64,000 nt of DNA. Origin: a bacterium. GTDB lineage: Bacteria; Verrucomicrobiota; Kiritimatiellia; CAIVKH01. Under the pieces are notes generated by a model that was not told the origin of the DNA, did not search any database, and was given only the letters and a program-made list of their open reading frames with translations. A program made the position numbers and the translations under genes. The stretch lies in NCBI GenBank assembly GCA_043802525.1, contig JAZDKY010000062.1, forward strand, positions 8,446 through 72,445, given 5' to 3'. Of this stretch, positions 1 through 64,000 are shown piece after piece. The first letter of the stretch is position 1; each line of letters begins with the position of its first letter.

Positions 1-131
1 GGCAGGACGCCTTCAAGGAGCACTATCTGGACATGAGCATCCGCGACGGTTGGGAGCGTATCGCCGATTTCGCGGCGGACCTCCTCGATCCTGGGTCACG
101 ACGGGTCGCCGCCGCCAAACCGGGCGCGTGA
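1..131 (+). CDS. 3' end of an upstream gene (partial, function unknown)
   Basis: Open frame from position 3 (QDAFKEHYLDMSIRDGWERIADFAADLL...) to TGA at 129-131, 15 nt before the next ATG. Confidence 0.6.
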   Translation, partial: QDAFKEHYLDMSIRDGWERIADFAADLLDPGSRRVAAAKPGA

Positions 132-146
132 GGGGCCGGGCTTCCC

Positions 147-1715
147 ATGTTGTTCAATTCGTACAGCTTCCTGTTGCTTTTTCTGCCCGTGACGCTGGGG
201 GGGTTCTGGCTGCTGGGGGCGTGGGCACCGAGATCGTGGGCCCGATGCTGGCTCGTCCTTACCTCGCTTTTTTTCTACGGATGGTGGAATCCCGTCTATT
301 TGATTCTGATCGGTCTTTCGATGCTGGCCAATTTCGCCACGGGCGTCTGGCTGAGCCGTCTGAGCGCCGAAGAAAACAGAAAATGGCTGTGGCTGCTCTT
401 GTCGGCGGGACTGGCGGCCAATCTCGCCGCGCTGGGCTACTTCAAGTATGCCGCATTCTTCGCGCGCAGCGTAAATGCCGGACTCGGCACCCATCTTCCG
501 GTCCTCAGCGTGGTTCTTCCGCTCGGCATCTCGTTCTTCACGTTCCAACAAATGGCCTACCTGGTGGACGCCGCCCGTGGCCAGGTTCGCGAGTACAGCT
601 TGGTGGACTACGCTTTGTTCGTTACGTTCTTCCCCCAGTTGATTGCCGGGCCGATCGTCCATCACGCGGACATGCTTCCCCAGTTCAGCTGCGATCAATC
701 GTACCGGCCTCGCGCGTCCAATTTATCCATTGGCCTGACCATCTTCGCGATCGGGCTATTCAAGAAGGTCGTGCTGGCTGACGGCGTGGCGAGATTCGGA
801 TCGCCTGTTTTCGCGGCGTCGGCGGCCGGCGTTTCGCTTTCGTTCTTTGAATCCTGGGGTGGGGCGCTGGCTTACACGCTGCAACTCTACTTCGACTTCT
901 CCGGCTATTCCGACATGGCCATCGGGCTGGGACGGATGTTCGGCATTCGCATCCCCCTGAATTTCAATTCGCCCTACAAGGCGGACAGCATCGCCGAATT
1001 CTGGAAGCGGTGGCACATTACGCTTTCCCAGTTTCTACGCGACTATCTTTACATTTCCCTGGGAGGAAACCGGCTGGGCCCTGCGCGACGACATGTCAAC
1101 CTTCTCGTGACGATGCTTCTCGGCGGCTTGTGGCACGGGGCGGGCTGGACCTTCGTGATCTGGGGTGGGCTCCACGGCGTGTACCTGATCTGCAATCATG
1201 CGTGGAGAACGGTAACCAGGAATTGGAATGTTCCCCGTTGGGCCTCAGGCCCAGGTCGTGTCAGCGGCCGCCTGCTGACGTTTCTATGCGTTGTGGTAGG
1301 ATGGGTTTTCTTTCGCGCGCCAGACCTGCCTTCCGCAGGGGCCGTGCTGTGGGCCATGTCCGGTGCGGATGGCATCGGGCTGCCCTCCGCGTGCCCCGCA
1401 TGGCTGATCCATCTGGCCGATGCGGTCACGCCGGTGACCATCCTGCACGGCGGGCCGTTTCCAAACGGCGTATTCCCCGCATCCGGCATCCCATGGGTTC
1501 TTGGATTGCTGGTCGTAGTCTGGACGCTGCCGAACAGCATTGAGATCATGGCCAGGTACCGGCCGCTGACGGGGCGCGCACCCTGGGGCCGCACAACGCC
1601 GAGCGGTATTTTCTGGCGGCCTACGCCGGCGTGGGCCTTGTTTGTTCTCGGTGCCTTCGGGATGTCGCTGCTGAAGCTTTCAGATATCAGTGAGTTTCTC
1701 TATTTCCAGTTCTAG
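147..1715 (+). CDS. MBOAT family O-acyltransferase (AlgI/PatA-like)
   Basis: MLFNS start, LPLGISFFTFQ, FPQLIAGPI, YFDFSGYSDMAIG, FWKRWHITLS, GLWHGA, C-terminal FLYFQF. Confidence 0.95.
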   Translation: MLFNSYSFLLLFLPVTLGGFWLLGAWAPRSWARCWLVLTSLFFYGWWNPVYLILIGLSMLANFATGVWLSRLSAEENRKWLWLLLSAGLAANLAALGYFKYAAFFARSVNAGLGTHLPVLSVVLPLGISFFTFQQMAYLVDAARGQVREYSLVDYALFVTFFPQLIAGPIVHHADMLPQFSCDQSYRPRASNLSIGLTIFAIGLFKKVVLADGVARFGSPVFAASAAGVSLSFFESWGGALAYTLQLYFDFSGYSDMAIGLGRMFGIRIPLNFNSPYKADSIAEFWKRWHITLSQFLRDYLYISLGGNRLGPARRHVNLLVTMLLGGLWHGAGWTFVIWGGLHGVYLICNHAWRTVTRNWNVPRWASGPGRVSGRLLTFLCVVVGWVFFRAPDLPSAGAVLWAMSGADGIGLPSACPAWLIHLADAVTPVTILHGGPFPNGVFPASGIPWVLGLLVVVWTLPNSIEIMARYRPLTGRAPWGRTTPSGIFWRPTPAWALFVLGAFGMSLLKLSDISEFLYFQF

Positions 1716-1832
1716 TGTCCTGAGCTGCAAGTTCGTTTCAGTACCGGCAGGGTCAGGTGCGTTCCCGATCGCGAGTGGCCATCTATCGCTGAATTCATGG
1801 TTCAACGATCCTGTGACTCAGGACACTAAGTC

Positions 1833-3107
1833 GTGAGGCCTTTTCAAAAGTATCTGTGCATGCTCGGGCTGCCTTTGGTGGGCGGATGTTTCTCCCTCGC
1901 CCTTTTCAATGGCTTCATCGACCCCTTCGGGCTGCGCCGATGGGTCGCAATGCCCGGCATCAACGCGATAAAGATTGCCGAATCCGATCATCGGCGACTT
2001 ATCAAAGCGTATCGCGTTCGCCAGGTGGAGCCAAAGGGCTTGATTCTCGGCACCTCGGTCTCCGAGGGGGGCGTCGATCCCCAGCACCCCGGCTGGCCGG
2101 CCAGGGCAAGACCGGTTTACAATGCGTCCATACCGTACGCAAATGCGTACGAGCTCTTGAGGTATTTCCAGCACGCCGTCTCGTGCGGCGATGTCGCGGT
2201 GGCGGTGGTCGGCCTGGATTTTGTTTCCTTTAATGCCTATCTGAAGAACTCGCCGGACTTCTCAGAGGCTCGCCTCGCCATGGATGTCCGCGGCCGACGA
2301 ACTCGTCCGCCTTGGGATGAGGAGCTGTCGATGCTGTTGTCGCTTGATGCGAGCCGAATGTCCTGGCGCACATTGCGTGGACAGAACAACGCCAAACCCT
2401 TCCTGCGACAGGACGGCATGCAGACCGGCCGGATGTCGGACGCTGACACGGCGACGCCCATGAGGGACCGATTCCTACTCATGGAGCATGAGTACATACA
2501 CTTCATGTGGCGTCATGGACCGGATCGTACGTTCGCCCTGGTGGACGAAAGAACGGGGCGTTCCTACGCCGGGGCTTTGCAGGCGATGCTGGAGCAGGCG
2601 AACCGTTCCGGCGTTCAACTGCACTTGGTCTTTTCGCCCCTTCACGCGCGGCTGATGATAGCGATCGACCGCTTGGGCTGGTGGCCCGAGTTCGAAGAGT
2701 GGAAGAGAATGGTTGCCCGTTTGGTAGACCAAGCCAACCTGACGCGACCGGAAGGTCCGGGGATTGACCTCTGGGATTTCGCCGACTTCAACGAGTTGAC
2801 CACCGAATCCGTGCCGGGCCCCGGCTCAACGGCGCTCATGGAGAACTACTACGACGCGGCCCACTACACCCGGGCGGCGGGAAATCGCATCCTGGACAAG
2901 GTTTTCCGTACGGCCACTTCGGAAACGCTGGAACTTGTGGCGCCTTCAAATGTGGAGCAACATCTTCAGGCGGTTGCGTCACGAAAGAAGACCTACGAAT
3001 TGAGCCACACGGAGGATGTGGCAGAGATTGCCGACCTGGTGCGTATGCGGCCGGGCGACGACATGCACGGGCGCATCCAGGATTTACTTGCAAAGCGCGG
3101 CCTATGA
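1833..3107 (+). CDS. Periplasmic SGNH-like partner of the MBOAT (AlgJ/PatB-like)
   Basis: N-terminal TM followed by IDPFG, ILGTS block, C-terminal YYDAAHY (DxxH); directly follows the MBOAT; GTG start. Confidence 0.7.
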   Translation: MRPFQKYLCMLGLPLVGGCFSLALFNGFIDPFGLRRWVAMPGINAIKIAESDHRRLIKAYRVRQVEPKGLILGTSVSEGGVDPQHPGWPARARPVYNASIPYANAYELLRYFQHAVSCGDVAVAVVGLDFVSFNAYLKNSPDFSEARLAMDVRGRRTRPPWDEELSMLLSLDASRMSWRTLRGQNNAKPFLRQDGMQTGRMSDADTATPMRDRFLLMEHEYIHFMWRHGPDRTFALVDERTGRSYAGALQAMLEQANRSGVQLHLVFSPLHARLMIAIDRLGWWPEFEEWKRMVARLVDQANLTRPEGPGIDLWDFADFNELTTESVPGPGSTALMENYYDAAHYTRAAGNRILDKVFRTATSETLELVAPSNVEQHLQAVASRKKTYELSHTEDVAEIADLVRMRPGDDMHGRIQDLLAKRGL

Positions 3108-4291
3108 TCCGATCTCTGGCCTATCGACTGCTTGCCGGGCTCAACCGTCACGCCAAAGCGGCGCTCGGTGTGAAAACGGCGACGGTGCCGCCTCCGCACG
3201 TTGCCTTCGACCTCGACGCCCTCGGGAAGCCCCCTGCGTATACGGCGGCGACCCGCAGTCGAAGCTTCTTGTTTGTCCTGCAACACGTGACGCGCGGTTC
3301 GGGCGGGCTTGCCGACATCCTTCATCTCGGTGTGGAGCTCGAGAGCCAGTTCGGCTTGGACGTTCGCTATATGACTATCGGCGGGCATACGCTGGATCAT
3401 TGCCGCTCCGCAATTCGTTGGACCAACAACCGCGTCCATGCGGAGCAGGTCGTCGACTCCTATTCCGGCGCCCCGGAGTATCTCTGCGCCACGGCATGGC
3501 CGACGGCCTATGAGGTGCTCAAGAGGCCGTCGCAACGGAAGCTCTATTTTGTGCAGGACTATGAGCCGTGGTTCCATCGCGCGGGAGTTCACCGCCATTT
3601 TGCGGAGCAGACCTACATGCTGGGATTCGAAATCCTCACGCTGGGACCGTGGCTGCGCGATGTTCTCCAGGAACGGCATGGTTTGACCCACGCGGTGGCC
3701 ATGCCGTTTCCAGCATCGGATGAAGCGGATCCGGGACCCGTCCTGGCGGACCGCAACGTCGTCGCCTTCTACGTGCAGCCTGACAAAGACCACCGCGGCA
3801 CGGAATTGCTGCTGGAGGCCGCACGCCGCCTGTCGGGCCCGCTTCGCGAGCGCGGCATGGATCTCGTCATGTACGGCTCGGCTGACAATCCGTACCTGGC
3901 GCTTGATTTTCCATGCACGGTGCACGGCGTCCTGGATCATCTCGAAATGGTGAACCTGCTTCGCAAAACACGGGTGGGGGTGTGCTGTTCGTTTTCCAAT
4001 TTGTCGCTGCTGGTCATGCGCTATTTGACGCACGGGTGCATTACATGCGATGTGCAGATTCCGGCGAACCGGCGAAACATTCCGGATGCCGCCGATCCGC
4101 TATTGATGCTTTTCAAACCCACACCGCGGGACCTCGTGGACGCGGTGCTGCGGGGCGTAGACCATAACATCGATGAGGAGACGCGAAGAAAAGTGGCGAT
4201 CTCCGTCGCCCGGGAGCATGCTTGGCCGGTGTCCGTTCGCTCGATCGGCGCGCTTTTCACAAGATCGGGTACATCCAGAGGAGATTCATGA
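3104..4291 (+). CDS. Glycosyltransferase, WsaF-like rhamnosyltransferase (GT-B)
   Basis: SGG, ATAWPTA and YFVQDYEPWF motifs typical of WsaF-like proteins; ATGA overlaps at both ends. Confidence 0.75.
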   Translation: MIRSLAYRLLAGLNRHAKAALGVKTATVPPPHVAFDLDALGKPPAYTAATRSRSFLFVLQHVTRGSGGLADILHLGVELESQFGLDVRYMTIGGHTLDHCRSAIRWTNNRVHAEQVVDSYSGAPEYLCATAWPTAYEVLKRPSQRKLYFVQDYEPWFHRAGVHRHFAEQTYMLGFEILTLGPWLRDVLQERHGLTHAVAMPFPASDEADPGPVLADRNVVAFYVQPDKDHRGTELLLEAARRLSGPLRERGMDLVMYGSADNPYLALDFPCTVHGVLDHLEMVNLLRKTRVGVCCSFSNLSLLVMRYLTHGCITCDVQIPANRRNIPDAADPLLMLFKPTPRDLVDAVLRGVDHNIDEETRRKVAISVAREHAWPVSVRSIGALFTRSGTSRGDS

Positions 4292-5286
4292 AAGCCTTGG
4301 TTACCGGCGGTGCCGGTTTTATGGGATCACACGTGGTGGATTCGCTGCTGGACAAGGGCGTTGAGGTGATCGCCTTGGACGATCTGAGCGGCGGGTTTGC
4401 CGACAACGTAAACGGCGATGCCCGCTTCATGGAAGGCAGCATCATGGACCATGAGCTTGTCGACCGACTCTTCACCGAGCACCAATTCGACTTTGTCTAT
4501 CACTTGGCCGCCTATGCGGCGGAGGGACTCAGCCATTTTATCCGAAGGTTCAACTATTCCAACAATCTGATTGGCAGCGTGAACCTCATCAATGCCTCGA
4601 TCCGGCACGACGTGAAGTGCTTCGTCTTTACGTCCTCCATCGCGGTGTACGGCGGAAACCAGTTGCCGATGGTGGAAGATCTGACGCCGCAGCCCGAGGA
4701 CCCGTACGGCATTGCGAAGTATGCCGTCGAACTCGACCTCCGCGCCGCGCACGAGATGTTCGGGCTCAACCATGTCATTTTCCGTCCGCACAATGTGTAC
4801 GGGGAACGGCAGAACCTTGGCGACAAGTACCGCAATGTGCTCGGCATCTTCATGAACCAGGTCATGCAGGGCCTGCCGATGACGATCTTCGGCGACGGTC
4901 AGCAGACCCGCGCGTTTTCATACATCGGCGACGTCGCGCCGGCGATCGTGGAAGCGGCCTGGCGTCCCGATTCTTACAACGAGGTCTTCAACGTCGGCGC
5001 GAACGAATGGCATACCGTCGGCGACCTCGCGCAGCTCGTGGCGGAGGCGTTTGGCGTGAAACCCGAGATCCATCATCTGCCCGGACGCCTCGAAGTCAAA
5101 CACGCCTACGCCAGCCATGAAAAAATCGCGAACAAGCTGGGTTTTCGCGCAGCCGTGTCCTTGTGCGAAGGCGTGAAGCGCATGGCCGCCTGGGCACAGA
5201 CCCGGGGCCCGCGCAAGAGCAAGGAATTTGGCGTCATTGAGATTCCACGGAATCTGCCCCCGTCGTGGAAACCGGCGGCAAAGTGA
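4288..5286 (+). CDS. NAD-dependent NDP-sugar epimerase/dehydratase
   Basis: TGGAGFMG, TSSIAVYG, YGIAK (YxxxK), HNVYG, GDGQQTRAF; ATG at 4288 overlaps the upstream TGA. Confidence 0.93.
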   Translation: MKALVTGGAGFMGSHVVDSLLDKGVEVIALDDLSGGFADNVNGDARFMEGSIMDHELVDRLFTEHQFDFVYHLAAYAAEGLSHFIRRFNYSNNLIGSVNLINASIRHDVKCFVFTSSIAVYGGNQLPMVEDLTPQPEDPYGIAKYAVELDLRAAHEMFGLNHVIFRPHNVYGERQNLGDKYRNVLGIFMNQVMQGLPMTIFGDGQQTRAFSYIGDVAPAIVEAAWRPDSYNEVFNVGANEWHTVGDLAQLVAEAFGVKPEIHHLPGRLEVKHAYASHEKIANKLGFRAAVSLCEGVKRMAAWAQTRGPRKSKEFGVIEIPRNLPPSWKPAAK

Positions 5287-5299
5287 CAGGATGCGGCGC

Positions 5300-5362
5300 G
5301 GTGGGGACACTGCGCCCCACCTGATGGGTTCCTCAAGTCAGGGACGGCTGTTCCAGCCGTCC
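5300..5362. repeat. Pair of REP-like GC hairpins in opposite orientation
   Basis: ggtggggacactgcgccccacc (5300-5321) and ggacggctgttccagccgtcc (5342-5362); each is preceded by TCAG on its own strand. Confidence 0.55.
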
Positions 5363-5379
5363 GCCACGGTGCGCATGTT

Positions 5380-6384
5380 ATGAGTTCCCCTTTGCTGATG
5401 GTCATCGTCCTGAACTGCAACGGCATGAGGGTGATCCGCGAGTGCCTGGCGTCGCTACGCCAATCGACCTACCCGAACTTTTCCATCGTCGTTTCGGATA
5501 ACGCATCGACCGACGGCTCGCCCGGCTGGGTGGAGCAGCATCATCCGGACATCAAGGTCATCCGGAACAGCGAGAACCTCGGCTGGTCGGGCGCGAACAA
5601 CGTGGGCATCCGGCACGCGCTGGAGCGTGGCGCTGACTGGATATGGATGCTCAACAACGACGTCGAAGTCGAGCCGGATTGCATCGACCAGATGGTCCGG
5701 TTCGGGCAGGAGCATCCCGAATTCGCGATCCTGGGGCCGCTCATTCATTATTTTGAGCCCCGCGACAGGGTCTGGTTCGAAGGCGGGCGGACCGATTTCG
5801 AGACCCTCGTCGCCGATCACTGCAGCTATGCGGAATTCTCCGCCTGCCCGCAGGAGGAGCGGTACATCTCCGGCTGCGCGCAACTGGTCCGGTCGGACGT
5901 GTTCCGGCGCATCGGCCTGATTGACGAGCGCTTCTTCATCTATTTCGAGGACACCGATTTCTGCCGCCGCGCCGGCCTCGCGGGTTTCACGATGGACGTG
6001 GTCAGGTCGGCGAAGATGTACCACAAGGTCAGCGCGTTCAGCGGCGGCATCGGCGAACGCAGCCCGTGGAAAGCCTACTACATGCTGAGGAGCGGGCTGT
6101 TGTTCTGGCGAAAGCACCTCGGCTGGTGGGCGTTTCACCGCAGGTATTGCCACGGACACCTGGCGAAGTGGATCAACGATCTGGATCGCGAGTGGTCCCG
6201 CAACGAAGGTCGCGCGTATGTGCAAGCCGTGCTGGATGCGCTCTGGTATTTCGTGGCAGGCAGGAACGAACCGCGCGGTCACCCGGCGTGCCCCGGCTGG
6301 TTCCGTAAGGGGGTTCTGCGACGTCCCTGGCTGGTGGCAGAACTCATGGCGTTTCGCATGAAAGGCCTCCTGGGAAGCCGCTGA
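5380..6384 (+). CDS. GT2 glycosyltransferase (rhamnosyltransferase-like)
   Basis: DNASTDGS, NLGWSGANNVG, LNND, GCAQL, FFIYFEDTDFC. Confidence 0.92.
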   Translation: MSSPLLMVIVLNCNGMRVIRECLASLRQSTYPNFSIVVSDNASTDGSPGWVEQHHPDIKVIRNSENLGWSGANNVGIRHALERGADWIWMLNNDVEVEPDCIDQMVRFGQEHPEFAILGPLIHYFEPRDRVWFEGGRTDFETLVADHCSYAEFSACPQEERYISGCAQLVRSDVFRRIGLIDERFFIYFEDTDFCRRAGLAGFTMDVVRSAKMYHKVSAFSGGIGERSPWKAYYMLRSGLLFWRKHLGWWAFHRRYCHGHLAKWINDLDREWSRNEGRAYVQAVLDALWYFVAGRNEPRGHPACPGWFRKGVLRRPWLVAELMAFRMKGLLGSR

Positions 6385-6386
6385 AT

Positions 6387-7808
6387 ATGAGTCCCATCCG
6401 ACACGCCGCGCGAATGGTCCGAAGACGCATGGAGGGCTTTCTCTTCGGGCTGATGCTCCTGCCGCTTCTGCCCGTGCTGGCGCTGACCATCTTGCCGGCC
6501 ATCGTGCGCGGACAATTTCCCAGCGCCGCGCTTGGCGCGTTGTTGAGGCGGTGGGGAAGGAGATGGACGCACGGGCTCGATGACCTGCGCGAACTGTGGT
6601 GGGTCTCGCTCTCGCTGGAACCGGCTCGAAACATCTGGCGCTACGTGTTTCTACTCGAATGGTTTGAAACGCTGAATGTCCGGTGCGCGCCGGCGCCGAA
6701 ACCATCGGCGGATGGGAAGAGATCGATCCTGGTCGTCCTGCCCGGGCACATTGGCGACATGGTACACGCCATGCCGATGTTGAAGGCGCTGCGGCGTCAG
6801 AATTCCGATGACCACATCGGTGTCATTGTCGGCCCCTGGAGTTCCGCGCTGTTCCACGGATTCGACGCGGTCGACGAGGTGATCGCCTATGCGCCAAGCC
6901 TGGTGCAATACCATCGCGGGGTCCCCGGACAGTGCCCCTCCGTGGGACGCGAAATCGCCTTGCTGCGGGCCCTGCGCCGGCGAGGGACGGATGTGCTCAT
7001 GACGGTGCCGCCGACGGAATTGCCGACTTTTCTCCTGGCGCGGGCGATTCGCCCTCGCCGTTGGATCGGAGTCATGCCGCGCCCTGCCGACTACCCCCTC
7101 ATCTGCGAGGAACAAGTATCCGGCTTCGATATGCGGCAGTACGAAGCGGACCGCATCATGCAGCTTGCATCGACGCTCGGCATCGTTTCCGGACCGTGCG
7201 AACTGGGCCTGGACCTGCCTTCCTCCGCTGCAGAGCGTGCGCGCGAGCTGCTGATCCGGCACGGAATTGAAAGCAGTGTGCCAATCGTCGCCGTGGCGCC
7301 GGGCGCGGGGTGGGCGGGCAAGATGTGGCCTGTCGAGCGATTTGCCGAACTCTCGGACTGGATCGGCGAATCGTTCGGCGTGCGCGTGATCCTGCTCGGA
7401 TCGCCGGAGGAGACGCAGACCGGCGCGATGTTGGAAAGCCGGATGCGGACCAAACCGGTCAACCTCATCGGACGCACGAAGCTGGATGAATCGTTCGCAA
7501 TCATCAGTCTCTGCGGGTTATTCGTCGGCAACGACGGGGGCCTTCTGCATGTTGCCGCCGCGCGGGGAATACCCACGGTGTCCCTGTTCGGTCCGACGCG
7601 GATCGAGAAATGGGCGCCGCGCGGCCTACGGCACATGGCCCTGCGGAAAGTCGAATCCTGCCCGGACTGTTGGCCATGGCATCCTTCGGCCCGATGCCGG
7701 CATGACGCCGAGTGCATGAAGAAGATTTCCGTCGCCGATGTGAAACAGGTCATTGAGGCGCGCACAGACCAGTTGCGCCTGCGCCGTCCGATCATGCATA
7801 GTGCCTGA
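6387..7808 (+). CDS. GT9 (ADP-heptose transferase-like) glycosyltransferase
   Basis: HIGDMV, APGAGWAGKMWP, NLIGRT, GNDGGLLHVAAA, LFGPT, C-terminal Cys cluster. Confidence 0.9.
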   Translation: MSPIRHAARMVRRRMEGFLFGLMLLPLLPVLALTILPAIVRGQFPSAALGALLRRWGRRWTHGLDDLRELWWVSLSLEPARNIWRYVFLLEWFETLNVRCAPAPKPSADGKRSILVVLPGHIGDMVHAMPMLKALRRQNSDDHIGVIVGPWSSALFHGFDAVDEVIAYAPSLVQYHRGVPGQCPSVGREIALLRALRRRGTDVLMTVPPTELPTFLLARAIRPRRWIGVMPRPADYPLICEEQVSGFDMRQYEADRIMQLASTLGIVSGPCELGLDLPSSAAERARELLIRHGIESSVPIVAVAPGAGWAGKMWPVERFAELSDWIGESFGVRVILLGSPEETQTGAMLESRMRTKPVNLIGRTKLDESFAIISLCGLFVGNDGGLLHVAAARGIPTVSLFGPTRIEKWAPRGLRHMALRKVESCPDCWPWHPSARCRHDAECMKKISVADVKQVIEARTDQLRLRRPIMHSA

Positions 7809-7811
7809 CCG

Positions 7812-9470
7812 ATGCCGACATGGATGCCAGATCTCCGTCCGCTGCTCGACGGAGCAACGCCCCGGGACAGGACGCGGGCGTTGGTCCTGCTGGCGATCCT
7901 GGCGTTCGTTCTTCGATTTATTCCCGCCCTCACGGCGTATCCCACGCCGACGGATTCGGCGCACTTTGTCCAGTTCGGCATGGAGCTGGCCCAAGGCAAT
8001 CCGCTCGGCTTCAGCGAGCACTGGTCCCAGTGGCCGATTCTGCTCGCCGCGCTGGCCATAAAATTGAATCTTGATCCGGGCCGCGCGCTGCAGGCCTCCA
8101 CGGTCGTTGCGGGCGTCATCGCCGTCTGCGCGACGGTTGTGCTCTGCTTCAAGCTGACCGGCCGGTGGCGTATTGGCCTGCTGGCCGGTTTTTTCGCGGC
8201 GACAAATCCGTCGATGATCGAGTACTCGGTCAACAGCATGGGCGAAATGCCGTACCTCGCTGTCATCCTTTCCGCTCTGGGTCTGGCCATCCCGGCGGGC
8301 CCGGATGGTCGCGTCTCGTCGCGCGCTCTCATCGGGGGATTTTTCCTGCTCGGCGTGAGCATCTACTACCGGCCCACGGAAGCCTGCACCGCTGCGTTTT
8401 TCCTGGCCGTCCTGTCCGTGGCTTTCAGTCCGCGCGACGCGCGAAAGAAAACCATGATCGTCACGCTGGCCGGCCTGTTCATCTTTGCCTGCTGGCTTGT
8501 CCCCCTGACGACGCTCACGCGTATCCGGACCGGGAGCGGAACGCCCAGTGCCAAGATCGTAAACCTGGCCTTCGGCGATTACGGCACCGATTCGAAGGCA
8601 CTTTATGCGGTAAAGAGCCCCGTGGAGAACGAAGCGAAACTGCTGAGGGAAAAGGGGGTCGTCGGCTACATATGGCTCAAGCGAAACGAAATGACCCGGC
8701 GCTGGGTGCGCAACATGGGGCAGTGCGTGCGCATCATGAAGGACCAGCTCCTGCCTGCGTCCTTCAAGCTGGGGTCGGGGTGGTTTGTTCTCGGCGGAAT
8801 CTTCGCGGCGCTGGCGGCATGGCGGCATCGGCACGGGCGGCTGTGGCTGTGCTGCCTGCCGTTCGTGTTTTCCATGCCGGCCCTGTTTTCCCTTTCGTTC
8901 GTTTTTCCGCGCTGGCTGATCCCGTCTCTTCCGTTTCTGATCCTGTTGTTGTCCGGCACGATTGCGCTTGTCTCCGGGCTGCGGCCCGAACGGATATGGA
9001 AAGCCGGGCTGGCGATTGTTTTCGGGCTGATGATGCTGAACCAGGCGGCGTATGGCATCCATGCGGCAGGCGACGGCTGGCGCGGCCGGAACATCAAGGA
9101 CATCAGCCGGTTCGCGCGGGAGCATGGTTCCGAGGACGATGTGCTCATGGCGATTTTTCCCCAGTATGCGATCCACTTCTACAAGGAGCACCCTTTCCGT
9201 TGGAAGCGCCTGCACTACGGATCGATCGATGAGGTGGAGCAGGCGGGTGAAGGATATCACGCGACGCTGGTGATCGTTGCCGGCCAGGAGTTCGGCCATT
9301 GGCCGATTCACAAACTGTTCGAAGGAACGGCTCCGCCTCCAAACTGGCATCTCCTTGGTCGAAAAACATTCGAACGGTTGGATCCGAAGTGGGGCTTGGA
9401 GGTGGACGACTATCTGATCTATCGACGCGAAGCCCCGCACGCGGCGGAGCCTGTTGCAGAGCACTTATGA
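7812..9470 (+). CDS. Multi-TM GT-C-like (ArnT/PMT-type) glycosyltransferase
   Basis: Many hydrophobic segments, acidic residue in first loop (TDS), E in MGEMPY, RPTE, PRW. Confidence 0.65.
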   Translation: MPTWMPDLRPLLDGATPRDRTRALVLLAILAFVLRFIPALTAYPTPTDSAHFVQFGMELAQGNPLGFSEHWSQWPILLAALAIKLNLDPGRALQASTVVAGVIAVCATVVLCFKLTGRWRIGLLAGFFAATNPSMIEYSVNSMGEMPYLAVILSALGLAIPAGPDGRVSSRALIGGFFLLGVSIYYRPTEACTAAFFLAVLSVAFSPRDARKKTMIVTLAGLFIFACWLVPLTTLTRIRTGSGTPSAKIVNLAFGDYGTDSKALYAVKSPVENEAKLLREKGVVGYIWLKRNEMTRRWVRNMGQCVRIMKDQLLPASFKLGSGWFVLGGIFAALAAWRHRHGRLWLCCLPFVFSMPALFSLSFVFPRWLIPSLPFLILLLSGTIALVSGLRPERIWKAGLAIVFGLMMLNQAAYGIHAAGDGWRGRNIKDISRFAREHGSEDDVLMAIFPQYAIHFYKEHPFRWKRLHYGSIDEVEQAGEGYHATLVIVAGQEFGHWPIHKLFEGTAPPPNWHLLGRKTFERLDPKWGLEVDDYLIYRREAPHAAEPVAEHL

Positions 9471-10930
9471 CGGGAAAAACAAGACTCTGCATCCTTCTGC
9501 TCGGGTTGGCGTCCGTTCTTTTCTTCTGGTGTCATCTCACGGTCATTCTCAACGCCGGCGACAGAACCGGCGTGCGGTTGTGGGAAAGTGGCGACACCGT
9601 CCAGTACGTGAGAACGGCCGGCGTTTTGACCGGCGGCGGGCGCATGAACCCGACATACAGGGAACGCATCCTGCTTCCCGTTCTCATCGCGATCAGCGAC
9701 CGGATCTTTCAGTCGCCGATCCCCATTCTCTGGCTGGTTGGACTTCTGCAATTGCCCGCGACGATTGCCGCGGCCTTCATAACCTTTCACCTTTCAGGGC
9801 GGCAGCGCGTGAGCCTTGCGGCCGCAGGGATGTATGTTCTCTATCCGAACATCTACCGGCGCGGTGTCTTTCTCGACACCGACGTTCTGCATGCCCAGTT
9901 GTTCCTGTTCGCCGTGGCCCTGCTCTTTGCCTTTTCGCGCAGGTCGACGTGGGGCAGAGCGCTTGCCGCGTCCGTGAGCTGGCCCCTCGTGCAAATGGCG
10001 CGGCCGACGCTGTTCGGCGTGTGCCCGTTCCTGGCCGTCAGTCTATGGACCCAGTTCCGCGACCCGCGCAGCCGATTCAAGGCGGTGGCCATCTGCTGTT
10101 CCGCGCTCGTCGTGCCGGTGATCAGCGCGACGATCAATCTTGCGCAGTTCGGGATTTTCGCGCCCAGCCTGCATGCCGCGGAAATGCTTCACGTGTGGGC
10201 CGTGCCGCGCATCAAGGTGGTTCAACGAAACGCCGAAACGCCAGGGCGTGTCTCAGACTACTTTAATGAGGAGATTACCGCGGCCCGGGCCGATCCGCGA
10301 TGGCGTCAGCTTCACGGGGAATATGAAAGCACGAAACAGTTTGCTGCGGCCTATCGATCGGTCATCAGCGAGGACTCTTCTTTTGTGCGCCGGAACTGGC
10401 GGGATTTCCTGGCCAGCGCATGGCCTATTCTTGTCCTGGAAGTGGAGGCCGTGCCGTATCTTCACGACGAGTACCAGGCGCGCATTGCGCCCGGTCCGTA
10501 TCCCGACGGGTCGCGCGTGTTGCGTGCGGTGTACAAGCTGATGCTTATCATCGCATTCTGTGCGGTCGTCAGCGTCTGGAAGACCCCGTCGTGGCGGTTG
10601 GGCATTCTTGTACTCGGCGCGTTCGGGCTCATCTTCCTGCCCGCAAGCTTTTCGTGGTGGTGGCTCGGCGGCCGGTATCGGATCCCGCTGGATGTGACCA
10701 TGATTCCCCTGTTGTGCATCGCGTTGTTTGAACGAGGCACGTGGCTTACTTTGGGGGGTGTGGTGTTGCTTGCGTACGCGCCGTTCCGCATTCTGGGGTT
10801 GCCGGACACGTTCATGCACGTGATGACGGTCGCGATCCTGGTGGCCTATGTCGCTCTCGAATGGCTGGTCCCTGAACGAATCCGCGAGCGCCTGCTGGCG
10901 CGGCGCGAACTTGCGAGGACGTGTTCATGA
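9467..10930 (+). CDS. Multi-TM GT-C-like membrane protein
   Basis: ATG at 9467 overlaps the upstream TGA; GDTVQY loop, TD, ARP and RYRIP motifs; polytopic. Confidence 0.6.
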   Translation: MTGKTRLCILLLGLASVLFFWCHLTVILNAGDRTGVRLWESGDTVQYVRTAGVLTGGGRMNPTYRERILLPVLIAISDRIFQSPIPILWLVGLLQLPATIAAAFITFHLSGRQRVSLAAAGMYVLYPNIYRRGVFLDTDVLHAQLFLFAVALLFAFSRRSTWGRALAASVSWPLVQMARPTLFGVCPFLAVSLWTQFRDPRSRFKAVAICCSALVVPVISATINLAQFGIFAPSLHAAEMLHVWAVPRIKVVQRNAETPGRVSDYFNEEITAARADPRWRQLHGEYESTKQFAAAYRSVISEDSSFVRRNWRDFLASAWPILVLEVEAVPYLHDEYQARIAPGPYPDGSRVLRAVYKLMLIIAFCAVVSVWKTPSWRLGILVLGAFGLIFLPASFSWWWLGGRYRIPLDVTMIPLLCIALFERGTWLTLGGVVLLAYAPFRILGLPDTFMHVMTVAILVAYVALEWLVPERIRERLLARRELARTCS

Positions 10931-11667
10931 CATCGAACGAATCGCGCGCGGACGCGGAACGGTATGGCGCAACCTTTTTTGACAATCTGAAGGACGCTGC
11001 CATCCGATCGGCGGGTGTGGTCGTGCCCCACGTCATGCGCCTGGTCCGCCCGGAGTCCGTCGTTGATGTCGGCTGTGGCGGAGGCCTTTGGCTCAAGGCC
11101 TTTCTCGGCTGCGGCGTGAAGCGCGGCCTGGGCGTCGACGGCGATTATGTCCAACGGGACACGCTGGCGATCCCGCCCGCCTGCTTCAGGGCCATGGATT
11201 TGAGGAATCCATCGAAGCTCGACCAGGCGTTCGACCTTGCTGTTTCACTCGAAGTTGCGGAGCACCTGCCGGAATCGTCCGCCGATGCGCTGGTTCGATT
11301 TCTGACGGATCTCGCACCGGTTGTCCTTTTCTCCGCGGCCGCACCGGGCCAGGTGGGCGTCAACCATATTAACGCGCAGTGGATTGACTACTGGATCGCG
11401 AAGTTCGCCGCGTTCGGCTACGATGCATTCGACCCGATCCGGCCGCTGGTCTGGCACGATGAGCGCGTGGCGTTCTACTACCGGCAGAACATGCTGATGT
11501 ATGTCCGCAGTGATGTTCTCGCCGGCGACAAGGCGGGCGAGGAATTGAAAGCCATGCCCAGGGCCAATTGCCTCACGCTCGTGGATGTTGACATCATCAA
11601 GCATAACTTGTCCGGTCGCGAATCGCTGAAGCGGATTTATTGCCGGCTTCTCGGCAAGCCGTCCTGA
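10927..11667 (+). CDS. Class I SAM-dependent methyltransferase
   Basis: VDVGCGGG, FDLAVSLEVAEHL, PGQVGVNHIN; ATGA overlap. Confidence 0.9.
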   Translation: MTSNESRADAERYGATFFDNLKDAAIRSAGVVVPHVMRLVRPESVVDVGCGGGLWLKAFLGCGVKRGLGVDGDYVQRDTLAIPPACFRAMDLRNPSKLDQAFDLAVSLEVAEHLPESSADALVRFLTDLAPVVLFSAAAPGQVGVNHINAQWIDYWIAKFAAFGYDAFDPIRPLVWHDERVAFYYRQNMLMYVRSDVLAGDKAGEELKAMPRANCLTLVDVDIIKHNLSGRESLKRIYCRLLGKPS

Positions 11668-11740
11668 TCCGGATGACACCAAATTGCAGCGTGGCACCAG
11701 CCCGCCCTACCGCGCGCATGTATACCGGTATTCATTCTGA

Positions 11741-12832
11741 ATGGGTATGACACGTTCGACCGAAATGACCGGAGACGCGCAGCGGATATACGCCGTCCTG
11801 CACCGCCCCGGACATTTCGCCAGCCGCTCCGCGTTCCCGCCGCTGGTCGAGATACTCGGCGCGACGCCCGTGTACTACGACATTGGCTGGGAGAAGCTGC
11901 AACGCAGGAGCTGGAGGCTTGGGCATGCGCTGCGCGCGTTTGGCAACCGGTATTACGGAAGTGAGTGGAACGCGCTGATCCCGTTCTATGATGAAGGGCG
12001 ACTTGCCCGGCAGATCAAGGATCCGGACGGATGCCTCGTGCACTTCCTGTACGGGGAGTTTGCCACGCCGCGATCAAGGGGCCTGTTCCGCGGCAGGACG
12101 GGCCGCCTTGTCGGAACCTTTCATGCCAGCGTGCGCAAGCAGCCTTCGGTTCTCGGGCGCTCGACCGCGTTCAGGAATTACGACTGGATATCGGTGGTGT
12201 CGGCGACCCAGGTTCCGTTCTTTATTGAGCATGGATTCCCGGTGGAGCGGATCAGGGTGCTTCCGCTCGGCGTTGACACCGACTATTTCGCGCCGCCGGA
12301 CTCCGCGCCGCCCGTCCACGACGGTCCTTTGCGAGGGCTGCTCGTGGGGACGACGGAACGCGATCATGAATTCATGGCGAGTGTCATGAAACGGATGCCG
12401 CCGGGCGTACTCGAACTCTCGGTGCGGACTGTGCCCGAGCAGGAGTCCAACTACCGAGGCGTGTCCGGTGTGAATCTGCTGCCACGGCTTTCCGATGACG
12501 AACTCGTGCGGGCCTACGGGTCGGCCGAGTTGCTGGTGATGCCGTTGTTGGACTGCACGGCCAACGACGCGATCTTGGAAGCGATGGCCTGCGGGACACC
12601 CGTGGTGACGAACCGCGTCGGTGGGATTCCCGAGTACGTCAGCGGTGAGGCCGGATACCTTCTTGATGAAAAGCGCGTTGACTTGTGGGTGGACCAGCTG
12701 GCTGCGCTCGCGAGGAAGCGGGACGAGCTGCGCGCGATGCGGCCCGCGGTGCGGCGCTGGGCGGAGCGATTCAGCTGGCGCCTGATCGCGAGCCAGTACA
12801 GGCAGTTTTACCGGGACGCCCTGGCGACCTGA
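11741..12832 (+). CDS. GT4 glycosyltransferase
   Basis: GVDTDYF, NDAILEAMACGTPVV, GGIPE, FSW; exact start uncertain. Confidence 0.9.
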   Translation: MGMTRSTEMTGDAQRIYAVLHRPGHFASRSAFPPLVEILGATPVYYDIGWEKLQRRSWRLGHALRAFGNRYYGSEWNALIPFYDEGRLARQIKDPDGCLVHFLYGEFATPRSRGLFRGRTGRLVGTFHASVRKQPSVLGRSTAFRNYDWISVVSATQVPFFIEHGFPVERIRVLPLGVDTDYFAPPDSAPPVHDGPLRGLLVGTTERDHEFMASVMKRMPPGVLELSVRTVPEQESNYRGVSGVNLLPRLSDDELVRAYGSAELLVMPLLDCTANDAILEAMACGTPVVTNRVGGIPEYVSGEAGYLLDEKRVDLWVDQLAALARKRDELRAMRPAVRRWAERFSWRLIASQYRQFYRDALAT

Positions 12833-12845
12833 AACAGGAACGGCC

Positions 12846-13775
12846 ATGACCGATCACCCCCTGGTCAGCGTCTGCATTGGAGCCTACAACCGTGAGAACT
12901 ACCTACGCGAGACGCTCGACAGCGTCTTCGCGCAGACGTACCGGAACCTCGAGGTCATCGTCGTCGACGACGCGTCCACGGATCGTACCGTGGACGTTGT
13001 GCGCAATTATGGAGATCGAATCCGGCTCATTCAGCGCACGGAGAATTCGGGCATCTGCCCGGTCACGCGAAACCAGGCCGCGCGCGCGGCGACGGGGCAG
13101 TACCTGGCGTTTCTTGATTCGGACGACGGCTGGTATCCCACGAAGATCGAGAAGCAGGTGGAATTCCTTGAGGCGCACGCGGACATCCCTCTGTGCCACA
13201 CGTATTGCCATGTCATCGATGAACACTCCAACGTGATTGGCGTCAGGCACGAGGGCAATCTTCCGCCTACGGGGAACTGTTTTTCAAAGCTCCTGCGCCA
13301 CTGCTGGGTCACGAACAGCGCCGTCATGGTGCGTGCGGATATCTTCCCCAGGGTCGGCGGCTATTTCATAGAGGACCGGCGCTATGGAATCTGGGGCGAG
13401 GACCTTGAGTTCTACCTGCGCGTCGCGCGGAGGTTTCCGCTCGGGCTGGTCGATGAGGTGCTGACGCGGTACCGGAGGTCCGTGTTCAACATCTCGGCGG
13501 GCAATTGGCGCTACTGGCCGGAATCCGTGCCCCTGCACAGGATGATCCTGGCGCGGCGCGACATCTGGGAGGGCGCGGTGCCGCGCTCGGAACCGCTGGA
13601 GGCCTACGTCGGTGCGTGCATCGAGAACTGCGTGTTCTGGAGGGATCGCCGGTTTCCCGGCCGGGCGCTTTTTTTTGCGGGAAGCGCCTTACGCGCCGAT
13701 CCCGTCCATGGACGCGCATGGTCCGAGGCGGTGAAGTCCCTGCTCAACGCTGTTGGGAGTTCCGGACGGCGCTAG
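12846..13775 (+). CDS. GT2 glycosyltransferase
   Basis: PLVSVCIGAYN, VDDASTD, RN, FLDSDD, ED. Confidence 0.93.
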   Translation: MTDHPLVSVCIGAYNRENYLRETLDSVFAQTYRNLEVIVVDDASTDRTVDVVRNYGDRIRLIQRTENSGICPVTRNQAARAATGQYLAFLDSDDGWYPTKIEKQVEFLEAHADIPLCHTYCHVIDEHSNVIGVRHEGNLPPTGNCFSKLLRHCWVTNSAVMVRADIFPRVGGYFIEDRRYGIWGEDLEFYLRVARRFPLGLVDEVLTRYRRSVFNISAGNWRYWPESVPLHRMILARRDIWEGAVPRSEPLEAYVGACIENCVFWRDRRFPGRALFFAGSALRADPVHGRAWSEAVKSLLNAVGSSGRR

Positions 13776-13915
13776 CCCGGATTATTCGCGAAGCGCGAAT
13801 AATCCGCCGCTCCGCGGCCGTGAGGGGACGTTGTCCCCAATCGCGTGACCGCGTTGGCGCGGTACGCGACTCACGCGGCGGGGACTCACGTCCGTGCCCG
13901 CCGACAAAGCGGTTT
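13775..13915. mobile_element. MITE-B, partial copy (one end present) carrying GTGA-REP hairpins
   Basis: Starts TA|GCCCGGATTATTCGCGAAGCGCGAATAATCCG; near-identical in reverse complement to parts of 32240-32466; same end as 22628. Confidence 0.7.
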
Positions 13916-14092
13916 GGGAACAATTGTAGCCGCGGCGGATCCGTAAGGGTGGAAGAGTTCGCTTACCCCGCATCGTGCGGGGAGGCGATGAGGATCACGG
14001 TCGGCTTCCCCGGCAAGGCCGGGGTAAGCCGACGCTACATCCCGGACGCGAAAGTTCGGCAGCAAGAAGAGACAGTACGCGGCCGGCGCGTC

Positions 14093-15025
14093 TCAGCCGG
14101 CTTGTAGCCGGCGCTTGATGTACGCGGGAATCTGCATGGCTGTGCGCCTCCACCGGGGCAGGTGGTATCCCGCGATGGATTTGTGGGGAAGCGTGTCGGG
14201 CAGGTTGATCCTACGCAGGTCTTCCAGCAGCGATCCGCGGTCCAGCCAGTCCTGCTGTACGAAGAAGGAGTAGTGGTTCACGAGGGTGTTGGTGACCAGG
14301 ACGTTGAACTTGTCGTGATCCTTGACCCACTGTGTCCACGTCGGCTCGTCTTCCTTCGGGATGCCGCCCATCTGCTGCCAGTGCCGGTAATCGAAGAGGA
14401 CGCAGCAGACACTGAAACGATACGTGAATTTTACGGGCGTCAGGTCGCGTATCGCCTCGATCCGCGCATTGGCTGCACGGAGGTCGATGAAGTTGCGCGT
14501 AATCCACTCCGCAATCTGCGGGTACTTCCAGACAGGTCCGTCGCAGTCGCGGGAAGCGGGTTGAGCAAACCGTTTCGCGTACTCCTGATGAAGCGCCGGG
14601 AATTGCAGCAACAGGAAATAGAAACCCGAGCCGTTGTTGGGCATGATGGGAGCCATCAGTCCGAGTTGGTCGTCGCGCTCGAACGTGGCGTAGGCGGCCA
14701 GCATCTTCTGGATCCAGCCCGGGGAGACGAAGACATCTTCGTCCGCTTTTACGTAGAGATGATCCGGATACTTCCGCACGCATTCGTTTTCCAGCGAGGA
14801 AATCCGCTCGTTACGCCCGCGTGGACCGCTAACGGTGTCCCATGCGACCTGCGGGTGCGTGGCGATGAACCGATCGACGTAGGCGCGGTGCCGGGGCGTG
14901 ACACCGTTCAAGAGAAAGACCACGCGGTCGAATGCGGCAAAAGAGTTGGCCCAGACGTGGCAATCCAAGGCGAGCCTGAGGCAGTCGAGCCTGTGGCTCG
15001 TGAGGATCATGAGGACTTTGTTCAT
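14093..15025 (-). CDS. GT-A fold glycosyltransferase-like protein
   Basis: KADEDVFV (DxD-like), HYSFFVQ; co-oriented with the two upstream minus-strand genes. Confidence 0.65.
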   Translation of the reverse strand: MNKVLMILTSHRLDCLRLALDCHVWANSFAAFDRVVFLLNGVTPRHRAYVDRFIATHPQVAWDTVSGPRGRNERISSLENECVRKYPDHLYVKADEDVFVSPGWIQKMLAAYATFERDDQLGLMAPIMPNNGSGFYFLLLQFPALHQEYAKRFAQPASRDCDGPVWKYPQIAEWITRNFIDLRAANARIEAIRDLTPVKFTYRFSVCCVLFDYRHWQQMGGIPKEDEPTWTQWVKDHDKFNVLVTNTLVNHYSFFVQQDWLDRGSLLEDLRRINLPDTLPHKSIAGYHLPRWRRTAMQIPAYIKRRLQAG

Positions 15026-15034
15026 GGCAAAGGG

Positions 15035-15168
15035 GGAGACTGTGGACTATCGACTATCGACTATCGACCATCGACTATGGACTGTGGAGCTTGGACTGTG
15101 ACTATCGACTATTGACCATCGACCATGGACTATCGACCTTTGACTATGGACTTTCGACCATTGACCAT
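15035..15168. repeat. Degenerate heptamer array (GACTATC/GACCATC/GACTGTG), downstream arm of cassette 1
   Basis: 7-nt periodicity visible; reverse complement of the 15629-15738 array. Confidence 0.9.
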
Positions 15169-15169
15169 G

Positions 15170-15607
15170 TCATGAGAGCAGGCGCGGCAAGAGTGCAAGT
15201 CCCAGCATGATGGTGCTCGAAAATCTTGCGAGATTTCTTGCGACCGTTCCGTTCTCCTGTTCGACAGCCGTGATCAAGCCATGCAGGGTGGAAAAGACGC
15301 CATTGATTTGTTCCTGCATACGTTCCTGATCTTCTTTCGAGAGATAACCCAGTCGCTGCGCGAGGTGAACAAAATATTCCGTTTCAGCGAGTGATCCGCG
15401 TGCAATGTACAAGAAGTGCAAATAGTGACGTTTCGAATCCAGCGCAGCACCTTCCGCGATGTTGGCGGGAACGGAGTATGACGCGCGCCGCAGTTGAGAC
15501 GTCAGACCGTACACTTCGCTTTTCGGGAAGATCGCAGAAAGCTCATAGATCCCAACGGTAAGATCATCCGCCATCTGCCACGTTCTGATTTTCTTATAGT
15601 TCCTCAT
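15170..15607 (-). CDS. Four-helix-bundle protein (23S rRNA IVS protein / Avd-like family)
   Basis: FPKSEVYGLTSQLRRASYSVPANIAEG and FLYIARGSLAE; AGGAGG RBS before ATG at 15607; extra hydrophobic C-terminal tail. Confidence 0.92.
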   Translation of the reverse strand: MRNYKKIRTWQMADDLTVGIYELSAIFPKSEVYGLTSQLRRASYSVPANIAEGAALDSKRHYLHFLYIARGSLAETEYFVHLAQRLGYLSKEDQERMQEQINGVFSTLHGLITAVEQENGTVARNLARFSSTIMLGLALLPRLLS

Positions 15608-15628
15608 CAGTCCGGCCTCCTGTTTGTC

Positions 15629-15738
15629 GGTCCATGTCAAAGGTCGATGCTCAATGGTCGATAGTCAAAGGTCAAAGGTCGATAGTCAAAGGTCGATGGT
15701 CAATCCTCAGAGGTCAATCGTCAATGGTCCACAGTCCC
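15629..15738. repeat. Degenerate heptamer array (GATAGTC/AAAGGTC), upstream arm of cassette 1
   Basis: 7-nt periodicity; outer end gtccacagtccc pairs with ggagactgtggac at 15035-15047. Confidence 0.9.
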
Positions 15739-15741
15739 ACA

Positions 15742-17115
15742 TCAGTTCTTCCCCGCATTCACGACACTCGGCGAGGGCAGCGTGACTTCAGGCGTGCCGT
15801 TGACAATTCGGTCGACCGCCTCGACGCCCTGCATGATCGAGTGGTCCATGTTGGCCGCCTCGTACTTCCATCCGCCGAACCGGCCGCGGCTGTAAATGTT
15901 CATCTTCTCCAGCGCGGGCAGGACATCGCCGAGGATCGCGTCGCGGTCGATCGTCGGGATCGGATACCCGTACTCGGCGGTCATCAGGTGGAAATGCGTC
16001 TTGGCGGGGTCGACCTCCACGAGGCCGATCGCGCGGAGGCCCTCGATCGTCGCCGGGATGAGGGCCGAGCGGTCGTGGGTCTTGTTCCATGGGGTCGAAA
16101 TTTCGCAGAGGAACGAGCAATAGCGGTTGATGTCCGGCACGTGCGCAGGCGAGAACGTCGAGAACGGTGTCACGCGGTAAAAGGCACAGGCGTCTTCCGG
16201 GCAGTAGATCCACGTTTTGTCCTTCAGCGGCTCGGGGATGGGGAATTCCGGCGCGACGCCAACGACGTAGACGTGCGTGTGCCGCAATCCCTGTGCACGA
16301 CGGTGGATCGGGTCGACGCCGCACAGCTTCGTCAGCCGCGTCAGCGGCATGGTCGAGATCAGGTGGTCGTACTTCTCGACCGTGCCGTCGGAGAAACGCG
16401 CCGTGCGGGCTTGCGGGTCCAGCGATACCAGCTCGGTCGAGAGCCGGATCCGGTCGCGGCCGACGCGGTCGGCCAGGGATTCCCAGATCGCGCCCGTGCC
16501 GCCGGTCTTTGGAAACTGGAACGTCGCGTTCGGGCCCCACGACACGTCGTCCTTCTGCTGCTCGATGTTGCGAAGGACGCGCTGCACGTCGACCACGGGC
16601 ACGCGGTCGCCCAGCCACTGGCAGTTCATCTCGGCGGGGTCGACGCACCAGATCTTCCTGTTGTACGGAACCATGAAGTGCTTCGCGATGCCGTCGCCGA
16701 CCGTCGAAAGAATCCAGTCGCGGAAATTGGCGGGCGGCCCCTTCGCTTTGTGCTTCTCCATCGCAAGCAGTCCGTCGACGCACTCCTGGCGCGCGGTGTC
16801 GGGCAGGTGCCGGATGTTATACTGGAACGGATAGGGGATGAACCGTCCGTACTCGCGGACCCACGACATCCGCTGGTGATGATAGAATCCGTCCGGCAGC
16901 AGGGCATCCATCAGCCGGTCGACGTACGTGTAGTGCGAGTGCGCGACGTGAACGCCGAAATCCCACGTGAATTCCTTTTCGTCGCAGAAAGACGATGCGA
17001 GGCCGCCGACATAGCTGTTGCGGTCGTAAACCGTGAAATCCTCGATGCCCAACTCCTTGAGGCGGTTGGCGGCTCCCAAGCCGCAGGGGCCGGCTCCGAT
17101 AATGACGATCCGCAT
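15742..17115 (-). CDS. FAD-dependent enzyme, eukaryote-type UDP-galactopyranose mutase-like
   Basis: GAGPCG FAD motif, GGLASS, YPFQYNI, WLGDRV, WGPNATFQFP, RGRFGGWKYEAANMDHS; start at MRIVII. Confidence 0.78.
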   Translation of the reverse strand: MRIVIIGAGPCGLGAANRLKELGIEDFTVYDRNSYVGGLASSFCDEKEFTWDFGVHVAHSHYTYVDRLMDALLPDGFYHHQRMSWVREYGRFIPYPFQYNIRHLPDTARQECVDGLLAMEKHKAKGPPANFRDWILSTVGDGIAKHFMVPYNRKIWCVDPAEMNCQWLGDRVPVVDVQRVLRNIEQQKDDVSWGPNATFQFPKTGGTGAIWESLADRVGRDRIRLSTELVSLDPQARTARFSDGTVEKYDHLISTMPLTRLTKLCGVDPIHRRAQGLRHTHVYVVGVAPEFPIPEPLKDKTWIYCPEDACAFYRVTPFSTFSPAHVPDINRYCSFLCEISTPWNKTHDRSALIPATIEGLRAIGLVEVDPAKTHFHLMTAEYGYPIPTIDRDAILGDVLPALEKMNIYSRGRFGGWKYEAANMDHSIMQGVEAVDRIVNGTPEVTLPSPSVVNAGKN

Positions 17116-17147
17116 GGGCTTGTTCGTATACCAGCATTCCACCGGTG

Positions 17148-18287
17148 ATGAAAGTCTCCTTTCTCGTTCCTGACATCGCAGGCCCTGTTCTTGGTCCGGT
17201 GACCGTGCTCGCGCGATCTCTCCAGGGCTCGTGCGACGTGGAGGTCGTGGGGCCGGATCTCGGGCAGGGCGTATGCCCGATGTACCGCAACACGTTCCCG
17301 TATCGTGCAATTCCCTGCCCCCGCATTTACAGGTTCCCTGATTTCTTCAGGGAGTCGGGCCCGTTATGCCGCGCCCTGACGGGCGATGTCATTATCGCGG
17401 TGAAGGCCTATGCCGACACAGTGCCGCTTGCGCTGTGGGAGAAGTTCCGCCGTGGGAAAAAGGTCGTGGTCTATCTCGACGAATGGGATGGCGCGCTTTT
17501 CCGCCAGCAGCCCTTCCCTGCGCGGTGGGGCCGGGCGTTTCGGAACCTGCATCATCCCCTCGACGAAGCCTACCACCCGCTGGTTGAATCCTGCATTCGG
17601 TGGGCGGACAACGTGATTTCCACCAGTACATTCCTTCAGACGAAGTTCGGCGGCCGCATCGTACATGCGGGCGTTGACATGGACTTTTTCAAGCCGCAGG
17701 ACCCGGCCGTCACCGCGAGCCTGCGACGCGATCTTGGGCTGGACGGAAAGAAACTGATCGTTTTCGGCGGGGTCGTTCGCCCGCACAAGGGTGTCGAGAT
17801 CATTCCCGACGCGCTGGCGCGGCTCGGCGACGACCGTATCCGTCTGCTCGTGGTCGGGCCGCGCACAGACCACCTTGAACGGCTCATGAAAGACTCGCGG
17901 CTCGGACGGTACGTCGTCTGTGCGGGCCCGCAGCCGAAGGAACGGATGCCTGAATTCCTTAACCTCGCCGACCTGGTCGTGCTTCCGCTGGTGGACTCGC
18001 TGCTTGCGCGATCGCAGACGCCGTGCAAGATATTCGAGGCCATGGCCATGGAGAAGCCGGTCATCGCGACCGCGATCTCCGACCTGCCGCTGATTCTGGA
18101 AGGGTGTGGCTGGGTCGTGCCCCCGGGCGACGCGGATGCGCTGGCGAGGGTGATTGGTGAGGTGTTGGCCGATCCCACCCGCGCTGCGGCGCGAGGCGCG
18201 GCCGCGCGGGAGCGTTGTGCGAGACTTTACAGCAAGGAGCAGACGGGGAGGGATTTGATGGCGGTTCTTGAGGACGTTGTTCGTTGA
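17148..18287 (+). CDS. GT4 glycosyltransferase
   Basis: GVDMDFF, HKGV, PCKIFEAMAMEKPVIAT, VPPGD. Confidence 0.92.
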   Translation: MKVSFLVPDIAGPVLGPVTVLARSLQGSCDVEVVGPDLGQGVCPMYRNTFPYRAIPCPRIYRFPDFFRESGPLCRALTGDVIIAVKAYADTVPLALWEKFRRGKKVVVYLDEWDGALFRQQPFPARWGRAFRNLHHPLDEAYHPLVESCIRWADNVISTSTFLQTKFGGRIVHAGVDMDFFKPQDPAVTASLRRDLGLDGKKLIVFGGVVRPHKGVEIIPDALARLGDDRIRLLVVGPRTDHLERLMKDSRLGRYVVCAGPQPKERMPEFLNLADLVVLPLVDSLLARSQTPCKIFEAMAMEKPVIATAISDLPLILEGCGWVVPPGDADALARVIGEVLADPTRAAARGAAARERCARLYSKEQTGRDLMAVLEDVVR

Positions 18288-18340
18288 TTGTTGCTCGTTG
18301 ATTGTTGATCGTTGCTCGTTGTTTGTTGTTCGTTGTTTGA
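18269..18340. repeat. Heptamer array (CGTTGTT/CGTTGAT/CGTTGCT), left arm of cassette 2
   Basis: 7-nt periodicity; begins tgaggacgttg like 34984 and 39418 (tgaagacgttg); inverted partner at 18800-18843; contains the GT4 stop codon. Confidence 0.9.
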
Positions 18341-18384
18341 TTGATGCATTGTGCCGGCATCGGCGATTTGATGGAGGCGAGAAG

Positions 18385-18781
18385 ATGGCTACTATTACAC
18401 AACTGGAAGAATTGGATGCTTACCAAGGTGGCGCGGGAAATGCGGAAGCAGGTGTCCGTATTCTGCAGGACACTCCCGCGCGAAGAGGAATACCGGCTGA
18501 AGGATCAGATTCTTCGATCCAGCCGCTCGGTTACCGCAAATATTGCCGAGGGATTCGGGAGGCACCATCATCAGGAGAACACGCAGTTCTGCCGGCAGGC
18601 ACGCGGTTCACTGGTCGAGACCCTGGACCACCTGAACGTCGCGTTGGACGAGGAGTTTCTGGGCGCGGAGGACTACGACAAACTGAGGACCGGGGTCGAA
18701 AAGGCTTGGCAGGTCCTGAACGGATACATCTCTTATCTTCAACGCTGCGCCAAGCAGGGCGTTCCTGAAACTGTCTCATAG
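18385..18781 (+). pseudogene. Four-helix-bundle protein with a +1 frameshift near codon 14
   Basis: GGAGG RBS, MATITQLEELDAY, then an extra C at about 18424 before KVAREMRK...EEYRLKDQILRSSRSVTANIAEGFGR...ARGSLVET. Could be a sequencing error. Confidence 0.8.
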
Positions 18782-18799
18782 CTCTTCGAGCACTTTGTG

Positions 18800-18843
18800 A
18801 ACGAGCAACGAACAACAAACAACGAACAACGATCAACTCCTGA
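18800..18843. repeat. Heptamer array (AACAACG), right arm of cassette 2
   Basis: Reverse complement of 18269-18340. Confidence 0.9.
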
Positions 18844-20021
18844 GAATCCTCTTCATCAACCGCATGGCCTCCATGGTCCGCGGGGGCGGTGAGACGTTCG
18901 ACCTTGAGGTCGCGCGCCATCTGCAGAAGCTGGGCTGCGACATCACGTTCCTGTCGGGCATCCCGCTTCGCGGCGAGGCCCTGTCGCCGATCACGTTTGC
19001 CCGATCCGTGACCCTGCGGTCGCCCTACACGGGCTGGTTCCGTTGGGACCAGGTGCGCGGAGGCTGGCGCCTCCGTTTTGCGGATTTCTGGATCTTCGAA
19101 CAGCGTGCGGCCGCGTGGGCCGCTCGGCATCGCGGGGAATTCGATGTGATCCAGGTGTGCGAGCTGCCCACGTTTGTGAAGGCCTGGAAGCAGAAGAAAC
19201 TCCCCAACCCCGTGGTGATGCGTCTGACCGCGCCCGACTACCACGACCCGCACGGCGCGGTCAACATGGCGGACGCCATCATCGCGGGCGGCGCCACGCT
19301 CATGAAGGCGCAGTCGCGCATCCGCCGCGAATGCGTCAATGTGCCAAACGGCGTGGATACCGATATCTTCCGCCCCCATGTGTCCGACTTTCGAAACCGG
19401 CGCGGCATCGTCGCGAGTACATTTGTCGTGCTCTTCGTGGCGCGATTCCAAGGCGTAAAAAACCATCGGATGCTCCTTGAGGCATTCTCGCTATTTTCAG
19501 CTCGCCGCCCTGACAGCCTGCTCCTGCTCGCCGGCAGCGGTCCCCTGGAGGGCACCATCCGCGCATGCTGCTCGGAACTCGGGCTGACGAACAGAGTGCG
19601 CTTTCTCGGAGAGACGCCGTTTGGAGAGCTGCCGGACGTGTATGCGGCTTCCGATCTGAAGGTGATCTCGAGCGACTACGAATCCTTCTGCTTTGCGGCG
19701 CTGGAGGCGATGGCCACGGAACTGCCGCTGGTCGTGACCGACACGGACTGGGTTCCCCGCTTGATCGAACAGGACCAGGGTGGGCGCGTCGTGGCGCGCG
19801 GCAACGCCGAGCAATTCGCCAGCGCGATGCTGGAACTGGCCGGAAACCCGCTCCTGAGGAAACAGATGGGCGAGTGGAACCGCAGGCATGTCCTGTCGCG
19901 GTTTGACTGGCAGAGCAGTGCGCGCAAGTTGCTGGATGTCTATGAAAGGCTACTTGCTTCTCGTCCGCCCGCGGCCGATGAGATATCAGTAGAACCCTTA
20001 CCGGCTTGGCCGGGAGGCTGA
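18840..20021 (+). CDS. GT4 glycosyltransferase (canonical start missing; CTG at 18840 or ATG at 18864)
   Basis: (L)RILFINRMASMVRGGGE, PNGVDT, KNH, ESFCFAALEAMA. Confidence 0.88.
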   Translation: MRILFINRMASMVRGGGETFDLEVARHLQKLGCDITFLSGIPLRGEALSPITFARSVTLRSPYTGWFRWDQVRGGWRLRFADFWIFEQRAAAWAARHRGEFDVIQVCELPTFVKAWKQKKLPNPVVMRLTAPDYHDPHGAVNMADAIIAGGATLMKAQSRIRRECVNVPNGVDTDIFRPHVSDFRNRRGIVASTFVVLFVARFQGVKNHRMLLEAFSLFSARRPDSLLLLAGSGPLEGTIRACCSELGLTNRVRFLGETPFGELPDVYAASDLKVISSDYESFCFAALEAMATELPLVVTDTDWVPRLIEQDQGGRVVARGNAEQFASAMLELAGNPLLRKQMGEWNRRHVLSRFDWQSSARKLLDVYERLLASRPPAADEISVEPLPAWPGG

Positions 20022-20064
20022 ACCAGTGTCGTGAGTTACACGTTCGATGGACAATGAAACCCTA

Positions 20065-20340
20065 GCGCGGCAGAGCCGCAACAAAATCGGAGTTGTCCAT
20101 AGAACCCTCCTAATGCGGGCAGGCACACAGAAGGGAAGAACGCGATGGCCACGAAAACTCGCGGAAAACACAAGAGGCGATGGCCACAAGAAACACCATA
20201 ACCCCACCCCCTATAACCCTTCTGAGACAGGGTTATTGGGGCGGAGTGTTCTCGTGTTTTTCGTGGCCAATCCTCTTTGTGCTTCGTGCCCGCCGTGCGA
20301 CCCTCAACGAGTGAAGTAGGGTGCATCTTTGTGGCCATTC
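20065..20340. repeat. Intergenic fold-back cassette (GCGCGGCAGAGCCGCAAC end motif plus GCCAC...GTGGC core)
   Basis: Homologous to 31891-32084; core 20146-20269 is bounded by TGGCCA. Confidence 0.75.
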
Positions 20341-20397
20341 CGGAAGACCTTTTTGGGAAAACAAGAGTTCCAACATGTGTAGTATAGGTCACTAACC

Positions 20398-21768
20398 GTG
20401 TTCTCCCTTCATCCTCAGATATCGGCCTGGCTCGCGACGTCGCTCGTCGATCGCGACGAGCAACACCGGCGGCGCGTGCTGGCGGCGTTCGAAGACCATC
20501 ACCACGTTGATTTCTATGACCGGTCCCTGTTGGAGGAAACCCGGAATGCGCGTCTCGTGAACCTCCTGACGCACGCCCGCGAGAGGGTCCCGTGGTTTCG
20601 CGAGCATCTGAAGCGAGCCAGGATCAATCCTGCCGGCGTAATGGCGGCTCTGCGGGATCTGCCGCCGATGCGCAGGGTGGACATACAGACTGACATCAGC
20701 CGCTATGTGGATGAGGCCTGCGGGACGGTGATCGATGACCACACAGGTGGTTCCACCGGGACGCCGATGACGTTCAAGGTCGATACCATGACGCAGATAG
20801 CCCGCGAGACATCGCTCATGTGGGCGGACCAGATGGCGGGATGGTCATACGGCGAACGCATAGCCATGCTTTGGGGGTCGCACCGCGATGTGGACAATGC
20901 GACACTCCGGCTCCGGCTCATGCTCCGGTGGTGGCTTGACAACCGGCGCTGGTTCAATGCTTTCGACATGGGGGAGGACCAGATGGAGAGCTTCCATCGG
21001 GGACTTTCCAGATTCAAGCCGCACATTCTGGTCGCGTACGCGGGTTCCATGTTCTCGTTCGCACGTTTTCTGAAGGCGAACGGCATGAAACCGCGCTATC
21101 CGATCCGGGCCATTGTCAGTTCGGCCGAGGTCATGACGCCCGACATGCGCAGCACGGTGGAGCAGGTCTTCGGCAAGCCGGTCTACGACCGCTATGGAAA
21201 CCGCGAATGCGGCGCGATCGCGGCGGAATGCGGGCACCATGCCGGTCTGCACGTCAACGAATCGGATTGCCTCATCGAAATCGACAGCCCGGACCCCTTT
21301 CACATTCCAGGGCAAATTCTTGTCACGTACCTCCGAAACTACGCCATGCCGCTGATTCGGTACGAGACGGGCGATGTGGCCATGTTTAAGTCGCGCGATG
21401 CGTGCGCGTGCGGTCGGTCGACACTTCGTTTGTCCCACGTGCTGGGCAGGCAATCCGACCTGATCCGTACGGCGGAGGGGAGTTTTATCCACGGTGAATT
21501 TTTCACGCACGTGCTCTATGGCAGTGACGCCGTTCGCGAATTCCAATTCGTCCAGGAATCGCTGAATGCCTACACGTTGCGGCTGGTGGCAGACCGCGCG
21601 CGGACCGCGCCGATGGAGCAGGACTGGCGCGGACAGATCCTCGGCGTCGTAGGTCGTCGATGCAAGCTGTCGATCGAGTATGTCGACAGCATTCCGACCC
21701 TGCCGTCGGGCAAGCGGAAGTTCACGTTGTCACTTTTGGATGCCACCGCCTCAGAGAGCAGATTATGA
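20398..21768 (+). CDS. CapK / phenylacetate-CoA ligase-like adenylate-forming protein
   Basis: TGGSTGTP, YGNRECG, MPLIRYETGD, GRQSD, LPSGKRK; GTG start. Confidence 0.88.
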   Translation: MFSLHPQISAWLATSLVDRDEQHRRRVLAAFEDHHHVDFYDRSLLEETRNARLVNLLTHARERVPWFREHLKRARINPAGVMAALRDLPPMRRVDIQTDISRYVDEACGTVIDDHTGGSTGTPMTFKVDTMTQIARETSLMWADQMAGWSYGERIAMLWGSHRDVDNATLRLRLMLRWWLDNRRWFNAFDMGEDQMESFHRGLSRFKPHILVAYAGSMFSFARFLKANGMKPRYPIRAIVSSAEVMTPDMRSTVEQVFGKPVYDRYGNRECGAIAAECGHHAGLHVNESDCLIEIDSPDPFHIPGQILVTYLRNYAMPLIRYETGDVAMFKSRDACACGRSTLRLSHVLGRQSDLIRTAEGSFIHGEFFTHVLYGSDAVREFQFVQESLNAYTLRLVADRARTAPMEQDWRGQILGVVGRRCKLSIEYVDSIPTLPSGKRKFTLSLLDATASESRL

Positions 21769-22589
21769 GCCTCGCGTCACTGTATCAGCGCGGTCGAAAG
21801 TATCTTCCGTTTGCCATCCGGCGACAGGTGGCTCTATGGCGACTGTCCGAGATCAACGAATTCGCCGTCGTGTACCATAGCCTCGGACGCCGGACGGGTA
21901 TCATGCTGGACGTGGGCGCGGCGCACGGAAGCTGTCACCAGATGTACGCGGGCGACGGATGGACGGTCCATGCCTTCGAACCCGACCCGCGGACCGCCGA
22001 CGAGCTCAGCCGGCGAGATGCACAACAACCTAGCGTACACGTTGAATGCTGTGCCGTCAGTGATATGTCCAGTCGGAGGGTGCCCTTTTACCGCAGTCCG
22101 GTCTCGCCGGGCCTGACATCCTTGACGCCCTTCACGACGGAACACGAGCTGGCCGGTTACGTTGCAACGGTCACCCTGGCGGAATTTGCGCGGGAACGAG
22201 GGATCACGACAGTGGATTTCCTGAAGATTGACGCGGAAGGCTTTGATCTCATGGTGCTGAAGGGGAACGACTGGGACCTGTTGCGGCCGGACGTCATTCA
22301 GTGTGAGTTCGAAGACAGGAAAACCGTACCGCTGGGTTATGCGTTTGACGACCTGGCCCGATATCTGACTGACCGGGGATATTCCGTCCTGGTTTCGGAA
22401 TGGTACCCGATTGAAAAATACGGCGAATGGCCGCGGTGGCGGAAGTTCCAGACTTATCCCTGTCGCCTGACGGATGTGCACGCATGCGGAAATCTCATTG
22501 CTTGCAAGGATGGGGAACTGTTTTCCCAGCTCCTTCAAACGGCTGGGCAATTCGCCGAACGCTATCACCGGGTTATGGTCTCGCGGTAG
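21765..22589 (+). CDS. FkbM family methyltransferase
   Basis: DVGAAHG, AFEPDP, DFLKIDAEGFDLMVLKG; ATGA overlap at 21765. Confidence 0.9.
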   Translation: MSLASLYQRGRKYLPFAIRRQVALWRLSEINEFAVVYHSLGRRTGIMLDVGAAHGSCHQMYAGDGWTVHAFEPDPRTADELSRRDAQQPSVHVECCAVSDMSSRRVPFYRSPVSPGLTSLTPFTTEHELAGYVATVTLAEFARERGITTVDFLKIDAEGFDLMVLKGNDWDLLRPDVIQCEFEDRKTVPLGYAFDDLARYLTDRGYSVLVSEWYPIEKYGEWPRWRKFQTYPCRLTDVHACGNLIACKDGELFSQLLQTAGQFAERYHRVMVSR

Positions 22590-22627
22590 CCGGGCGCGGA
22601 AGCATGCCCTACGGGGCAGAAGCACTA

Positions 22628-22679
22628 GCCCGGATTATTCGCGAAGCGCGAACAATCCGCGTTCATGAATAAACCGGGC
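22628..22679. mobile_element. MITE-B, minimal 52-bp copy (possible bidirectional terminator)
   Basis: TA|GCCCGGATTATTC...GAATAAACCGGGC|TA between convergent genes; overlaps the TAG of the minus-strand gene. Confidence 0.72.
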
Positions 22680-23698
22680 TAGCCTCGGCAGACCAAGTTG
22701 TAAACTTCGAGCACGCGCTGGGCGATCTGGGGCCAGGAGAAGGTTTTGCCCTCCCGTCGGGTTTGATCCCGCAATCCCCGGAACGTATCGTCTGACATGT
22801 CGTGGAGTCGGTGCAGCAAGTTGAGGGCGTTCTCGGCACCTGAGAAAAGAGCGGTGCTGGAAACCGCGTAGTCTCTGACTCCGGGCAGGTCCGTGCAGAC
22901 GGCGGGGAGGCCCACGCTGTGGGCCTCCAGCAAGGCGTTGTTGGCGGTTGCGAAGGTTACCGGCATGAACAGAACGTGGGACCGATTGAGCACGCCGTAG
23001 TATTCCGCTTCCGCCAGCCGGCTGTGAACGATCGCGCTGGGCAGCGACTCGAATTCCCGGCGTCGTCCCGCGGGAAGTCCGATGAGGTGGAAACGCCAGT
23101 CCAAATGCCGGTCTGCGGCCTGCTGCATGACCGACTTCAGGACGGTCCAGTCCCGGTAGTTGCTTCCGACCACGGCAATGTTGAACGAAGCAGCCTCGCG
23201 GTGCGCGTCCCGGTCTCGGTGCGGGTGGTCCACGATGCATCCGTGCGGAATGAAGCGGACGATTTTATCAGGCAGGTGCCCGTGCACCTCGTCGGCCTGG
23301 CCGGACGTCAGCGTGATGATGCCGTCGAGCTTCTGGAGGGCTGCGATGCTGTGCGGCAGGGAATAGTAGTCGAGCGGGAGATGGACGGTTCCGACGAGCT
23401 TCACGCGCGGGTGCAGGCATCGAGCCGCAGCGAACAGCAGGCGAAGATGGTTTTCCGCATACAGGAAGTGCACGAGATCCGATCGCGCGGCCGCCATGAG
23501 AATGCGCGCGTCAAACCATTTCCGCCCGAACTGCCAGCGCAGGCTGCCTTCCGGAGCCTGCGCAAGGGCCACGTCCGTGGACCGGATGCAGGCCGCGTCG
23601 ACGAACCGGCACAACTGACCGTAACCGCTGCTCGCGTTATGGTGCGGATACATCCAGGCCGCGAGCAGGAGTTTCATACGATGGGGCGGTGTGTACAT
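22679..23698 (-). CDS. GT4 glycosyltransferase
   Basis: IPHG, NNALLEAHSVGLPAV, FSW; start may be MKLLL at 23677. Confidence 0.88.
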   Translation of the reverse strand: MYTPPHRMKLLLAAWMYPHHNASSGYGQLCRFVDAACIRSTDVALAQAPEGSLRWQFGRKWFDARILMAAARSDLVHFLYAENHLRLLFAAARCLHPRVKLVGTVHLPLDYYSLPHSIAALQKLDGIITLTSGQADEVHGHLPDKIVRFIPHGCIVDHPHRDRDAHREAASFNIAVVGSNYRDWTVLKSVMQQAADRHLDWRFHLIGLPAGRRREFESLPSAIVHSRLAEAEYYGVLNRSHVLFMPVTFATANNALLEAHSVGLPAVCTDLPGVRDYAVSSTALFSGAENALNLLHRLHDMSDDTFRGLRDQTRREGKTFSWPQIAQRVLEVYNLVCRG

Positions 23699-24498
23699 GG
23701 CGTCGTCGCCCGGCCGTTGTCGAAGCCCTGGGAGACCTTCCCATCCGCTGCACGGCGTGCGTAGATCATGGGGGGCACGGTGCGGACTTCATAGCCGCGG
23801 CTCCTGAGAAATTCCGCGAGGCGCGATGGAGACACGCCGAGTTCCTCGTGGTATTCGAGCGCGATGGTCGAGATGCGCGAAAACAAGTCGTCGCTGAATG
23901 ACCGGAGCAACTCGTCTTCGGTTCCTTCACAATCCATCTTGAGGAAATCGATGCGCGAAACGGCCCATTCGCTCATCACATCTGCGAGTGACGCGGCCCG
24001 GACGGATATTTTCCGTGCCCCGGCGGTCACGGCTCGCATGGAGTGGCCCGCCGTGTTGTCCGGATGCACGTAGAAATTGAATTCGCCGGACTGCGGGGCC
24101 ACCGCGCATTGCACGAGCGCGAGGGCGCTTGCACCGTTCACCTCCGCATTCTCCTTCAGAATTCGGAAATTGTCGGGCATGGGCTCCACCGCAATCACCC
24201 GGCCGGCGCCGGCCACGTGCGCGGCCTGAAGCGCAAACAACCCGATGTGCGCGCCGATGTCCACCACGACGTCGCCCTTCTTCACGCTGAAGGGAGGCCG
24301 TTCGTACGACCGGTGGTAGAACACCTCGCGAAGAATTCGGAAGTCAGCCGTGCGGTCGCGGAGTTTCACGGAAAGGCCGTTGCGCAGATGGTAGACCGTT
24401 TCCCGTCCCGGTTTCGCGAACCAGTACGCGCCGACCAGCGAGGGGAAATTTCGCACGAGACACGCAGCGATCCAGATATTTTGAAAAAATCGCAGCAT
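23674..24498 (-). CDS. FkbM family methyltransferase
   Basis: VVDIGAHIG, AVEPMPDNF, IDFLKMDCEGTE, LEYH. Confidence 0.92.
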   Translation of the reverse strand: MLRFFQNIWIAACLVRNFPSLVGAYWFAKPGRETVYHLRNGLSVKLRDRTADFRILREVFYHRSYERPPFSVKKGDVVVDIGAHIGLFALQAAHVAGAGRVIAVEPMPDNFRILKENAEVNGASALALVQCAVAPQSGEFNFYVHPDNTAGHSMRAVTAGARKISVRAASLADVMSEWAVSRIDFLKMDCEGTEDELLRSFSDDLFSRISTIALEYHEELGVSPSRLAEFLRSRGYEVRTVPPMIYARRAADGKVSQGFDNGRATTPCTHRPIV

Positions 24499-24507
24499 GT
24501 GCCGTCC

Positions 24508-25431
24508 CTAGGTTCTGGCGGACGCGGCACCCGCGCCCGCCTCGGCGGCCAGCCGCCGCTCCGTGCCCACCATGTCGCGGACAAGCCGCCAGGCGGCCGC
24601 CGGAAGCGGCCGGCGCCGTCCAGTCCGGAATCCCGTGACGGCTTCGAAGATGCCTTTTGCGTAGTCGCCCATCTGTCCCTGCTCCCAAGCGTCGCGGAGC
24701 AGGCTGACCGCCACGTTCGAGGCGCTGAGCGCTGCATGGGGGAAGGGGAAAAGTTCCATGCGCATCCACAGATGGTTCCGCACGTGCTTGGTGAACTCGG
24801 CGCCCGTGCGGGCGCGGGGCGTTACCGCATGAATGATTTTTACGTCGGGCAGATAGAGAACGCGATATCCCCCGCCAATGATGCTGAGGGCGAAGTAGGC
24901 ATCCTCGGCGCCATAGGGTGAGAAATGTTCGGGAAAACCGTTGACTTGTTCAAACACGTTTCGCCGCACGGCGAAGGCGCAGCCGTCGCAGCGGCTGGTG
25001 TCAAACGTCCGATCCTTCCACACGCCCGCCGGCCGTGCGAAAGGCCAGGCGAGGTGGCCGTTCGGTTTGCGCACTTCGAAGGAAATGCAGCCGATCGCCG
25101 GATCGCCTTGCAGGGAATCGGCGATGATGCGCAGGGAGTCGTTGCGTTCAAAAATAGCATCGCTGTCCAGCGAGACGATGGCATCGCCCCTGGCGAGGCG
25201 AAATGAACGGTTCCGGCCTCCGGCGACGCCGTAATTGGCATCGCCCCAGACGAGGCGGACTCGGGGCTTGTTCTCCAGTTGCCCGCGAAGAAGTTCCTTC
25301 GAGGCCTCGTTGGAGCAGTTGTCCCAGACGATAACCTCGTAGTCGGAGAAATCCTGCCGGGTAACCGATCCCACAGCCTGGATCGTGTCATCGGGTCGGT
25401 TCCAGTTCAGGATGACAATGCTGAGAAACAT
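24508..25431 (-). CDS. GT2 glycosyltransferase
   Basis: MFLSIVILNWNR, DNCS, GVAGGRN, LDSD, YGAED. Confidence 0.92.
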   Translation of the reverse strand: MFLSIVILNWNRPDDTIQAVGSVTRQDFSDYEVIVWDNCSNEASKELLRGQLENKPRVRLVWGDANYGVAGGRNRSFRLARGDAIVSLDSDAIFERNDSLRIIADSLQGDPAIGCISFEVRKPNGHLAWPFARPAGVWKDRTFDTSRCDGCAFAVRRNVFEQVNGFPEHFSPYGAEDAYFALSIIGGGYRVLYLPDVKIIHAVTPRARTGAEFTKHVRNHLWMRMELFPFPHAALSASNVAVSLLRDAWEQGQMGDYAKGIFEAVTGFRTGRRRPLPAAAWRLVRDMVGTERRLAAEAGAGAASART

Positions 25432-25550
25432 TTGTTCGCTGCCAAGTCGATTCAAACTAGTATAGAGTGATCTCGAAGGACTGCAAAGACGCAATCGGGC
25501 ATGCTGCAGCCGGAGAGGCGAAAGCGGACAGGGCACCAGGCCGGTTTACC

Positions 25551-26591
25551 ATGAGCGGTATCAAGGAAAACGTGACACGTGTGCTCACGGGGCTGCGCGC
25601 CGACCGGTGTGCCGCGTTGTACTACGGCGGAAGCGGAAGCATCCTCATGTTCCACCGCGTCGTGCAGGAAAACGGTTCGAATCCGCGACTGCAGAACGTA
25701 TCCATCGAGGTGTCGACGGCATACCTCGAGATGATCGTCGACCACCTGAAGTCCGAGTACGATGTCATTCCTCTCGGCGATGTGCCGGGCCGTCTTCGTG
25801 CGCGGGGCGGGCGCCGTTTCGCCGTGTTGACGTTTGACGACGGGTACCTGGACAACTTCACGCTGGCCTATCCGATATTGAAGCGGCAGGACGTACCCTT
25901 TACCGTTTTTGTCTGCACGTCGTTCCCGGACAGAAACGTCGCCATCTGGTTCTACGCGCTGGAGGATCTGCTGCTGGGCCGCGACAGCGTGATGCTGACG
26001 TGGCGTGGGGCCGTCAGGACCTGGCCTGCGCGCAACCTGGCGGAGAAGCGCGAGGCGTTCGAGGCCCTATGGGACTTGATTTTCAACATGGCGCCTCCGG
26101 AGTGGGCGTCGCTCTGGCCGGAACTTTTCGAACGCCACGAAGTCGATCTGTCGCGCTATGCCCGCGAGATGTCGATGGATTGGGAACAGGTCCGGCAGCT
26201 TGCCCGTGACCCCCTGGTGACCATCGGAGCTCACACGGTTTCCCATGTCCCGCTGGCCCGCCTGAACGAGGATGACATGATGCGCGAGATGGCTGGTTCC
26301 CGGCAGCGGCTGGAGGATCGCCTCGGCATTCCGGTCCGGCATTTTGCTTATCCGTTCGGTTCAAGCGGCGCCGCAGGACCACGCGAATTCGCGGCCGCCG
26401 CGAGGGCGGGATTCAAAACCGCGGTGACGACGCGCCGGGGCAATATCTTCACATCGCATCTCGATCATCTGATGGTATTGCCGAGGATTGATACGGGGCG
26501 CACCCGTGGAGACCTTTCCTTCCTGCGATCACAACTGGGTGGACTGCGCGCCCTGGTCACGGGTCAGGTGAAACGGGTGGTGACGGCATGA
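25551..26591 (+). CDS. Polysaccharide deacetylase (CE4/NodB)
   Basis: LMFHRV, TFDDGY, GAHTVSH, FAYPFG, LPRI. Confidence 0.92.
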   Translation: MSGIKENVTRVLTGLRADRCAALYYGGSGSILMFHRVVQENGSNPRLQNVSIEVSTAYLEMIVDHLKSEYDVIPLGDVPGRLRARGGRRFAVLTFDDGYLDNFTLAYPILKRQDVPFTVFVCTSFPDRNVAIWFYALEDLLLGRDSVMLTWRGAVRTWPARNLAEKREAFEALWDLIFNMAPPEWASLWPELFERHEVDLSRYAREMSMDWEQVRQLARDPLVTIGAHTVSHVPLARLNEDDMMREMAGSRQRLEDRLGIPVRHFAYPFGSSGAAGPREFAAAARAGFKTAVTTRRGNIFTSHLDHLMVLPRIDTGRTRGDLSFLRSQLGGLRALVTGQVKRVVTA

Positions 26592-28320
26592 AACTCGGTG
26601 AAGCCCTCCAGGTGCTGTCGAACGTCGGCGCGCAGACCCCGGTGTTTCCGGTGTGTCTTGCCTCGGGCTTCACGCCGCTGCACCTGGCCACGCTGCTGTC
26701 CGCCGAACTGCAGAGGCAGTTGCCCGGGCGGCGCGTGAAGCTGGAGACCGGGTTGTTCGGCGATCTCTGCGGCACTATCCGTCGGGTGGCGGAAGGGTCG
26801 TACGAGGCTGTCTGCGTACAGGTGGAGTGGGCCGACCTTGACGCGCGATTGGGCCTGCGCCAGTCCGGAAGCTGGGATGTCGACGCGCTACCGGACGTGC
26901 TGTCGACCTGCTGCATGACCCTGCGCGCGCTCGAGGAATGCATCGGTCCGGCGGCATCCCGTATGCCCGTTGTGGTGTCGGTGCCGACCCTCCCGATTCC
27001 GCCGGTTTCGCACGAGGCGGGTGCGCAGGCGGGATTGTTTGAGCTGCAATTGCGGGCCGCTATCGCGGGGTGGCAGGCGAGGCTCTGCGCGCTGCCGGGC
27101 GTCCGCATGGTCCGATCCCAGGCGGTGGACGTCGTTTCCGCTCACGGGGAGCGATTCGACGTCCAGTCGGAGCTTCACTTCGGTTTTCCCTATTCGATGT
27201 CACACGCCGGCGCGCTTGCGGCAGTGCTCGCGGCGCTGGTCGTTCCGCCGGCGCCAAAGAAGGGGTTGATCACGGACCTGGATGACACCTTGTGGAAGGG
27301 CACGCTCGGCGAAGCGGGCGCGGACGGCATCAACTGGGATCTCGACCATGGAAGCCAGATTCACGGAGTCTACCAGCGGTTGCTGAACTCGCTGGCCAGC
27401 GCCGGGGTCCTGATCGGCGTCGCCACGCGCAACGAGGCGGCCGGCGTTCAAAAGGCCTTCGAACGCGCGGACATGATCCTCGACCGGAAGCGCGTGTATC
27501 CCATCGAGGCGGGGTGGGGACCGAAGTCCCCGCTCGTCCGCCGGATCCTCGACGCGTGGAATATCCGCGCCGACGACGTGGTCTTCGTGGACAATATGGC
27601 CGCCGAAATCGGCGAGGTTCAGCTCGCGTATCCGGGAATAGCGGGCGTGCTGTTCCCGGAGCATGCACAGGATGTTGCGGCCATGATGGAGCGCCTGCGC
27701 GACCTCTTTGGCAAGGAGCACGTCACGCACGAGGATGCGTTGCGGATCGGCAGCCTGCGCGGCGGCGAGGTGTTTCGGGAGGAAGCGGCGAAAAGCGGGA
27801 TTCCGCCGAGCTGTTCCTGTCGCAGGCCCAGGCAGAGCTGACGTTCACGCTGGAACCTCGAACCGAAGATGCGCGGACCTTCGAACTGGTCAACAAGACC
27901 AATCAGTTCAACCTGAATGCGCGACGGTTTACCGAGCAGGCATGGCGATCGCGCTGGGCTGGGAAGGACGCTTTCGTGCTGACGGCGGAATACCGGGACA
28001 AGTACGGGTCGCTTGGACGGATCGCCGTGCTCAGCGGATTCAAGCGTGGATCCGTGATCGATGCGGACGTATGGGTCATGAGTTGCCGGGCGTTTTCGCG
28101 GCGGATCGAGCATCAAACACTTGCGTTTCTGTTCGACAAGACCGGCGCATGCGAGATCGAGTTTGATTTTCAACAGACCGGGAAGAACACCATCCTGCGC
28201 GAATTCATGGACCGCTACACCAGCCCGGAGGGCGGTCGCCGGGTGTGCCGCCGCGCGGCATTCCTGCAGGCCGCCCCCCGGACGTATTTCATGATCAAGG
28301 AGGGGTCATATGGCGTCTGA
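26588..28320 (+). pseudogene. FkbH-like HAD-IIIC glyceryl transferase, split by a 1-nt frameshift near 27797
   Basis: KKGLITDLDDTLWKG and FVDN in the first frame; ELVNKTNQFNL, DKYG and WVMSCRAFSRRIE in the -1 frame. May be a sequencing error. Confidence 0.85.
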
Positions 28321-28552
28321 CGTGGAAGCGCGTGTCATCAAATGCTTCTCGCTTGTTTTCCCCGAGCTCGCGGCCGACGAGATCGAGACTGCGTCGCGGC
28401 AGACACTGCGTCGATGGGACTCGCTGGCCTCCGTCACGTTGTTCGCCGTGTTGGAGGAAGAGTTCAACATCAAGCTGGTACCGGAGGATTTCGTCATCCT
28501 GTCCTCGTTCAACGACATTCGCGAGCATGTACGTTTCCGGGTGGGTGGATGA
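28310..28552 (+). CDS. Acyl carrier protein
   Basis: 80 aa, acidic, WDSL phosphopantetheine site, LEEEFNI; GGAGG RBS. Confidence 0.9.
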   Translation: MASDVEARVIKCFSLVFPELAADEIETASRQTLRRWDSLASVTLFAVLEEEFNIKLVPEDFVILSSFNDIREHVRFRVGG

Positions 28553-29441
28553 GGGCTCCGTCCAGTTGGATCGTCTTATGGTAAAGATCGAAAAAACCAC
28601 GCCCGCCATGTCCGGGCAGATCCTCGACCTGCTGATGGAATTTCGCGCGGAGCGCATGACGCGCGACCTGTGGGCGCGCGTGCTGAACTGCGACTGGGGT
28701 CAGGAGGAGGATTACCACGGGCTGGCGTTGACCGAGGACGGCCGCGTGGTGGGCTTTCTCGGCATGATTTTCAGTGAACGCATGATTCGGCGGAAACGCC
28801 ACAAGTTCTGCAGCCTCGTGGGCTGGATCGTCCGGCCGGATTTCCGGAACCATAGTCTTTCCCTGCTCGCCCCGCTCCTCCAGATGAAGGACTACACCAT
28901 TACCAATCTCACGTCGTTTGCCGGAGGGGTGGAGATTATGCGGAGGATCGGCTTCCAAGTGCTTGACACCGAATCGTTGATGATTTCCGCTGTGCCGTCG
29001 TTCCTGGCTGTGCCGCGCGGGGCCGGGTGGTCGGTGACGGACAACCCGGCGGAACTGCGCCGCATCCTTGAGCCTGCAGATCGAAAGATATTTGAGGATC
29101 ACCAGCCGTACGACTGCCGGCATGCGCTCCTGTCCGACGGCGGCGCAAACTACTGCTACGTTGTGTTCACGGAGCGGGGTCGGTGCGGCGTGAAATACGG
29201 ATTTGCGCACTACATCAGCCATCCGTCCGTGTTCTTTGATCACTTGGGCTGCCTGAGAAACCATCTCCTTCGCAAGGGGGTGTGCATGCTGCTGGTCGAC
29301 AGACGCTACGCGGGCGACCGGCGTCCGGGCTTTTCCCTCGTGCGCGTGCTGTCGGTTCCCCGGCTCTATCGCCCGTCAGCAGGTATTTCCCCCGTGCTCG
29401 TCGACACGCTGTACTCCGAGTGGGTTATCCTTCGACGTTGA
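28545..29441 (+). CDS. GNAT-like acyltransferase (putative)
   Basis: DGRVVGFLG and WIVRPDFR resemble the GNAT core; follows the ACP; start uncertain (28545/28578). Confidence 0.6.
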   Translation: MDEGSVQLDRLMVKIEKTTPAMSGQILDLLMEFRAERMTRDLWARVLNCDWGQEEDYHGLALTEDGRVVGFLGMIFSERMIRRKRHKFCSLVGWIVRPDFRNHSLSLLAPLLQMKDYTITNLTSFAGGVEIMRRIGFQVLDTESLMISAVPSFLAVPRGAGWSVTDNPAELRRILEPADRKIFEDHQPYDCRHALLSDGGANYCYVVFTERGRCGVKYGFAHYISHPSVFFDHLGCLRNHLLRKGVCMLLVDRRYAGDRRPGFSLVRVLSVPRLYRPSAGISPVLVDTLYSEWVILRR

Positions 29442-29445
29442 CCGT

Positions 29446-30915
29446 ATGTTGTCAGCCCACCATGTGAGTATTTCCGGGAAGCACGGCGTCGACTACCCGA
29501 AGGCACCCCCGTTCCATCCCCATGCGGTGTATCCGGAGTATCCTTTCAGGAACCACCGGTCCCCAGAGCCGAATCCGGCGTACGAAGGTGTGCGGGACGC
29601 CTTGAGCGGACTGGGCCTGGATCGCGAGCGCTACGGAACAGCGTCTTGGAATCCGCTGGGCTCGCTGATCCGCGAAGGAAGCACTGTGCTTATCAAGCCG
29701 AACCTGGTGTTGCACGAGCACCCGCGCGGCGGCGACATCCATGCGCTTATCACGCACGCTTCGGTGATCCGCGCGGTGCTCGACTACGTTTTCATTGCGA
29801 TGAAGGGCAGGGGCCGCATCATCATCGGGGACTCGCCCTTGCAGACCACGGACTTCGGCGGGGCGATCGCCGCGTCGGGACTCCCGGGCGTCCTGGATTT
29901 CTTCGCGCGGGACGCGAAATTTTCCCTGGAGCTGGTGGATTTCCGCCAGGTCATCGCGCGTCGGGACGAGCGTGGCCACATCGCCGAGTGGTGCGAGGCC
30001 CCGGGTGATCCTGCGGGCACGGTGACGTTCGATCTCGGGGCCGGCAGCCTCCTGCACCGGTTGAATCAGCCCGATGCCGCGTTTCGCGTTTCCAATTATC
30101 GCGCCGAGGACACGGCGCAATACCACGGTGCGCATTCGCACCGCTACGTGATAGCCCGTTCAGTCTTCGACGCGGACGTAGTTATGAGCGTTCCCAAGCT
30201 TAAGACGCACTGCAAGGTTGGTGTCACGCTGGGTCTGAAGAATTTTGTCGGGACCGTGTCGAAGAAACAATGCCTCGCACATCACCGGGCGGGCGGGCCC
30301 GAGCGGGGCGGCGACGAGTTTCCACACGACAGCCTTTTGAAACGCATCAGCGAGGATCTCGAGCGAAGGATCGACGGTAACCCGCGCGGCGCGGAGCGCG
30401 AGGCGCTCAAACTGGCGTATCGAGCGAACGAGCGCATGATCAAGACGCTGGGGCTGGACTCGATCCGCGACGGCGGCTGGTCGGGCAACGATACGGCGTG
30501 GCGAATGACCCTGGACCTTGCCCGCATCCTGGCCTACGGTCGGCGCGACGGCACGATGGCCGATTCGCCGCAGCGCACCATCCTTACGATCATCGACGGA
30601 ATCATCGGCGGGGAGGGAGAGGGCCCGCTGGAGGCGATAGCCAAGCCGGTCGGCTGCGTCATGGCGGGATTGAATCCGGCAGCGACGGATATCGCCGTCG
30701 CCACGTTTATGGGCTTCGACTACCGGAACATCCCGCTGCTGCACAGTGCGATGGAACTCGATCCGTGGCCGCTCGCGCATTTTCGGCCGACCGATATCAA
30801 GGCCTCGATGGATTCGCGCGTCCTGACCTTAGACGAACTGGCCCACGCCGCGGAACGAATGTCCTTCCGGGAACCGCTGGGCTGGCGGCACCACATGGAA
30901 CTCGGCACGCCATGA
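29446..30915 (+). CDS. DUF362 family protein
   Basis: VLIKPNLV, THASVIRAV, VPKLKTH, TLGLKNFVG, DGIIGGEGEGP. Confidence 0.85.
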   Translation: MLSAHHVSISGKHGVDYPKAPPFHPHAVYPEYPFRNHRSPEPNPAYEGVRDALSGLGLDRERYGTASWNPLGSLIREGSTVLIKPNLVLHEHPRGGDIHALITHASVIRAVLDYVFIAMKGRGRIIIGDSPLQTTDFGGAIAASGLPGVLDFFARDAKFSLELVDFRQVIARRDERGHIAEWCEAPGDPAGTVTFDLGAGSLLHRLNQPDAAFRVSNYRAEDTAQYHGAHSHRYVIARSVFDADVVMSVPKLKTHCKVGVTLGLKNFVGTVSKKQCLAHHRAGGPERGGDEFPHDSLLKRISEDLERRIDGNPRGAEREALKLAYRANERMIKTLGLDSIRDGGWSGNDTAWRMTLDLARILAYGRRDGTMADSPQRTILTIIDGIIGGEGEGPLEAIAKPVGCVMAGLNPAATDIAVATFMGFDYRNIPLLHSAMELDPWPLAHFRPTDIKASMDSRVLTLDELAHAAERMSFREPLGWRHHMELGTP

Positions 30916-31860
30916 CCGCGCTCCGAAACAAGCTCAAGGAATGCGTATTTACGGTGGCGCGCCTGGCCGGTGCGACGGCGTTCTCGCACAGCCGGTACCG
31001 CGGGTGCCTGCGCATACTTGCCTACCACGGCGTCGATGCCGTGGACGACGAGGCGGTCAATTTTTGATGGATTCCAGGTTGCGCCCGACATCTTCGAGTC
31101 ACACCTCCGCGTGCTTGCAGACCGCTTCCACGTGATGCCGCTTCGCGACGCTGTGACGGCGATTTGCGAGGGGCGACGGTTGCCCGATCATGCCGCGGCG
31201 ATCACGTTTGATGATGGATACCTCAATAATCTCGAGACTGCCGCGCCGATCCTCCGCAAGCACGGTATGACGGCGACGTTTTTCCTCACCACTGGATTCA
31301 TCGACGGCACGCACGCGCCATGGTGGTACAGACTGAGGTCGGTGATCCGTGATCCTGTGCGAATCGGCGGCTTGGAATCGGAACTGAAGAACCTGCCCGC
31401 AACCGAGCGCGAGCGCCGTGTCGCCGTCCTGACGCCGGACGGGACGTCACCCTTCGCGATGATGAACTGGGACCAGGTGAAATCGCTGACCGGCATGGGC
31501 TTCGACATCGGCGCCCACACCGTCAGCCACCCCTCTCTCGGCGTGGAGCCGGATGCGGCGGTCGAGGAGGAGATCGGCGGATCGCTGCGGCGCATTGCCG
31601 GGATGACGGGCACAACCCCCGTTGTGTTTGCCTATCCCTACGGGCGCGACGTCGATATTTCGGACGGGGCCGTTCGGTGCCTTCGCGAGCGCGGTTGCAT
31701 CGGCGCGGTCACGACGAATCACGGGATGAACCGGGCCGGGGATGATGTGTATCGACTCAGGCGTTTCAATGTCACGGGCCGGCATTCGGCCGGCGCGCTC
31801 GAAGCCATGGTGAGCGGACTAGGGTGCGCATGTCATTCCCGTGGGGGTTTGCCCGGTTGA
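30912..31860 (+). pseudogene. Polysaccharide deacetylase with a +1 frameshift at TTT-TGA (31062-31067)
   Basis: ILAYHGV in frame 0; TFDDGY, GAHTVSH and FAYPYG in the +1 frame; removing one T from the T5 run restores one ORF. Confidence 0.85.
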
Positions 31861-32135
31861 CTATCAATCGAGGAAACCACGAAATAGCCAGCGCGGCACA
31901 GCCGCAACCAGATTCGAGTCAACCACAGAACACACGGAATACGCAGAAGGGAAGAATGCGCTTGCCACAAAAAACACAAAAACGTTCCACCCCCATGCTC
32001 CCGATTCCGAAGGGTCATAGGGGTTGGGGTTATGGTGTTTTTTGTGGCCATCCCTCTTGTGTCTCTTGTGCATCTTCGTGGCCACTCAGAAGAATCTTCT
32101 CAGAAAAACACTGAGTTCACTGAAGGTTCGGAAGA
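31860..32135. repeat. Composite cassette: GACTAT(T)CAATC/AACCACGAAAT motif, GCGCGGCACAGCCGCAACCA motif, inverted GCCAC core, and an arm shared with 56755-56779
   Basis: Matches to 20065-20269, 33370-33415 and 56662-56790. Confidence 0.75.
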
Positions 32136-32202
32136 GGATTTGAACAGGAGGGAACGGAGAGAGCAGAGATGAATGGTGGAGTTTTCTCCGTTTTCTCTGT
32201 TT

Positions 32203-32466
32203 GCCCGGTTTATTCATGAACGTCGACGCGTTCATGAATAAACCGCTTTGCCGGCGGGCACGGACGTGAGTCGCGTACCGCGCCAACGCGGTCACGCGAT
32301 TGGGGACAACGTCCCCTCACGGGTGGACGCGCCCGCAGGCAAAGACGTGATGCAACGCGGTGTCGCACCGCGTTGCAAACGTGGCAGCCCCGTTTGGATG
32401 CGGCACAGCCGCATCCATCACGGCCGCGGAGCGGCGGATTGTTCGCGTTTCGCGAATAATCCGGGT
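32203..32466. mobile_element. MITE-B, full copy with internal GTGA-REP hairpins
   Basis: Ends GCCCGGTTTATTC / GAATAATCCGGGT with TT on both sides; interrupts the motif ctctgtt(g)gctcctgttg that is intact at about 32618-32636. Confidence 0.78.
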
Positions 32467-32533
32467 TTGCTCCTGTTGAAAATATCATGCATCTCTTGTT
32501 TGAAAGAGCGTCAGGGTTGACCGAGACAATCAT

Positions 32534-32595
32534 TCTTTCCGCCCGAGAAGAAATGAGAGGATTTGAACAGGAGGGAACGGAGCGAACGGAGATAA
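32534..32595. repeat. Left inverted repeat of the GxxExxY cassette
   Basis: ttccgcccgagaagaaatgagaggatttgaacaggagggaacggag is the reverse complement of about 33188-33235, with few mismatches. Confidence 0.85.
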
Positions 32596-32644
32596 ATCCG
32601 AAATTGTTCTCCGTTGTCTCTGTTGGCTCCTGTTGAAAAATATC

Positions 32645-33127
32645 ATGCATCCCTTGTTTGAAAGAGCGTCAGGGTTGACCGAGACGATCATTGGCGCTGC
32701 CATTGAAGTGCATCGCGACAAGGGACCGGGCCTCATCGAAGCCATCTACGAGTGGTGCCTGACCAAGGAACTCGAACTGCGAGGCCTGGCAGCCTGTGGC
32801 GTAAGTACGATGGCCAGCGCGGTTCAGATTGCGCCACAGATCAAGGCGCGCCGACACAGGCGATACTGCGCCGTATCGTCGAGGAGGCGCAACGCGGAGC
32901 TGCGGCGTAAGATGATGCCGCCCTTCGGGTTGGGGCGGCGCAAGCCCATCTGCGACGTTGCCGCTCCTCGACGATGCACTTGGGCATCGCCTGCGTCGCG
33001 TCGCCTCGCAACTGGGCTTGCGGCGTCCCAACGCGGGTCATCGTACTTTCGCCAGAGGCTGCTAGCCTGGGTGAGCCAGAAAATCGTGTTGATCCACCGC
33101 CTTATTCTCCCAGGAGCGAACCAATGA
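32645..33127 (+). pseudogene. GxxExxY protein (PD-(D/E)XK-type) remnant with in-frame MITE insertion and internal deletion
   Basis: IIGAAIEVHRDKGPGLIEAIYEWCLTKELELRGL, insert, AWVSQKIV, then directly the C-terminus IHRLILPGANQ; central D/ExK region absent. Confidence 0.85.
32789..33062. mobile_element. MITE-A, 274 bp, 24-bp terminal inverted repeats
   Basis: gcagcctgtggcgtaagtacgatg ... catcgtactttcgccagaggctgc (2 mismatches), flanked by TG/TA; removal restores ELRGLAWVSQ. Confidence 0.85.
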
Positions 33128-33174
33128 CCGAAGAAAGTCAACAGGAGCGGAGCAAACGGAGAAGGCTCCACGTT

Positions 33175-33237
33175 TCATCTCTGTTCTCTCCGTTCCCTCC
33201 TGTTCAAATCCTCTCATTTCTTCCCGGGCGGAAGGAT
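33175..33237. repeat. Right inverted repeat of the GxxExxY cassette
   Basis: Reverse complement of 32534-32595. Confidence 0.85.
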
Positions 33238-33369
33238 ATGGGGTGTAGGTGAAGGGCAGATTGCCACGTTTGCCGAGGCGCGTGCTTTAGTTGATGGCAG
33301 GCACCCGGAAGATCGTTCCCGCGAAACACCCGCCTTCGGTGGAGAATTGAATTGTTCCGGCTTGGCCGA

Positions 33370-33536
33370 GACTATTCAATCGAGAAAACCACTAAATACA
33401 CGAAACACACGAAAATAAGCGGGGCGATGTGACAACTTCCGGCTGGCCTTAGACAGTTACTGATGCGGTTTCGACAGGTTTCCTGCTTGCCAAGTGCCGT
33501 GTTTCTTTCGTGTATTTCGTGTTTTTCGTGGTTTTC
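33370..33536. repeat. Empty 9-mer fold-back cassette (ACACGAAAY arms) upstream of the MBOAT
   Basis: gaaaaccactaaatacacgaaacacacgaaa ... tttcgtgtatttcgtgtttttcgtggttttc. Confidence 0.85.
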
Positions 33537-33579
33537 TGCCTGAAGGGAATCCGCCTTTGGCAAGATCGGACAGGTTGCC

Positions 33580-34983
33580 ATGCTGTTTAACAGTTACGAA
33601 TTTCTTTTCCTTCTCCTGCCCCTGGCGCTGGCGGGGTACTACGCCATCCGGTCCCGGAGTGCCCGCCTCGTGCTGCTGGCGGTGCTGAGCTACGTATTCT
33701 ACGGGTGGTGGGACTATCGCTTCTGCGGCCTGATGATGCTGTCGACGGTCATCGACTACGTGTCCGGGCTCGGCATGGGCTCGGCCGTCTCGGAACGGAA
33801 ACGCAAGGCATGGATAACCGTTTCAGTCATTGCGAACCTGTCGCTGCTCGGTTTCTTCAAGTATTTCGATCTCGCGGCACGGACGATCAACGGCGTGGCC
33901 TCGGCATTCCATGGCGCGCCCGCGGAACTGCTGCCGCTCCTGCACCTGACGCTGCCCGTCGGCATATCGTTCTACACATTCCAAAGCATGAGCTATTCGA
34001 TCGACGTGTACCGTCGCGTCGTGGAGCCGCAACGCTCGTTCCTGCAGTTCGCCTTTTACGTTTCCTTCTTCCCGCAGCTCGTGGCGGGTCCCATCGTGCG
34101 GTACCGGGATATCGCGGACCAGCTTGTGTCGCGATCGCACACGTGGGAGAAGGCGTCGCGTGGAATCACGCTTTTCATCCTGGGCTTCGCGAAGAAGGTG
34201 ATTCTTGCTGACGGGGTGGCGCCGCTTGCCGATGCCGTCTTCGGGGCGGGCCACGCGGGATTGGTGGAAAGCTGGACCGGCGTCGCGGCCTACGCGATGC
34301 AAATCTACTTCGACTTCAGCGGCTACTCGGACATGGCCGTCGGGCTCGGTCTCCTGTTCGGTTTCTCGTTTCCCCAGAATTTCAACTCACCGTACAAGGC
34401 CGTTTCGATCACGGATTTCTGGCGGCGCTGGCACATGTCGCTCTCCACGTGGCTCCGTGATTACCTCTACATCTCGCTCGGGGGCAACCAGCGCGGTACG
34501 TTCCGGACGTACGTGAACCTTTTCCTGACCATGCTGCTGGGCGGTCTATGGCACGGCGCGAACTGGACATTTGTGATTTGGGGCGCGTACCACGGGCTCC
34601 TGTTGGCAGTCGAACGATCACGGCCTTCTCGGAACCTGCTATCGCGGGCTCCGGCGGCGGTGCAGCGGATATTCACGCTTGCGCTGGTCATGGCCGGCTG
34701 GGTCCTTTTCCGCTGCGCATCGGTTCCGGATGCAGTCGGTGTCTTCACGGGCCTGTTGGGCGGCTACGGCTGGATGTCGGGCATGGTGTCGAGCGGGCAG
34801 CATGACCTGTCCCTGTTGATGCTTCCTGTCTGCCTTGGCATCAGTCTTTTCCTGCCGAACACGTGGGAGATCAAATGGCCGCACGGGTGGATTCAGGCCT
34901 TGTTGCTGGCGTTGCTGTTCGTGGCGTGCGTGATGATCATGCTCGTCAACTCGAGTTCACCGTTTCTGTATTTTCAGTTTTGA
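33580..34983 (+). CDS. MBOAT O-acyltransferase (AlgI-like), copy 1
   Basis: LPVGISFYTFQ, FPQLVAGPI, YFDFSGYSDMA, FWRRWHMSLS, GLWHGA, PFLYFQF. Confidence 0.95.
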   Translation: MLFNSYEFLFLLLPLALAGYYAIRSRSARLVLLAVLSYVFYGWWDYRFCGLMMLSTVIDYVSGLGMGSAVSERKRKAWITVSVIANLSLLGFFKYFDLAARTINGVASAFHGAPAELLPLLHLTLPVGISFYTFQSMSYSIDVYRRVVEPQRSFLQFAFYVSFFPQLVAGPIVRYRDIADQLVSRSHTWEKASRGITLFILGFAKKVILADGVAPLADAVFGAGHAGLVESWTGVAAYAMQIYFDFSGYSDMAVGLGLLFGFSFPQNFNSPYKAVSITDFWRRWHMSLSTWLRDYLYISLGGNQRGTFRTYVNLFLTMLLGGLWHGANWTFVIWGAYHGLLLAVERSRPSRNLLSRAPAAVQRIFTLALVMAGWVLFRCASVPDAVGVFTGLLGGYGWMSGMVSSGQHDLSLLMLPVCLGISLFLPNTWEIKWPHGWIQALLLALLFVACVMIMLVNSSSPFLYFQF

Positions 34984-35105
34984 TGAAGACGTTGCTGGTT
35001 GATCGTTGCCCGTTGCCCGTTGTTTGTTGCTGGTTGATCGTTGTCCAGTCATCAACAACGAACAACCAACAACGAACAACCAACAACCATCACCCGACAA
35101 CATGA
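34983..35105 (+). repeat. Empty heptamer hairpin cassette 3, open as a 40-aa mini-ORF
   Basis: GTTG-rich arm, short loop, CAAC-rich arm; ATG overlaps the MBOAT TGA (TGATG) and its TGA overlaps the next ATG (ATGA). Confidence 0.85.
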
Positions 35106-36328
35106 CCATTCACGCACAACGCCGCGGCTTCCCCATCGTCGCCCTCGTGGGCCTCGTCTGGCTGGCCTGCGGTGCCGGGGACTGGTTCATGCGGTTCCAC
35201 TGGTACCGATGGCAGGCCACGCTCGTGGCAGGACCCGCGGTCGAGACCGTCGGGCCTTTTGCATCGATGCGGACCATCGAGGTCCCCGTGCGCCGGGGGG
35301 GGGATCTCTCGCACCTGCTTGGGATTCCGAAGGTCGCGGCCCTGTTTGAAGACGAGCGTCCTGCCATGATCGAGACGTCGGACGAGTTCGGCTATCGTAA
35401 CCATCCTCCGACGGCAACAAACAACTACAGCGTAGTGGTTACCGGTTCGAGTTTCATGAATTCGGGCTACCCGATGACCAACATACTGGCCTCTCGGCTC
35501 TCGCGGCAACTGGGGGTACCGGTCTATAACGCGGCGTTTCCAGGGCGCGGTCCGTTCATCGGCCTGATCCGGTTTCTCCAGGACGAACGGTTCGTACGGA
35601 ATCCACCCCGGGTCCTGGTGTGGGGTGTTGTTGAGCGCGAAATTGGCGCGCACGCATTCGGAGGTCTGCTCTACCAGATAGAGCTGCTGGTCAAGCACAC
35701 GATCGAAGCTAGGAAACAGGACTCAAGCATCCTGTGGCGGAACCTGCGCCCCGGATCGCTCAAGACCGCGCTGCCCGATTCGTCAGCCATAGCCCAATTG
35801 AGTCGGCGTATCTGGACGTTCATTCGTTACTATGTATTTGGTCGGATGAACCCTGCGGTCGCCGCCTCGGGTCCTTCGTGGAAGGGTGCTCCGTTCCTTT
35901 TCTATTCGGCCGCCGTTGAATCCTTGCGCTGGATGCCGGCGCAGCGCATCGTGCCCAGCGTTGCCGACGATATAGCGATCGTGTCCGATTACCTGCGGGC
36001 TAGGGGCATCGCGCTGGTCATGCTCCTTATTCCCGATAAAGAGCAAGTCTATCGCGAATTCCTGCCGGGCGTCATGCTCGACGAGGCAAATCCGATTCCG
36101 CCTTCGTGCCTCGACGAACTGGGCGAGCGTCTGCGGGTGAAAGATGTTCCAGTTGTCAGCCTGCTTGGCCCCTACCGCGAGGGTGCCGGGCAGGGAAGGC
36201 TTCTCTACTGGCGCGACGACACGCACTGGAACAGCGAAGCCATCGCCATGGCCGCCGAGGCCGTCAGCCATGTCGTTGAGCCGCTGCTGGCGGCGCAGCC
36301 TGCTGCGCCGGGTAGTGGGGCCTTTTGA
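35102..36328 (+). CDS. AlgJ/AlgX-like SGNH O-acetyltransferase, copy 1
   Basis: N-terminal TM, DEFGYRN, GSSF, VERE, IPDKEQVY, YWRDDTHWN. Confidence 0.88.
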   Translation: MTIHAQRRGFPIVALVGLVWLACGAGDWFMRFHWYRWQATLVAGPAVETVGPFASMRTIEVPVRRGGDLSHLLGIPKVAALFEDERPAMIETSDEFGYRNHPPTATNNYSVVVTGSSFMNSGYPMTNILASRLSRQLGVPVYNAAFPGRGPFIGLIRFLQDERFVRNPPRVLVWGVVEREIGAHAFGGLLYQIELLVKHTIEARKQDSSILWRNLRPGSLKTALPDSSAIAQLSRRIWTFIRYYVFGRMNPAVAASGPSWKGAPFLFYSAAVESLRWMPAQRIVPSVADDIAIVSDYLRARGIALVMLLIPDKEQVYREFLPGVMLDEANPIPPSCLDELGERLRVKDVPVVSLLGPYREGAGQGRLLYWRDDTHWNSEAIAMAAEAVSHVVEPLLAAQPAAPGSGAF

Positions 36329-36367
36329 GGTTTTCTTCGCAATTTGGCGGAAAGCGTGTTCGATCCG

Positions 36368-36456
36368 CCTTCGCCGCGGCTACGGCGCGGCAAGTGAATG
36401 CGCTGCCTGTCCTGAGCGACGTCGAAGGGCGGCGGCTTCGGCGAAGCCGCCCTACC
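36368..36456. repeat. Cluster of three small REP-like hairpins
   Basis: ccttcgccgcggctacggcgcggcaag; gtcctgagcgacgtcgaagg; ggcggcttcggcgaagccgccctac (GTAG-type REP on the minus strand). Confidence 0.65.
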
Positions 36457-36544
36457 TACGGGAGAAGAACTCACGAAAGACCCCACGACGCCGGGCTTTG
36501 ACACGCATCGCGGCGGATGTATGCTTCAAAGGGGAACGTTAGCG

Positions 36545-36847
36545 ATGATCGATGTGGCCAGAATAAAAGTCCGACGTGAGGCGCTGGTGGTCGCCGTGGC
36601 GGTGTTGTGCTTTACCGCCTGTTCCGAGCGAAAGATGTCCTGGTACGACGAATCGAAGGGCTACGACCAGCAGCGCCAGGAGCGGATCGATACGCTTGTC
36701 GGGCAGGGCGCGGCACTCACATCGGCGGCGCGCGAGGCGGACCTGGAATCTGCCATCCGCAACACCGAACGGGGCCCAGGCGTGCCGCCGCTGGAAGGCG
36801 CTGATCTTCAAAACGCGTTGCGCGCGAGTCAATCCGTTGAACAATAA
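36545..36847 (+). CDS. Small putative lipoprotein
   Basis: Basic N-terminus, hydrophobic stretch, FTAC lipobox-like site. Confidence 0.6.
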   Translation: MIDVARIKVRREALVVAVAVLCFTACSERKMSWYDESKGYDQQRQERIDTLVGQGAALTSAAREADLESAIRNTERGPGVPPLEGADLQNALRASQSVEQ

Positions 36848-36883
36848 CGCCGTATCCGCAGACTGTGCACCCCGTTCTTTCCC

Positions 36884-38014
36884 ATGACCGATTCTCCCAG
36901 GGTGTTGTCGATTGTCTGGAACCTCATCCGCGGTGGCACGGAAGGACAGTGTGCCCGCCTCGCCCTCGCGATGGCCGCGCGCGGCGCCACGCACCGTGTG
37001 GCGGTTTTCCGGCGCGAGGGCTTTTTCCTGCCGGAGGTGGAGCGCCTCTGCGGGCCGGTGCATCAGATCGATATCACGCGCATGGTGTCATCCAACACGC
37101 TGCGCGCAGTGCGAAACCTGGCCGGGCTCATCCGGCGGGAGAAGCTGGAGCTGGTTCATGCATGGGACTGCGACGCGGCGATTTTCGGCTCCATCGCGGC
37201 GCGACTCGCCGGCGTGCCCTGTATCACCAGCCACCGCGACCTGGGCGAAATTTATCCGGCGCACAAACTCTGGCTCATGCGGCGCGCGGACGCGGGCGCT
37301 GCGGCCGTGGTGGTCAATGCGCGGGCGATCGCGGAAAGCTGGGCGGGGCGCGAGATTGCGTGCCGCGACATCGTTTGCATCCCGAATATTCTCGATCTCG
37401 ATGAATTCGACGCGCTGCGCACCCAGGCATGTCCGGTGGATCCGATGCTCCCGCCGGGCCGCCGCATCGGTATGGTGACGCGGCTCGATCCGGAAAAGGA
37501 CGGCGAGACGATAATCCGCGCGGCAGCCATCGTGTGCGCGAAATTCAATGACGTATCCTTCATCATCGTCGGCGACGGGCCCGAACGCGCGAAGCTGGCA
37601 GCCTTTACGGCGGAGTCCGGCTTGAGTGCCCGCGTTGTGTTTACGGGTGATGTCACATATGTGCCCGCGCTTCTTCAACGGTTCACCATAGGCGCGCTTG
37701 TGCCGCGGTCGAACGAGGGCGCATCGAACACGATTCTCGAATACATGGCCGCCGGCCTGCCGGTCGTGGCGACGGATTGTGGGGGGAACCGGGAGTTGGT
37801 GCTGGACGGAACCACCGGCCTCGTCATACGCCCGCGCGAGCCGTCGGCGGTCGCGGAGGCGATCGTCCGCCTGCTCGCCGACTCTGTCACGGCACAGGCG
37901 ATGGGGCAGCGCGGGCGGGAAAAAGTCGGCCGCGAGCACGATCCAAAACAGGTGGCTGAAGCCTTCCTTAGTCTCTATCGTCGCGTCGCCGCCGGCGGAA
38001 CCAGGAATGCCTGA
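36884..38014 (+). CDS. GT4 glycosyltransferase
   Basis: GGTEGQ, RLDPEKD, EGASNTILEYMAAGLPVVATDCGG. Confidence 0.93.
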   Translation: MTDSPRVLSIVWNLIRGGTEGQCARLALAMAARGATHRVAVFRREGFFLPEVERLCGPVHQIDITRMVSSNTLRAVRNLAGLIRREKLELVHAWDCDAAIFGSIAARLAGVPCITSHRDLGEIYPAHKLWLMRRADAGAAAVVVNARAIAESWAGREIACRDIVCIPNILDLDEFDALRTQACPVDPMLPPGRRIGMVTRLDPEKDGETIIRAAAIVCAKFNDVSFIIVGDGPERAKLAAFTAESGLSARVVFTGDVTYVPALLQRFTIGALVPRSNEGASNTILEYMAAGLPVVATDCGGNRELVLDGTTGLVIRPREPSAVAEAIVRLLADSVTAQAMGQRGREKVGREHDPKQVAEAFLSLYRRVAAGGTRNA

Positions 38015-39417
38015 TGCTGTTTAACAGTTACGAGTTCCTGTTCTGTCTTCTGCCCGTTGCCTTGTGCGGCTACTATGCCGTCCGGTACCCGGGCATCCGC
38101 CTGGTCCTGCTGACGCTGCTCAGCTACCTCTTCTATGGGTGGTGGGATTACAGGTTCTGCGGCCTCATGCTGCTCTCGACGGTGATCGACTACGTGTCCG
38201 GCCTCGGCATGGGGGCGGCTGACACGGATTGCAAGCGGAAGGTATGGATCGCGGTGTCGGTCATCGTGAACCTGTCGCTGCTCGGTTTCTTCAAGTATTT
38301 CGACCTCGCGGCGCGGACGATCAACGGCCTGGCGGCGGCGTTCCATGGCGCGCCCGAGGAACTGCTTCCGCTCCTGCACCTGACGTTGCCCGTTGGTATC
38401 TCGTTCTACACATTCCAGAGCATGAGCTATTCGATCGACGTGTACCGTCGCGTCGTGGAGCCGCAACGCTCGTTCCTGCAGTTCGCCTTCTACGTTTCCT
38501 TCTTTCCGCAACTGGTTGCGGGCCCCATCGTGCGGTACCGGGATATCGCGGACCAGCTTGTGTCGCGATCGCACACGTGGGAGAAGGCGTCGCGTGGAAT
38601 CACACTTTTCATTCTGGGCTTCGCCAAGAAGGTGATTCTTGCCGACGGGGTGGCGCCGCTTGCCGATGCCGTTTTCGGGGCGGGGCACGCGGGATTGGTG
38701 GAGAGCTGGACCGGCGTCGCGGCCTACGCGATGCAGATCTACTTCGACTTCAGCGGCTACTCGGACATGGCCGTCGGGCTCGGCCTCCTGTTCGGTTTCT
38801 CGTTTCCGCAGAATTTCAACTCACCGTACAAGGCTGTTTCGATCACGGATTTCTGGCGGCGCTGGCACATGTCGCTTTCCACGTGGCTCCGTGACTACCT
38901 CTACATCTCGCTCGGGGGCAACCAGCGCGGCACGTTCCGGACATACGTGAACCTCTTCCTGACCATGCTGCTGGGGGGGCTGTGGCACGGCGCGAGCTGG
39001 ACGTTTGTGATTTGGGGCGCGTATCACGGGCTCCTGCTGGCGGTCGAACGATCACGGCCTTCGCGGAACCTGCTATCGCGGGCTCCGGCGGCGGTGCAGC
39101 GGATCTTCACGCTTGCGCTGGTGATGGCCGGCTGGGTCCTTTTCCGGTGCGCATCAGTTTCTGATGCCATCGGTGTCTTTGCGGGCATGTTTGGCGCACA
39201 CGGCTTGATGTCGGACATCATGTTGAATGGACAACTGGATCTGTCACTGTTGATGCTTCCGGTCTGTCTTGCCATCAGCCTTTTCCTTCCGAACTCGTGG
39301 GAGATCAAATGGCGTCACGGATGGGTCCAGGCGCTGTGGCTTGCCGGGTTGTTTGTCGTTTGCGTGATGATCATGCTCGTCAACTCGAGTTCACCGTTCT
39401 TGTATTTCCAGTTTTGA
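38014..39417 (+). CDS. MBOAT O-acyltransferase (AlgI-like), copy 2
   Basis: Same length and motifs as 33580-34983 with a near-identical central region. Confidence 0.95.
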   Translation: MLFNSYEFLFCLLPVALCGYYAVRYPGIRLVLLTLLSYLFYGWWDYRFCGLMLLSTVIDYVSGLGMGAADTDCKRKVWIAVSVIVNLSLLGFFKYFDLAARTINGLAAAFHGAPEELLPLLHLTLPVGISFYTFQSMSYSIDVYRRVVEPQRSFLQFAFYVSFFPQLVAGPIVRYRDIADQLVSRSHTWEKASRGITLFILGFAKKVILADGVAPLADAVFGAGHAGLVESWTGVAAYAMQIYFDFSGYSDMAVGLGLLFGFSFPQNFNSPYKAVSITDFWRRWHMSLSTWLRDYLYISLGGNQRGTFRTYVNLFLTMLLGGLWHGASWTFVIWGAYHGLLLAVERSRPSRNLLSRAPAAVQRIFTLALVMAGWVLFRCASVSDAIGVFAGMFGAHGLMSDIMLNGQLDLSLLMLPVCLAISLFLPNSWEIKWRHGWVQALWLAGLFVVCVMIMLVNSSSPFLYFQF

Positions 39418-39518
39418 TGAAGACGTTGATCGTTGCCCGTTGCTCGTTGATCGTTGTTCCGTCATCAACAACGAACAACCAACAACGAACAACCAACAAC
39501 GAACAACGGAAACCATGA
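39417..39518 (+). repeat. Empty heptamer hairpin cassette 4, open as a 33-aa mini-ORF
   Basis: Same TGATG...ATGA double overlap as cassette 3; 21 nt shorter. Confidence 0.85.
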
Positions 39519-40735
39519 CAACGTTCTCCCATACGAAAGGCTTCCCCGTCGTCGCCGTCGTGGGCCTCGTTTGGCTGGCATGCGGCGCCGGGGACTGGTT
39601 CATGCGGTTCCACCGGTACCGCTGGGGCGATACGCTGGTCTGGAGGAGTCCTGCCATTATCGCGGGGCCGGCGATGCCCATGCAGCAGTGGGATATTCCG
39701 GAGACGCGCGGGGGCGACTTGACGGGTTTTCTTGCGCTCGACTACGTGGCCCGCCGGTTCGAGCAAACGCGTCCCGCCTACACCGATTACAGCGACGAGG
39801 CGGGCTATCGGAACGTTCCGCCCACGGCCGGCCGGAATTTTCCGGTCATCGTCGTAGGATCGAGCTACATGTATGTGGGCGCGCCGATGACGAATATGTT
39901 CAGCGAGCGGCTGGCTGCCGCGGCGCATGTGCCCGTTTACAACCACGCCTCGCAGGCGCATGGGCCGTTCCAGGATCTTCTTCTTTTCTTCGAAAAGGGC
40001 CGCTTTGCAGACCGGCTTCCGCGCGTGCTCATCTGGGGCATCGTGGAGCGTGAAATGCGCGGAGAGGATTTTGAGAACATGTCGCTCCAGTTGAGCGATA
40101 CCGGAAAGCCGCGGAAGATCGTGAACATGCGTTCGATCATCGCGTGGGGAAACCTGGCCCCGCGTGTCGTGAAACAAACGCTGCCCAATTCGTCCGTCAT
40201 CGCGCAGGTGTCCGCCCGCTGGTGGAACATCCTGCGCTATGCGTTGTTGGGAGGGGTCGCGCCGGATGTCGCCATTTCGCAGGGTTGGCCGCGCGACGGG
40301 GAAATCCTGTTCTACACGCCAGCCTTGCGGGCGATGAAGCAGTCGCCGTCCGAGCGGGCCGTGGACAAAGTGGTCGCCGTGATTGAGAAGGTGAAGGAGT
40401 ACGCGCGCGAGCGGGGCATCACGCTGGTCGTCCTGCTGATCCCGGACAAGGAGCAGGTGTACCGGGAATATCTTCCCGACTACCTCAAGAATCCCCCCGG
40501 CTCGATACCACCGTCCTGTCTGGATGAGATCGAGAGCGGACTGCGGAGCCTGGGCGCCCACGTCGTGAATCTCCTGCCGCTGTTTCGCGAACGCGCAGCA
40601 GCGGGCCAGTTGATCTACTGGCGGGATGACACGCATTGGAACGGCGAGGCCAGCGGGTTGGCCGCGGAAGCATGCCTTCTGGAAATTGCGCCGCTGCTGG
40701 CAGCGGCGCCTGACGCGCCGCGGACAGGTCGTTGA
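39515..40735 (+). CDS. AlgJ/AlgX-like SGNH O-acetyltransferase, copy 2
   Basis: DEAGYRN, GSSY, VERE, IPDKEQVY, YWRDDTHWN. Confidence 0.88.
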   Translation: MTTFSHTKGFPVVAVVGLVWLACGAGDWFMRFHRYRWGDTLVWRSPAIIAGPAMPMQQWDIPETRGGDLTGFLALDYVARRFEQTRPAYTDYSDEAGYRNVPPTAGRNFPVIVVGSSYMYVGAPMTNMFSERLAAAAHVPVYNHASQAHGPFQDLLLFFEKGRFADRLPRVLIWGIVEREMRGEDFENMSLQLSDTGKPRKIVNMRSIIAWGNLAPRVVKQTLPNSSVIAQVSARWWNILRYALLGGVAPDVAISQGWPRDGEILFYTPALRAMKQSPSERAVDKVVAVIEKVKEYARERGITLVVLLIPDKEQVYREYLPDYLKNPPGSIPPSCLDEIESGLRSLGAHVVNLLPLFRERAAAGQLIYWRDDTHWNGEASGLAAEACLLEIAPLLAAAPDAPRTGR

Positions 40736-40803
40736 CCGCCCGTCCATCGAAACAAGTGGCGCAAGCCTGCGCGGAACCCTATCATCTCGTAACTTCTTGG
40801 GAA

Positions 40804-42279
40804 ATGGACACGACGTTCGATAGTAAAGGCCAGCGTATCGGCATCTTCGTCATCGCGTACGACGCGGAGAGCCATATCGAGAAAACCCTTGGGCGGATTC
40901 CTGACGATGTATGGGAGGCGATCACCGTTGTCTACATCATCGACGATTGCAGCAAGGACGAGACCGTCGAGCGGGCGCTTTCCTTTGAACGGTGGAAGGA
41001 GAAGATTGTTGTCCTGCGCAACCGCGTCAACCAGCGCTACGGCGGGAACCAGAAGCTGGGCTACCAGTACGCGATCGACCAGAACCTCGATATCGTTGTC
41101 ATGCTCCACGCGGACGGGCAGTACGCGCCTGAGTGTCTTTCGCTGCTGCTTGGCCCCGCGGTGGACGGCGCCGACGTCGTGATAGGCTCGCGCATGTTTG
41201 AGCGGGGCGCCGCTCGCAAGGGCGGCATGCCCAAGTACAAGTATGTCGGGAACATCATCCTGACAAAGATCGAAAACGCGTTGAGTGGCATGAACCTGTC
41301 CGAGTTCCACTCGGGCTATCGCGCCTACCGCACGTCGTTCCTTCGCAACGTGCCGTTCTGGGAAAACAGCGACGAGTGGCACTTCGACACGCAGATCCTG
41401 TTCCAGGCGGCCGGGCGCGGAGCCCGCATCAGCGAGGTGGGGATTCCGACGTACTACGGCGACGAGCTCTGCCACGTCAACGGTATGGCCTACAGCCTGA
41501 ACTGCGTCGTTTCCGCGATCACCGTCTTCTTGTATCGGCGCAGATTGTTCTACAGCCGTTACCTCGACGTCGACATCAAGGGGCGTCGCTACTTTGAGAA
41601 GTTCAACGACCCCGCATCGAGCCACTCCATCATCCTCCAGCGCCTCAAGCAGATCGGCGTTGAGGGGAAGCGCATTCTGGAACTCGGCGTGGGCGATGCA
41701 TCGCTCACACGACGTCTCCACGAAATGGGCGCCATTTTGGACGGCATCGAGATCGACGACCTGTCTGCCGAGCTTGCGAAACCGTATTGCCGCCGCGTGC
41801 TCAAGAATGACTTGGATGACATGGACCAGGTGCCCTTGGACGAGCCGTATGATATCATCATCGCGGCCGACGTGCTCGAGCACCTCCGCAACCCGGAGTA
41901 CGTCCTGTCGCGCCTGAAAAGATACTGCAAGGTGGGTGGCATCTTGGTCGTCTCCCTGCCCAACATCGCCAACCTGTACGTCCGGTTGAACCTGCTGTTC
42001 GGGCGTTTCCCGCTGCACCGGAAAGGCCTCCTTGATCGCACGCATCTGCACTGCTATACGCTGCGGTCGGCGGCGAGCATGCTGACGCGGACGGGGTGGA
42101 TCATTGAGCAAGAAGCTGTGACGGCGATACCGTTTGGGATCGTCTTTCCATTCCTGGAGCGCGGAATCTGGCGGCCGTTCCTTGCCCTCTTCCGAATGTT
42201 CACACGTGTCTTTCGCGGCCTGCTTGCTTATCAAGGTGTCTTCTTCTGCTACAATCCGAACAAGGCCCGGCTCCTATAG
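40804..42279 (+). CDS. Bifunctional GT2 (polyprenol-P sugar synthase-like) + SAM methyltransferase
   Basis: IDDCSKD, YGGNQK, HADGQY, EFHSGYRAY; then LELGVG, ADVLEHL, SLPNIAN, DRTHLH. Confidence 0.9.
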   Translation: MDTTFDSKGQRIGIFVIAYDAESHIEKTLGRIPDDVWEAITVVYIIDDCSKDETVERALSFERWKEKIVVLRNRVNQRYGGNQKLGYQYAIDQNLDIVVMLHADGQYAPECLSLLLGPAVDGADVVIGSRMFERGAARKGGMPKYKYVGNIILTKIENALSGMNLSEFHSGYRAYRTSFLRNVPFWENSDEWHFDTQILFQAAGRGARISEVGIPTYYGDELCHVNGMAYSLNCVVSAITVFLYRRRLFYSRYLDVDIKGRRYFEKFNDPASSHSIILQRLKQIGVEGKRILELGVGDASLTRRLHEMGAILDGIEIDDLSAELAKPYCRRVLKNDLDDMDQVPLDEPYDIIIAADVLEHLRNPEYVLSRLKRYCKVGGILVVSLPNIANLYVRLNLLFGRFPLHRKGLLDRTHLHCYTLRSAASMLTRTGWIIEQEAVTAIPFGIVFPFLERGIWRPFLALFRMFTRVFRGLLAYQGVFFCYNPNKARLL

Positions 42280-42302
42280 CGACGGCATCCCGGCGATCAA
42301 GC

Positions 42303-43916
42303 ATGAAAGTCCACGCATTCTTGTTTGCGGTCGCGCTCCTGGCGGGCACGCTGTTGTTCATGCACCGGCTTGAGACGGGTGGCGACAACTTGGACTTCAT
42401 GCTCCAGGCGCGGTCTGCGCAGCAAGGCGAGTGGCGCGATGTTTTCTCGTGGTACCGGCCCGCAGGCTATGCGCTCAGTGTGGCTGCGACGCTGGCCTTG
42501 TGCGGCATTCGGCTTGCCCCGGGACCGTTGACCGTGGCCGGCCCGACGTTCCACCTCGTCCAGGCTGTCGGCGTCGTCCAGTTTGCGCTCGCCGCCGTTG
42601 CGGTTTATGTCTGGGCCCGGCGCGTCACCCGCGAGCGCTTCGTGGCGATCGGCGTGGCCTTGCTTTTCGCGTTGAATCAGATGCTTGTGGCGTGGTCGTC
42701 GGTGATCGCCGCGGAGACGTTGCTGGTCCTGCTGGTCTTCGCGGCCCTTGCAGTCTGGGAGGGGACCGACCACATGGCCGGCGGGCGCTGGCAGCGGCTG
42801 GCGCTTTTCGCCGTGCTGGCGGGCGTGGCGTTGTTTGTCCGCACCGCGGCGATCGCCCTTGCGGGCGGTTTCGGACTCTGGATCGTCGTGAAGCGGAAAT
42901 GGACGGGCTCCTATCTCCTCGCAGCCTGCATCACCGGGTTTTTTGTACTGCTTGCCGCCGTGCAAATGGCCCTGCTTAGCAACTTCTACTTCACGCACGT
43001 TGTCGCCGCGGATCCGTATGGCTTCGGTGAAACCGTGTCGTGGGGCGAGCGCCTGCACAACGCCGTCATAACGTACACGGGAGGATGGCCCGATCTCCTG
43101 TTTCCGAAAATCGTTGGCTGCCGCGGCCTGTTTGAGCTCACGGGCCTGGGTCCCCTTGCCGTCCCGTTCACGCTGGCGGTGTTCCTGCTGACCTTGGTCG
43201 GCCTCGCGCGGACGCTGCGGCGCGGTCTGCGGCTCAGCCATTTGTTCCTCCTCTGCTACCTCGTGATATTGCTCGCGTGGCCGGATTTCCTCGTCCGCTA
43301 CATGTTCCCGCTCGCGCCTGTCGGCTTGTGGCTTGTCCTGGAAGGCGTGGCGTGGCTTGCTGAGCGGGTTTCGCGTGGAAGCGCGACCGCGGCGGTGGTT
43401 TCACGGCGCGCCACCGTGTCGTTTGTGGCTGTCGCTGCGGCATGGAGCCTTGCCACGAACGTCTTTGCCGGCGTGAAGAACTGGGACCATATCCTCGAAC
43501 TGCGCGAAAAGCCTCCGTGGGATCCGGCGCGTTATGCCATCACCGGCGAGGACGACTTCGGCGACTACATCACGGCGGGCCTGTGGATCAAGGACCACGC
43601 GCCCGGCGACGCTGTGGTCTTTTGCCGCAAGGCACTGTTTATTGAATTGGTGTCCGGGAGGTTTTGCCGCTACTACACAGGCCATGCGGATGCCGAGGCC
43701 CTGTGGGCGGCGATGACCCATGCCGCCGCGGCAGCTCCGTGCTATATCTTGAAGGATGCCTTCTCCACCGACAGCACGTATGGCAGGGTTCGCAAACTCC
43801 AGCTCGAACCCTTGCTGGAACGTCAAGCCGGGAGCCTGGACGAAGTCCACCGCACAGACTATGGATCCGTGATCTATCGGGTTGCGGATGATCCTGGTGG
43901 ACGATGCGATCCGTGA
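42303..43916 (+). CDS. Multi-TM GT-C-like glycosyltransferase
   Basis: GGDN loop, AET, VRT, RYMFP; polytopic with a soluble C-terminal domain. Confidence 0.65.
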   Translation: MKVHAFLFAVALLAGTLLFMHRLETGGDNLDFMLQARSAQQGEWRDVFSWYRPAGYALSVAATLALCGIRLAPGPLTVAGPTFHLVQAVGVVQFALAAVAVYVWARRVTRERFVAIGVALLFALNQMLVAWSSVIAAETLLVLLVFAALAVWEGTDHMAGGRWQRLALFAVLAGVALFVRTAAIALAGGFGLWIVVKRKWTGSYLLAACITGFFVLLAAVQMALLSNFYFTHVVAADPYGFGETVSWGERLHNAVITYTGGWPDLLFPKIVGCRGLFELTGLGPLAVPFTLAVFLLTLVGLARTLRRGLRLSHLFLLCYLVILLAWPDFLVRYMFPLAPVGLWLVLEGVAWLAERVSRGSATAAVVSRRATVSFVAVAAAWSLATNVFAGVKNWDHILELREKPPWDPARYAITGEDDFGDYITAGLWIKDHAPGDAVVFCRKALFIELVSGRFCRYYTGHADAEALWAAMTHAAAAAPCYILKDAFSTDSTYGRVRKLQLEPLLERQAGSLDEVHRTDYGSVIYRVADDPGGRCDP

Positions 43917-43997
43917 CGACACGGTGGACGTGGGCCGTAAGCTGCCGAACGTCCGCGTGCATTGTGCACGCGAAGAACCTCGCGGCGGCAATCAGGT
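43889..43997 (+). pseudogene. Relic fragment of a GT2 gene
   Basis: ILVDDAIRDDTVDVGRKLPNVRVH...GGNQ closely parallels ILVDDASKDDTVEIARKLPGVRVY...GGNQ of 51479-52249. Confidence 0.7.
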
Positions 43998-44028
43998 GTC
44001 ACCTTGGGCGAGAAGAGGAAGACACGGA

Positions 44029-45030
44029 ATGATGGAAGAAGAAACAACTCGGCCACGCGAATCGTTGGGCGTTCGGCTCCGGGCCGTGCTGGCGAGCCTG
44101 CCTTTGTATATCCGGCTCGTAGCGCCGGGCGCGGCCCGTCTCATGACCCCAGTGATTCGCCGGTTCTCGCTCCGCGTGGCCGAGGCGTGGGAGGTGGGCG
44201 CGCTGGGGGTCTGTAACATGCTGTTCAGAGCCCCATTCGACCCGGACCAGTTTCTCTCCATCGACGCATTCGCCCGAAACCAGGATACGAGCGATTTCTT
44301 TACCCTATGTCGGCGCGTGGGCGTCTATGACGACTGGTTCAAGGGCCATCGCATCCTCGACGTAGGTTGCGGCCCGGGTTCATTTACGTTGGCCGTAGCG
44401 GGCAAGGGCGCGGCCTGGGTGGCGGGCATTGACATCGAACCGGCCCGCATTGCCTATGCCACCGGTGTGGCTCGTGAGCGCGGCCTCGATCATGTGCGCT
44501 TTTACGACATGTCGGTGTATGAAATGAAGTTCCCCGACCAGACCTTCGACCGCGTCATTTCGCACACCGTGTTTGAGCACCTGCCCGACGTGCAGGGCGC
44601 GCTAGAGGCCATCCACCGCGTGCTCCGGCCCGGCGGCGAAGTCGTTTTTACCTTCGACGCCTTTCGTAGTCGTTATGGAGCACACGTCGCCCATTTCGTC
44701 CACGTGCCCTGGCCCTGCGCGTTCTTTTCATCGAATTCAGTCGTGCGTTTTTGGGAACGCCAACGGGCCGCATTCATGCACCGACGCGGGCTAACGGAAA
44801 TCCCGGAGTTGCTCCACTTGGCGGGTGGGCTGGAGGGCCTTAACCGCCTATCCGTCCGCGAGGTCGAGGCGGTGCTGGCATGCGTGCCCTTTGAGCGCGT
44901 GGCGGTCGATCCCTGTTGTGACGAACGCGCACTGCTCAAGCTGCTGCCGTCGCTGCGACGGCGGCAAGCACTGTACGAGTATCTGCGAGGTTCTCTGGTG
45001 GTCCGGCTCCGCAAACCGGCAAATACTTGA
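44029..45030 (+). CDS. Class I SAM-dependent methyltransferase
   Basis: ILDVGCGPG, GIDI, FDRVISHTVFEHL, RVLRPGG; AGAGGA upstream of the ATG. Confidence 0.9.
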   Translation: MMEEETTRPRESLGVRLRAVLASLPLYIRLVAPGAARLMTPVIRRFSLRVAEAWEVGALGVCNMLFRAPFDPDQFLSIDAFARNQDTSDFFTLCRRVGVYDDWFKGHRILDVGCGPGSFTLAVAGKGAAWVAGIDIEPARIAYATGVARERGLDHVRFYDMSVYEMKFPDQTFDRVISHTVFEHLPDVQGALEAIHRVLRPGGEVVFTFDAFRSRYGAHVAHFVHVPWPCAFFSSNSVVRFWERQRAAFMHRRGLTEIPELLHLAGGLEGLNRLSVREVEAVLACVPFERVAVDPCCDERALLKLLPSLRRRQALYEYLRGSLVVRLRKPANT

Positions 45031-45158
45031 CATGGCGGGCCCGTGGATCTTGGCCGCAGCGTGAAGTATGGACCCGGAACCTTGCCACGGCCGTCAGCTA
45101 TCGTCTCTGCAAATGGCGATGGACGACTTTGCCGCGATTCCCGAATGGGCTGTGTGAT

Positions 45159-46175
45159 TCACGCCGCGCTTTTCCAGCTCGGCTTGGCCGGCGAAAGGCC
45201 GATGAGGTCGACGGCGCGCGCCAGGCCATACGCAAAATACAGCGCGATCAGCGGCAAGAAGAATCTCGCGCTCTTTCCGCGGACGCACATCAGGAGTGCG
45301 GGCCCCGCCACAATCGCCGCGAACGGCGCTGCCAGTAGCGCTGTCCATCCGCACCGCATCGCCAGCCCACCGACGATCCCCGCGATCGCGAGAGATCCCG
45401 TGACGAGGAATGCCGCGGCAAACCGCGGCGCGTTGCCGCCGACCTTTCCACCCGTGGCCTTCATGATCTGCTCGTAGCTTTTCCGGTTGGCGTGCCACAC
45501 CTGCTGGCGAAAGAATTGGGCCAACGTCGCGGGCTCGCCGTGGTGAATGGCCACCAGCGCCGGATTGCCCAGGACGGTGACGCCTGCGAGGTAGGCGCGG
45601 TACGCGAAATCGGTATCCTCGCCGGTCGCCAATTCCTCGTTGAACCCCTTGATCCGGTCCGCCACGCTCCGGTGCAGGATCATGTTCCGGGTCGTCGTCA
45701 GCCGGAATCCCTCCTTGCGCACGACCTGTTGCCCGCGGTAGGTCTCCAAACGCGGGTTCTTTTGCGTCCAGTGGAAACGCCACGCCGCCTGGACCCAGGT
45801 CATGGGCTCCGGGGGCACCGCGGGCCAGCCCATCAGGGCGTCATCCCCCGACTCCATGAGGGGCAGCGCTTTCTCCAGCCAGTCCGGCGCGAGTTCGCAG
45901 TCCGCATCCACGAACGCGATCCAGTCGCCGCGTGCCTCGCCCAGTCCGCGGTTCCGGCAGGCGGGGATGTTGGCGCCGGCGAGATCGATCACCGTGCTGA
46001 ATCCGGCGTCCCGCGCGGCCTGTATGGTGCCGTCGCGGCTGCCGCCGTCGACCAGGATGGACTCGACATCGACGTGTGAAGGCCGGACAAGACGTTTGAT
46101 CGACCCGTGCAAACGTGCGATATGTTGCTCCTCGTTGAACGCAACGACGATGATGGACAGCTTGTGCACGTTCAT
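45159..46175 (-). CDS. GT2 glycosyltransferase with C-terminal TM helices
   Basis: LSIIVVAFNEE, VDGGSRDGT, FVDADC, GEDTD, QQVW. Confidence 0.92.
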   Translation of the reverse strand: MNVHKLSIIVVAFNEEQHIARLHGSIKRLVRPSHVDVESILVDGGSRDGTIQAARDAGFSTVIDLAGANIPACRNRGLGEARGDWIAFVDADCELAPDWLEKALPLMESGDDALMGWPAVPPEPMTWVQAAWRFHWTQKNPRLETYRGQQVVRKEGFRLTTTRNMILHRSVADRIKGFNEELATGEDTDFAYRAYLAGVTVLGNPALVAIHHGEPATLAQFFRQQVWHANRKSYEQIMKATGGKVGGNAPRFAAAFLVTGSLAIAGIVGGLAMRCGWTALLAAPFAAIVAGPALLMCVRGKSARFFLPLIALYFAYGLARAVDLIGLSPAKPSWKSAA

Positions 46176-46184
46176 GATTTGCTC

Positions 46185-46738
46185 ACCATGGAACACTTGG
46201 CGCGGCGCGCCGAAAACCAAGAGAAGAAACCACGAATGAACACGAATTCACACGAAAAAACAAGCACCTCCACGGCGCGGCAAAGCCGTGACCCAAGAGG
46301 AAACCGCAAGGAACGCCCCGCTTGGCCAATCCGCCGGATGCCATGTGCCTCAACCTAAGCATGATCCGAAATACGGCCCATTATGGCGATTGTCGCCAAC
46401 GCGACGTGCGTTGGCCTTGGAGTGCGGTGGCTTGCCACCGCCCTTCTTCGCCGCGGCTTGACGCGGCGTTTTTTTGGCGCGCGTCAAGCCGCACGCTGAC
46501 AAAGCGGCGGCACTCCTTCGCCAATCCGCCGGAGGCAGACAGGGGCTTGCCCGCCAACTGGCGGGCTACGGCGCGCAGGCAAGCCGCCGCACTCCAACAT
46601 GAATGCCTCGGCATTCGTCGCGCCTTTGCGTGATTTGTCTGTTCGCATCTGTGGTTCCCTTGTTATTCGTGTGACTTCGTGTTCATTCGTGGTTTCCGTT
46701 CTTGGGCTGCGGCTTTTCCGCGCCAAGTGTTCTACGGT
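46185..46738. repeat. About 72-bp inverted repeats spanning a divergent intergenic region, with nested REP-like elements
   Basis: 46185-46256 versus 46666-46738, including perfect gaacacttggcgcgg and gaaaccacgaatgaacacgaa blocks. Confidence 0.88.
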
Positions 46739-46746
46739 ATAGCTTT

Positions 46747-47823
46747 ATGATCATCGCCTATCTTTTGCAGGACACAGGCGCGGTCTACGGCGCGGAGCGC
46801 GCGACGCTGGACTTGGCCACGGGCATGGCGGAGCACGGGGTCGATGTGCGAATTCTGCTCATCCGCGAGTCGCGCCTGGGTCTTGCTTCAAGCCCGGTGG
46901 ATGCTGCCTTTCGCGAACGTGGACTGTCCGTGATCGCGGTCGAGACGGGGGCACGTTTTTCGATCGGACTGGTCCGGCGGATCCGGCGAATACTTTCGCA
47001 GCAGGATGTCGGGGTTCTCCACACCGTCGGGTACAAGGCCGACGTCCACGGCCTGCTCGCGCGCAGGAGGATTCCGCAGGTGAGCACCGTGCACGGATGG
47101 CTGTTCCGTTCCGACCTGAAGGAGCGGTTCTACGGCTGGCTCAACGTCTGTGCCCTGAAGCGCTGTGCGCGGGTTGTGGTGTTGTCCCGGTACTACGAAG
47201 AGCTGCTGCGGCAGCAGGGCGTCATGACGATCCGTATACCCTCCGGTCTCGATGCTTCTGGATTTCCCGACGTGTCGTCACACCACGGTACCTTCACGGT
47301 CGGCATGATGGGTCGGTTCAGCGAGGAGAAGAACCACCCCATGCTCCTGTCTGCCGCGAAGCGGCTGATCGAGTCCGGCGTGACGATTGACATGTTGCTC
47401 GCGGGTGACGGACCGTTGCGCGGGTCGGTCGAGGCGGAGATCGCGCGGCTTGACCTGCGCCACGTTGTCAAGGTGAAGGGGTATGTTCCGCGCGAGGATT
47501 TCCTCGGATCGATCGACGTGCTCGCGTTGTGCTCGCGCATTGAGAACCTGCCGTACAGCGTCATGGAGGCGATGGCGTGCGGGTTGCCGGTCATCGCGAC
47601 GAACGTCGGCGGGCTTCCGGACTTGGTCGAGGATGGGGTCACAGGCCATCTCGTCGCGTCAGACGACGATGTCGCGCTGGCCGCGCGCATCGCATCGGTC
47701 GCGAAGTTGCCCGACGTCTCCGCGGCGATGGGTCAGGCTTCGCGGGCGAAAGTGAAACGGGAATTTGCGCTTGAGCGCATGATTGCGAGCCATATGGACC
47801 TGTATCGTGCGCTGTGCCGCTAG
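46747..47823 (+). CDS. GT4 glycosyltransferase
   Basis: YGAER, TVHGW, GRFSEEKNH, ENLPYSVMEAMACGLPVIATNVGG. Confidence 0.93.
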   Translation: MIIAYLLQDTGAVYGAERATLDLATGMAEHGVDVRILLIRESRLGLASSPVDAAFRERGLSVIAVETGARFSIGLVRRIRRILSQQDVGVLHTVGYKADVHGLLARRRIPQVSTVHGWLFRSDLKERFYGWLNVCALKRCARVVVLSRYYEELLRQQGVMTIRIPSGLDASGFPDVSSHHGTFTVGMMGRFSEEKNHPMLLSAAKRLIESGVTIDMLLAGDGPLRGSVEAEIARLDLRHVVKVKGYVPREDFLGSIDVLALCSRIENLPYSVMEAMACGLPVIATNVGGLPDLVEDGVTGHLVASDDDVALAARIASVAKLPDVSAAMGQASRAKVKREFALERMIASHMDLYRALCR

Positions 47824-48060
47824 GCCGTAACCATTCCGTTCTCCGCCGAAGGCGGATCCGCCACTGGAGGAAATCACGAATGGACACGAACCAACACGAA
47901 TATCGCTTGAGCGGAAGACGCGCTCGTCCCATTCGCCCAAGACTCACCATCTGGTGAGTCTCCCTGAAGGCTATTCGGATGCGTTAGGGGCCGACGATTT
48001 ATGCAAATTCGTGTTTATTCGTGGTTCTCTTCTGAATGGATACGGCTAAGACGCCGCACC
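47814..48060. repeat. Empty 11-mer (ACACGAA) fold-back cassette between convergent genes
   Basis: cacgaatggacacgaaccaacacgaa ... ttcgtgtttattcgtggtt; internal palindromes ccgccgaaggcgg and agactcacca-tc-tggtgagtct. Confidence 0.78.
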
Positions 48061-48062
48061 GT

Positions 48063-48839
48063 TCAGCCGGACGCGCGGTCCTTGCGGATGTAATCGCCCT
48101 TGGACAGCATCTTCTCGAGGTAGACGTACAGCACAATGAAGAGGTAGCGGCTGCCCATCTCCTTGATCTTGAGTTTGGAAATGCCGGTCACACGATTCGT
48201 CCATGAGATGGGGATGCATGTGCAGCGGTAGCCCCTGACCAGCGCCTTCAGGGGTAGTTCCACGGTAAGGTTGAAGTGGTGGGCCAGGATGGGCTGTATC
48301 CCGGCGATGACTTCACGACGGTAGCACTTGAAGGCATTGGTGATGTCGTTGTGGTCGATGCGGAACAGGGTTTTGATAAACCAGTTCGCGAGCCGGTTGA
48401 TTACGAGTTTGATGACCGGGTAGTGGTGGACCCTTGAGCCCCTGATGAAACGGGATCCGAAGACGCACTCGGCGCCGCGTTGGATCTCGCGGTAGTAGGC
48501 GATGATGTCCTCTGGGGCATCCGAGAGGTCTGCCATGACGATACACACGGCATCGCCTCGGAACGCATTGAGCCCCCGGCGAACGGCGAAACCGAACCCA
48601 TGCGGCGGGGGATTTTTGATGTGGCTGATTTCCGGGTAGCGGGCCTCAAGCTCGTGCAGGACCGCCTCCGTACCGTCCGTGCTGTTGTCGTCGACGATGA
48701 GGATCTCGTAGTCCGTGATCGCGGCGGCCTTGAACGTATCGACGATGGTCGAGGAAGTCTTCCCGATGTTGTCTTCCTCGTTGTGCGCGGGAATGATGAT
48801 GGAGAACCGGATCGGGTTCTGTGGATCCGTCCTCTGCAT
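48063..48839 (-). CDS. GT2, polyprenol-phosphate sugar synthase-like
   Basis: FSIIIPAHNEE, VDDNSTDGT, MADLSD, FGSRF, DITNAFKCYR. Confidence 0.92.
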   Translation of the reverse strand: MQRTDPQNPIRFSIIIPAHNEEDNIGKTSSTIVDTFKAAAITDYEILIVDDNSTDGTEAVLHELEARYPEISHIKNPPPHGFGFAVRRGLNAFRGDAVCIVMADLSDAPEDIIAYYREIQRGAECVFGSRFIRGSRVHHYPVIKLVINRLANWFIKTLFRIDHNDITNAFKCYRREVIAGIQPILAHHFNLTVELPLKALVRGYRCTCIPISWTNRVTGISKLKIKEMGSRYLFIVLYVYLEKMLSKGDYIRKDRASG

Positions 48840-48879
48840 CACGCGCGCCTCAGGGGCCTGCCGCCGCGTAAGGGCGACT

Positions 48880-49956
48880 TCATTTGAACACTGGCGCGAG
48901 TTGTTTCTCGTGTTCGCGGAGCCATTGGTAGGTGTCGTAGAGAACGGTCTCGGCGTTCCGTTTCGGTGTCCACTCGAACGTTGCCGACACCTTTCCGATA
49001 TTGCTGATGTACCATACAACATCCGCCGGCCGTGTTTCAAGTGAGACCGCGATCGGCACCGTTCGCCCCGTGATCGCGCGGCACAGTTCCGTCGTCTCGG
49101 CGAGCGAGAGGTTCGCCGTTCGCGAGCCGCCCACATTGAAGACCTCGCCTCGGAACTCCCCTATGCGCGCGGCCTGCCTGACGACCAGGTCCGCGAGGTC
49201 ATCGATATGCAACAGGTCGCGCACCTGCTCGCCCTTGCCGCTGAAGCCGATGTAGCGGAGAGGCCTGCCCCAGTGATGGCTGGAAAGCCAGAAGGTGAAG
49301 ACGCCTTGGTCCACTTTGCCCATCTGCCAGGGCCCCGCCACGACGCCGCAACGGTTGATGATCGCCGGGACGCCGTATTGCGCGCCGTACTCCTGGAGGA
49401 GCAGTTCCGAGCAGAGCTTTGTGGCGCCATAGAGCGAGCGCGCCCCCTCGATGGGGAATGTCTCGGACACGCCGGTGGGGCTTATGCCCAGTCCCTCAGT
49501 TGCGCACTCCGTGCGCGTTGGCATCGAGCGGTACGCCAGCCCGTTCAAGCGCTCGTACGGGTAGACGCGCGACGTCGAGAGGAATAGGACGGGCGTGCCG
49601 CGCTTTCGGGCAAACTCCATGCAATGGATCGATCCCACGAGGTTGTTGTTGATTGCGAAGGCCGCGTCGTTGCCGGATGCGCCCACCAGCACTGACGGTT
49701 CCGCGCTGCATTCCACGAGCAGGTCGTGGCCGTCGCCGAGGCGGTCGAGGTCTTCGGGACTGCGGATGTCGCCGTGCACGAACGCACAGCCCGCCTCGCG
49801 CAGGCGATGGAGGATGAGTTCCGAACCGCGGCGAGCCAGGTTGTCCAGGCACGTCACGCGATGACCTTCGTGTGCAAAACGGACGGCCAGGTTGGAACCA
49901 ATGAAACCGCAACCGCCTGTTATGAGGACATGCCGCATCGTGTCGATGGTTTTCAT
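48880..49956 (-). CDS. NAD-dependent epimerase (CDP-paratose 2-epimerase/RfbE-like)
   Basis: TGGCGFIGSN, DNLARRGS, YGATK, QMGKVDQG, GKGEQVRDLLHIDDL. Confidence 0.88.
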   Translation of the reverse strand: MKTIDTMRHVLITGGCGFIGSNLAVRFAHEGHRVTCLDNLARRGSELILHRLREAGCAFVHGDIRSPEDLDRLGDGHDLLVECSAEPSVLVGASGNDAAFAINNNLVGSIHCMEFARKRGTPVLFLSTSRVYPYERLNGLAYRSMPTRTECATEGLGISPTGVSETFPIEGARSLYGATKLCSELLLQEYGAQYGVPAIINRCGVVAGPWQMGKVDQGVFTFWLSSHHWGRPLRYIGFSGKGEQVRDLLHIDDLADLVVRQAARIGEFRGEVFNVGGSRTANLSLAETTELCRAITGRTVPIAVSLETRPADVVWYISNIGKVSATFEWTPKRNAETVLYDTYQWLREHEKQLAPVFK

Positions 49957-50054
49957 GGTAGGGGAAACGGCTCGCTCCATCAACTGTATCGTCCGATCAT
50001 CAAGGTGGGGACCAAGGGATTGCTATCCCGGGGGCAATCCGGAATACTTTATTC

Positions 50055-51368
50055 GTGAGGACGTTGGCGGTGACTTATCTTGCGGGGGGGGCCGGTGTTG
50101 CACTCTGGTTCTTTCTCGCCGCGCGCAGGCGCGCCGGCCGGCTGCGGCCGGGCGACTTTGTCCTGGCGCTGGGGTTGGCAGGGCTTGCCTGTCGGCTCGC
50201 TTTTGCGCTGTTGACGCCCACCTTCAAGGCTCCCGACGAGCACTCGCACTTGAACTTCATCCGGTACGTCGATGCGAACGACGGCGAACTGCCGGTTCAG
50301 GAGCAGCTCCGGCGCCTCACGCCGGGCGAGAACAACTGGGAATACCACCAGCCTCCGCTCTACTACGCCCTGATGGTCCCGTTCCACCGTCTCCTGCACG
50401 GCACGATGGGCCTCAAGACGGACGCGATCGTTCGGGGCCTGAGGCTGGCGTCGGTGGCTATCTGGATTCTGGTCCTGCTGCAGACCGTCCGCCTGCTGGA
50501 GCGGCTCGGCCTGCTGGCGTCGCTTCAGGGCGCCTGTACGCTGGCGCTGGTTTGCCTGCTGCCTACGTACGTGTTCATCTCGTCGGTGGTGAATAACGAC
50601 GGCCTTCTGGTCCTTGTCAGCGTCGTCGCCTTCAATCTCCTCGTTCGCGCCGAGAGTAACCGCGACTTTGCCATGGTGGGCGTAGTGGTGGGGCTTGCGA
50701 TCTGGGCCAAACAGAACGGCGTTGTGCTTGGCGCCGCCGCCGCGGGCATGCTGCTGATGCGGGTGTTTACGCGCGAGACACCGTTGAGGCGCGCCGCTGT
50801 CCAACTGGCGATCGTGACCGCCGCATCGCTCGTTGCGTGGGCGCCCGTCGCGATACGCAACATCCTCCTCTACGGCAGCGTGACCGGCGGGGGCTATTAC
50901 TATGCGTACCTCTGCGACCAGTGGACGCTGCCCCAGGTCGTCAGCTACCTGATCAAGACCTTCCTTGCAACATCCGGCGAGTTGAACGACATCGTAGGGG
51001 CGCCGCCGAAGATCACTGTCGGCCTGACGCTCGCGTTCTGCGCGATGCTGGCGGGGGCTCTGGTTGTGCGCAACGAAACCCTGCTCAGCGCGCTGCGGGC
51101 CAATCGTTGCTTCCTGTGGGGCGGTTTCCTTGCCACGCTTTTCTGCCTGCTCATTGTCGTCCAGATCGCGATGGTCAGCGGTACCGGCCAGGGCCGGCAC
51201 ATGTTCCCCGTGCTGGTCCCGATCGGCATGCTTGTTGCCGCCGGGCTGGATGTCCTGCGGCGTCCGAACCGGCTGCCCAATCTGGACGTGCACATCGCGG
51301 GTGTGATGGCTGTCATGGCGTTCGCATTCACCGCGTACAGCCTCGCGACACTGGGGGAGGCGCCATGA
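50055..51368 (+). CDS. Multi-TM GT-C-like protein (DUF2142-like)
   Basis: APDEHSH, YHQPPLYY, VNND, QGRHMFP; GTG start. Confidence 0.72.
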   Translation: MRTLAVTYLAGGAGVALWFFLAARRRAGRLRPGDFVLALGLAGLACRLAFALLTPTFKAPDEHSHLNFIRYVDANDGELPVQEQLRRLTPGENNWEYHQPPLYYALMVPFHRLLHGTMGLKTDAIVRGLRLASVAIWILVLLQTVRLLERLGLLASLQGACTLALVCLLPTYVFISSVVNNDGLLVLVSVVAFNLLVRAESNRDFAMVGVVVGLAIWAKQNGVVLGAAAAGMLLMRVFTRETPLRRAAVQLAIVTAASLVAWAPVAIRNILLYGSVTGGGYYYAYLCDQWTLPQVVSYLIKTFLATSGELNDIVGAPPKITVGLTLAFCAMLAGALVVRNETLLSALRANRCFLWGGFLATLFCLLIVVQIAMVSGTGQGRHMFPVLVPIGMLVAAGLDVLRRPNRLPNLDVHIAGVMAVMAFAFTAYSLATLGEAP

Positions 51369-51478
51369 AGACCGCGCGCAATGAGTGTCACGGCATGGTT
51401 CCGCTTGGCCGTGGATCACGGTGGCTACACTAAGCCTTGTCAGTCACGCCTTCCGCCGTGTAGTTTCGGGGAATTCGC

Positions 51479-52249
51479 ATGCACAAAGGAAAGAAAGTAG
51501 TCGTGGTCATGCCGGCCTACAACGCGGCGCGGACCCTCGAGTTGACCTACCGGGAGGTCATGGACCAAGGCGTCGTGGATCGTATCATCCTGGTAGACGA
51601 CGCGAGCAAAGATGACACGGTTGAGATCGCGCGGAAGCTGCCCGGCGTCCGTGTGTACGCCCACGAAAAGAACCTCGGCTACGGCGGAAATCAAAAAAGC
51701 TGTTATCGACTCGCCTTGGAAGAGGGCGCCGACATCGTGATCATGGTGCATCCCGATTATCAGTACACACCGCAGTTGATACCCGCGATGGTGTCCATGA
51801 TTGGTAACGGGTTGTATGACTGCGTTTTGGGTTCGCGGATTCTCGGCGGGGCCGCGGTGCGTGGTGGCATGCCGTTGTGGAAGTACATTTCCAACCGGTT
51901 GCTGACGCTCGCCGAGAACCTGATGCTGGGCATCAAGGTGTCCGAATATCATACGGGATACCGTGCGTTCTCGCGTAGGTTGCTGGAGCAAATCCAGCTT
52001 GAACATAATTCGAATGATTTCGTTTTCGACAATCAGATGCTTGCACAGATTGCCTGGAACGGGTTTTTCATCGCCGAGGTGAGCTGTCCGACGAAGTATT
52101 TCGCTGAAGCTTCATCGATCAACTTCCGCCGCAGCGTGCAGTATGGGTTCGGCTGTCTGCGCACGGCGTTGACGTTCATGCTCTGCAAATGGGGGATGGC
52201 GCGCAGTCCTCTGTTTCCGTCAGGGGCGCGTCCCGCAACCCGGCCCTGA
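51479..52249 (+). CDS. GT2, polyprenol-phosphate sugar synthase-like
   Basis: VVMPAYNA, VDDASKD, GYGGNQK, HPDYQY, EYHTGYRAF. Confidence 0.93.
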   Translation: MHKGKKVVVVMPAYNAARTLELTYREVMDQGVVDRIILVDDASKDDTVEIARKLPGVRVYAHEKNLGYGGNQKSCYRLALEEGADIVIMVHPDYQYTPQLIPAMVSMIGNGLYDCVLGSRILGGAAVRGGMPLWKYISNRLLTLAENLMLGIKVSEYHTGYRAFSRRLLEQIQLEHNSNDFVFDNQMLAQIAWNGFFIAEVSCPTKYFAEASSINFRRSVQYGFGCLRTALTFMLCKWGMARSPLFPSGARPATRP

Positions 52250-52489
52250 GACAAGCGCGTTGTCCAGCTTTGAGACCCCCGCCAGCTTGACTGGCGGGTG
52301 AATCAGATTGGGCGGCTGGCGGTGCGCAGCTCACTCGATTCCCCCCCTGCTTGTCACCGGCGCGCTTGCATGCCGGTGGCAAGCAGGGGGGGGGTGACGG
52401 GAGCCGGTGCGCATCCGCCAAACTGATTCACCCGCGGCACAAGGCCGCGGGGGCCTCAGGATATCGCGCCCTGTCCCAGGGCTGGACCG

Positions 52490-53794
52490 TCACGCCGTCC
52501 GCGCCGGTCGCCGGCGCATCAGCCACGCAAAACACACCAGCAGTCCGTACAGGGAAAGACGTCCCATCCAGCGCACGACGTGGGCGATGGGGTGATCGCT
52601 CAGGTATGCGTAGTCGGAGAGCCCGAGCCCGAGCAGCACGAAGGCGGGCAGGAGCACCTTGTGCAGCGAATGCCCGCGACCATCCGGAAAGCGCTCGAGA
52701 AGGCAGGCCGCCACGATGGGCATGAGCAGAACCACATAGTCGTAACGTTCGTGGTACATCCAGAATACCGATACGAGCGAGAGAAACGACACGGCGAGGA
52801 ACGGCGGGCATTCGCGGTTCCACCAGCACCAGCCGAGGCTGAACAAGATCATGAGCAGGGGGATGACGAGGGCGAACGGCGATGTGCCGAAGCCGGCGGC
52901 GTTGATGAGTTCTTGAACGGTATAGGCGCCTTGGAACATGTAGGGCGAGATGGCGAGCCACGTTCCGATGAGCGTCCACGGAGGCGTATGGAGCCACCAT
53001 GCGATGCCGAGCAGCGCGATCAGTTGAGTGACCGCTATGGTTGCAAGGGTTCGCCACCTTCCGGCGAGCAGGGGCACTATGAGGTAGGGCAGCGTCACGT
53101 GGGGTTTGAAGAGCGCGAGGCTGAAACAGATGCCGGCCAGAAATTGAGACGATTTGATGGTCAAAAACCCCACGAGAATGAGGAGGGCCATGAGGATGCC
53201 GTACTGGCTCGTGCGGACGACTTCCTGGACCGGAGGCCACGCCAGCGACAGCAGTAAAACAAAGGCCGGCGCAGGCAGGGAGATCATCGATGGCCTCGCC
53301 TCCGGGTCCATGATCACGTGCTGCGCCTGTTCCGCTTCAATGTTCTGACGCCAGCGTAGGAGGGCCCACGCCAGAGCGAGGATCAATGCGAAATTGACCA
53401 GCATCCATCCCGGCAGGAGCCAGGCTTGAGGCACCCACCCTGCGAGAAATGTGAAAATGAGCATGCCGGGTGGCGGGTAGGTGGAGGTGGGCGGGCCAAA
53501 CTCGGGAATGACGCCGGTGATTCCATCCGTTCGCAGATGGGGGTGCACTTCAAAGACGCGCAGATTCCTGATGCGCTCCCTGTTCTCCCCTGAAGCGGGT
53601 CCGTAATTGAGATGCAGGGTCTCGTAGCTGACGCGCCAGGGATCGACGCGCTGTTTGATGTACTGGCTGACGACCCACAGCCGGACTATGTCCGAATCCC
53701 ACCCGGCGCTCAGTCCGTACCGTGCGCTTTCTGACAGCCAGAGGAAGGCCATGGCCAACATCAGCGACAACAGGCTGCGGCGCGAGATCATCAT
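52490..53794 (-). CDS. GT87/DUF2029-like membrane glycosyltransferase
   Basis: TYPPP, SQ, FKPH and HERYD motifs; polytopic. Confidence 0.72.
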   Translation of the reverse strand: MMISRRSLLSLMLAMAFLWLSESARYGLSAGWDSDIVRLWVVSQYIKQRVDPWRVSYETLHLNYGPASGENRERIRNLRVFEVHPHLRTDGITGVIPEFGPPTSTYPPPGMLIFTFLAGWVPQAWLLPGWMLVNFALILALAWALLRWRQNIEAEQAQHVIMDPEARPSMISLPAPAFVLLLSLAWPPVQEVVRTSQYGILMALLILVGFLTIKSSQFLAGICFSLALFKPHVTLPYLIVPLLAGRWRTLATIAVTQLIALLGIAWWLHTPPWTLIGTWLAISPYMFQGAYTVQELINAAGFGTSPFALVIPLLMILFSLGWCWWNRECPPFLAVSFLSLVSVFWMYHERYDYVVLLMPIVAACLLERFPDGRGHSLHKVLLPAFVLLGLGLSDYAYLSDHPIAHVVRWMGRLSLYGLLVCFAWLMRRRPARTA

Positions 53795-53807
53795 AATCGA
53801 CTCATCG

Positions 53808-54773
53808 TCATCGACCGGGCCTTTGCGGCACGCTGGTGACGCGCAGCACCGAGCCCGCCCCTGCCGCTGCCTCCAAAAAGGGCAGAATGGCGCAGATCGG
53901 CGCCAGCGGGATGAAGAGTACCAGCGCGAGGAAACGTTGTCCTGTGGGAATCCGCGCGGAAATTCCTCGTCTCAACATGCTGTAAAACACGTCTCGTCGC
54001 GGCATCAAGGCGTTCATGACACTTTGTGCGAAACCGAGCGCGCCCATTTCCAGGGAGAGCGTGCTGCACTTCGTGACGGCGAATCCGGCGCGTTCGAGAA
54101 GTTGTTTCATGGATGGCTTGGTGAACTGAAAAATGTGGCGGGGTGGATCGAGGTGCAGCCAGTGGCGTCCTGTCCAGCGAGCCTGCCAACTCCCGCTGTT
54201 CGGCACCTCGATGATGAGTACCCCGGCAGGACGCAAAACGCGGTGGCATTCACGCAGGAGAGCTTCGGGATCCGGCATGTGCTCGAATACGTGCCAAACG
54301 GTGATTGCATCCACCGATGCGTCGGGTAGTGGCAGAGATCCCTCGCTGACGGGGTGAAGGTCAATGCCGGGAATGCGGGCTGCACGGTCAAAGGCGGGAC
54401 CGGGCAGTTCCGTGCCATGACTGGTCCAGCCGATCCGCGCCATGTACAGGAGAAATCGGCCGTTGCCGCAGCCGATGTCGAGCACCGTGCCCTTACGTTT
54501 CCCGGCCGCGCGCTGAACGATTTGGGCGCGGTGCAGGCACAAGGCATTGCGGATCAGCTCGATCCCGCCGATGAATTTCGTCTCGCCCTCGCCGTAGTAT
54601 TCGGGGTGGTAGCCCGCTTCCGCGGAGCCGGACTTCAACGGGTTGGAAAGTCGCTGGAGTCCGCAGTGCGCACACACGAGGTATTCAAACAAGGGGCCGT
54701 CGCTGGAGGGATAGAGGCGCGTGCTGCTTTCGAAGCGTTCGCCGCATGCCGGACATGCTGTGTTATCAGCCAT
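53808..54773 (-). CDS. SAM methyltransferase with N-terminal Zn-binding CxxC pairs
   Basis: CPAC/CAHC, LDIGCGNG, WHVFEH, EVPN, DPPRH. Confidence 0.92.
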   Translation of the reverse strand: MADNTACPACGERFESSTRLYPSSDGPLFEYLVCAHCGLQRLSNPLKSGSAEAGYHPEYYGEGETKFIGGIELIRNALCLHRAQIVQRAAGKRKGTVLDIGCGNGRFLLYMARIGWTSHGTELPGPAFDRAARIPGIDLHPVSEGSLPLPDASVDAITVWHVFEHMPDPEALLRECHRVLRPAGVLIIEVPNSGSWQARWTGRHWLHLDPPRHIFQFTKPSMKQLLERAGFAVTKCSTLSLEMGALGFAQSVMNALMPRRDVFYSMLRRGISARIPTGQRFLALVLFIPLAPICAILPFLEAAAGAGSVLRVTSVPQRPGR

Positions 54774-54929
54774 ACAGTTCTACAGTTTCTTCCGGTGGCA
54801 GGGTTGCGACACGATTACGAGTTGTCAATCCGGGCATGACTGCGCATATTGAAAAGCACGTCAGAACGAGTCAATCTGATTTGACTCGGAACAGCCGGAT
54901 GCCGCCACCAGCGATCAACACGATCAAGC

Positions 54930-56663
54930 ATGTCAATCTCCCTGGAAGGGCATCGGTGGATTCACAACAAAGGATGGTACATGGCTGCCGTCGTTGTGGC
55001 GTTCGCTTATGTCCTGACCATCCCGCATGTGTGGCAGTGCGAGGGCGTTGACGAAATCGAATACCTTGGCCTCGCGCATTCGATCGAGCGCGGACACGGA
55101 TTCACGTTGTACGGCGACCCGTACCCGATCTACCCGCCGCTCTACCCGGCTCTGGTGTCGCTCGTCATGCGGTTCGACGTCACGGCCTGGCGTGCGATGT
55201 ATGCGCTCAACGCGTTGATGGGGCTGGCCGGGATCCTTTATCTCGCTTCGTGGCTGCGGAAAAAAGAAGGCCGCGCGGGCTGGTGGGCCGCGTGGTTCTC
55301 GCTCACGTCGTATTTCGCGTGGAGTTTCTCCACCCGTTACCTGATGGCCGAACCGCTTTTCGTGCTGGTCTCGTCCGTTGCGCTGGTGGAGGCGTCGCGA
55401 TGCATGGCTGCGGAGCGCGGAGGGCGGCGCTCTGTCGCTGCGCCGCTGGCGGTGCTTCTCGGCGCGATGACGAAGGTGGTCAACATCGCGTTGACGGCGG
55501 CCCTTTGCGCCGCGGCCGGAAGCCGATGGTGGGCGACGCGCCGCCGGCGCGTGCTCGCCCTCGGCGCGGCGATCGCTTGTGCCGGGTTCGGCTTCGCGGC
55601 AGCGTGGGAATGGCACGGGCGGCAGGTCGCGCCGCATGCCGCCGAATCCTATTTTCGATGGGCTCTGAAATTCACCGGCCTGTCCGGCGAGCGGGCCGGG
55701 ATTGTGGCGCGGGACGCAGGGGAGGGGCTCGGATCGGATGCGACGTTTCCGGTACGTGTTGGCGCCCTCGGTTTCAAGTTGGGGCAGTACGTGGCCTCGT
55801 TCGCGCGCATGCCGGCAAACGCGGGCCCGTTCGCGATGTTCCTGTGGCTGGTGTTCCTGACGGGCCTTGCCGCGCGCGCCAGGCGTGACCCTTCGTCGCC
55901 ATTCGCGTGGTATGTCGCGCTATCGCTTATCATGTTTTCGTTGACGCGCTGGGCATCGAGTTATCACCGCTATCTGTACCCGCTCACGCCGCTGCTGTAC
56001 CTGTTCCTGTTCGAGGGCGCGGCGTGCTGGAAGCGGGCTCTGCTCGATCGGCAGCAGAAGCTGGCATGGCTCGCGGTGGCGGCGTTTGGCGCGGCCGGCA
56101 TACTGTGGACCGTTTCACACGGACTCGCGGGGGAGGGCCACGTCGGCGCAGAGAGGATGTATGTCCTGGCGGTGGGACTCGCCTGCGCGGTTTCGTATGC
56201 GGCGATGGCCGTCGGCGGGTTGTGCGCGTGCTCGGGCCTGGGCCCGTTGCGGAGCGCGTTGCCGTTCGAACGCATCCTGGCCGTCGCGCTTGCCGTTTCT
56301 GTGGCCCACACCAGCGCCATTGCCGTCACACGGTTCAAGCATACGCTGGCGAACGAGACGCTCCATGCGCGCAACCTCGCCGGGGCAGTCGCATGCGGGC
56401 AGTGGGTCAAGGAGAATACGTCCCGGGATACGGTCATCGCGGTTTCGTTGCCGCGGCTCATGTCGTTTCTCGCTGACCGGACCGCGGTGGGCCCCGGCTC
56501 GCACTCCGCGGGTTACGCGATCCTCACCGGAACCCTGCGCAACGTGCCGGCGTTCCGGGAAGACGCGGAGGCCCGATTGAAGTCAGAGGTCGAAGCCTCC
56601 CGGGCAAGGCTGGTGTTTTCATCCGGCGACGCCATGGTGTATAAGCTCCGCGACATGCCGTGA
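54930..56663 (+). CDS. Multi-TM GT-C-like (ArnT/PMT-type) glycosyltransferase
   Basis: DEIEYLGLA, YPPLYP, MAEPLF, RYLYP. Confidence 0.7.
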   Translation: MSISLEGHRWIHNKGWYMAAVVVAFAYVLTIPHVWQCEGVDEIEYLGLAHSIERGHGFTLYGDPYPIYPPLYPALVSLVMRFDVTAWRAMYALNALMGLAGILYLASWLRKKEGRAGWWAAWFSLTSYFAWSFSTRYLMAEPLFVLVSSVALVEASRCMAAERGGRRSVAAPLAVLLGAMTKVVNIALTAALCAAAGSRWWATRRRRVLALGAAIACAGFGFAAAWEWHGRQVAPHAAESYFRWALKFTGLSGERAGIVARDAGEGLGSDATFPVRVGALGFKLGQYVASFARMPANAGPFAMFLWLVFLTGLAARARRDPSSPFAWYVALSLIMFSLTRWASSYHRYLYPLTPLLYLFLFEGAACWKRALLDRQQKLAWLAVAAFGAAGILWTVSHGLAGEGHVGAERMYVLAVGLACAVSYAAMAVGGLCACSGLGPLRSALPFERILAVALAVSVAHTSAIAVTRFKHTLANETLHARNLAGAVACGQWVKENTSRDTVIAVSLPRLMSFLADRTAVGPGSHSAGYAILTGTLRNVPAFREDAEARLKSEVEASRARLVFSSGDAMVYKLRDMP

Positions 56664-56790
56664 CTATTCAATCAATGGAACCACGAAATACACGAAAGAC
56701 AGTTCTTTTTCTGATTGAAACCACCGAATACACTGAAGAACACTGAAAAAAGATTCCGAACCTTCAGTGAACTCAGTGTATTCAGTGGTT
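56662..56790. repeat. Empty fold-back cassette (9/10-mer arms)
   Basis: gactattcaatc+aaccacgaaatacacgaaa; aaccaccgaatacactgaagaacactgaa ... ttcagtgaactcagtgtattcagtggtt. Confidence 0.8.
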
Positions 56791-56840
56791 CACTCCGACA
56801 GAATCAGGTATCTGGAATCTAGTATCGACGCAAACGCACC

Positions 56841-58016
56841 ATGAACGTGGACGCATCATCCGACATCGAGCTTTCGGTCGTCATGCCGTGCCTCAACGAG
56901 GCGGACACGCTCGAGACGTGTGTGCGCAAGGCGCTGCGCGCGATCCAGGAGCATGGCATCCGCGGTGAAGTCGTGGTTGCGGACAACGGCAGCACGGACG
57001 GCTCGCGCGAGATCGCCAAGCGCTGTGGCGCGCGGCTGGTCGATGTTCAAGCCAAGGGCTACGGCAACGCGCTCATGGGCGGCATTGCCGTCGCGCGGGG
57101 TACATTTGTGCTGATGGGTGACGCGGACGACAGTTACGATTTCCTCGAGGTCCCGAAGTTCGTCGAAAAAATCCGGCAGGGATACGACCTCGTGCAGGGT
57201 TGCCGTCTGCCGTCGGGCGGCGGAACCGTGAAGGCCGGCGCCATGCCCTGGTCGCACCGGTGGCTCGGCAACCCGATGTTTTCCAGGCTGTCCCGGTGGT
57301 GGTTTCGCGCGCCCATCCATGACATCTACTGCGGCATGCGCGTCTTCACGAAGCGGCATTACGACAGCCTCGACCAGCGCTGCACGGGCATGGAATTCGC
57401 GACGGAGATGATCATCAAGTCGAGCCTCTACGGCGCGAAGATGTCCGAGGTGCCGATCACGCTCCACCCCGACGGCCGCACGTCGCACCCGCCGCACCTG
57501 AAAACGTTCCGCGACGGCTGGCGCACGTTGCGGTTCTTCATGATGTACAGCCCGAAGTGGCTGTTCCTGGTGCCGGGCCTGCTCCTGATCGCGCTGGGCC
57601 TCGCGGGCTACGCACTCGCGCTGCCCGCGGTGCAGATAGGGAACGCGATCTTCGACGCGCACACGCTGCTTTTTGCGAGTCTTGCCATGCTGTGCGGCTA
57701 CCAGGCGGTACTCTTTGCTGTTTTCACCAAAACGTTCGCGATGAACGAAGGGTTGATGCCGGAGGATGAGCGGACGCTGCGCTTTTTCAAGCTGATCAAC
57801 CTGGAGCGGGGCCTGCTGGCGAGCCTCGTCGCGATGATCCTGGGTCTGGCTCTGCTCGGCTGGGCGGTCAATCTCTGGCGGCTGTCCGGGTACGGGCGGT
57901 TGGATTACGCGAGCACGATGCGGTGGGTGATCCCGGGCTCCACACTGACGGCGCTCGGTTTCCAGACGCTGCTCTCCAGTTTTTTCGTCAGCATTTTGGG
58001 GATGAAGAGACGGTAG
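56841..58016 (+). CDS. GT2 polyprenol-phosphate sugar synthase with C-terminal TMs
   Basis: LSVVMPCLNEA, ADNGSTDGS, GDADDSY, GMEFATEM, FRDGWR. Confidence 0.93.
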   Translation: MNVDASSDIELSVVMPCLNEADTLETCVRKALRAIQEHGIRGEVVVADNGSTDGSREIAKRCGARLVDVQAKGYGNALMGGIAVARGTFVLMGDADDSYDFLEVPKFVEKIRQGYDLVQGCRLPSGGGTVKAGAMPWSHRWLGNPMFSRLSRWWFRAPIHDIYCGMRVFTKRHYDSLDQRCTGMEFATEMIIKSSLYGAKMSEVPITLHPDGRTSHPPHLKTFRDGWRTLRFFMMYSPKWLFLVPGLLLIALGLAGYALALPAVQIGNAIFDAHTLLFASLAMLCGYQAVLFAVFTKTFAMNEGLMPEDERTLRFFKLINLERGLLASLVAMILGLALLGWAVNLWRLSGYGRLDYASTMRWVIPGSTLTALGFQTLLSSFFVSILGMKRR

Positions 58017-58197
58017 ATTCGGGATTCGATGATTCGTTGATTTGATAATTCGTTCATTCGGGATTTGGTGCTCCGAATAACGAATTAACGAATTAACGAA
58101 TCATCGAATTACCGAATCCCGAATATCGAATTATCGAATCCTCGAACCCCAAATCCCGAATATCGAATCAACGAATCATCCAATATCCAAATCCAAC
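58016..58197. repeat. Empty 7/8-mer hairpin cassette 5 (GATTCG / CGAAT arms)
   Basis: gattcgg/gattcgat units followed by cgaatat/cgaattaa units; fills the whole stop-to-start interval. Confidence 0.88.
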
Positions 58198-58905
58198 ATG
58201 ACAGACTCCGATCCCAGTGATTTCGATGCGTATGCCGAGCACTACGGCGAGGCGCTTTCGCGCGGCATCTCCGTTTCCGGCGAGTCCAAGGAATACTTCG
58301 CGCAGGGCAGGGTGGCACTGCTCGCGCGCCGCCTCGCGGAACTGGGCGTGCGGCCCGTGCGGGTGATGGACTATGGGTGCGGTACGGGCACCGCGACGCC
58401 GTTTCTTCGCGACATACTGGGGTCGACCAGCATCGTTGGTGTCGACATTTCCGGGAAGTCGATCGAGCACGCACGCGCACACCAGCCGGGCGCGGAGTTC
58501 CACGTGCAATCCGACGTGAACCCCGCGGGCGATTTCGACGCGGTGTATTGCAATGGCGTGTTCCACCATATCCCGCCGCCGGAACGGCTCGGGGCGTTTC
58601 GTTTCATCCGCGATTGCCTGCGGCCCGGCGGCGTGTTCGCGCTGTGGGAGAACAATCCGTGGAATCCGGGGACCCAACTGGTCATGGCGCGGATCCCGTT
58701 CGACCGTGACGCGGTGAAAATCTCCGCGCCCGCGGCCGGGCGGCTGCTTCGCGCGGCGGGGCTGGACGTGATCCGAACCGATTTCTATTTCATTTTCCCG
58801 CACAGGTTTCGCGCGCTTCGGTTCCTTGAAGCGCCCCTCGCGCGCGTTCCGCTCGGCGCGCAGTACCAAGTGCTGGCGCGGAACCCGCAAAGGAGGCCCA
58901 CATGA
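58198..58905 (+). CDS. Class I SAM-dependent methyltransferase
   Basis: MDYGCGTG, GVDIS, GVFHHI, LRPGG, ENNPWNP. Confidence 0.92.
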   Translation: MTDSDPSDFDAYAEHYGEALSRGISVSGESKEYFAQGRVALLARRLAELGVRPVRVMDYGCGTGTATPFLRDILGSTSIVGVDISGKSIEHARAHQPGAEFHVQSDVNPAGDFDAVYCNGVFHHIPPPERLGAFRFIRDCLRPGGVFALWENNPWNPGTQLVMARIPFDRDAVKISAPAAGRLLRAAGLDVIRTDFYFIFPHRFRALRFLEAPLARVPLGAQYQVLARNPQRRPT

Positions 58906-59627
58906 AAAAAAGGCTGGTCAATGCCCTCTTGGCGAGGATTGGACTCGAATTGCGTCGCACTGCGGCGAGCGAAGAAAGACCGTGGGATCACATCTTTCGC
59001 GGCGGCATCGCAGCCGAGGTCACAACGGGAGGCGACGCCAACGCTGTGGTCGAATCGGCATGGGGAACGCCCGGATGGGAGAAGTATATCACGGCCCATG
59101 TAACCGAGGGAATGGTCGTTTGCGAGATCGGGCCCGGCGTCGGCCGATGGACCCGACTCGTACTCGACGCGGCCAGCAAACTCTATCTCGTCGATTATTC
59201 GAAACTGGTTTGCGATTACTGGCGCAAGAAGAATGACGGTCGACTCATTGTCATCCAGAGCGCCAACACGAGAATTCCCGACGTGCCGAGTGCATCCGTG
59301 GACTTGTTCATGTCCTTTGACGTCTTCGTGCACATGGATGTCGAAGTGGTGTTCGGTTACCTGCAGGAGGCCTATCGCGTGCTCAAGCCGTCGGGCGTCG
59401 CCCTGATCGACTACCTCTCGCTGGACGATCGACGTTCGGCGCAGTGGTTTATTGATGAACTCCGGAAGCAGGGGAGCTTCGATGCTCCTGACGAGGTGAA
59501 GCGATCGATTTTTCGGATGCACCATCACGAGACTATCCAGGTGCTGGCCGAAACTATCGGTTTCGAATTCAGCAACGTAAAAGACGCGTGGTGGATGCAC
59601 AACATCTGCACGCTCAGGAAGCGCTGA
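58902..59627 (+). CDS. Class I SAM-dependent methyltransferase
   Basis: EIGPGVGRW, SFDVFVH, RVLKPSG; AGGAGG RBS. Confidence 0.9.
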   Translation: MKKRLVNALLARIGLELRRTAASEERPWDHIFRGGIAAEVTTGGDANAVVESAWGTPGWEKYITAHVTEGMVVCEIGPGVGRWTRLVLDAASKLYLVDYSKLVCDYWRKKNDGRLIVIQSANTRIPDVPSASVDLFMSFDVFVHMDVEVVFGYLQEAYRVLKPSGVALIDYLSLDDRRSAQWFIDELRKQGSFDAPDEVKRSIFRMHHHETIQVLAETIGFEFSNVKDAWWMHNICTLRKR

Positions 59628-59736
59628 CTTTCGCGCGTGGTGCCCGCAAGAAAACAAGACACCGTCGCTTCGTGCGAAAGTCAGGCTGGGAGGATGCGAT
59701 ACTCAGACACGTCCGTTCTTGTTTCAACTCCAGCAA

Positions 59737-59902
59737 CATTCGCGTTCATTCGCGCCTGCCCGCCGCAGCCCGCCACTTGGCGGGCAAGCCCCTGTCCGGC
59801 CTTTGGCGGATTGGCGAAGGAGGGTCAATTCGCGGTTTCCTTTTCCGTGTCTTTCCGTGTATTCCGTGGGCGCATGTCGCTTTGGTTGCGGCTCTGCCGT
59901 GC
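59737..59902. repeat. Cassette arm with nested REP-like insert, overlapping the 3' end of the minus-strand gene
   Basis: GCACGGCAGAGCCGCAACCAAA motif and CACGGAA/CGCGAAT units on the minus strand; insert 59754-59822 matches 46513-46580. Confidence 0.75.
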
Positions 59903-61657
59903 CAAGTGGTCCATCCTTTCAAGCCGGCCGGAGGCCCAGTCTTCCGCCGGAAGAAACCGGTAGAAGGGCCGTTCCGGAAATGCGTCGCGGAGGCACGTTG
60001 CGTCGCCGCCGGGATCGCGCGCGTAGATTACGCCGCGCAGGAACGGATCGTTCAGATGGAAAACCGATGAATAGCTCAGTTCGGATGAGTCCTCCGTCGG
60101 GACGAGCACAACGGCTTCGTGCAGTTCTGCTTCGCGAACCGCGCGTGCCACGACCGGCGAAGACTGTTCGTAGCCATGACCGTACTTCGGCGCGATGTAG
60201 GATGGCCAGTAGTGTGCCGCGGCGTAGAGCGTGAGCGCAGCGACGAAGCCAATCAGCCAGCCTTTTGCGGCGGTTCCGAGCCAGCGCTCCGCCGCTGTGC
60301 CTGCGGTTTCGAGGGCGCCCACGAGCAGCGCGAGGGCGAACGGCAGCGCGAGCGTGTAATAGCGGGCCTCGTACTCCGCGCCCAGATAGTCGTAAAGGGA
60401 ATAAGCGGCCATGACGGTGATCATCGCAGCCGCACAGAAAGCGATCACGCGCGGACGCGCCGGTCGCCAAAGGGCGAGCGGCGTAATTAGCAGCGCGAGA
60501 GGCCACCCGGCCATCGCGCTGTTGAACCGGAAGCAAGTCAGGGCGGCATAGCGGGCGGCCGTGGCCGGCGTGTACGAGGCTGTGAAGCCGACCTGGTCTT
60601 TGAAGAGCGGCGTCATGAGATGGGGGTTCGTCGATGCGTAGCCGATTTCGAACGAGCCAAAGAGTGCGCTGTTCCATGCGACCCACGCTGCGCCGGCCAG
60701 CGCGACTCCGGGAACCAGCCGTGGCGTCAATCGCAGCACGCGGGTCCGCAGCGTCGAAGTCATGAGGGCAAGGGAGATAACGCCGAGCAACGCGGCGATC
60801 ACCATGTCCTGTGGCCTGAAAAGCGCGGATACGCCGATACACAGACCGGCCGCTAACGCGGCGACGGCGGGCCGCAGCGCGGACTGCACGGCGGCCCGCG
60901 CGAGCAGGAGAATACCGAGGGCCAGGAAGAAGAGTGAGGGGATGTGCGACATGTACGACGCGCCGAGCAGCAGCGCCAGCGGTGACAGTGCGAACAGGAT
61001 CGCGACGGCGCGCCCGCGCACGGTCCCGAGGGCGAGGCTGCCAAGGCGCGAAACCACGAGCGCCGTGAGCGCGAAGAGGATCGGACCTGCGAGCCAGGGG
61101 ATACCCAGCATGGTCCCGGGCGTGAGCAGTACGGGCTGGCCCGGCGGGTACTTGCTGAACCAACGGCCCGTGTCGAGCATGACCATGTGATGTTGGAAGA
61201 ACCGGTCGGGGCAGGGCGGCAGCGGGGCGTACAGTCTGCCCTCGGCCAGCAAACGCGACTGGAAAAGGTGGCATGTTTCGTCGGTGATGTGCGGGTGTCG
61301 CTCGAGCAAAGAGGATTGGACCGAAAGAACGAGCGCCAGCGCCGTGATGAACAAAATCGAGGAAAACAATCCTTCGCGCGATGCGGTCACCCGGTCGCGG
61401 ATTTCCTGGATGATGGACGGTGCGAGCGCGGCGAGCGGCGATGCGACGAGGAGGCATAGGCCAAGCGTCTGCTGGGCGTGCTCCAGCAAGGCGCGGAAGC
61501 TTGGTCCGATGGCGCCGTCCGGCGAGAAAACACCGGCCAGCGCAACGAGCGGATAGAAACCAGCCGCAGCGGCCGCTTCGATCAGTGCGCCTGGCGCCGC
61601 CAGACTCAGGACGGCTCGGGCGGCGTTCTTCTGTCCCGACGTCGTGAGAATATTCAC
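59825..61657 (-). CDS. Multi-TM GT-C-like glycosyltransferase
   Basis: TDETCH, SKYPPG, MSH, RPQD, ARYY. Confidence 0.7.
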   Translation of the reverse strand: MNILTTSGQKNAARAVLSLAAPGALIEAAAAAGFYPLVALAGVFSPDGAIGPSFRALLEHAQQTLGLCLLVASPLAALAPSIIQEIRDRVTASREGLFSSILFITALALVLSVQSSLLERHPHITDETCHLFQSRLLAEGRLYAPLPPCPDRFFQHHMVMLDTGRWFSKYPPGQPVLLTPGTMLGIPWLAGPILFALTALVVSRLGSLALGTVRGRAVAILFALSPLALLLGASYMSHIPSLFFLALGILLLARAAVQSALRPAVAALAAGLCIGVSALFRPQDMVIAALLGVISLALMTSTLRTRVLRLTPRLVPGVALAGAAWVAWNSALFGSFEIGYASTNPHLMTPLFKDQVGFTASYTPATAARYAALTCFRFNSAMAGWPLALLITPLALWRPARPRVIAFCAAAMITVMAAYSLYDYLGAEYEARYYTLALPFALALLVGALETAGTAAERWLGTAAKGWLIGFVAALTLYAAAHYWPSYIAPKYGHGYEQSSPVVARAVREAELHEAVVLVPTEDSSELSYSSVFHLNDPFLRGVIYARDPGGDATCLRDAFPERPFYRFLPAEDWASGRLERMDHLARQSRNQSDMRPRNTRKDTEKETAN

Positions 61658-61672
61658 CGTGCGTATACCGCG

Positions 61673-63226
61673 CTACTCCTGCCGCCCGGAACCGACGGCC
61701 AGGCAGTCCACCATGAACACGTTCGTCAAAGCGGTCCGATTCTGCGTGCGCGGGTCATACCATGCATGCCATGCCAGGATATCGCCTTCGACGTGCGCGC
61801 CGTGCTCTGCGTCGAGGATGCCGGCGGGTCGCGTCATGCCGGGGCGGATCAGGTGAAGCATGGAGTTCAGCGCGAAGCCGCGCATGAGTCCCACATTTCC
61901 GTAGTTGGCCCATGCGGACGGGTCATTGAGCGAAGGCTGCACGAGATGCTTCGCCTGGCGCTGGCAGAGCTGCGTCGTGTTGAAGACGACCAACTCCCGG
62001 TCAGCCCAGGCCCGTTCGTGTCGCGCGAGGTATTCAAAGATATTCCGCTGGAAGGAGGCCGAGTCGCGCCATTGCGCCGACGTTCCCTGGTTTGCCGCGA
62101 GGCAGACCAGGATGATGGGAAAGGCCGGCACAAGCCAGTGCCGCGCGGGGATCCTGTTCAGCAGCACCGCGGCGCCGATCGCCACGCCGACGGCGGGCAG
62201 GTAGTTCAGCCGGCCACCGGTCCATGACACCAGACTGACGACCTGTGTGCCGGCAGCCCAAGCCAGCGCGAAAAGGAAGACGCGTCCTGCGGGCATGGCT
62301 TCGCGAGGGGTCTTGTTGCCGGGTTCCGAGCGGGTGATCAGTACGCAGATTCCTGCAGTCGTGAGGATGCTGATCAGCGCAAACATGCGCTGTTGGTGAA
62401 GAGGCAGCGTGTCGAATCCCGCCAAACCGTTGAGGATCGTATCGCCCATGCGGCCGCCGACCCACCAGCGGACTATTTCCTTGGCGTTCCAGATCACGTC
62501 GCTGAGACCGAAGCCCACGGCCCGGTGTGGAAAGAGCAGGTTGTTTGCCGTGCCGAAGCCGCCGGTGGATCGCCACGCGATGTATACGAGGCATACGCCG
62601 ACCAGGGTCGCGCATGCGACCGCAGCGCGCCGCCAACTCCTGCGGTTTTCGAGAAACAGGAGGACGAAGGGCAGTGCAACGCCGACTTCGTACGTGGCGA
62701 GTCCTACGCCAAAGAGGAGAGCCGACGCCACGAGGTTGAACGGGGACTTGCCACGCGTGAATCGAAGCCAGCATAGTGCCGCCGCGACATACGCGACGAA
62801 TCCGGGGCCGTAAGGTATCATGGTGGCCCACTGGTACGATTCAGTCAGGTTCGGGACGAGGGCGAAGACCATGCCGGCGAGGAAGCATTCGCGCGTATCG
62901 CCGGTCAGCGTGTAGACCAGCAGCATGGTCAGCGCGAGCATCGCAGAATTGCAGACAATGCCAAAGATCGCGTAACCTGCGGTCCAATCGTCGAACAGGT
63001 GGAAGGTCGACAGCAGCAGGCCGGTGCCTACAGGGCGATCCGGCCAGCGGAGAACCATGGCCCAGGCATCGCCGAGACCGGAGCAGGAGCGTCCAAGTTC
63101 GAGGAGCCGCCAGTCATCGAGGGCGAAGTCCACGAAAGGGGCGCCGGCGAATCGCGAGTAGAACTGGACGAGCAGGGCGATCGCCAGGAAAAAACCGAGT
63201 GATGGCTTGTTGGGGCGTGAGTCCAT
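61673..63226 (-). CDS. Multi-TM GT-C-like glycosyltransferase
   Basis: LDDW, DRP, TYE and RLNYLP motifs; start uncertain. Confidence 0.65.
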   Translation of the reverse strand: MDSRPNKPSLGFFLAIALLVQFYSRFAGAPFVDFALDDWRLLELGRSCSGLGDAWAMVLRWPDRPVGTGLLLSTFHLFDDWTAGYAIFGIVCNSAMLALTMLLVYTLTGDTRECFLAGMVFALVPNLTESYQWATMIPYGPGFVAYVAAALCWLRFTRGKSPFNLVASALLFGVGLATYEVGVALPFVLLFLENRRSWRRAAVACATLVGVCLVYIAWRSTGGFGTANNLLFPHRAVGFGLSDVIWNAKEIVRWWVGGRMGDTILNGLAGFDTLPLHQQRMFALISILTTAGICVLITRSEPGNKTPREAMPAGRVFLFALAWAAGTQVVSLVSWTGGRLNYLPAVGVAIGAAVLLNRIPARHWLVPAFPIILVCLAANQGTSAQWRDSASFQRNIFEYLARHERAWADRELVVFNTTQLCQRQAKHLVQPSLNDPSAWANYGNVGLMRGFALNSMLHLIRPGMTRPAGILDAEHGAHVEGDILAWHAWYDPRTQNRTALTNVFMVDCLAVGSGRQE

Positions 63227-63320
63227 GCAGGATGTCGTGCGCGGTTGAAGATTAGGCGGAACATGCGGAAACTTCAAGGCCCAGTAAAGCGATCATGGGC
63301 GGGAGCACCGGAGGACGGTC

Positions 63321-64000
63321 GTGGCAAATAGAATCATTTCGGGCATTTTCCAATCGCCTTTCGGCTACCGGTACATCAGGGGCCTGTTCCATTTCGGCGT
63401 CCGGCGCGCGCCAATCCGGAATGCGCTTGAACTCCGGGACGGCGACCGTGTTCTCGATGTGGGATGCGGCACGGGTGACTACTCCGTGATCGTCCATTCG
63501 CCTCGCTACTCCTACCAGGGAATAGATATGTGCGAGGAGTACATCCTGCGGGCCCGCGCGGACCATGGCGCGCCGTTCAGAACATTCGAGGTGATGAACG
63601 TTGTCACGATGGATTTCGCCCCGCGCTCGTTCGATAAGGCGCTGTTTCTCGGCGTCATGCATCACCTGACGGATGATGAAAACCTGGAGGTTCTGCGGCG
63701 CATCAACAGCCTCGTAAAGAATCGTCTGGTGATCATGGATCTCAGTCCTGGCGGCCGGCATTTCGTCAACAATATCTTGTGCCGTCACGACCGTGGCGAG
63801 TATCCGAGGACGCTGGAGGAGCAGTGCCGCCTCGTCAACCGCGTGATGAAGATCACCTACGCGGGAAATTATTTCGTCCGTTCCGGCATACAGCGATACT
63901 CGTTGATGGTCGCGTCGCCCCTGAATCAGGGCGTCGACTCCGCGACCACGAAGAGCGAGACGCCGAACGGGAAGGAGACATACCGGGTCAGCACGGCTTC
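63321..64000 (+). CDS. Class I SAM-dependent methyltransferase (runs off the window; not in the ORF track)
   Basis: GGAGGA RBS, GTG at 63321, VLDVGCGTG, GID, GVMHHL; no stop found before 64000. Confidence 0.85.
   Translation, partial: MANRIISGIFQSPFGYRYIRGLFHFGVRRAPIRNALELRDGDRVLDVGCGTGDYSVIVHSPRYSYQGIDMCEEYILRARADHGAPFRTFEVMNVVTMDFAPRSFDKALFLGVMHHLTDDENLEVLRRINSLVKNRLVIMDLSPGGRHFVNNILCRHDRGEYPRTLEEQCRLVNRVMKITYAGNYFVRSGIQRYSLMVASPLNQGVDSATTKSETPNGKETYRVSTA
63926..64000 (-). CDS. 3' end of a convergent gene, probably a methyltransferase (partial)
   Basis: Minus frame EAVLTRYVSFPFGVSLFVVAESTP-stop; PFGVSL is a common methyltransferase C-terminal strand. Confidence 0.5.
   Translation of the reverse strand, partial: EAVLTRYVSFPFGVSLFVVAESTP

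Follow-up and report, generated by a model that had tools for sequence, protein, structure and literature searches.

Fold-back cassettes with short tandem-repeat arms at operon junctions, related in anatomy to 23S rRNA intervening sequences

The window, the whole stretch of 64,000 nucleotides analysed here, holds at least ten small elements bounded by inverted arrays of short tandem repeats. At five junctions such arrays had been proposed in the first-pass annotation, and Tandem Repeats Finder and an inverted-repeat search recover them at all five. Two enclose a four-helix-bundle gene of the PF05635 family and three are short empty hairpins, as described there. Three repeat words are in use, as also noted there; they are GACTATC-like, CGTTGNT and GATTCGNN, CGTTGNT being common to three of the five elements. 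Their parts are the following, with the evidence in brackets.

15629 to 15738, minus strand: cassette 1, arm upstream of the cargo in the sense direction (Tandem Repeats Finder, inverted pairs I3-I6, folding)
15170 to 15607, minus strand: cargo 1, four-helix-bundle gene of 145 aa, PF05635 / TIGR02436 (Pfam E 5.2e-34)
15035 to 15169, minus strand: cassette 1, arm downstream of the cargo (Tandem Repeats Finder 15038-15169, inverted-repeat search)
18269 to 18337, plus strand: cassette 2, 5′ arm, nine heptamers CGTTGNT (Tandem Repeats Finder, pairs I14, I20 and I24, folding)
18341 to 18781, plus strand: cargo 2, PF05635 open reading frame (Pfam E 2.2e-26, match starting at model position 6)
18800 to 18843, plus strand: cassette 2, 3′ arm, AACGAAC units (sequence, Tandem Repeats Finder, inverted pairs, folding)
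34984 to 35105, no strand assigned: empty hairpin, CGTTGNT / CAACAAC (Tandem Repeats Finder, folding)
39418 to 39518, no strand assigned: empty hairpin, CGTTGNT word (Tandem Repeats Finder, folding)
58016 to 58197, no strand assigned: empty hairpin, octamers GATTCGNN (Tandem Repeats Finder, folding, pair I8)

The downstream arm of cassette 1 comprises about 19 heptamers GACTATC/GACCATC, and its upstream arm is built of degenerate heptamers, GGTCGAT/GGTCAAA; read on the sense (minus) strand, these are words of the GACC type. Tandem Repeats Finder gives 16.4 copies of period 7 at 15045-15158, with a partner array at 15636-15736, and 15111-15168 with 15647-15704 makes an inverted repeat of 58 nt (88% complementary). 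Cassette 2 has 9.0 copies of period 7 at 18275-18337 and 5.4 copies at 18800-18837, the latter pairing with 18283-18320 over 38 nt (89%).

By the same program, the hairpin 34984-35105 carries 7.7 copies (34990-35043) and 7.0 copies (35053-35101), and the hairpin 39418-39518 carries 4.7 (39424-39456) and 6.0 (39467-39508). Their word and loop are identical, and the left arm of the second is about three units shorter. The hairpin 58016-58197 has 4.8 copies of period 8 (58023-58060) and 8-13 copies (58074-58196), an inverted repeat of 52 nt (58017-58068 with 58073-58124, 83% complementary) and a long additional run on its 3′ side.

The arms fold into stable stems. The three short elements reach −44.7, −34.2 and −62.5 kcal/mol (z −5.1, −4.8 and −7.5), and 0 of 200 shuffles are as good. 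In both gene-bearing cassettes the fold encloses the open reading frame within a long terminal stem, at z −4.6 (0 of 100 shuffles as good) and z −6.6 (0 of 20).

The outer ends adjoin the stop and start codons of neighbouring genes, as first noted, and in cassette 2 the upstream glycosyltransferase stop codon (18285-18287) falls within the 5′ arm, the next ATG being at 18864. The strand of cassette 1 is corrected: this cassette and both its neighbours are on the minus strand, where the open reading frames have GC3 of 0.79 and 0.82. Gene 17310-15742 has its stop codon 3-5 nt from the upstream arm, and 9 nt past the downstream arm the following gene on the minus strand starts (ATG 15025). The hairpin 58016-58197 separates a GT2 gene (stop 58014-58016) from a methyltransferase gene (ATG 58198).

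The other two hairpins sit in an MBOAT / AlgX gene pair duplicated at 89% identity. The first follows the MBOAT gene (stop 34981-34983) and precedes the AlgX-like gene (ATG 35102); the second is placed likewise in the paralogous pair (stop 39415-39417, next ATG 39515). In 11 relatives inspected by eye, no inverted array is seen in the 260 nt after the MBOAT stop, and an ATG follows that stop within about 7 nt in eight of them.

Cargo 1 also matches TIGR02436 (E 5.2e-33) and the five-chain entry PDB 2GSC (E 1.6e-26), and its GC3 is 0.58 vs 0.76-0.82 in host genes. Cargo 2 is probably frameshifted near 18425, as read from the sequence: the expected N-terminus, MATITQLEELDAYQ, stands in a different frame and starts at ATG 18385, and the alignment to an intact relative (63% identical) begins only at the relative's residue 15. 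To our knowledge, PF05635 has no known catalytic activity.

Additional elements of the window are these.

32133 to 32202, no strand assigned: small empty hairpin, 9-mers GAACGGAGN (pair I2, fold z −3.4)
32548 to 33226, plus strand: decayed PF13366 / GxxExxY cassette (pair I1, fold z −6.1)
33383 to 33537, no strand assigned: hairpin, 9-mers CACGAAANA, 91-nt interior (pair I23, Tandem Repeats Finder, fold z −2.8)
46209 to 46713, no strand assigned: 10-mer arms CACGAATNNA, 403-nt interior (pair I7, sequence)
47870 to 48029, no strand assigned: 10-mer arms CACGAANNNA, interior of about 100 nt (sequence, Tandem Repeats Finder 47875-47901, fold z −5.2)
56718 to 56791, no strand assigned: empty hairpin, 9-10-mers CACTGAANN (sequence, Tandem Repeats Finder, fold z −7.4)

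The decayed cassette has terminal inverted ends of about 30 nt and 9-mer arrays around the PF13366 gene 32633-33127 (Pfam E 2.4e-9 for residues 15-53; TIGR04256 E 8.7e-10). The first 40 or so model positions of this gene are left and another repeat interrupts it; the segment 32790-33140 has repeat copies elsewhere in the genome, and an empty hairpin lies at 32565-32635. The interior of 46209-46713 has no PF13366 gene, its open reading frame 46322-46633 is without a Pfam or NCBIfam match, and BLAST against the genome finds copies of other dispersed repeats in it. The element 47870-48029 lies between convergent genes, and a single array (56678-56700) is near the last hairpin.

The observation is far wider than the five sites. 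In the draft genome (3.4 Mb, 79% complete, probably of the Verrucomicrobiota) there are 937 arrays of short period and 170 inverted pairs. It has 138 distinct hairpins, counted as empty when the loop is at most 130 nt, together with about 14 gene-bearing cassettes. A specificity for glycan loci is not borne out, as the hairpins occur genome-wide at 4.2 per 100 kb; five short hairpins are observed in the window vs about 2.7 expected by our own arithmetic from that density. By eye, inverted arrays flank 9 of the 11 PF05635 genes and all five PF13366 genes of this genome. PF05635 cargo goes with arrays of 6-8-mers and the nuclease-fold PF13366 (GxxExxY) cargo with 9-10-mers, and the PF05635 paralogues, 13-29% identical to the first, each have a separate word.

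Placement and build are regular. The arm begins a median of 3 nt from the stop codon (IQR −1 to 7; at most 10 nt in 67/92). The cargo has the orientation of the upstream gene at 58 of the 64 loci where this can be called, and is co-oriented with both neighbours at 45/57 and antisense to both at 3/57. Among empty hairpins with two orientable neighbours, 89/110 lie between co-oriented genes and 9/110 between convergent ones.

Arms are about 30 nt long regardless of period (median 30, IQR 27-34, 280 arms). The constant is the length and not the number of units, and a simple model of five units per pentamer fits poorly. Conservation is 80-100% in the unit cores and in the terminal units, and 40-70% in the spacers of inner units. 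Family copies have a common word with differing spelling and unit number, unlike ordinary copy-and-paste MITEs.

Similar arrays around PF05635 genes elsewhere were suggested as a check in the first-pass annotation, and we find them at 67 of 80 loci from many phyla, above the 95th percentile of controls made from mismatched flanks; 25 of the 80 exceed the control maximum. At PF13366 loci in the phylum, 23 of 29 are above the 95th percentile. For 61 loci (6 of the 67 being left out for stop codons within the match), word similarity tracks protein similarity, with a Mantel r of 0.17 reached by 0/2000 permutations, and of 0.11 (4/2000) for different-phylum pairs only. Mean arm similarity is 0.19 at protein identity of at least 60% vs 0.012 below 50%, and the common words at high identity could reflect plain linkage instead of recognition.

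Two observations, the word following the protein and the conservation of unit cores next to variable spacers, give indirect support to a link of each protein with its own arms. In the draft genome, 109 of the 138 empties have the word of one among 12 resident gene-bearing cassettes, and 29 have no resident master copy in this 79% complete genome. Chitiniphilus has one PF05635 gene with GGGAAGG arms and 199 pattern matches genome-wide, many as +/− pairs 70-100 nt apart. Mesorhizobium also has one such gene, with its word at seven other sites (control matches 0).

The co-occurrence of hairpins and cargo draws on eight related genomes, which were part-sampled. No hairpins are seen in the sampled 390 kb of G015, 200 kb of G004, 400 kb of G027 and 200 kb of G031, which have 0/0, 0/0, 0/0 and 0/1 PF05635/PF13366 matches. 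G011 (8 PF05635, 7 PF13366) has eight empties and one full cassette in 400 kb. G020 (1 and 2) has one full cassette and zero empties in 400 kb, and G003 (8 and 6) has, in 320 kb, three empties along with several pairs of full size, the cargo open reading frame being confirmed in three of these pairs, the contigs of these two being chosen as known cargo carriers.

Full and empty alleles had been anticipated, and at the junction before argF all three states, unoccupied included, are found among 11 relatives from one family. Six are unoccupied (spacer 10-30 nt), four are empty, each with a different word, and one is full with another word; our genome is full. No target-site duplication is seen at the occupied junctions.

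The kinship with 23S rRNA intervening sequences suggested in the first-pass annotation agrees with the available text on Coxiella (PMC4990558), whose element has equal anatomy. It describes a 28-bp terminal stem with three to four tandem heptamers ahead of a PF05635-type open reading frame, repeat copy number that varies among strains, RNase III cutting at the first repeat and a 23S rRNA 'fragmented yet functional'. A fold common to Avd and the PF05635 family is putative, drawing on PMC10053308 and on an NCBIfam match that is sub-threshold (24.4 bits vs a cut-off of 80).

On balance we lean, with a little over even confidence, to the cassettes being mobile elements of the 23S-rRNA-intervening-sequence type that sit outside rRNA in operon junctions and have cargo-less derivatives. 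They belong to a family of small fold-back insertions that is spread through the genome and across phyla; the sequences show this spread, the anatomy, the word-protein link, the three allelic states and the hairpin-cargo co-occurrence. Each element ends in arrays of one 6-10 nt word, and, the arrays being inverted, the ends fold back on one another. Autonomous-looking copies carry one small promoterless gene, of PF05635 with 6-8-mers or PF13366 with 9-10-mers, and cargo-less copies with the same word are dispersed across the same genome. The elements sit in operon junctions with little spacing, a few nt past the stop codon and along the transcription direction, and are gained and lost among species within one genus. 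Weighing against the reading are the target-site duplication not seen at occupied junctions, the lack of a known catalytic activity for PF05635, the differing spellings within a word family, the 29 empties with no resident master copy and an arm constant in length instead of unit number.

In the operon transcript, the arms may form a stem of at least about 30 bp, which is the kind of substrate cleaved by RNase III in the 23S rRNA element, and the cassettes may be processed as RNA. This stem would also join the upstream stop to the downstream start, and insertions may be tolerated because the two are brought together. Each protein might bind its own arms by reading the periodic core of its word, and so maintain or spread the empty relatives, much as the RAYT transposase serves REPINs. 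G-U is not favoured over A-C on the transcribed strand in the 89 empties between co-oriented genes (sense more stable in 40, antisense in 48, p 0.33) or in 67 gene-bearing cassettes (34 vs 32, p 0.38; 58 G-U, 44 A-C). Both mismatch tests are neutral and therefore RNA-level selection is not shown.

Alternatively, the hairpins could be binding sites that serve the host, selected at particular junctions instead of spreading selfishly, with the PF05635 and PF13366 proteins as transcriptional or post-transcriptional regulators auto-regulated via the flanking sites. Conserved cores with variable spacers, one word for each protein and the stop-start placement all suit such a regulon, as does a precedent in Geobacter metallireducens, where paired tandem octa- and heptanucleotide sites are read, in the available text of PMC2700814, as sites for unidentified global regulators. 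We consider it unlikely, however, in view of the junction before argF, where four relatives each have a word of their own and six others have nothing. Cassettes and empties also occur in frame within a coding gene, cargo genes degenerate through frameshifts or inserted repeats and have GC3 atypical for the host, and whole-genera members among the sampled relatives are without the genes as well as the hairpins.

Less probable still, and in our view a poor candidate, is that slippage and fold-back generate the hairpins by themselves, in the manner of REP or STRR repeats, and that small selfish genes enter the loops, the arrays on either side being a target preference outside the mobile unit. The hairpin interiors of the window do contain other dispersed repeats (46260-46660, 32204-32466, 32790-33140), family copies vary in spelling and unit number, and the duplicated hairpins at 34984 and 39418 differ in unit number. 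Against this, the word is inherited along with the protein across phyla, and eight arm-matched PF05635 genes belong to eight word families, some with only 2-4 empties, while the abundant AGGTGTC family has no PF05635 gene. Moreover, the four genomes without PF05635 matches have no hairpins in samples of 200-400 kb.

Ordinary intrinsic terminators or attenuators would also place stem-loops directly past stop codons, and a metagenome bin could contain assembly artefacts, but both are very improbable: no hairpin is called terminator-like, the T tail is absent, the stems measure some 30 bp or more, co-oriented junctions far outnumber convergent ones, and an equal build is found in strain-titled records that are not MAGs (Chitiniphilus, Mesorhizobium, Pedobacter, Brevundimonas).

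That the cassette RNA is excised like an intron and its flanks re-joined, so that the mature operon mRNA skips it, is scarcely credible despite the upstream stop and downstream start at a single stem base, as the two 23S fragments stay unjoined after excision of the intervening sequence and the skipped junction of the first-pass annotation is not needed. At three loci in three phyla a host open reading frame, that of a DNA methylase, stays open and in frame through the entire cassette, which shows that the insertion can be tolerated in the protein without being removed.

The five junctions with inverted arrays that the first-pass annotation proposed in the window are real. Tandem Repeats Finder detected a left and a right array of period 7 or 8 at each, an inverted-repeat search found the arms complementary at 83–97% over 32–58 nt, and the outer ends lie a few nucleotides from the neighbouring stop or start codons. 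On folding, the three short elements gave z of −4.8 to −7.5 with 0 of 200 shuffles as good, and the two long ones formed a terminal stem around the whole ORF with z of −4.6 and −6.6. Both enclosed ORFs are PF05635/TIGR02436 genes (E 5.2e-34 and 2.2e-26). One correction concerns cassette 1, which lies on the minus strand together with the genes beside it. Beyond these five, the window holds at least six further elements. The elements named here are:

15035-15738, minus strand: cassette 1, with a PF05635 four-helix-bundle gene as cargo
18269-18843: cassette 2, with a second PF05635 gene as cargo
34984-35105, 39418-39518 and 58016-58197: three cargo-less hairpins (empties)
32548-33226: decayed cassette around a PF13366 (GxxExxY) gene

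Two of the cargo genes appear damaged. That of cassette 2 has an apparent frameshift near 18425, its expected N-terminus falls in another frame, and an intact relative of 63% identity aligns only from the relative's residue 15. The PF13366/TIGR04256 gene at 32633-33127 is not full-length, matching model positions 3–41 of 117 only (E 2.4e-9), and a dispersed repeat replaces its remainder; four intact PF13366 copies are found elsewhere in the genome. The neighbours of the window's elements are protein-coding genes, not 23S rRNA, and scans of the window with Rfam (rRNA included) and for tRNAs gave no match.

The window shows other repetition as well. A pair of MBOAT and AlgX-like genes is tandemly duplicated (33580-36328 and 38014-40735, 89% DNA identity over 1.3 kb), and in both copies the two genes are separated by the same hairpin, which differs in unit number. 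A dispersed element of about 265 nt at 32204-32466 has matching segments on more than 40 contigs at 83–99% identity, several of which stop at contig ends; it is unrelated to the hairpins and looks like a high-copy MITE. Dispersed repeats at 32790-33140 and 46260-46660, on about 7–20 contigs, lie inside the GxxExxY gene and inside a hairpin interior; further insertions seem to be drawn to such interiors. Two long ORFs of the glycan cluster, 14093-15025 on the minus strand and 42303-43916 on the plus strand, have no Pfam or NCBIfam match, and the GC3 of the former is coding-like.

The genome that holds the window is a draft of 3.42 Mb in 158 contigs with 62% G+C, rated 79% complete, and the nearest PF05635 relatives are in Verrucomicrobiota bins. 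Tandem Repeats Finder with a pairing test gave 937 arrays of period 5–11 and 170 inverted pairs, which come down to 138 separate hairpins whose loops are at most 130 nt long. The suggested enrichment at glycan loci is not convincing, as the window has 5 short hairpins against about 2.7 expected by our own arithmetic. The genome has 11 PF05635 and 5 PF13366 matches, and inverted arrays, judged by eye, flank 9 and all 5 of them, respectively. One array pair is outsized: at C1:25762-26304 a 457-nt run of TTGGTTA/TTGGTGC adjoins a 58-nt run of its complement, the usual arm being 30 nt.

The PF05635 paralogues are just 13–29% identical to the first and have a word each, those of four being GACTATC, GGAGTGNT, AATAACC and GGAGCGTG. 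The words are 6–8-mers around PF05635 and 9–10-mers around PF13366 genes, and the PF13366 cassettes end in the form CCACG... and ...CGTGG. The empties draw on the same words: 109 of the 138 have a word in common with one of 12 resident gene-bearing cassettes, a count to which the PF05635 cassette on contig C120 and the PF13366 cassette on contig C32 contribute no information, their arm coordinates having been misplaced. Among the 29 empties with no resident match, 11 make up an AGGTGTC/AGGTTTC family, and these words do flank PF05635 genes in other phyla.

The arms keep their length rather than their unit number. Their periods, over 280 arms, are 7 (145), 8 (59), 9 (27), 6 (26) and 10 (23), and the copies per arm are 5.5 for 6-mers, 4.3 for 7-mers, 4.25 for 8-mers, 3.0 for 9-mers and 2.9 for 10-mers, so the arm is about 30 nt whatever the period (median 30, IQR 27–34). 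This constancy points to a constraint on the stem length. An arm of five units for a pentameric ring was considered and dropped, the arm length being constant and the unit number not. A second candidate, heptamers that close all three reading frames, was also rejected, since only 10 of the 138 hairpins close all and 61 none, and the families are not independent; stop triplets are richer in the 5′ arm in 75 hairpins against 22.

Conservation profiles within three families put the terminal units and all unit cores at 80–100% conservation. The spacer positions of the inner units are 40–70% conserved, and complementarity between the arms is not kept there. Conserved cores with variable, uncomplementary spacers point to a constraint on the sequence beyond pairing alone. 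Whether G-U mismatches outnumber A-C ones on the transcribed strand was tested twice, with a neutral result both times. One rival explanation, with which conserved cores would accord, is a host regulon of binding sites.

Another rival is that the hairpins are mere landing pads for the genes. Eight related genomes were part-sampled, with the contigs of two (G003 and G020) chosen as known cargo carriers. Three genomes devoid of both gene families (G015, G004 and G027) have no hairpin in 390, 200 and 400 kb, respectively, nor has G031, with no PF05635 and 1 PF13366 gene, in 200 kb. In 400 kb of G020 (1 PF05635, 2 PF13366) there is its single cassette without any empties. G003 (8 and 6) has 3 empties and several full-size pairs in 320 kb, the cargo ORF being confirmed in three, and 400 kb of G011 (8 and 7) gave 8 empties plus a single cassette; the density in the window's own genome is 4.2 hairpins per 100 kb. 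The hairpins track the cargo genes among these relatives, an association that landing pads would not lead one to expect.

Over the relatives G000–G040 and a sample of the phylum, the numbers of PF05635 and PF13366 genes themselves rise and fall together despite the two proteins being unrelated: both are 0 in G004, G015, G027 and G032, and both are several in G003, G011 and G036. One pair of arms in G003 (CAACTTC and TTGAATG, at L243:4306-4917) surrounds an ORF of 132 aa that has no Pfam match; it may represent a third type of cargo, or else an ordinary gene with a hairpin on either side.

Full and empty allelic states, which the first-pass annotation had expected, do exist. The junction before argF, compared in 11 relatives of one family, holds a spacer of 10–30 nt without a hairpin in 6, an empty hairpin in 4, each with a different word, and a PF05635 cassette of yet another word in 1; the window's own genome has a cassette there too. 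All three states are found within one genus. For the MBOAT gene that precedes the hairpin at 34984, inspection by eye found no inverted array in the 260 nt past its stop in 11 relatives, 8 of which have an ATG within about 7 nt after it. Therefore, the window's hairpins are lineage-specific insertions into very tight junctions.

The possibility that the elements are removed from the transcript like introns is considered very unlikely. A skipped junction is not required for the cassettes to be tolerated. In three loci of three phyla (L022, L057 and L080) a PF05635 cassette sits inside a DNA-methylase ORF, and in all three the methylase frame continues without a stop across both arms and the entire cargo gene, which is nested in another frame. 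L057 has an extra in-frame empty hairpin further upstream in the same ORF. As the host ORFs read in frame through the cassettes, RNA-level removal is unnecessary for tolerance.

The hairpins are placed by the ends of genes. In 92 of the 138 a gene end is followed by a nearby gene start in the same direction, with a median stop-to-arm distance of 3 nt (IQR −1 to 7) that is 10 nt or less in 67; by neighbour orientation, 89 are co-oriented, 12 divergent and 9 convergent. A position just past a stop codon would suit terminators, a further rival that is considered unlikely: the scan for terminator-like sites picked up none of the hairpins, which do not show the short GC-rich stem plus T run of an intrinsic terminator. 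Of 64 loci, 58 have the cargo pointing the same way as the gene upstream; among 57, it agrees in direction with both neighbours in 45 and is antisense to both in 3. A scan whose promoter model may not suit this phylum found no sigma-70-like promoters inside the cassettes. This placement and direction fits a promoterless cargo that rides on host transcription.

The cassettes are spread far beyond the phylum. In a set of 80 PF05635 loci, collected as relatives of the window's first cargo by a single-protein query, the inverted flanks exceed the 95th percentile of a mismatched-flank control in 67 and the control maximum in 25. These loci come from Verrucomicrobiota, Chloroflexota, Acidobacteriota, Bacteroidota, Proteobacteria, Nitrospirota, Planctomycetota, Patescibacteria, archaea and others, and 23 of 29 PF13366 loci from the phylum pass the same test. 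The junctions occupied include those between dnaK and dnaJ in Chitiniphilus shinanonensis DSM 23277, between accB and accC in Stenotrophomonas (L036, arms GGGAATN) and before cheW in Nitrospira and Geobacter; the Geobacter cassette L038 has arms AGGGGCA/AGGGTCA.

Word and protein vary together across these organisms. In 61 loci (the 67 minus 6 with stops in the match), protein identity correlates with arm 6-mer similarity at r 0.17, reached by 0 of 2000 permutations, and in cross-phylum pairs only at r 0.11, reached by 4 of 2000. The mean arm similarity is 0.19 at 60% protein identity or more against 0.012 below 50%; all these figures overstate the case because related loci are not independent. 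Most genomes searched have several copies each of PF05635 and PF13366; two with a single PF05635 gene were looked at for their word. The only PF05635 gene of Chitiniphilus has GGGAAGG arms, and the three-unit pattern has 199 genome-wide matches, for which the backward-pattern control is void, being a rotation of the same repeat; many matches are plus/minus pairs 70–100 nt apart, and the repeat is at the end of several contigs. The octamer word of the one PF05635 gene in Mesorhizobium sangaii DSM 100039 recurs at 7 further sites, against 0 control matches.

Kinship with the 23S rRNA intervening sequences is borne out by the same ORF family in the loop, a long stem and tandem heptamers before the start codon. 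As described in PMC4990558, that of Coxiella burnetii carries a PF05635 ('S23p') ORF, has a 28-bp terminal stem and 3–4 tandem heptamers before the ORF, varies in heptamer number among strains and is cut by RNase III at the first repeat. The stem of the elements here is about 30 bp or more. The two share inverted ends with a stem of about 28–30 bp, heptamers of variable copy number directly before the start codon, and an ORF that is co-oriented with the host transcript and tends to decay. They differ in the host site, which for the elements here is a coding gene or the junction of an operon instead of helix 9, 25 or 45 of 23S rRNA, and in that there are here large families of cargo-less copies of the same word and a second, unrelated cargo family.

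In the REPIN/RAYT system, the master gene is a Y1 (HUH) transposase and the repeat is one fixed palindrome. The cassettes resemble it in that a single-copy gene is flanked by a palindromic repeat that is also dispersed without the gene, in having one repeat family per gene, and in the joint presence or absence of repeats and gene. As in that system, the dispersed repeats share sequence with the flanks of one resident gene, both for the matched empties and in the single-gene genomes. Unlike it, the genes are PF05635/PF13366 and the repeats are arrays of short words. The Y1 transposases of the window's own genome were rejected as mobilisers: 3 of its 10 Y1_Tnp genes have a hairpin within 1.5 kb against an 11.7% background, and none of the 10 is flanked by hairpins on both sides.

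Correia repeat-enclosed elements are confined to one genus, and we know of no gene-bearing form of them. According to PMC2649163, these Neisseria elements are likewise small inverted-repeat elements adjoining genes, and can bind RNase III, which may cleave or protect them. Their ends, unlike the arms here, are fixed terminal repeats and not word arrays. As to MITEs, inverted ends are present here, the copies share the word and not its spelling, and no target-site duplication was seen at six occupied junctions.

Cyanobacterial STRR repeats are another class of short tandem repeats. Excerpts of other papers describe paired heptamer arrays of GGGAATC in Xanthomonas (PMC4692102), paired tandem sites in Geobacter metallireducens (PMC2700814) and TAACTGA repeats (PMC4679880). 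These, too, are short tandem words, often in convergent pairs, in the intergenic spacers of operons. The excerpts interpret them as G-quadruplexes, regulator sites or translational signals and do not connect them with PF05635/PF13366 genes or rRNA intervening sequences. The heptamer-repeat papers, of 2009–2015, thus differ among themselves in their readings. The evidence here ties the repeats and both gene families into one kind of element, and also to the rRNA intervening sequences.

As to Avd, the DGR accessory protein, the likeness of PF05635 to it is given in PMC10053308, and the score with the NCBIfam Avd model NF033474 is 24.4 bits, below the cut-off of 80. None of the cassettes has a reverse transcriptase next to it: of the three RVT_1 genes in the genome, two are on C37 and C134, and the third, at C20:35293, is some 21 kb away from the closest PF05635 gene. 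A PF05635 relative, PDB 2GSC, is described as a homopentamer in PMC4990558, and the entry has five chains.

The anatomy, the spread, the word-protein tie, the allelic states and the co-occurrence are best accounted for by a family of mobile intervening-sequence-type cassettes in operon junctions, together with cargo-less derivatives. In such a family, the stem would form in the operon transcript and serve as an RNase III substrate, and each protein may read its own word. A wider proposal, which we put forward tentatively and consider rather doubtful, is that an unrecognised class of mobile element exists, for which PF05635 and GxxExxY proteins supply the trans-acting halves, each reading the periodic core of its own 6–10-nt word and so maintaining or spreading its own cassette and cargo-less hairpins at stop-codon-proximal operon junctions. 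If true, a single mechanism would cover the 23S rRNA intervening sequences, the STRR repeats, the Xanthomonas GGGAATC pairs and the Geobacter 'global regulator sites', and PF05635 would gain its first function.

The literature consulted gives no function for PF05635 or PF13366. Outside rRNA, no paper that the searches found links these genes to flanking inverted word arrays; supplements and most subscription journals were outside the search, and the newness of the link is uncertain given that scope. PMC3936711 reads PF05635 genes inside cas operons as functionally linked to them, and a figure legend of PMC10910872 also reports such a gene in a cas operon. Caution is due in deriving function from neighbourhood, as these genes may be mere junction invaders.

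Some PF05635 genes of the window's own genome stand apart. Those at C143:7262-7753 and C120:1318-1848 are similar, both starting MKYERFED, the former with no flanking arrays and the latter with short GATTTCA arrays only, and may be a separate subfamily. At C128:10388-11146, a gene without clear inverted arrays combines a weak PF05635 match with a CxxC...CxxC-type zinc-ribbon region at the C-terminus, which looks like a different use of the fold.
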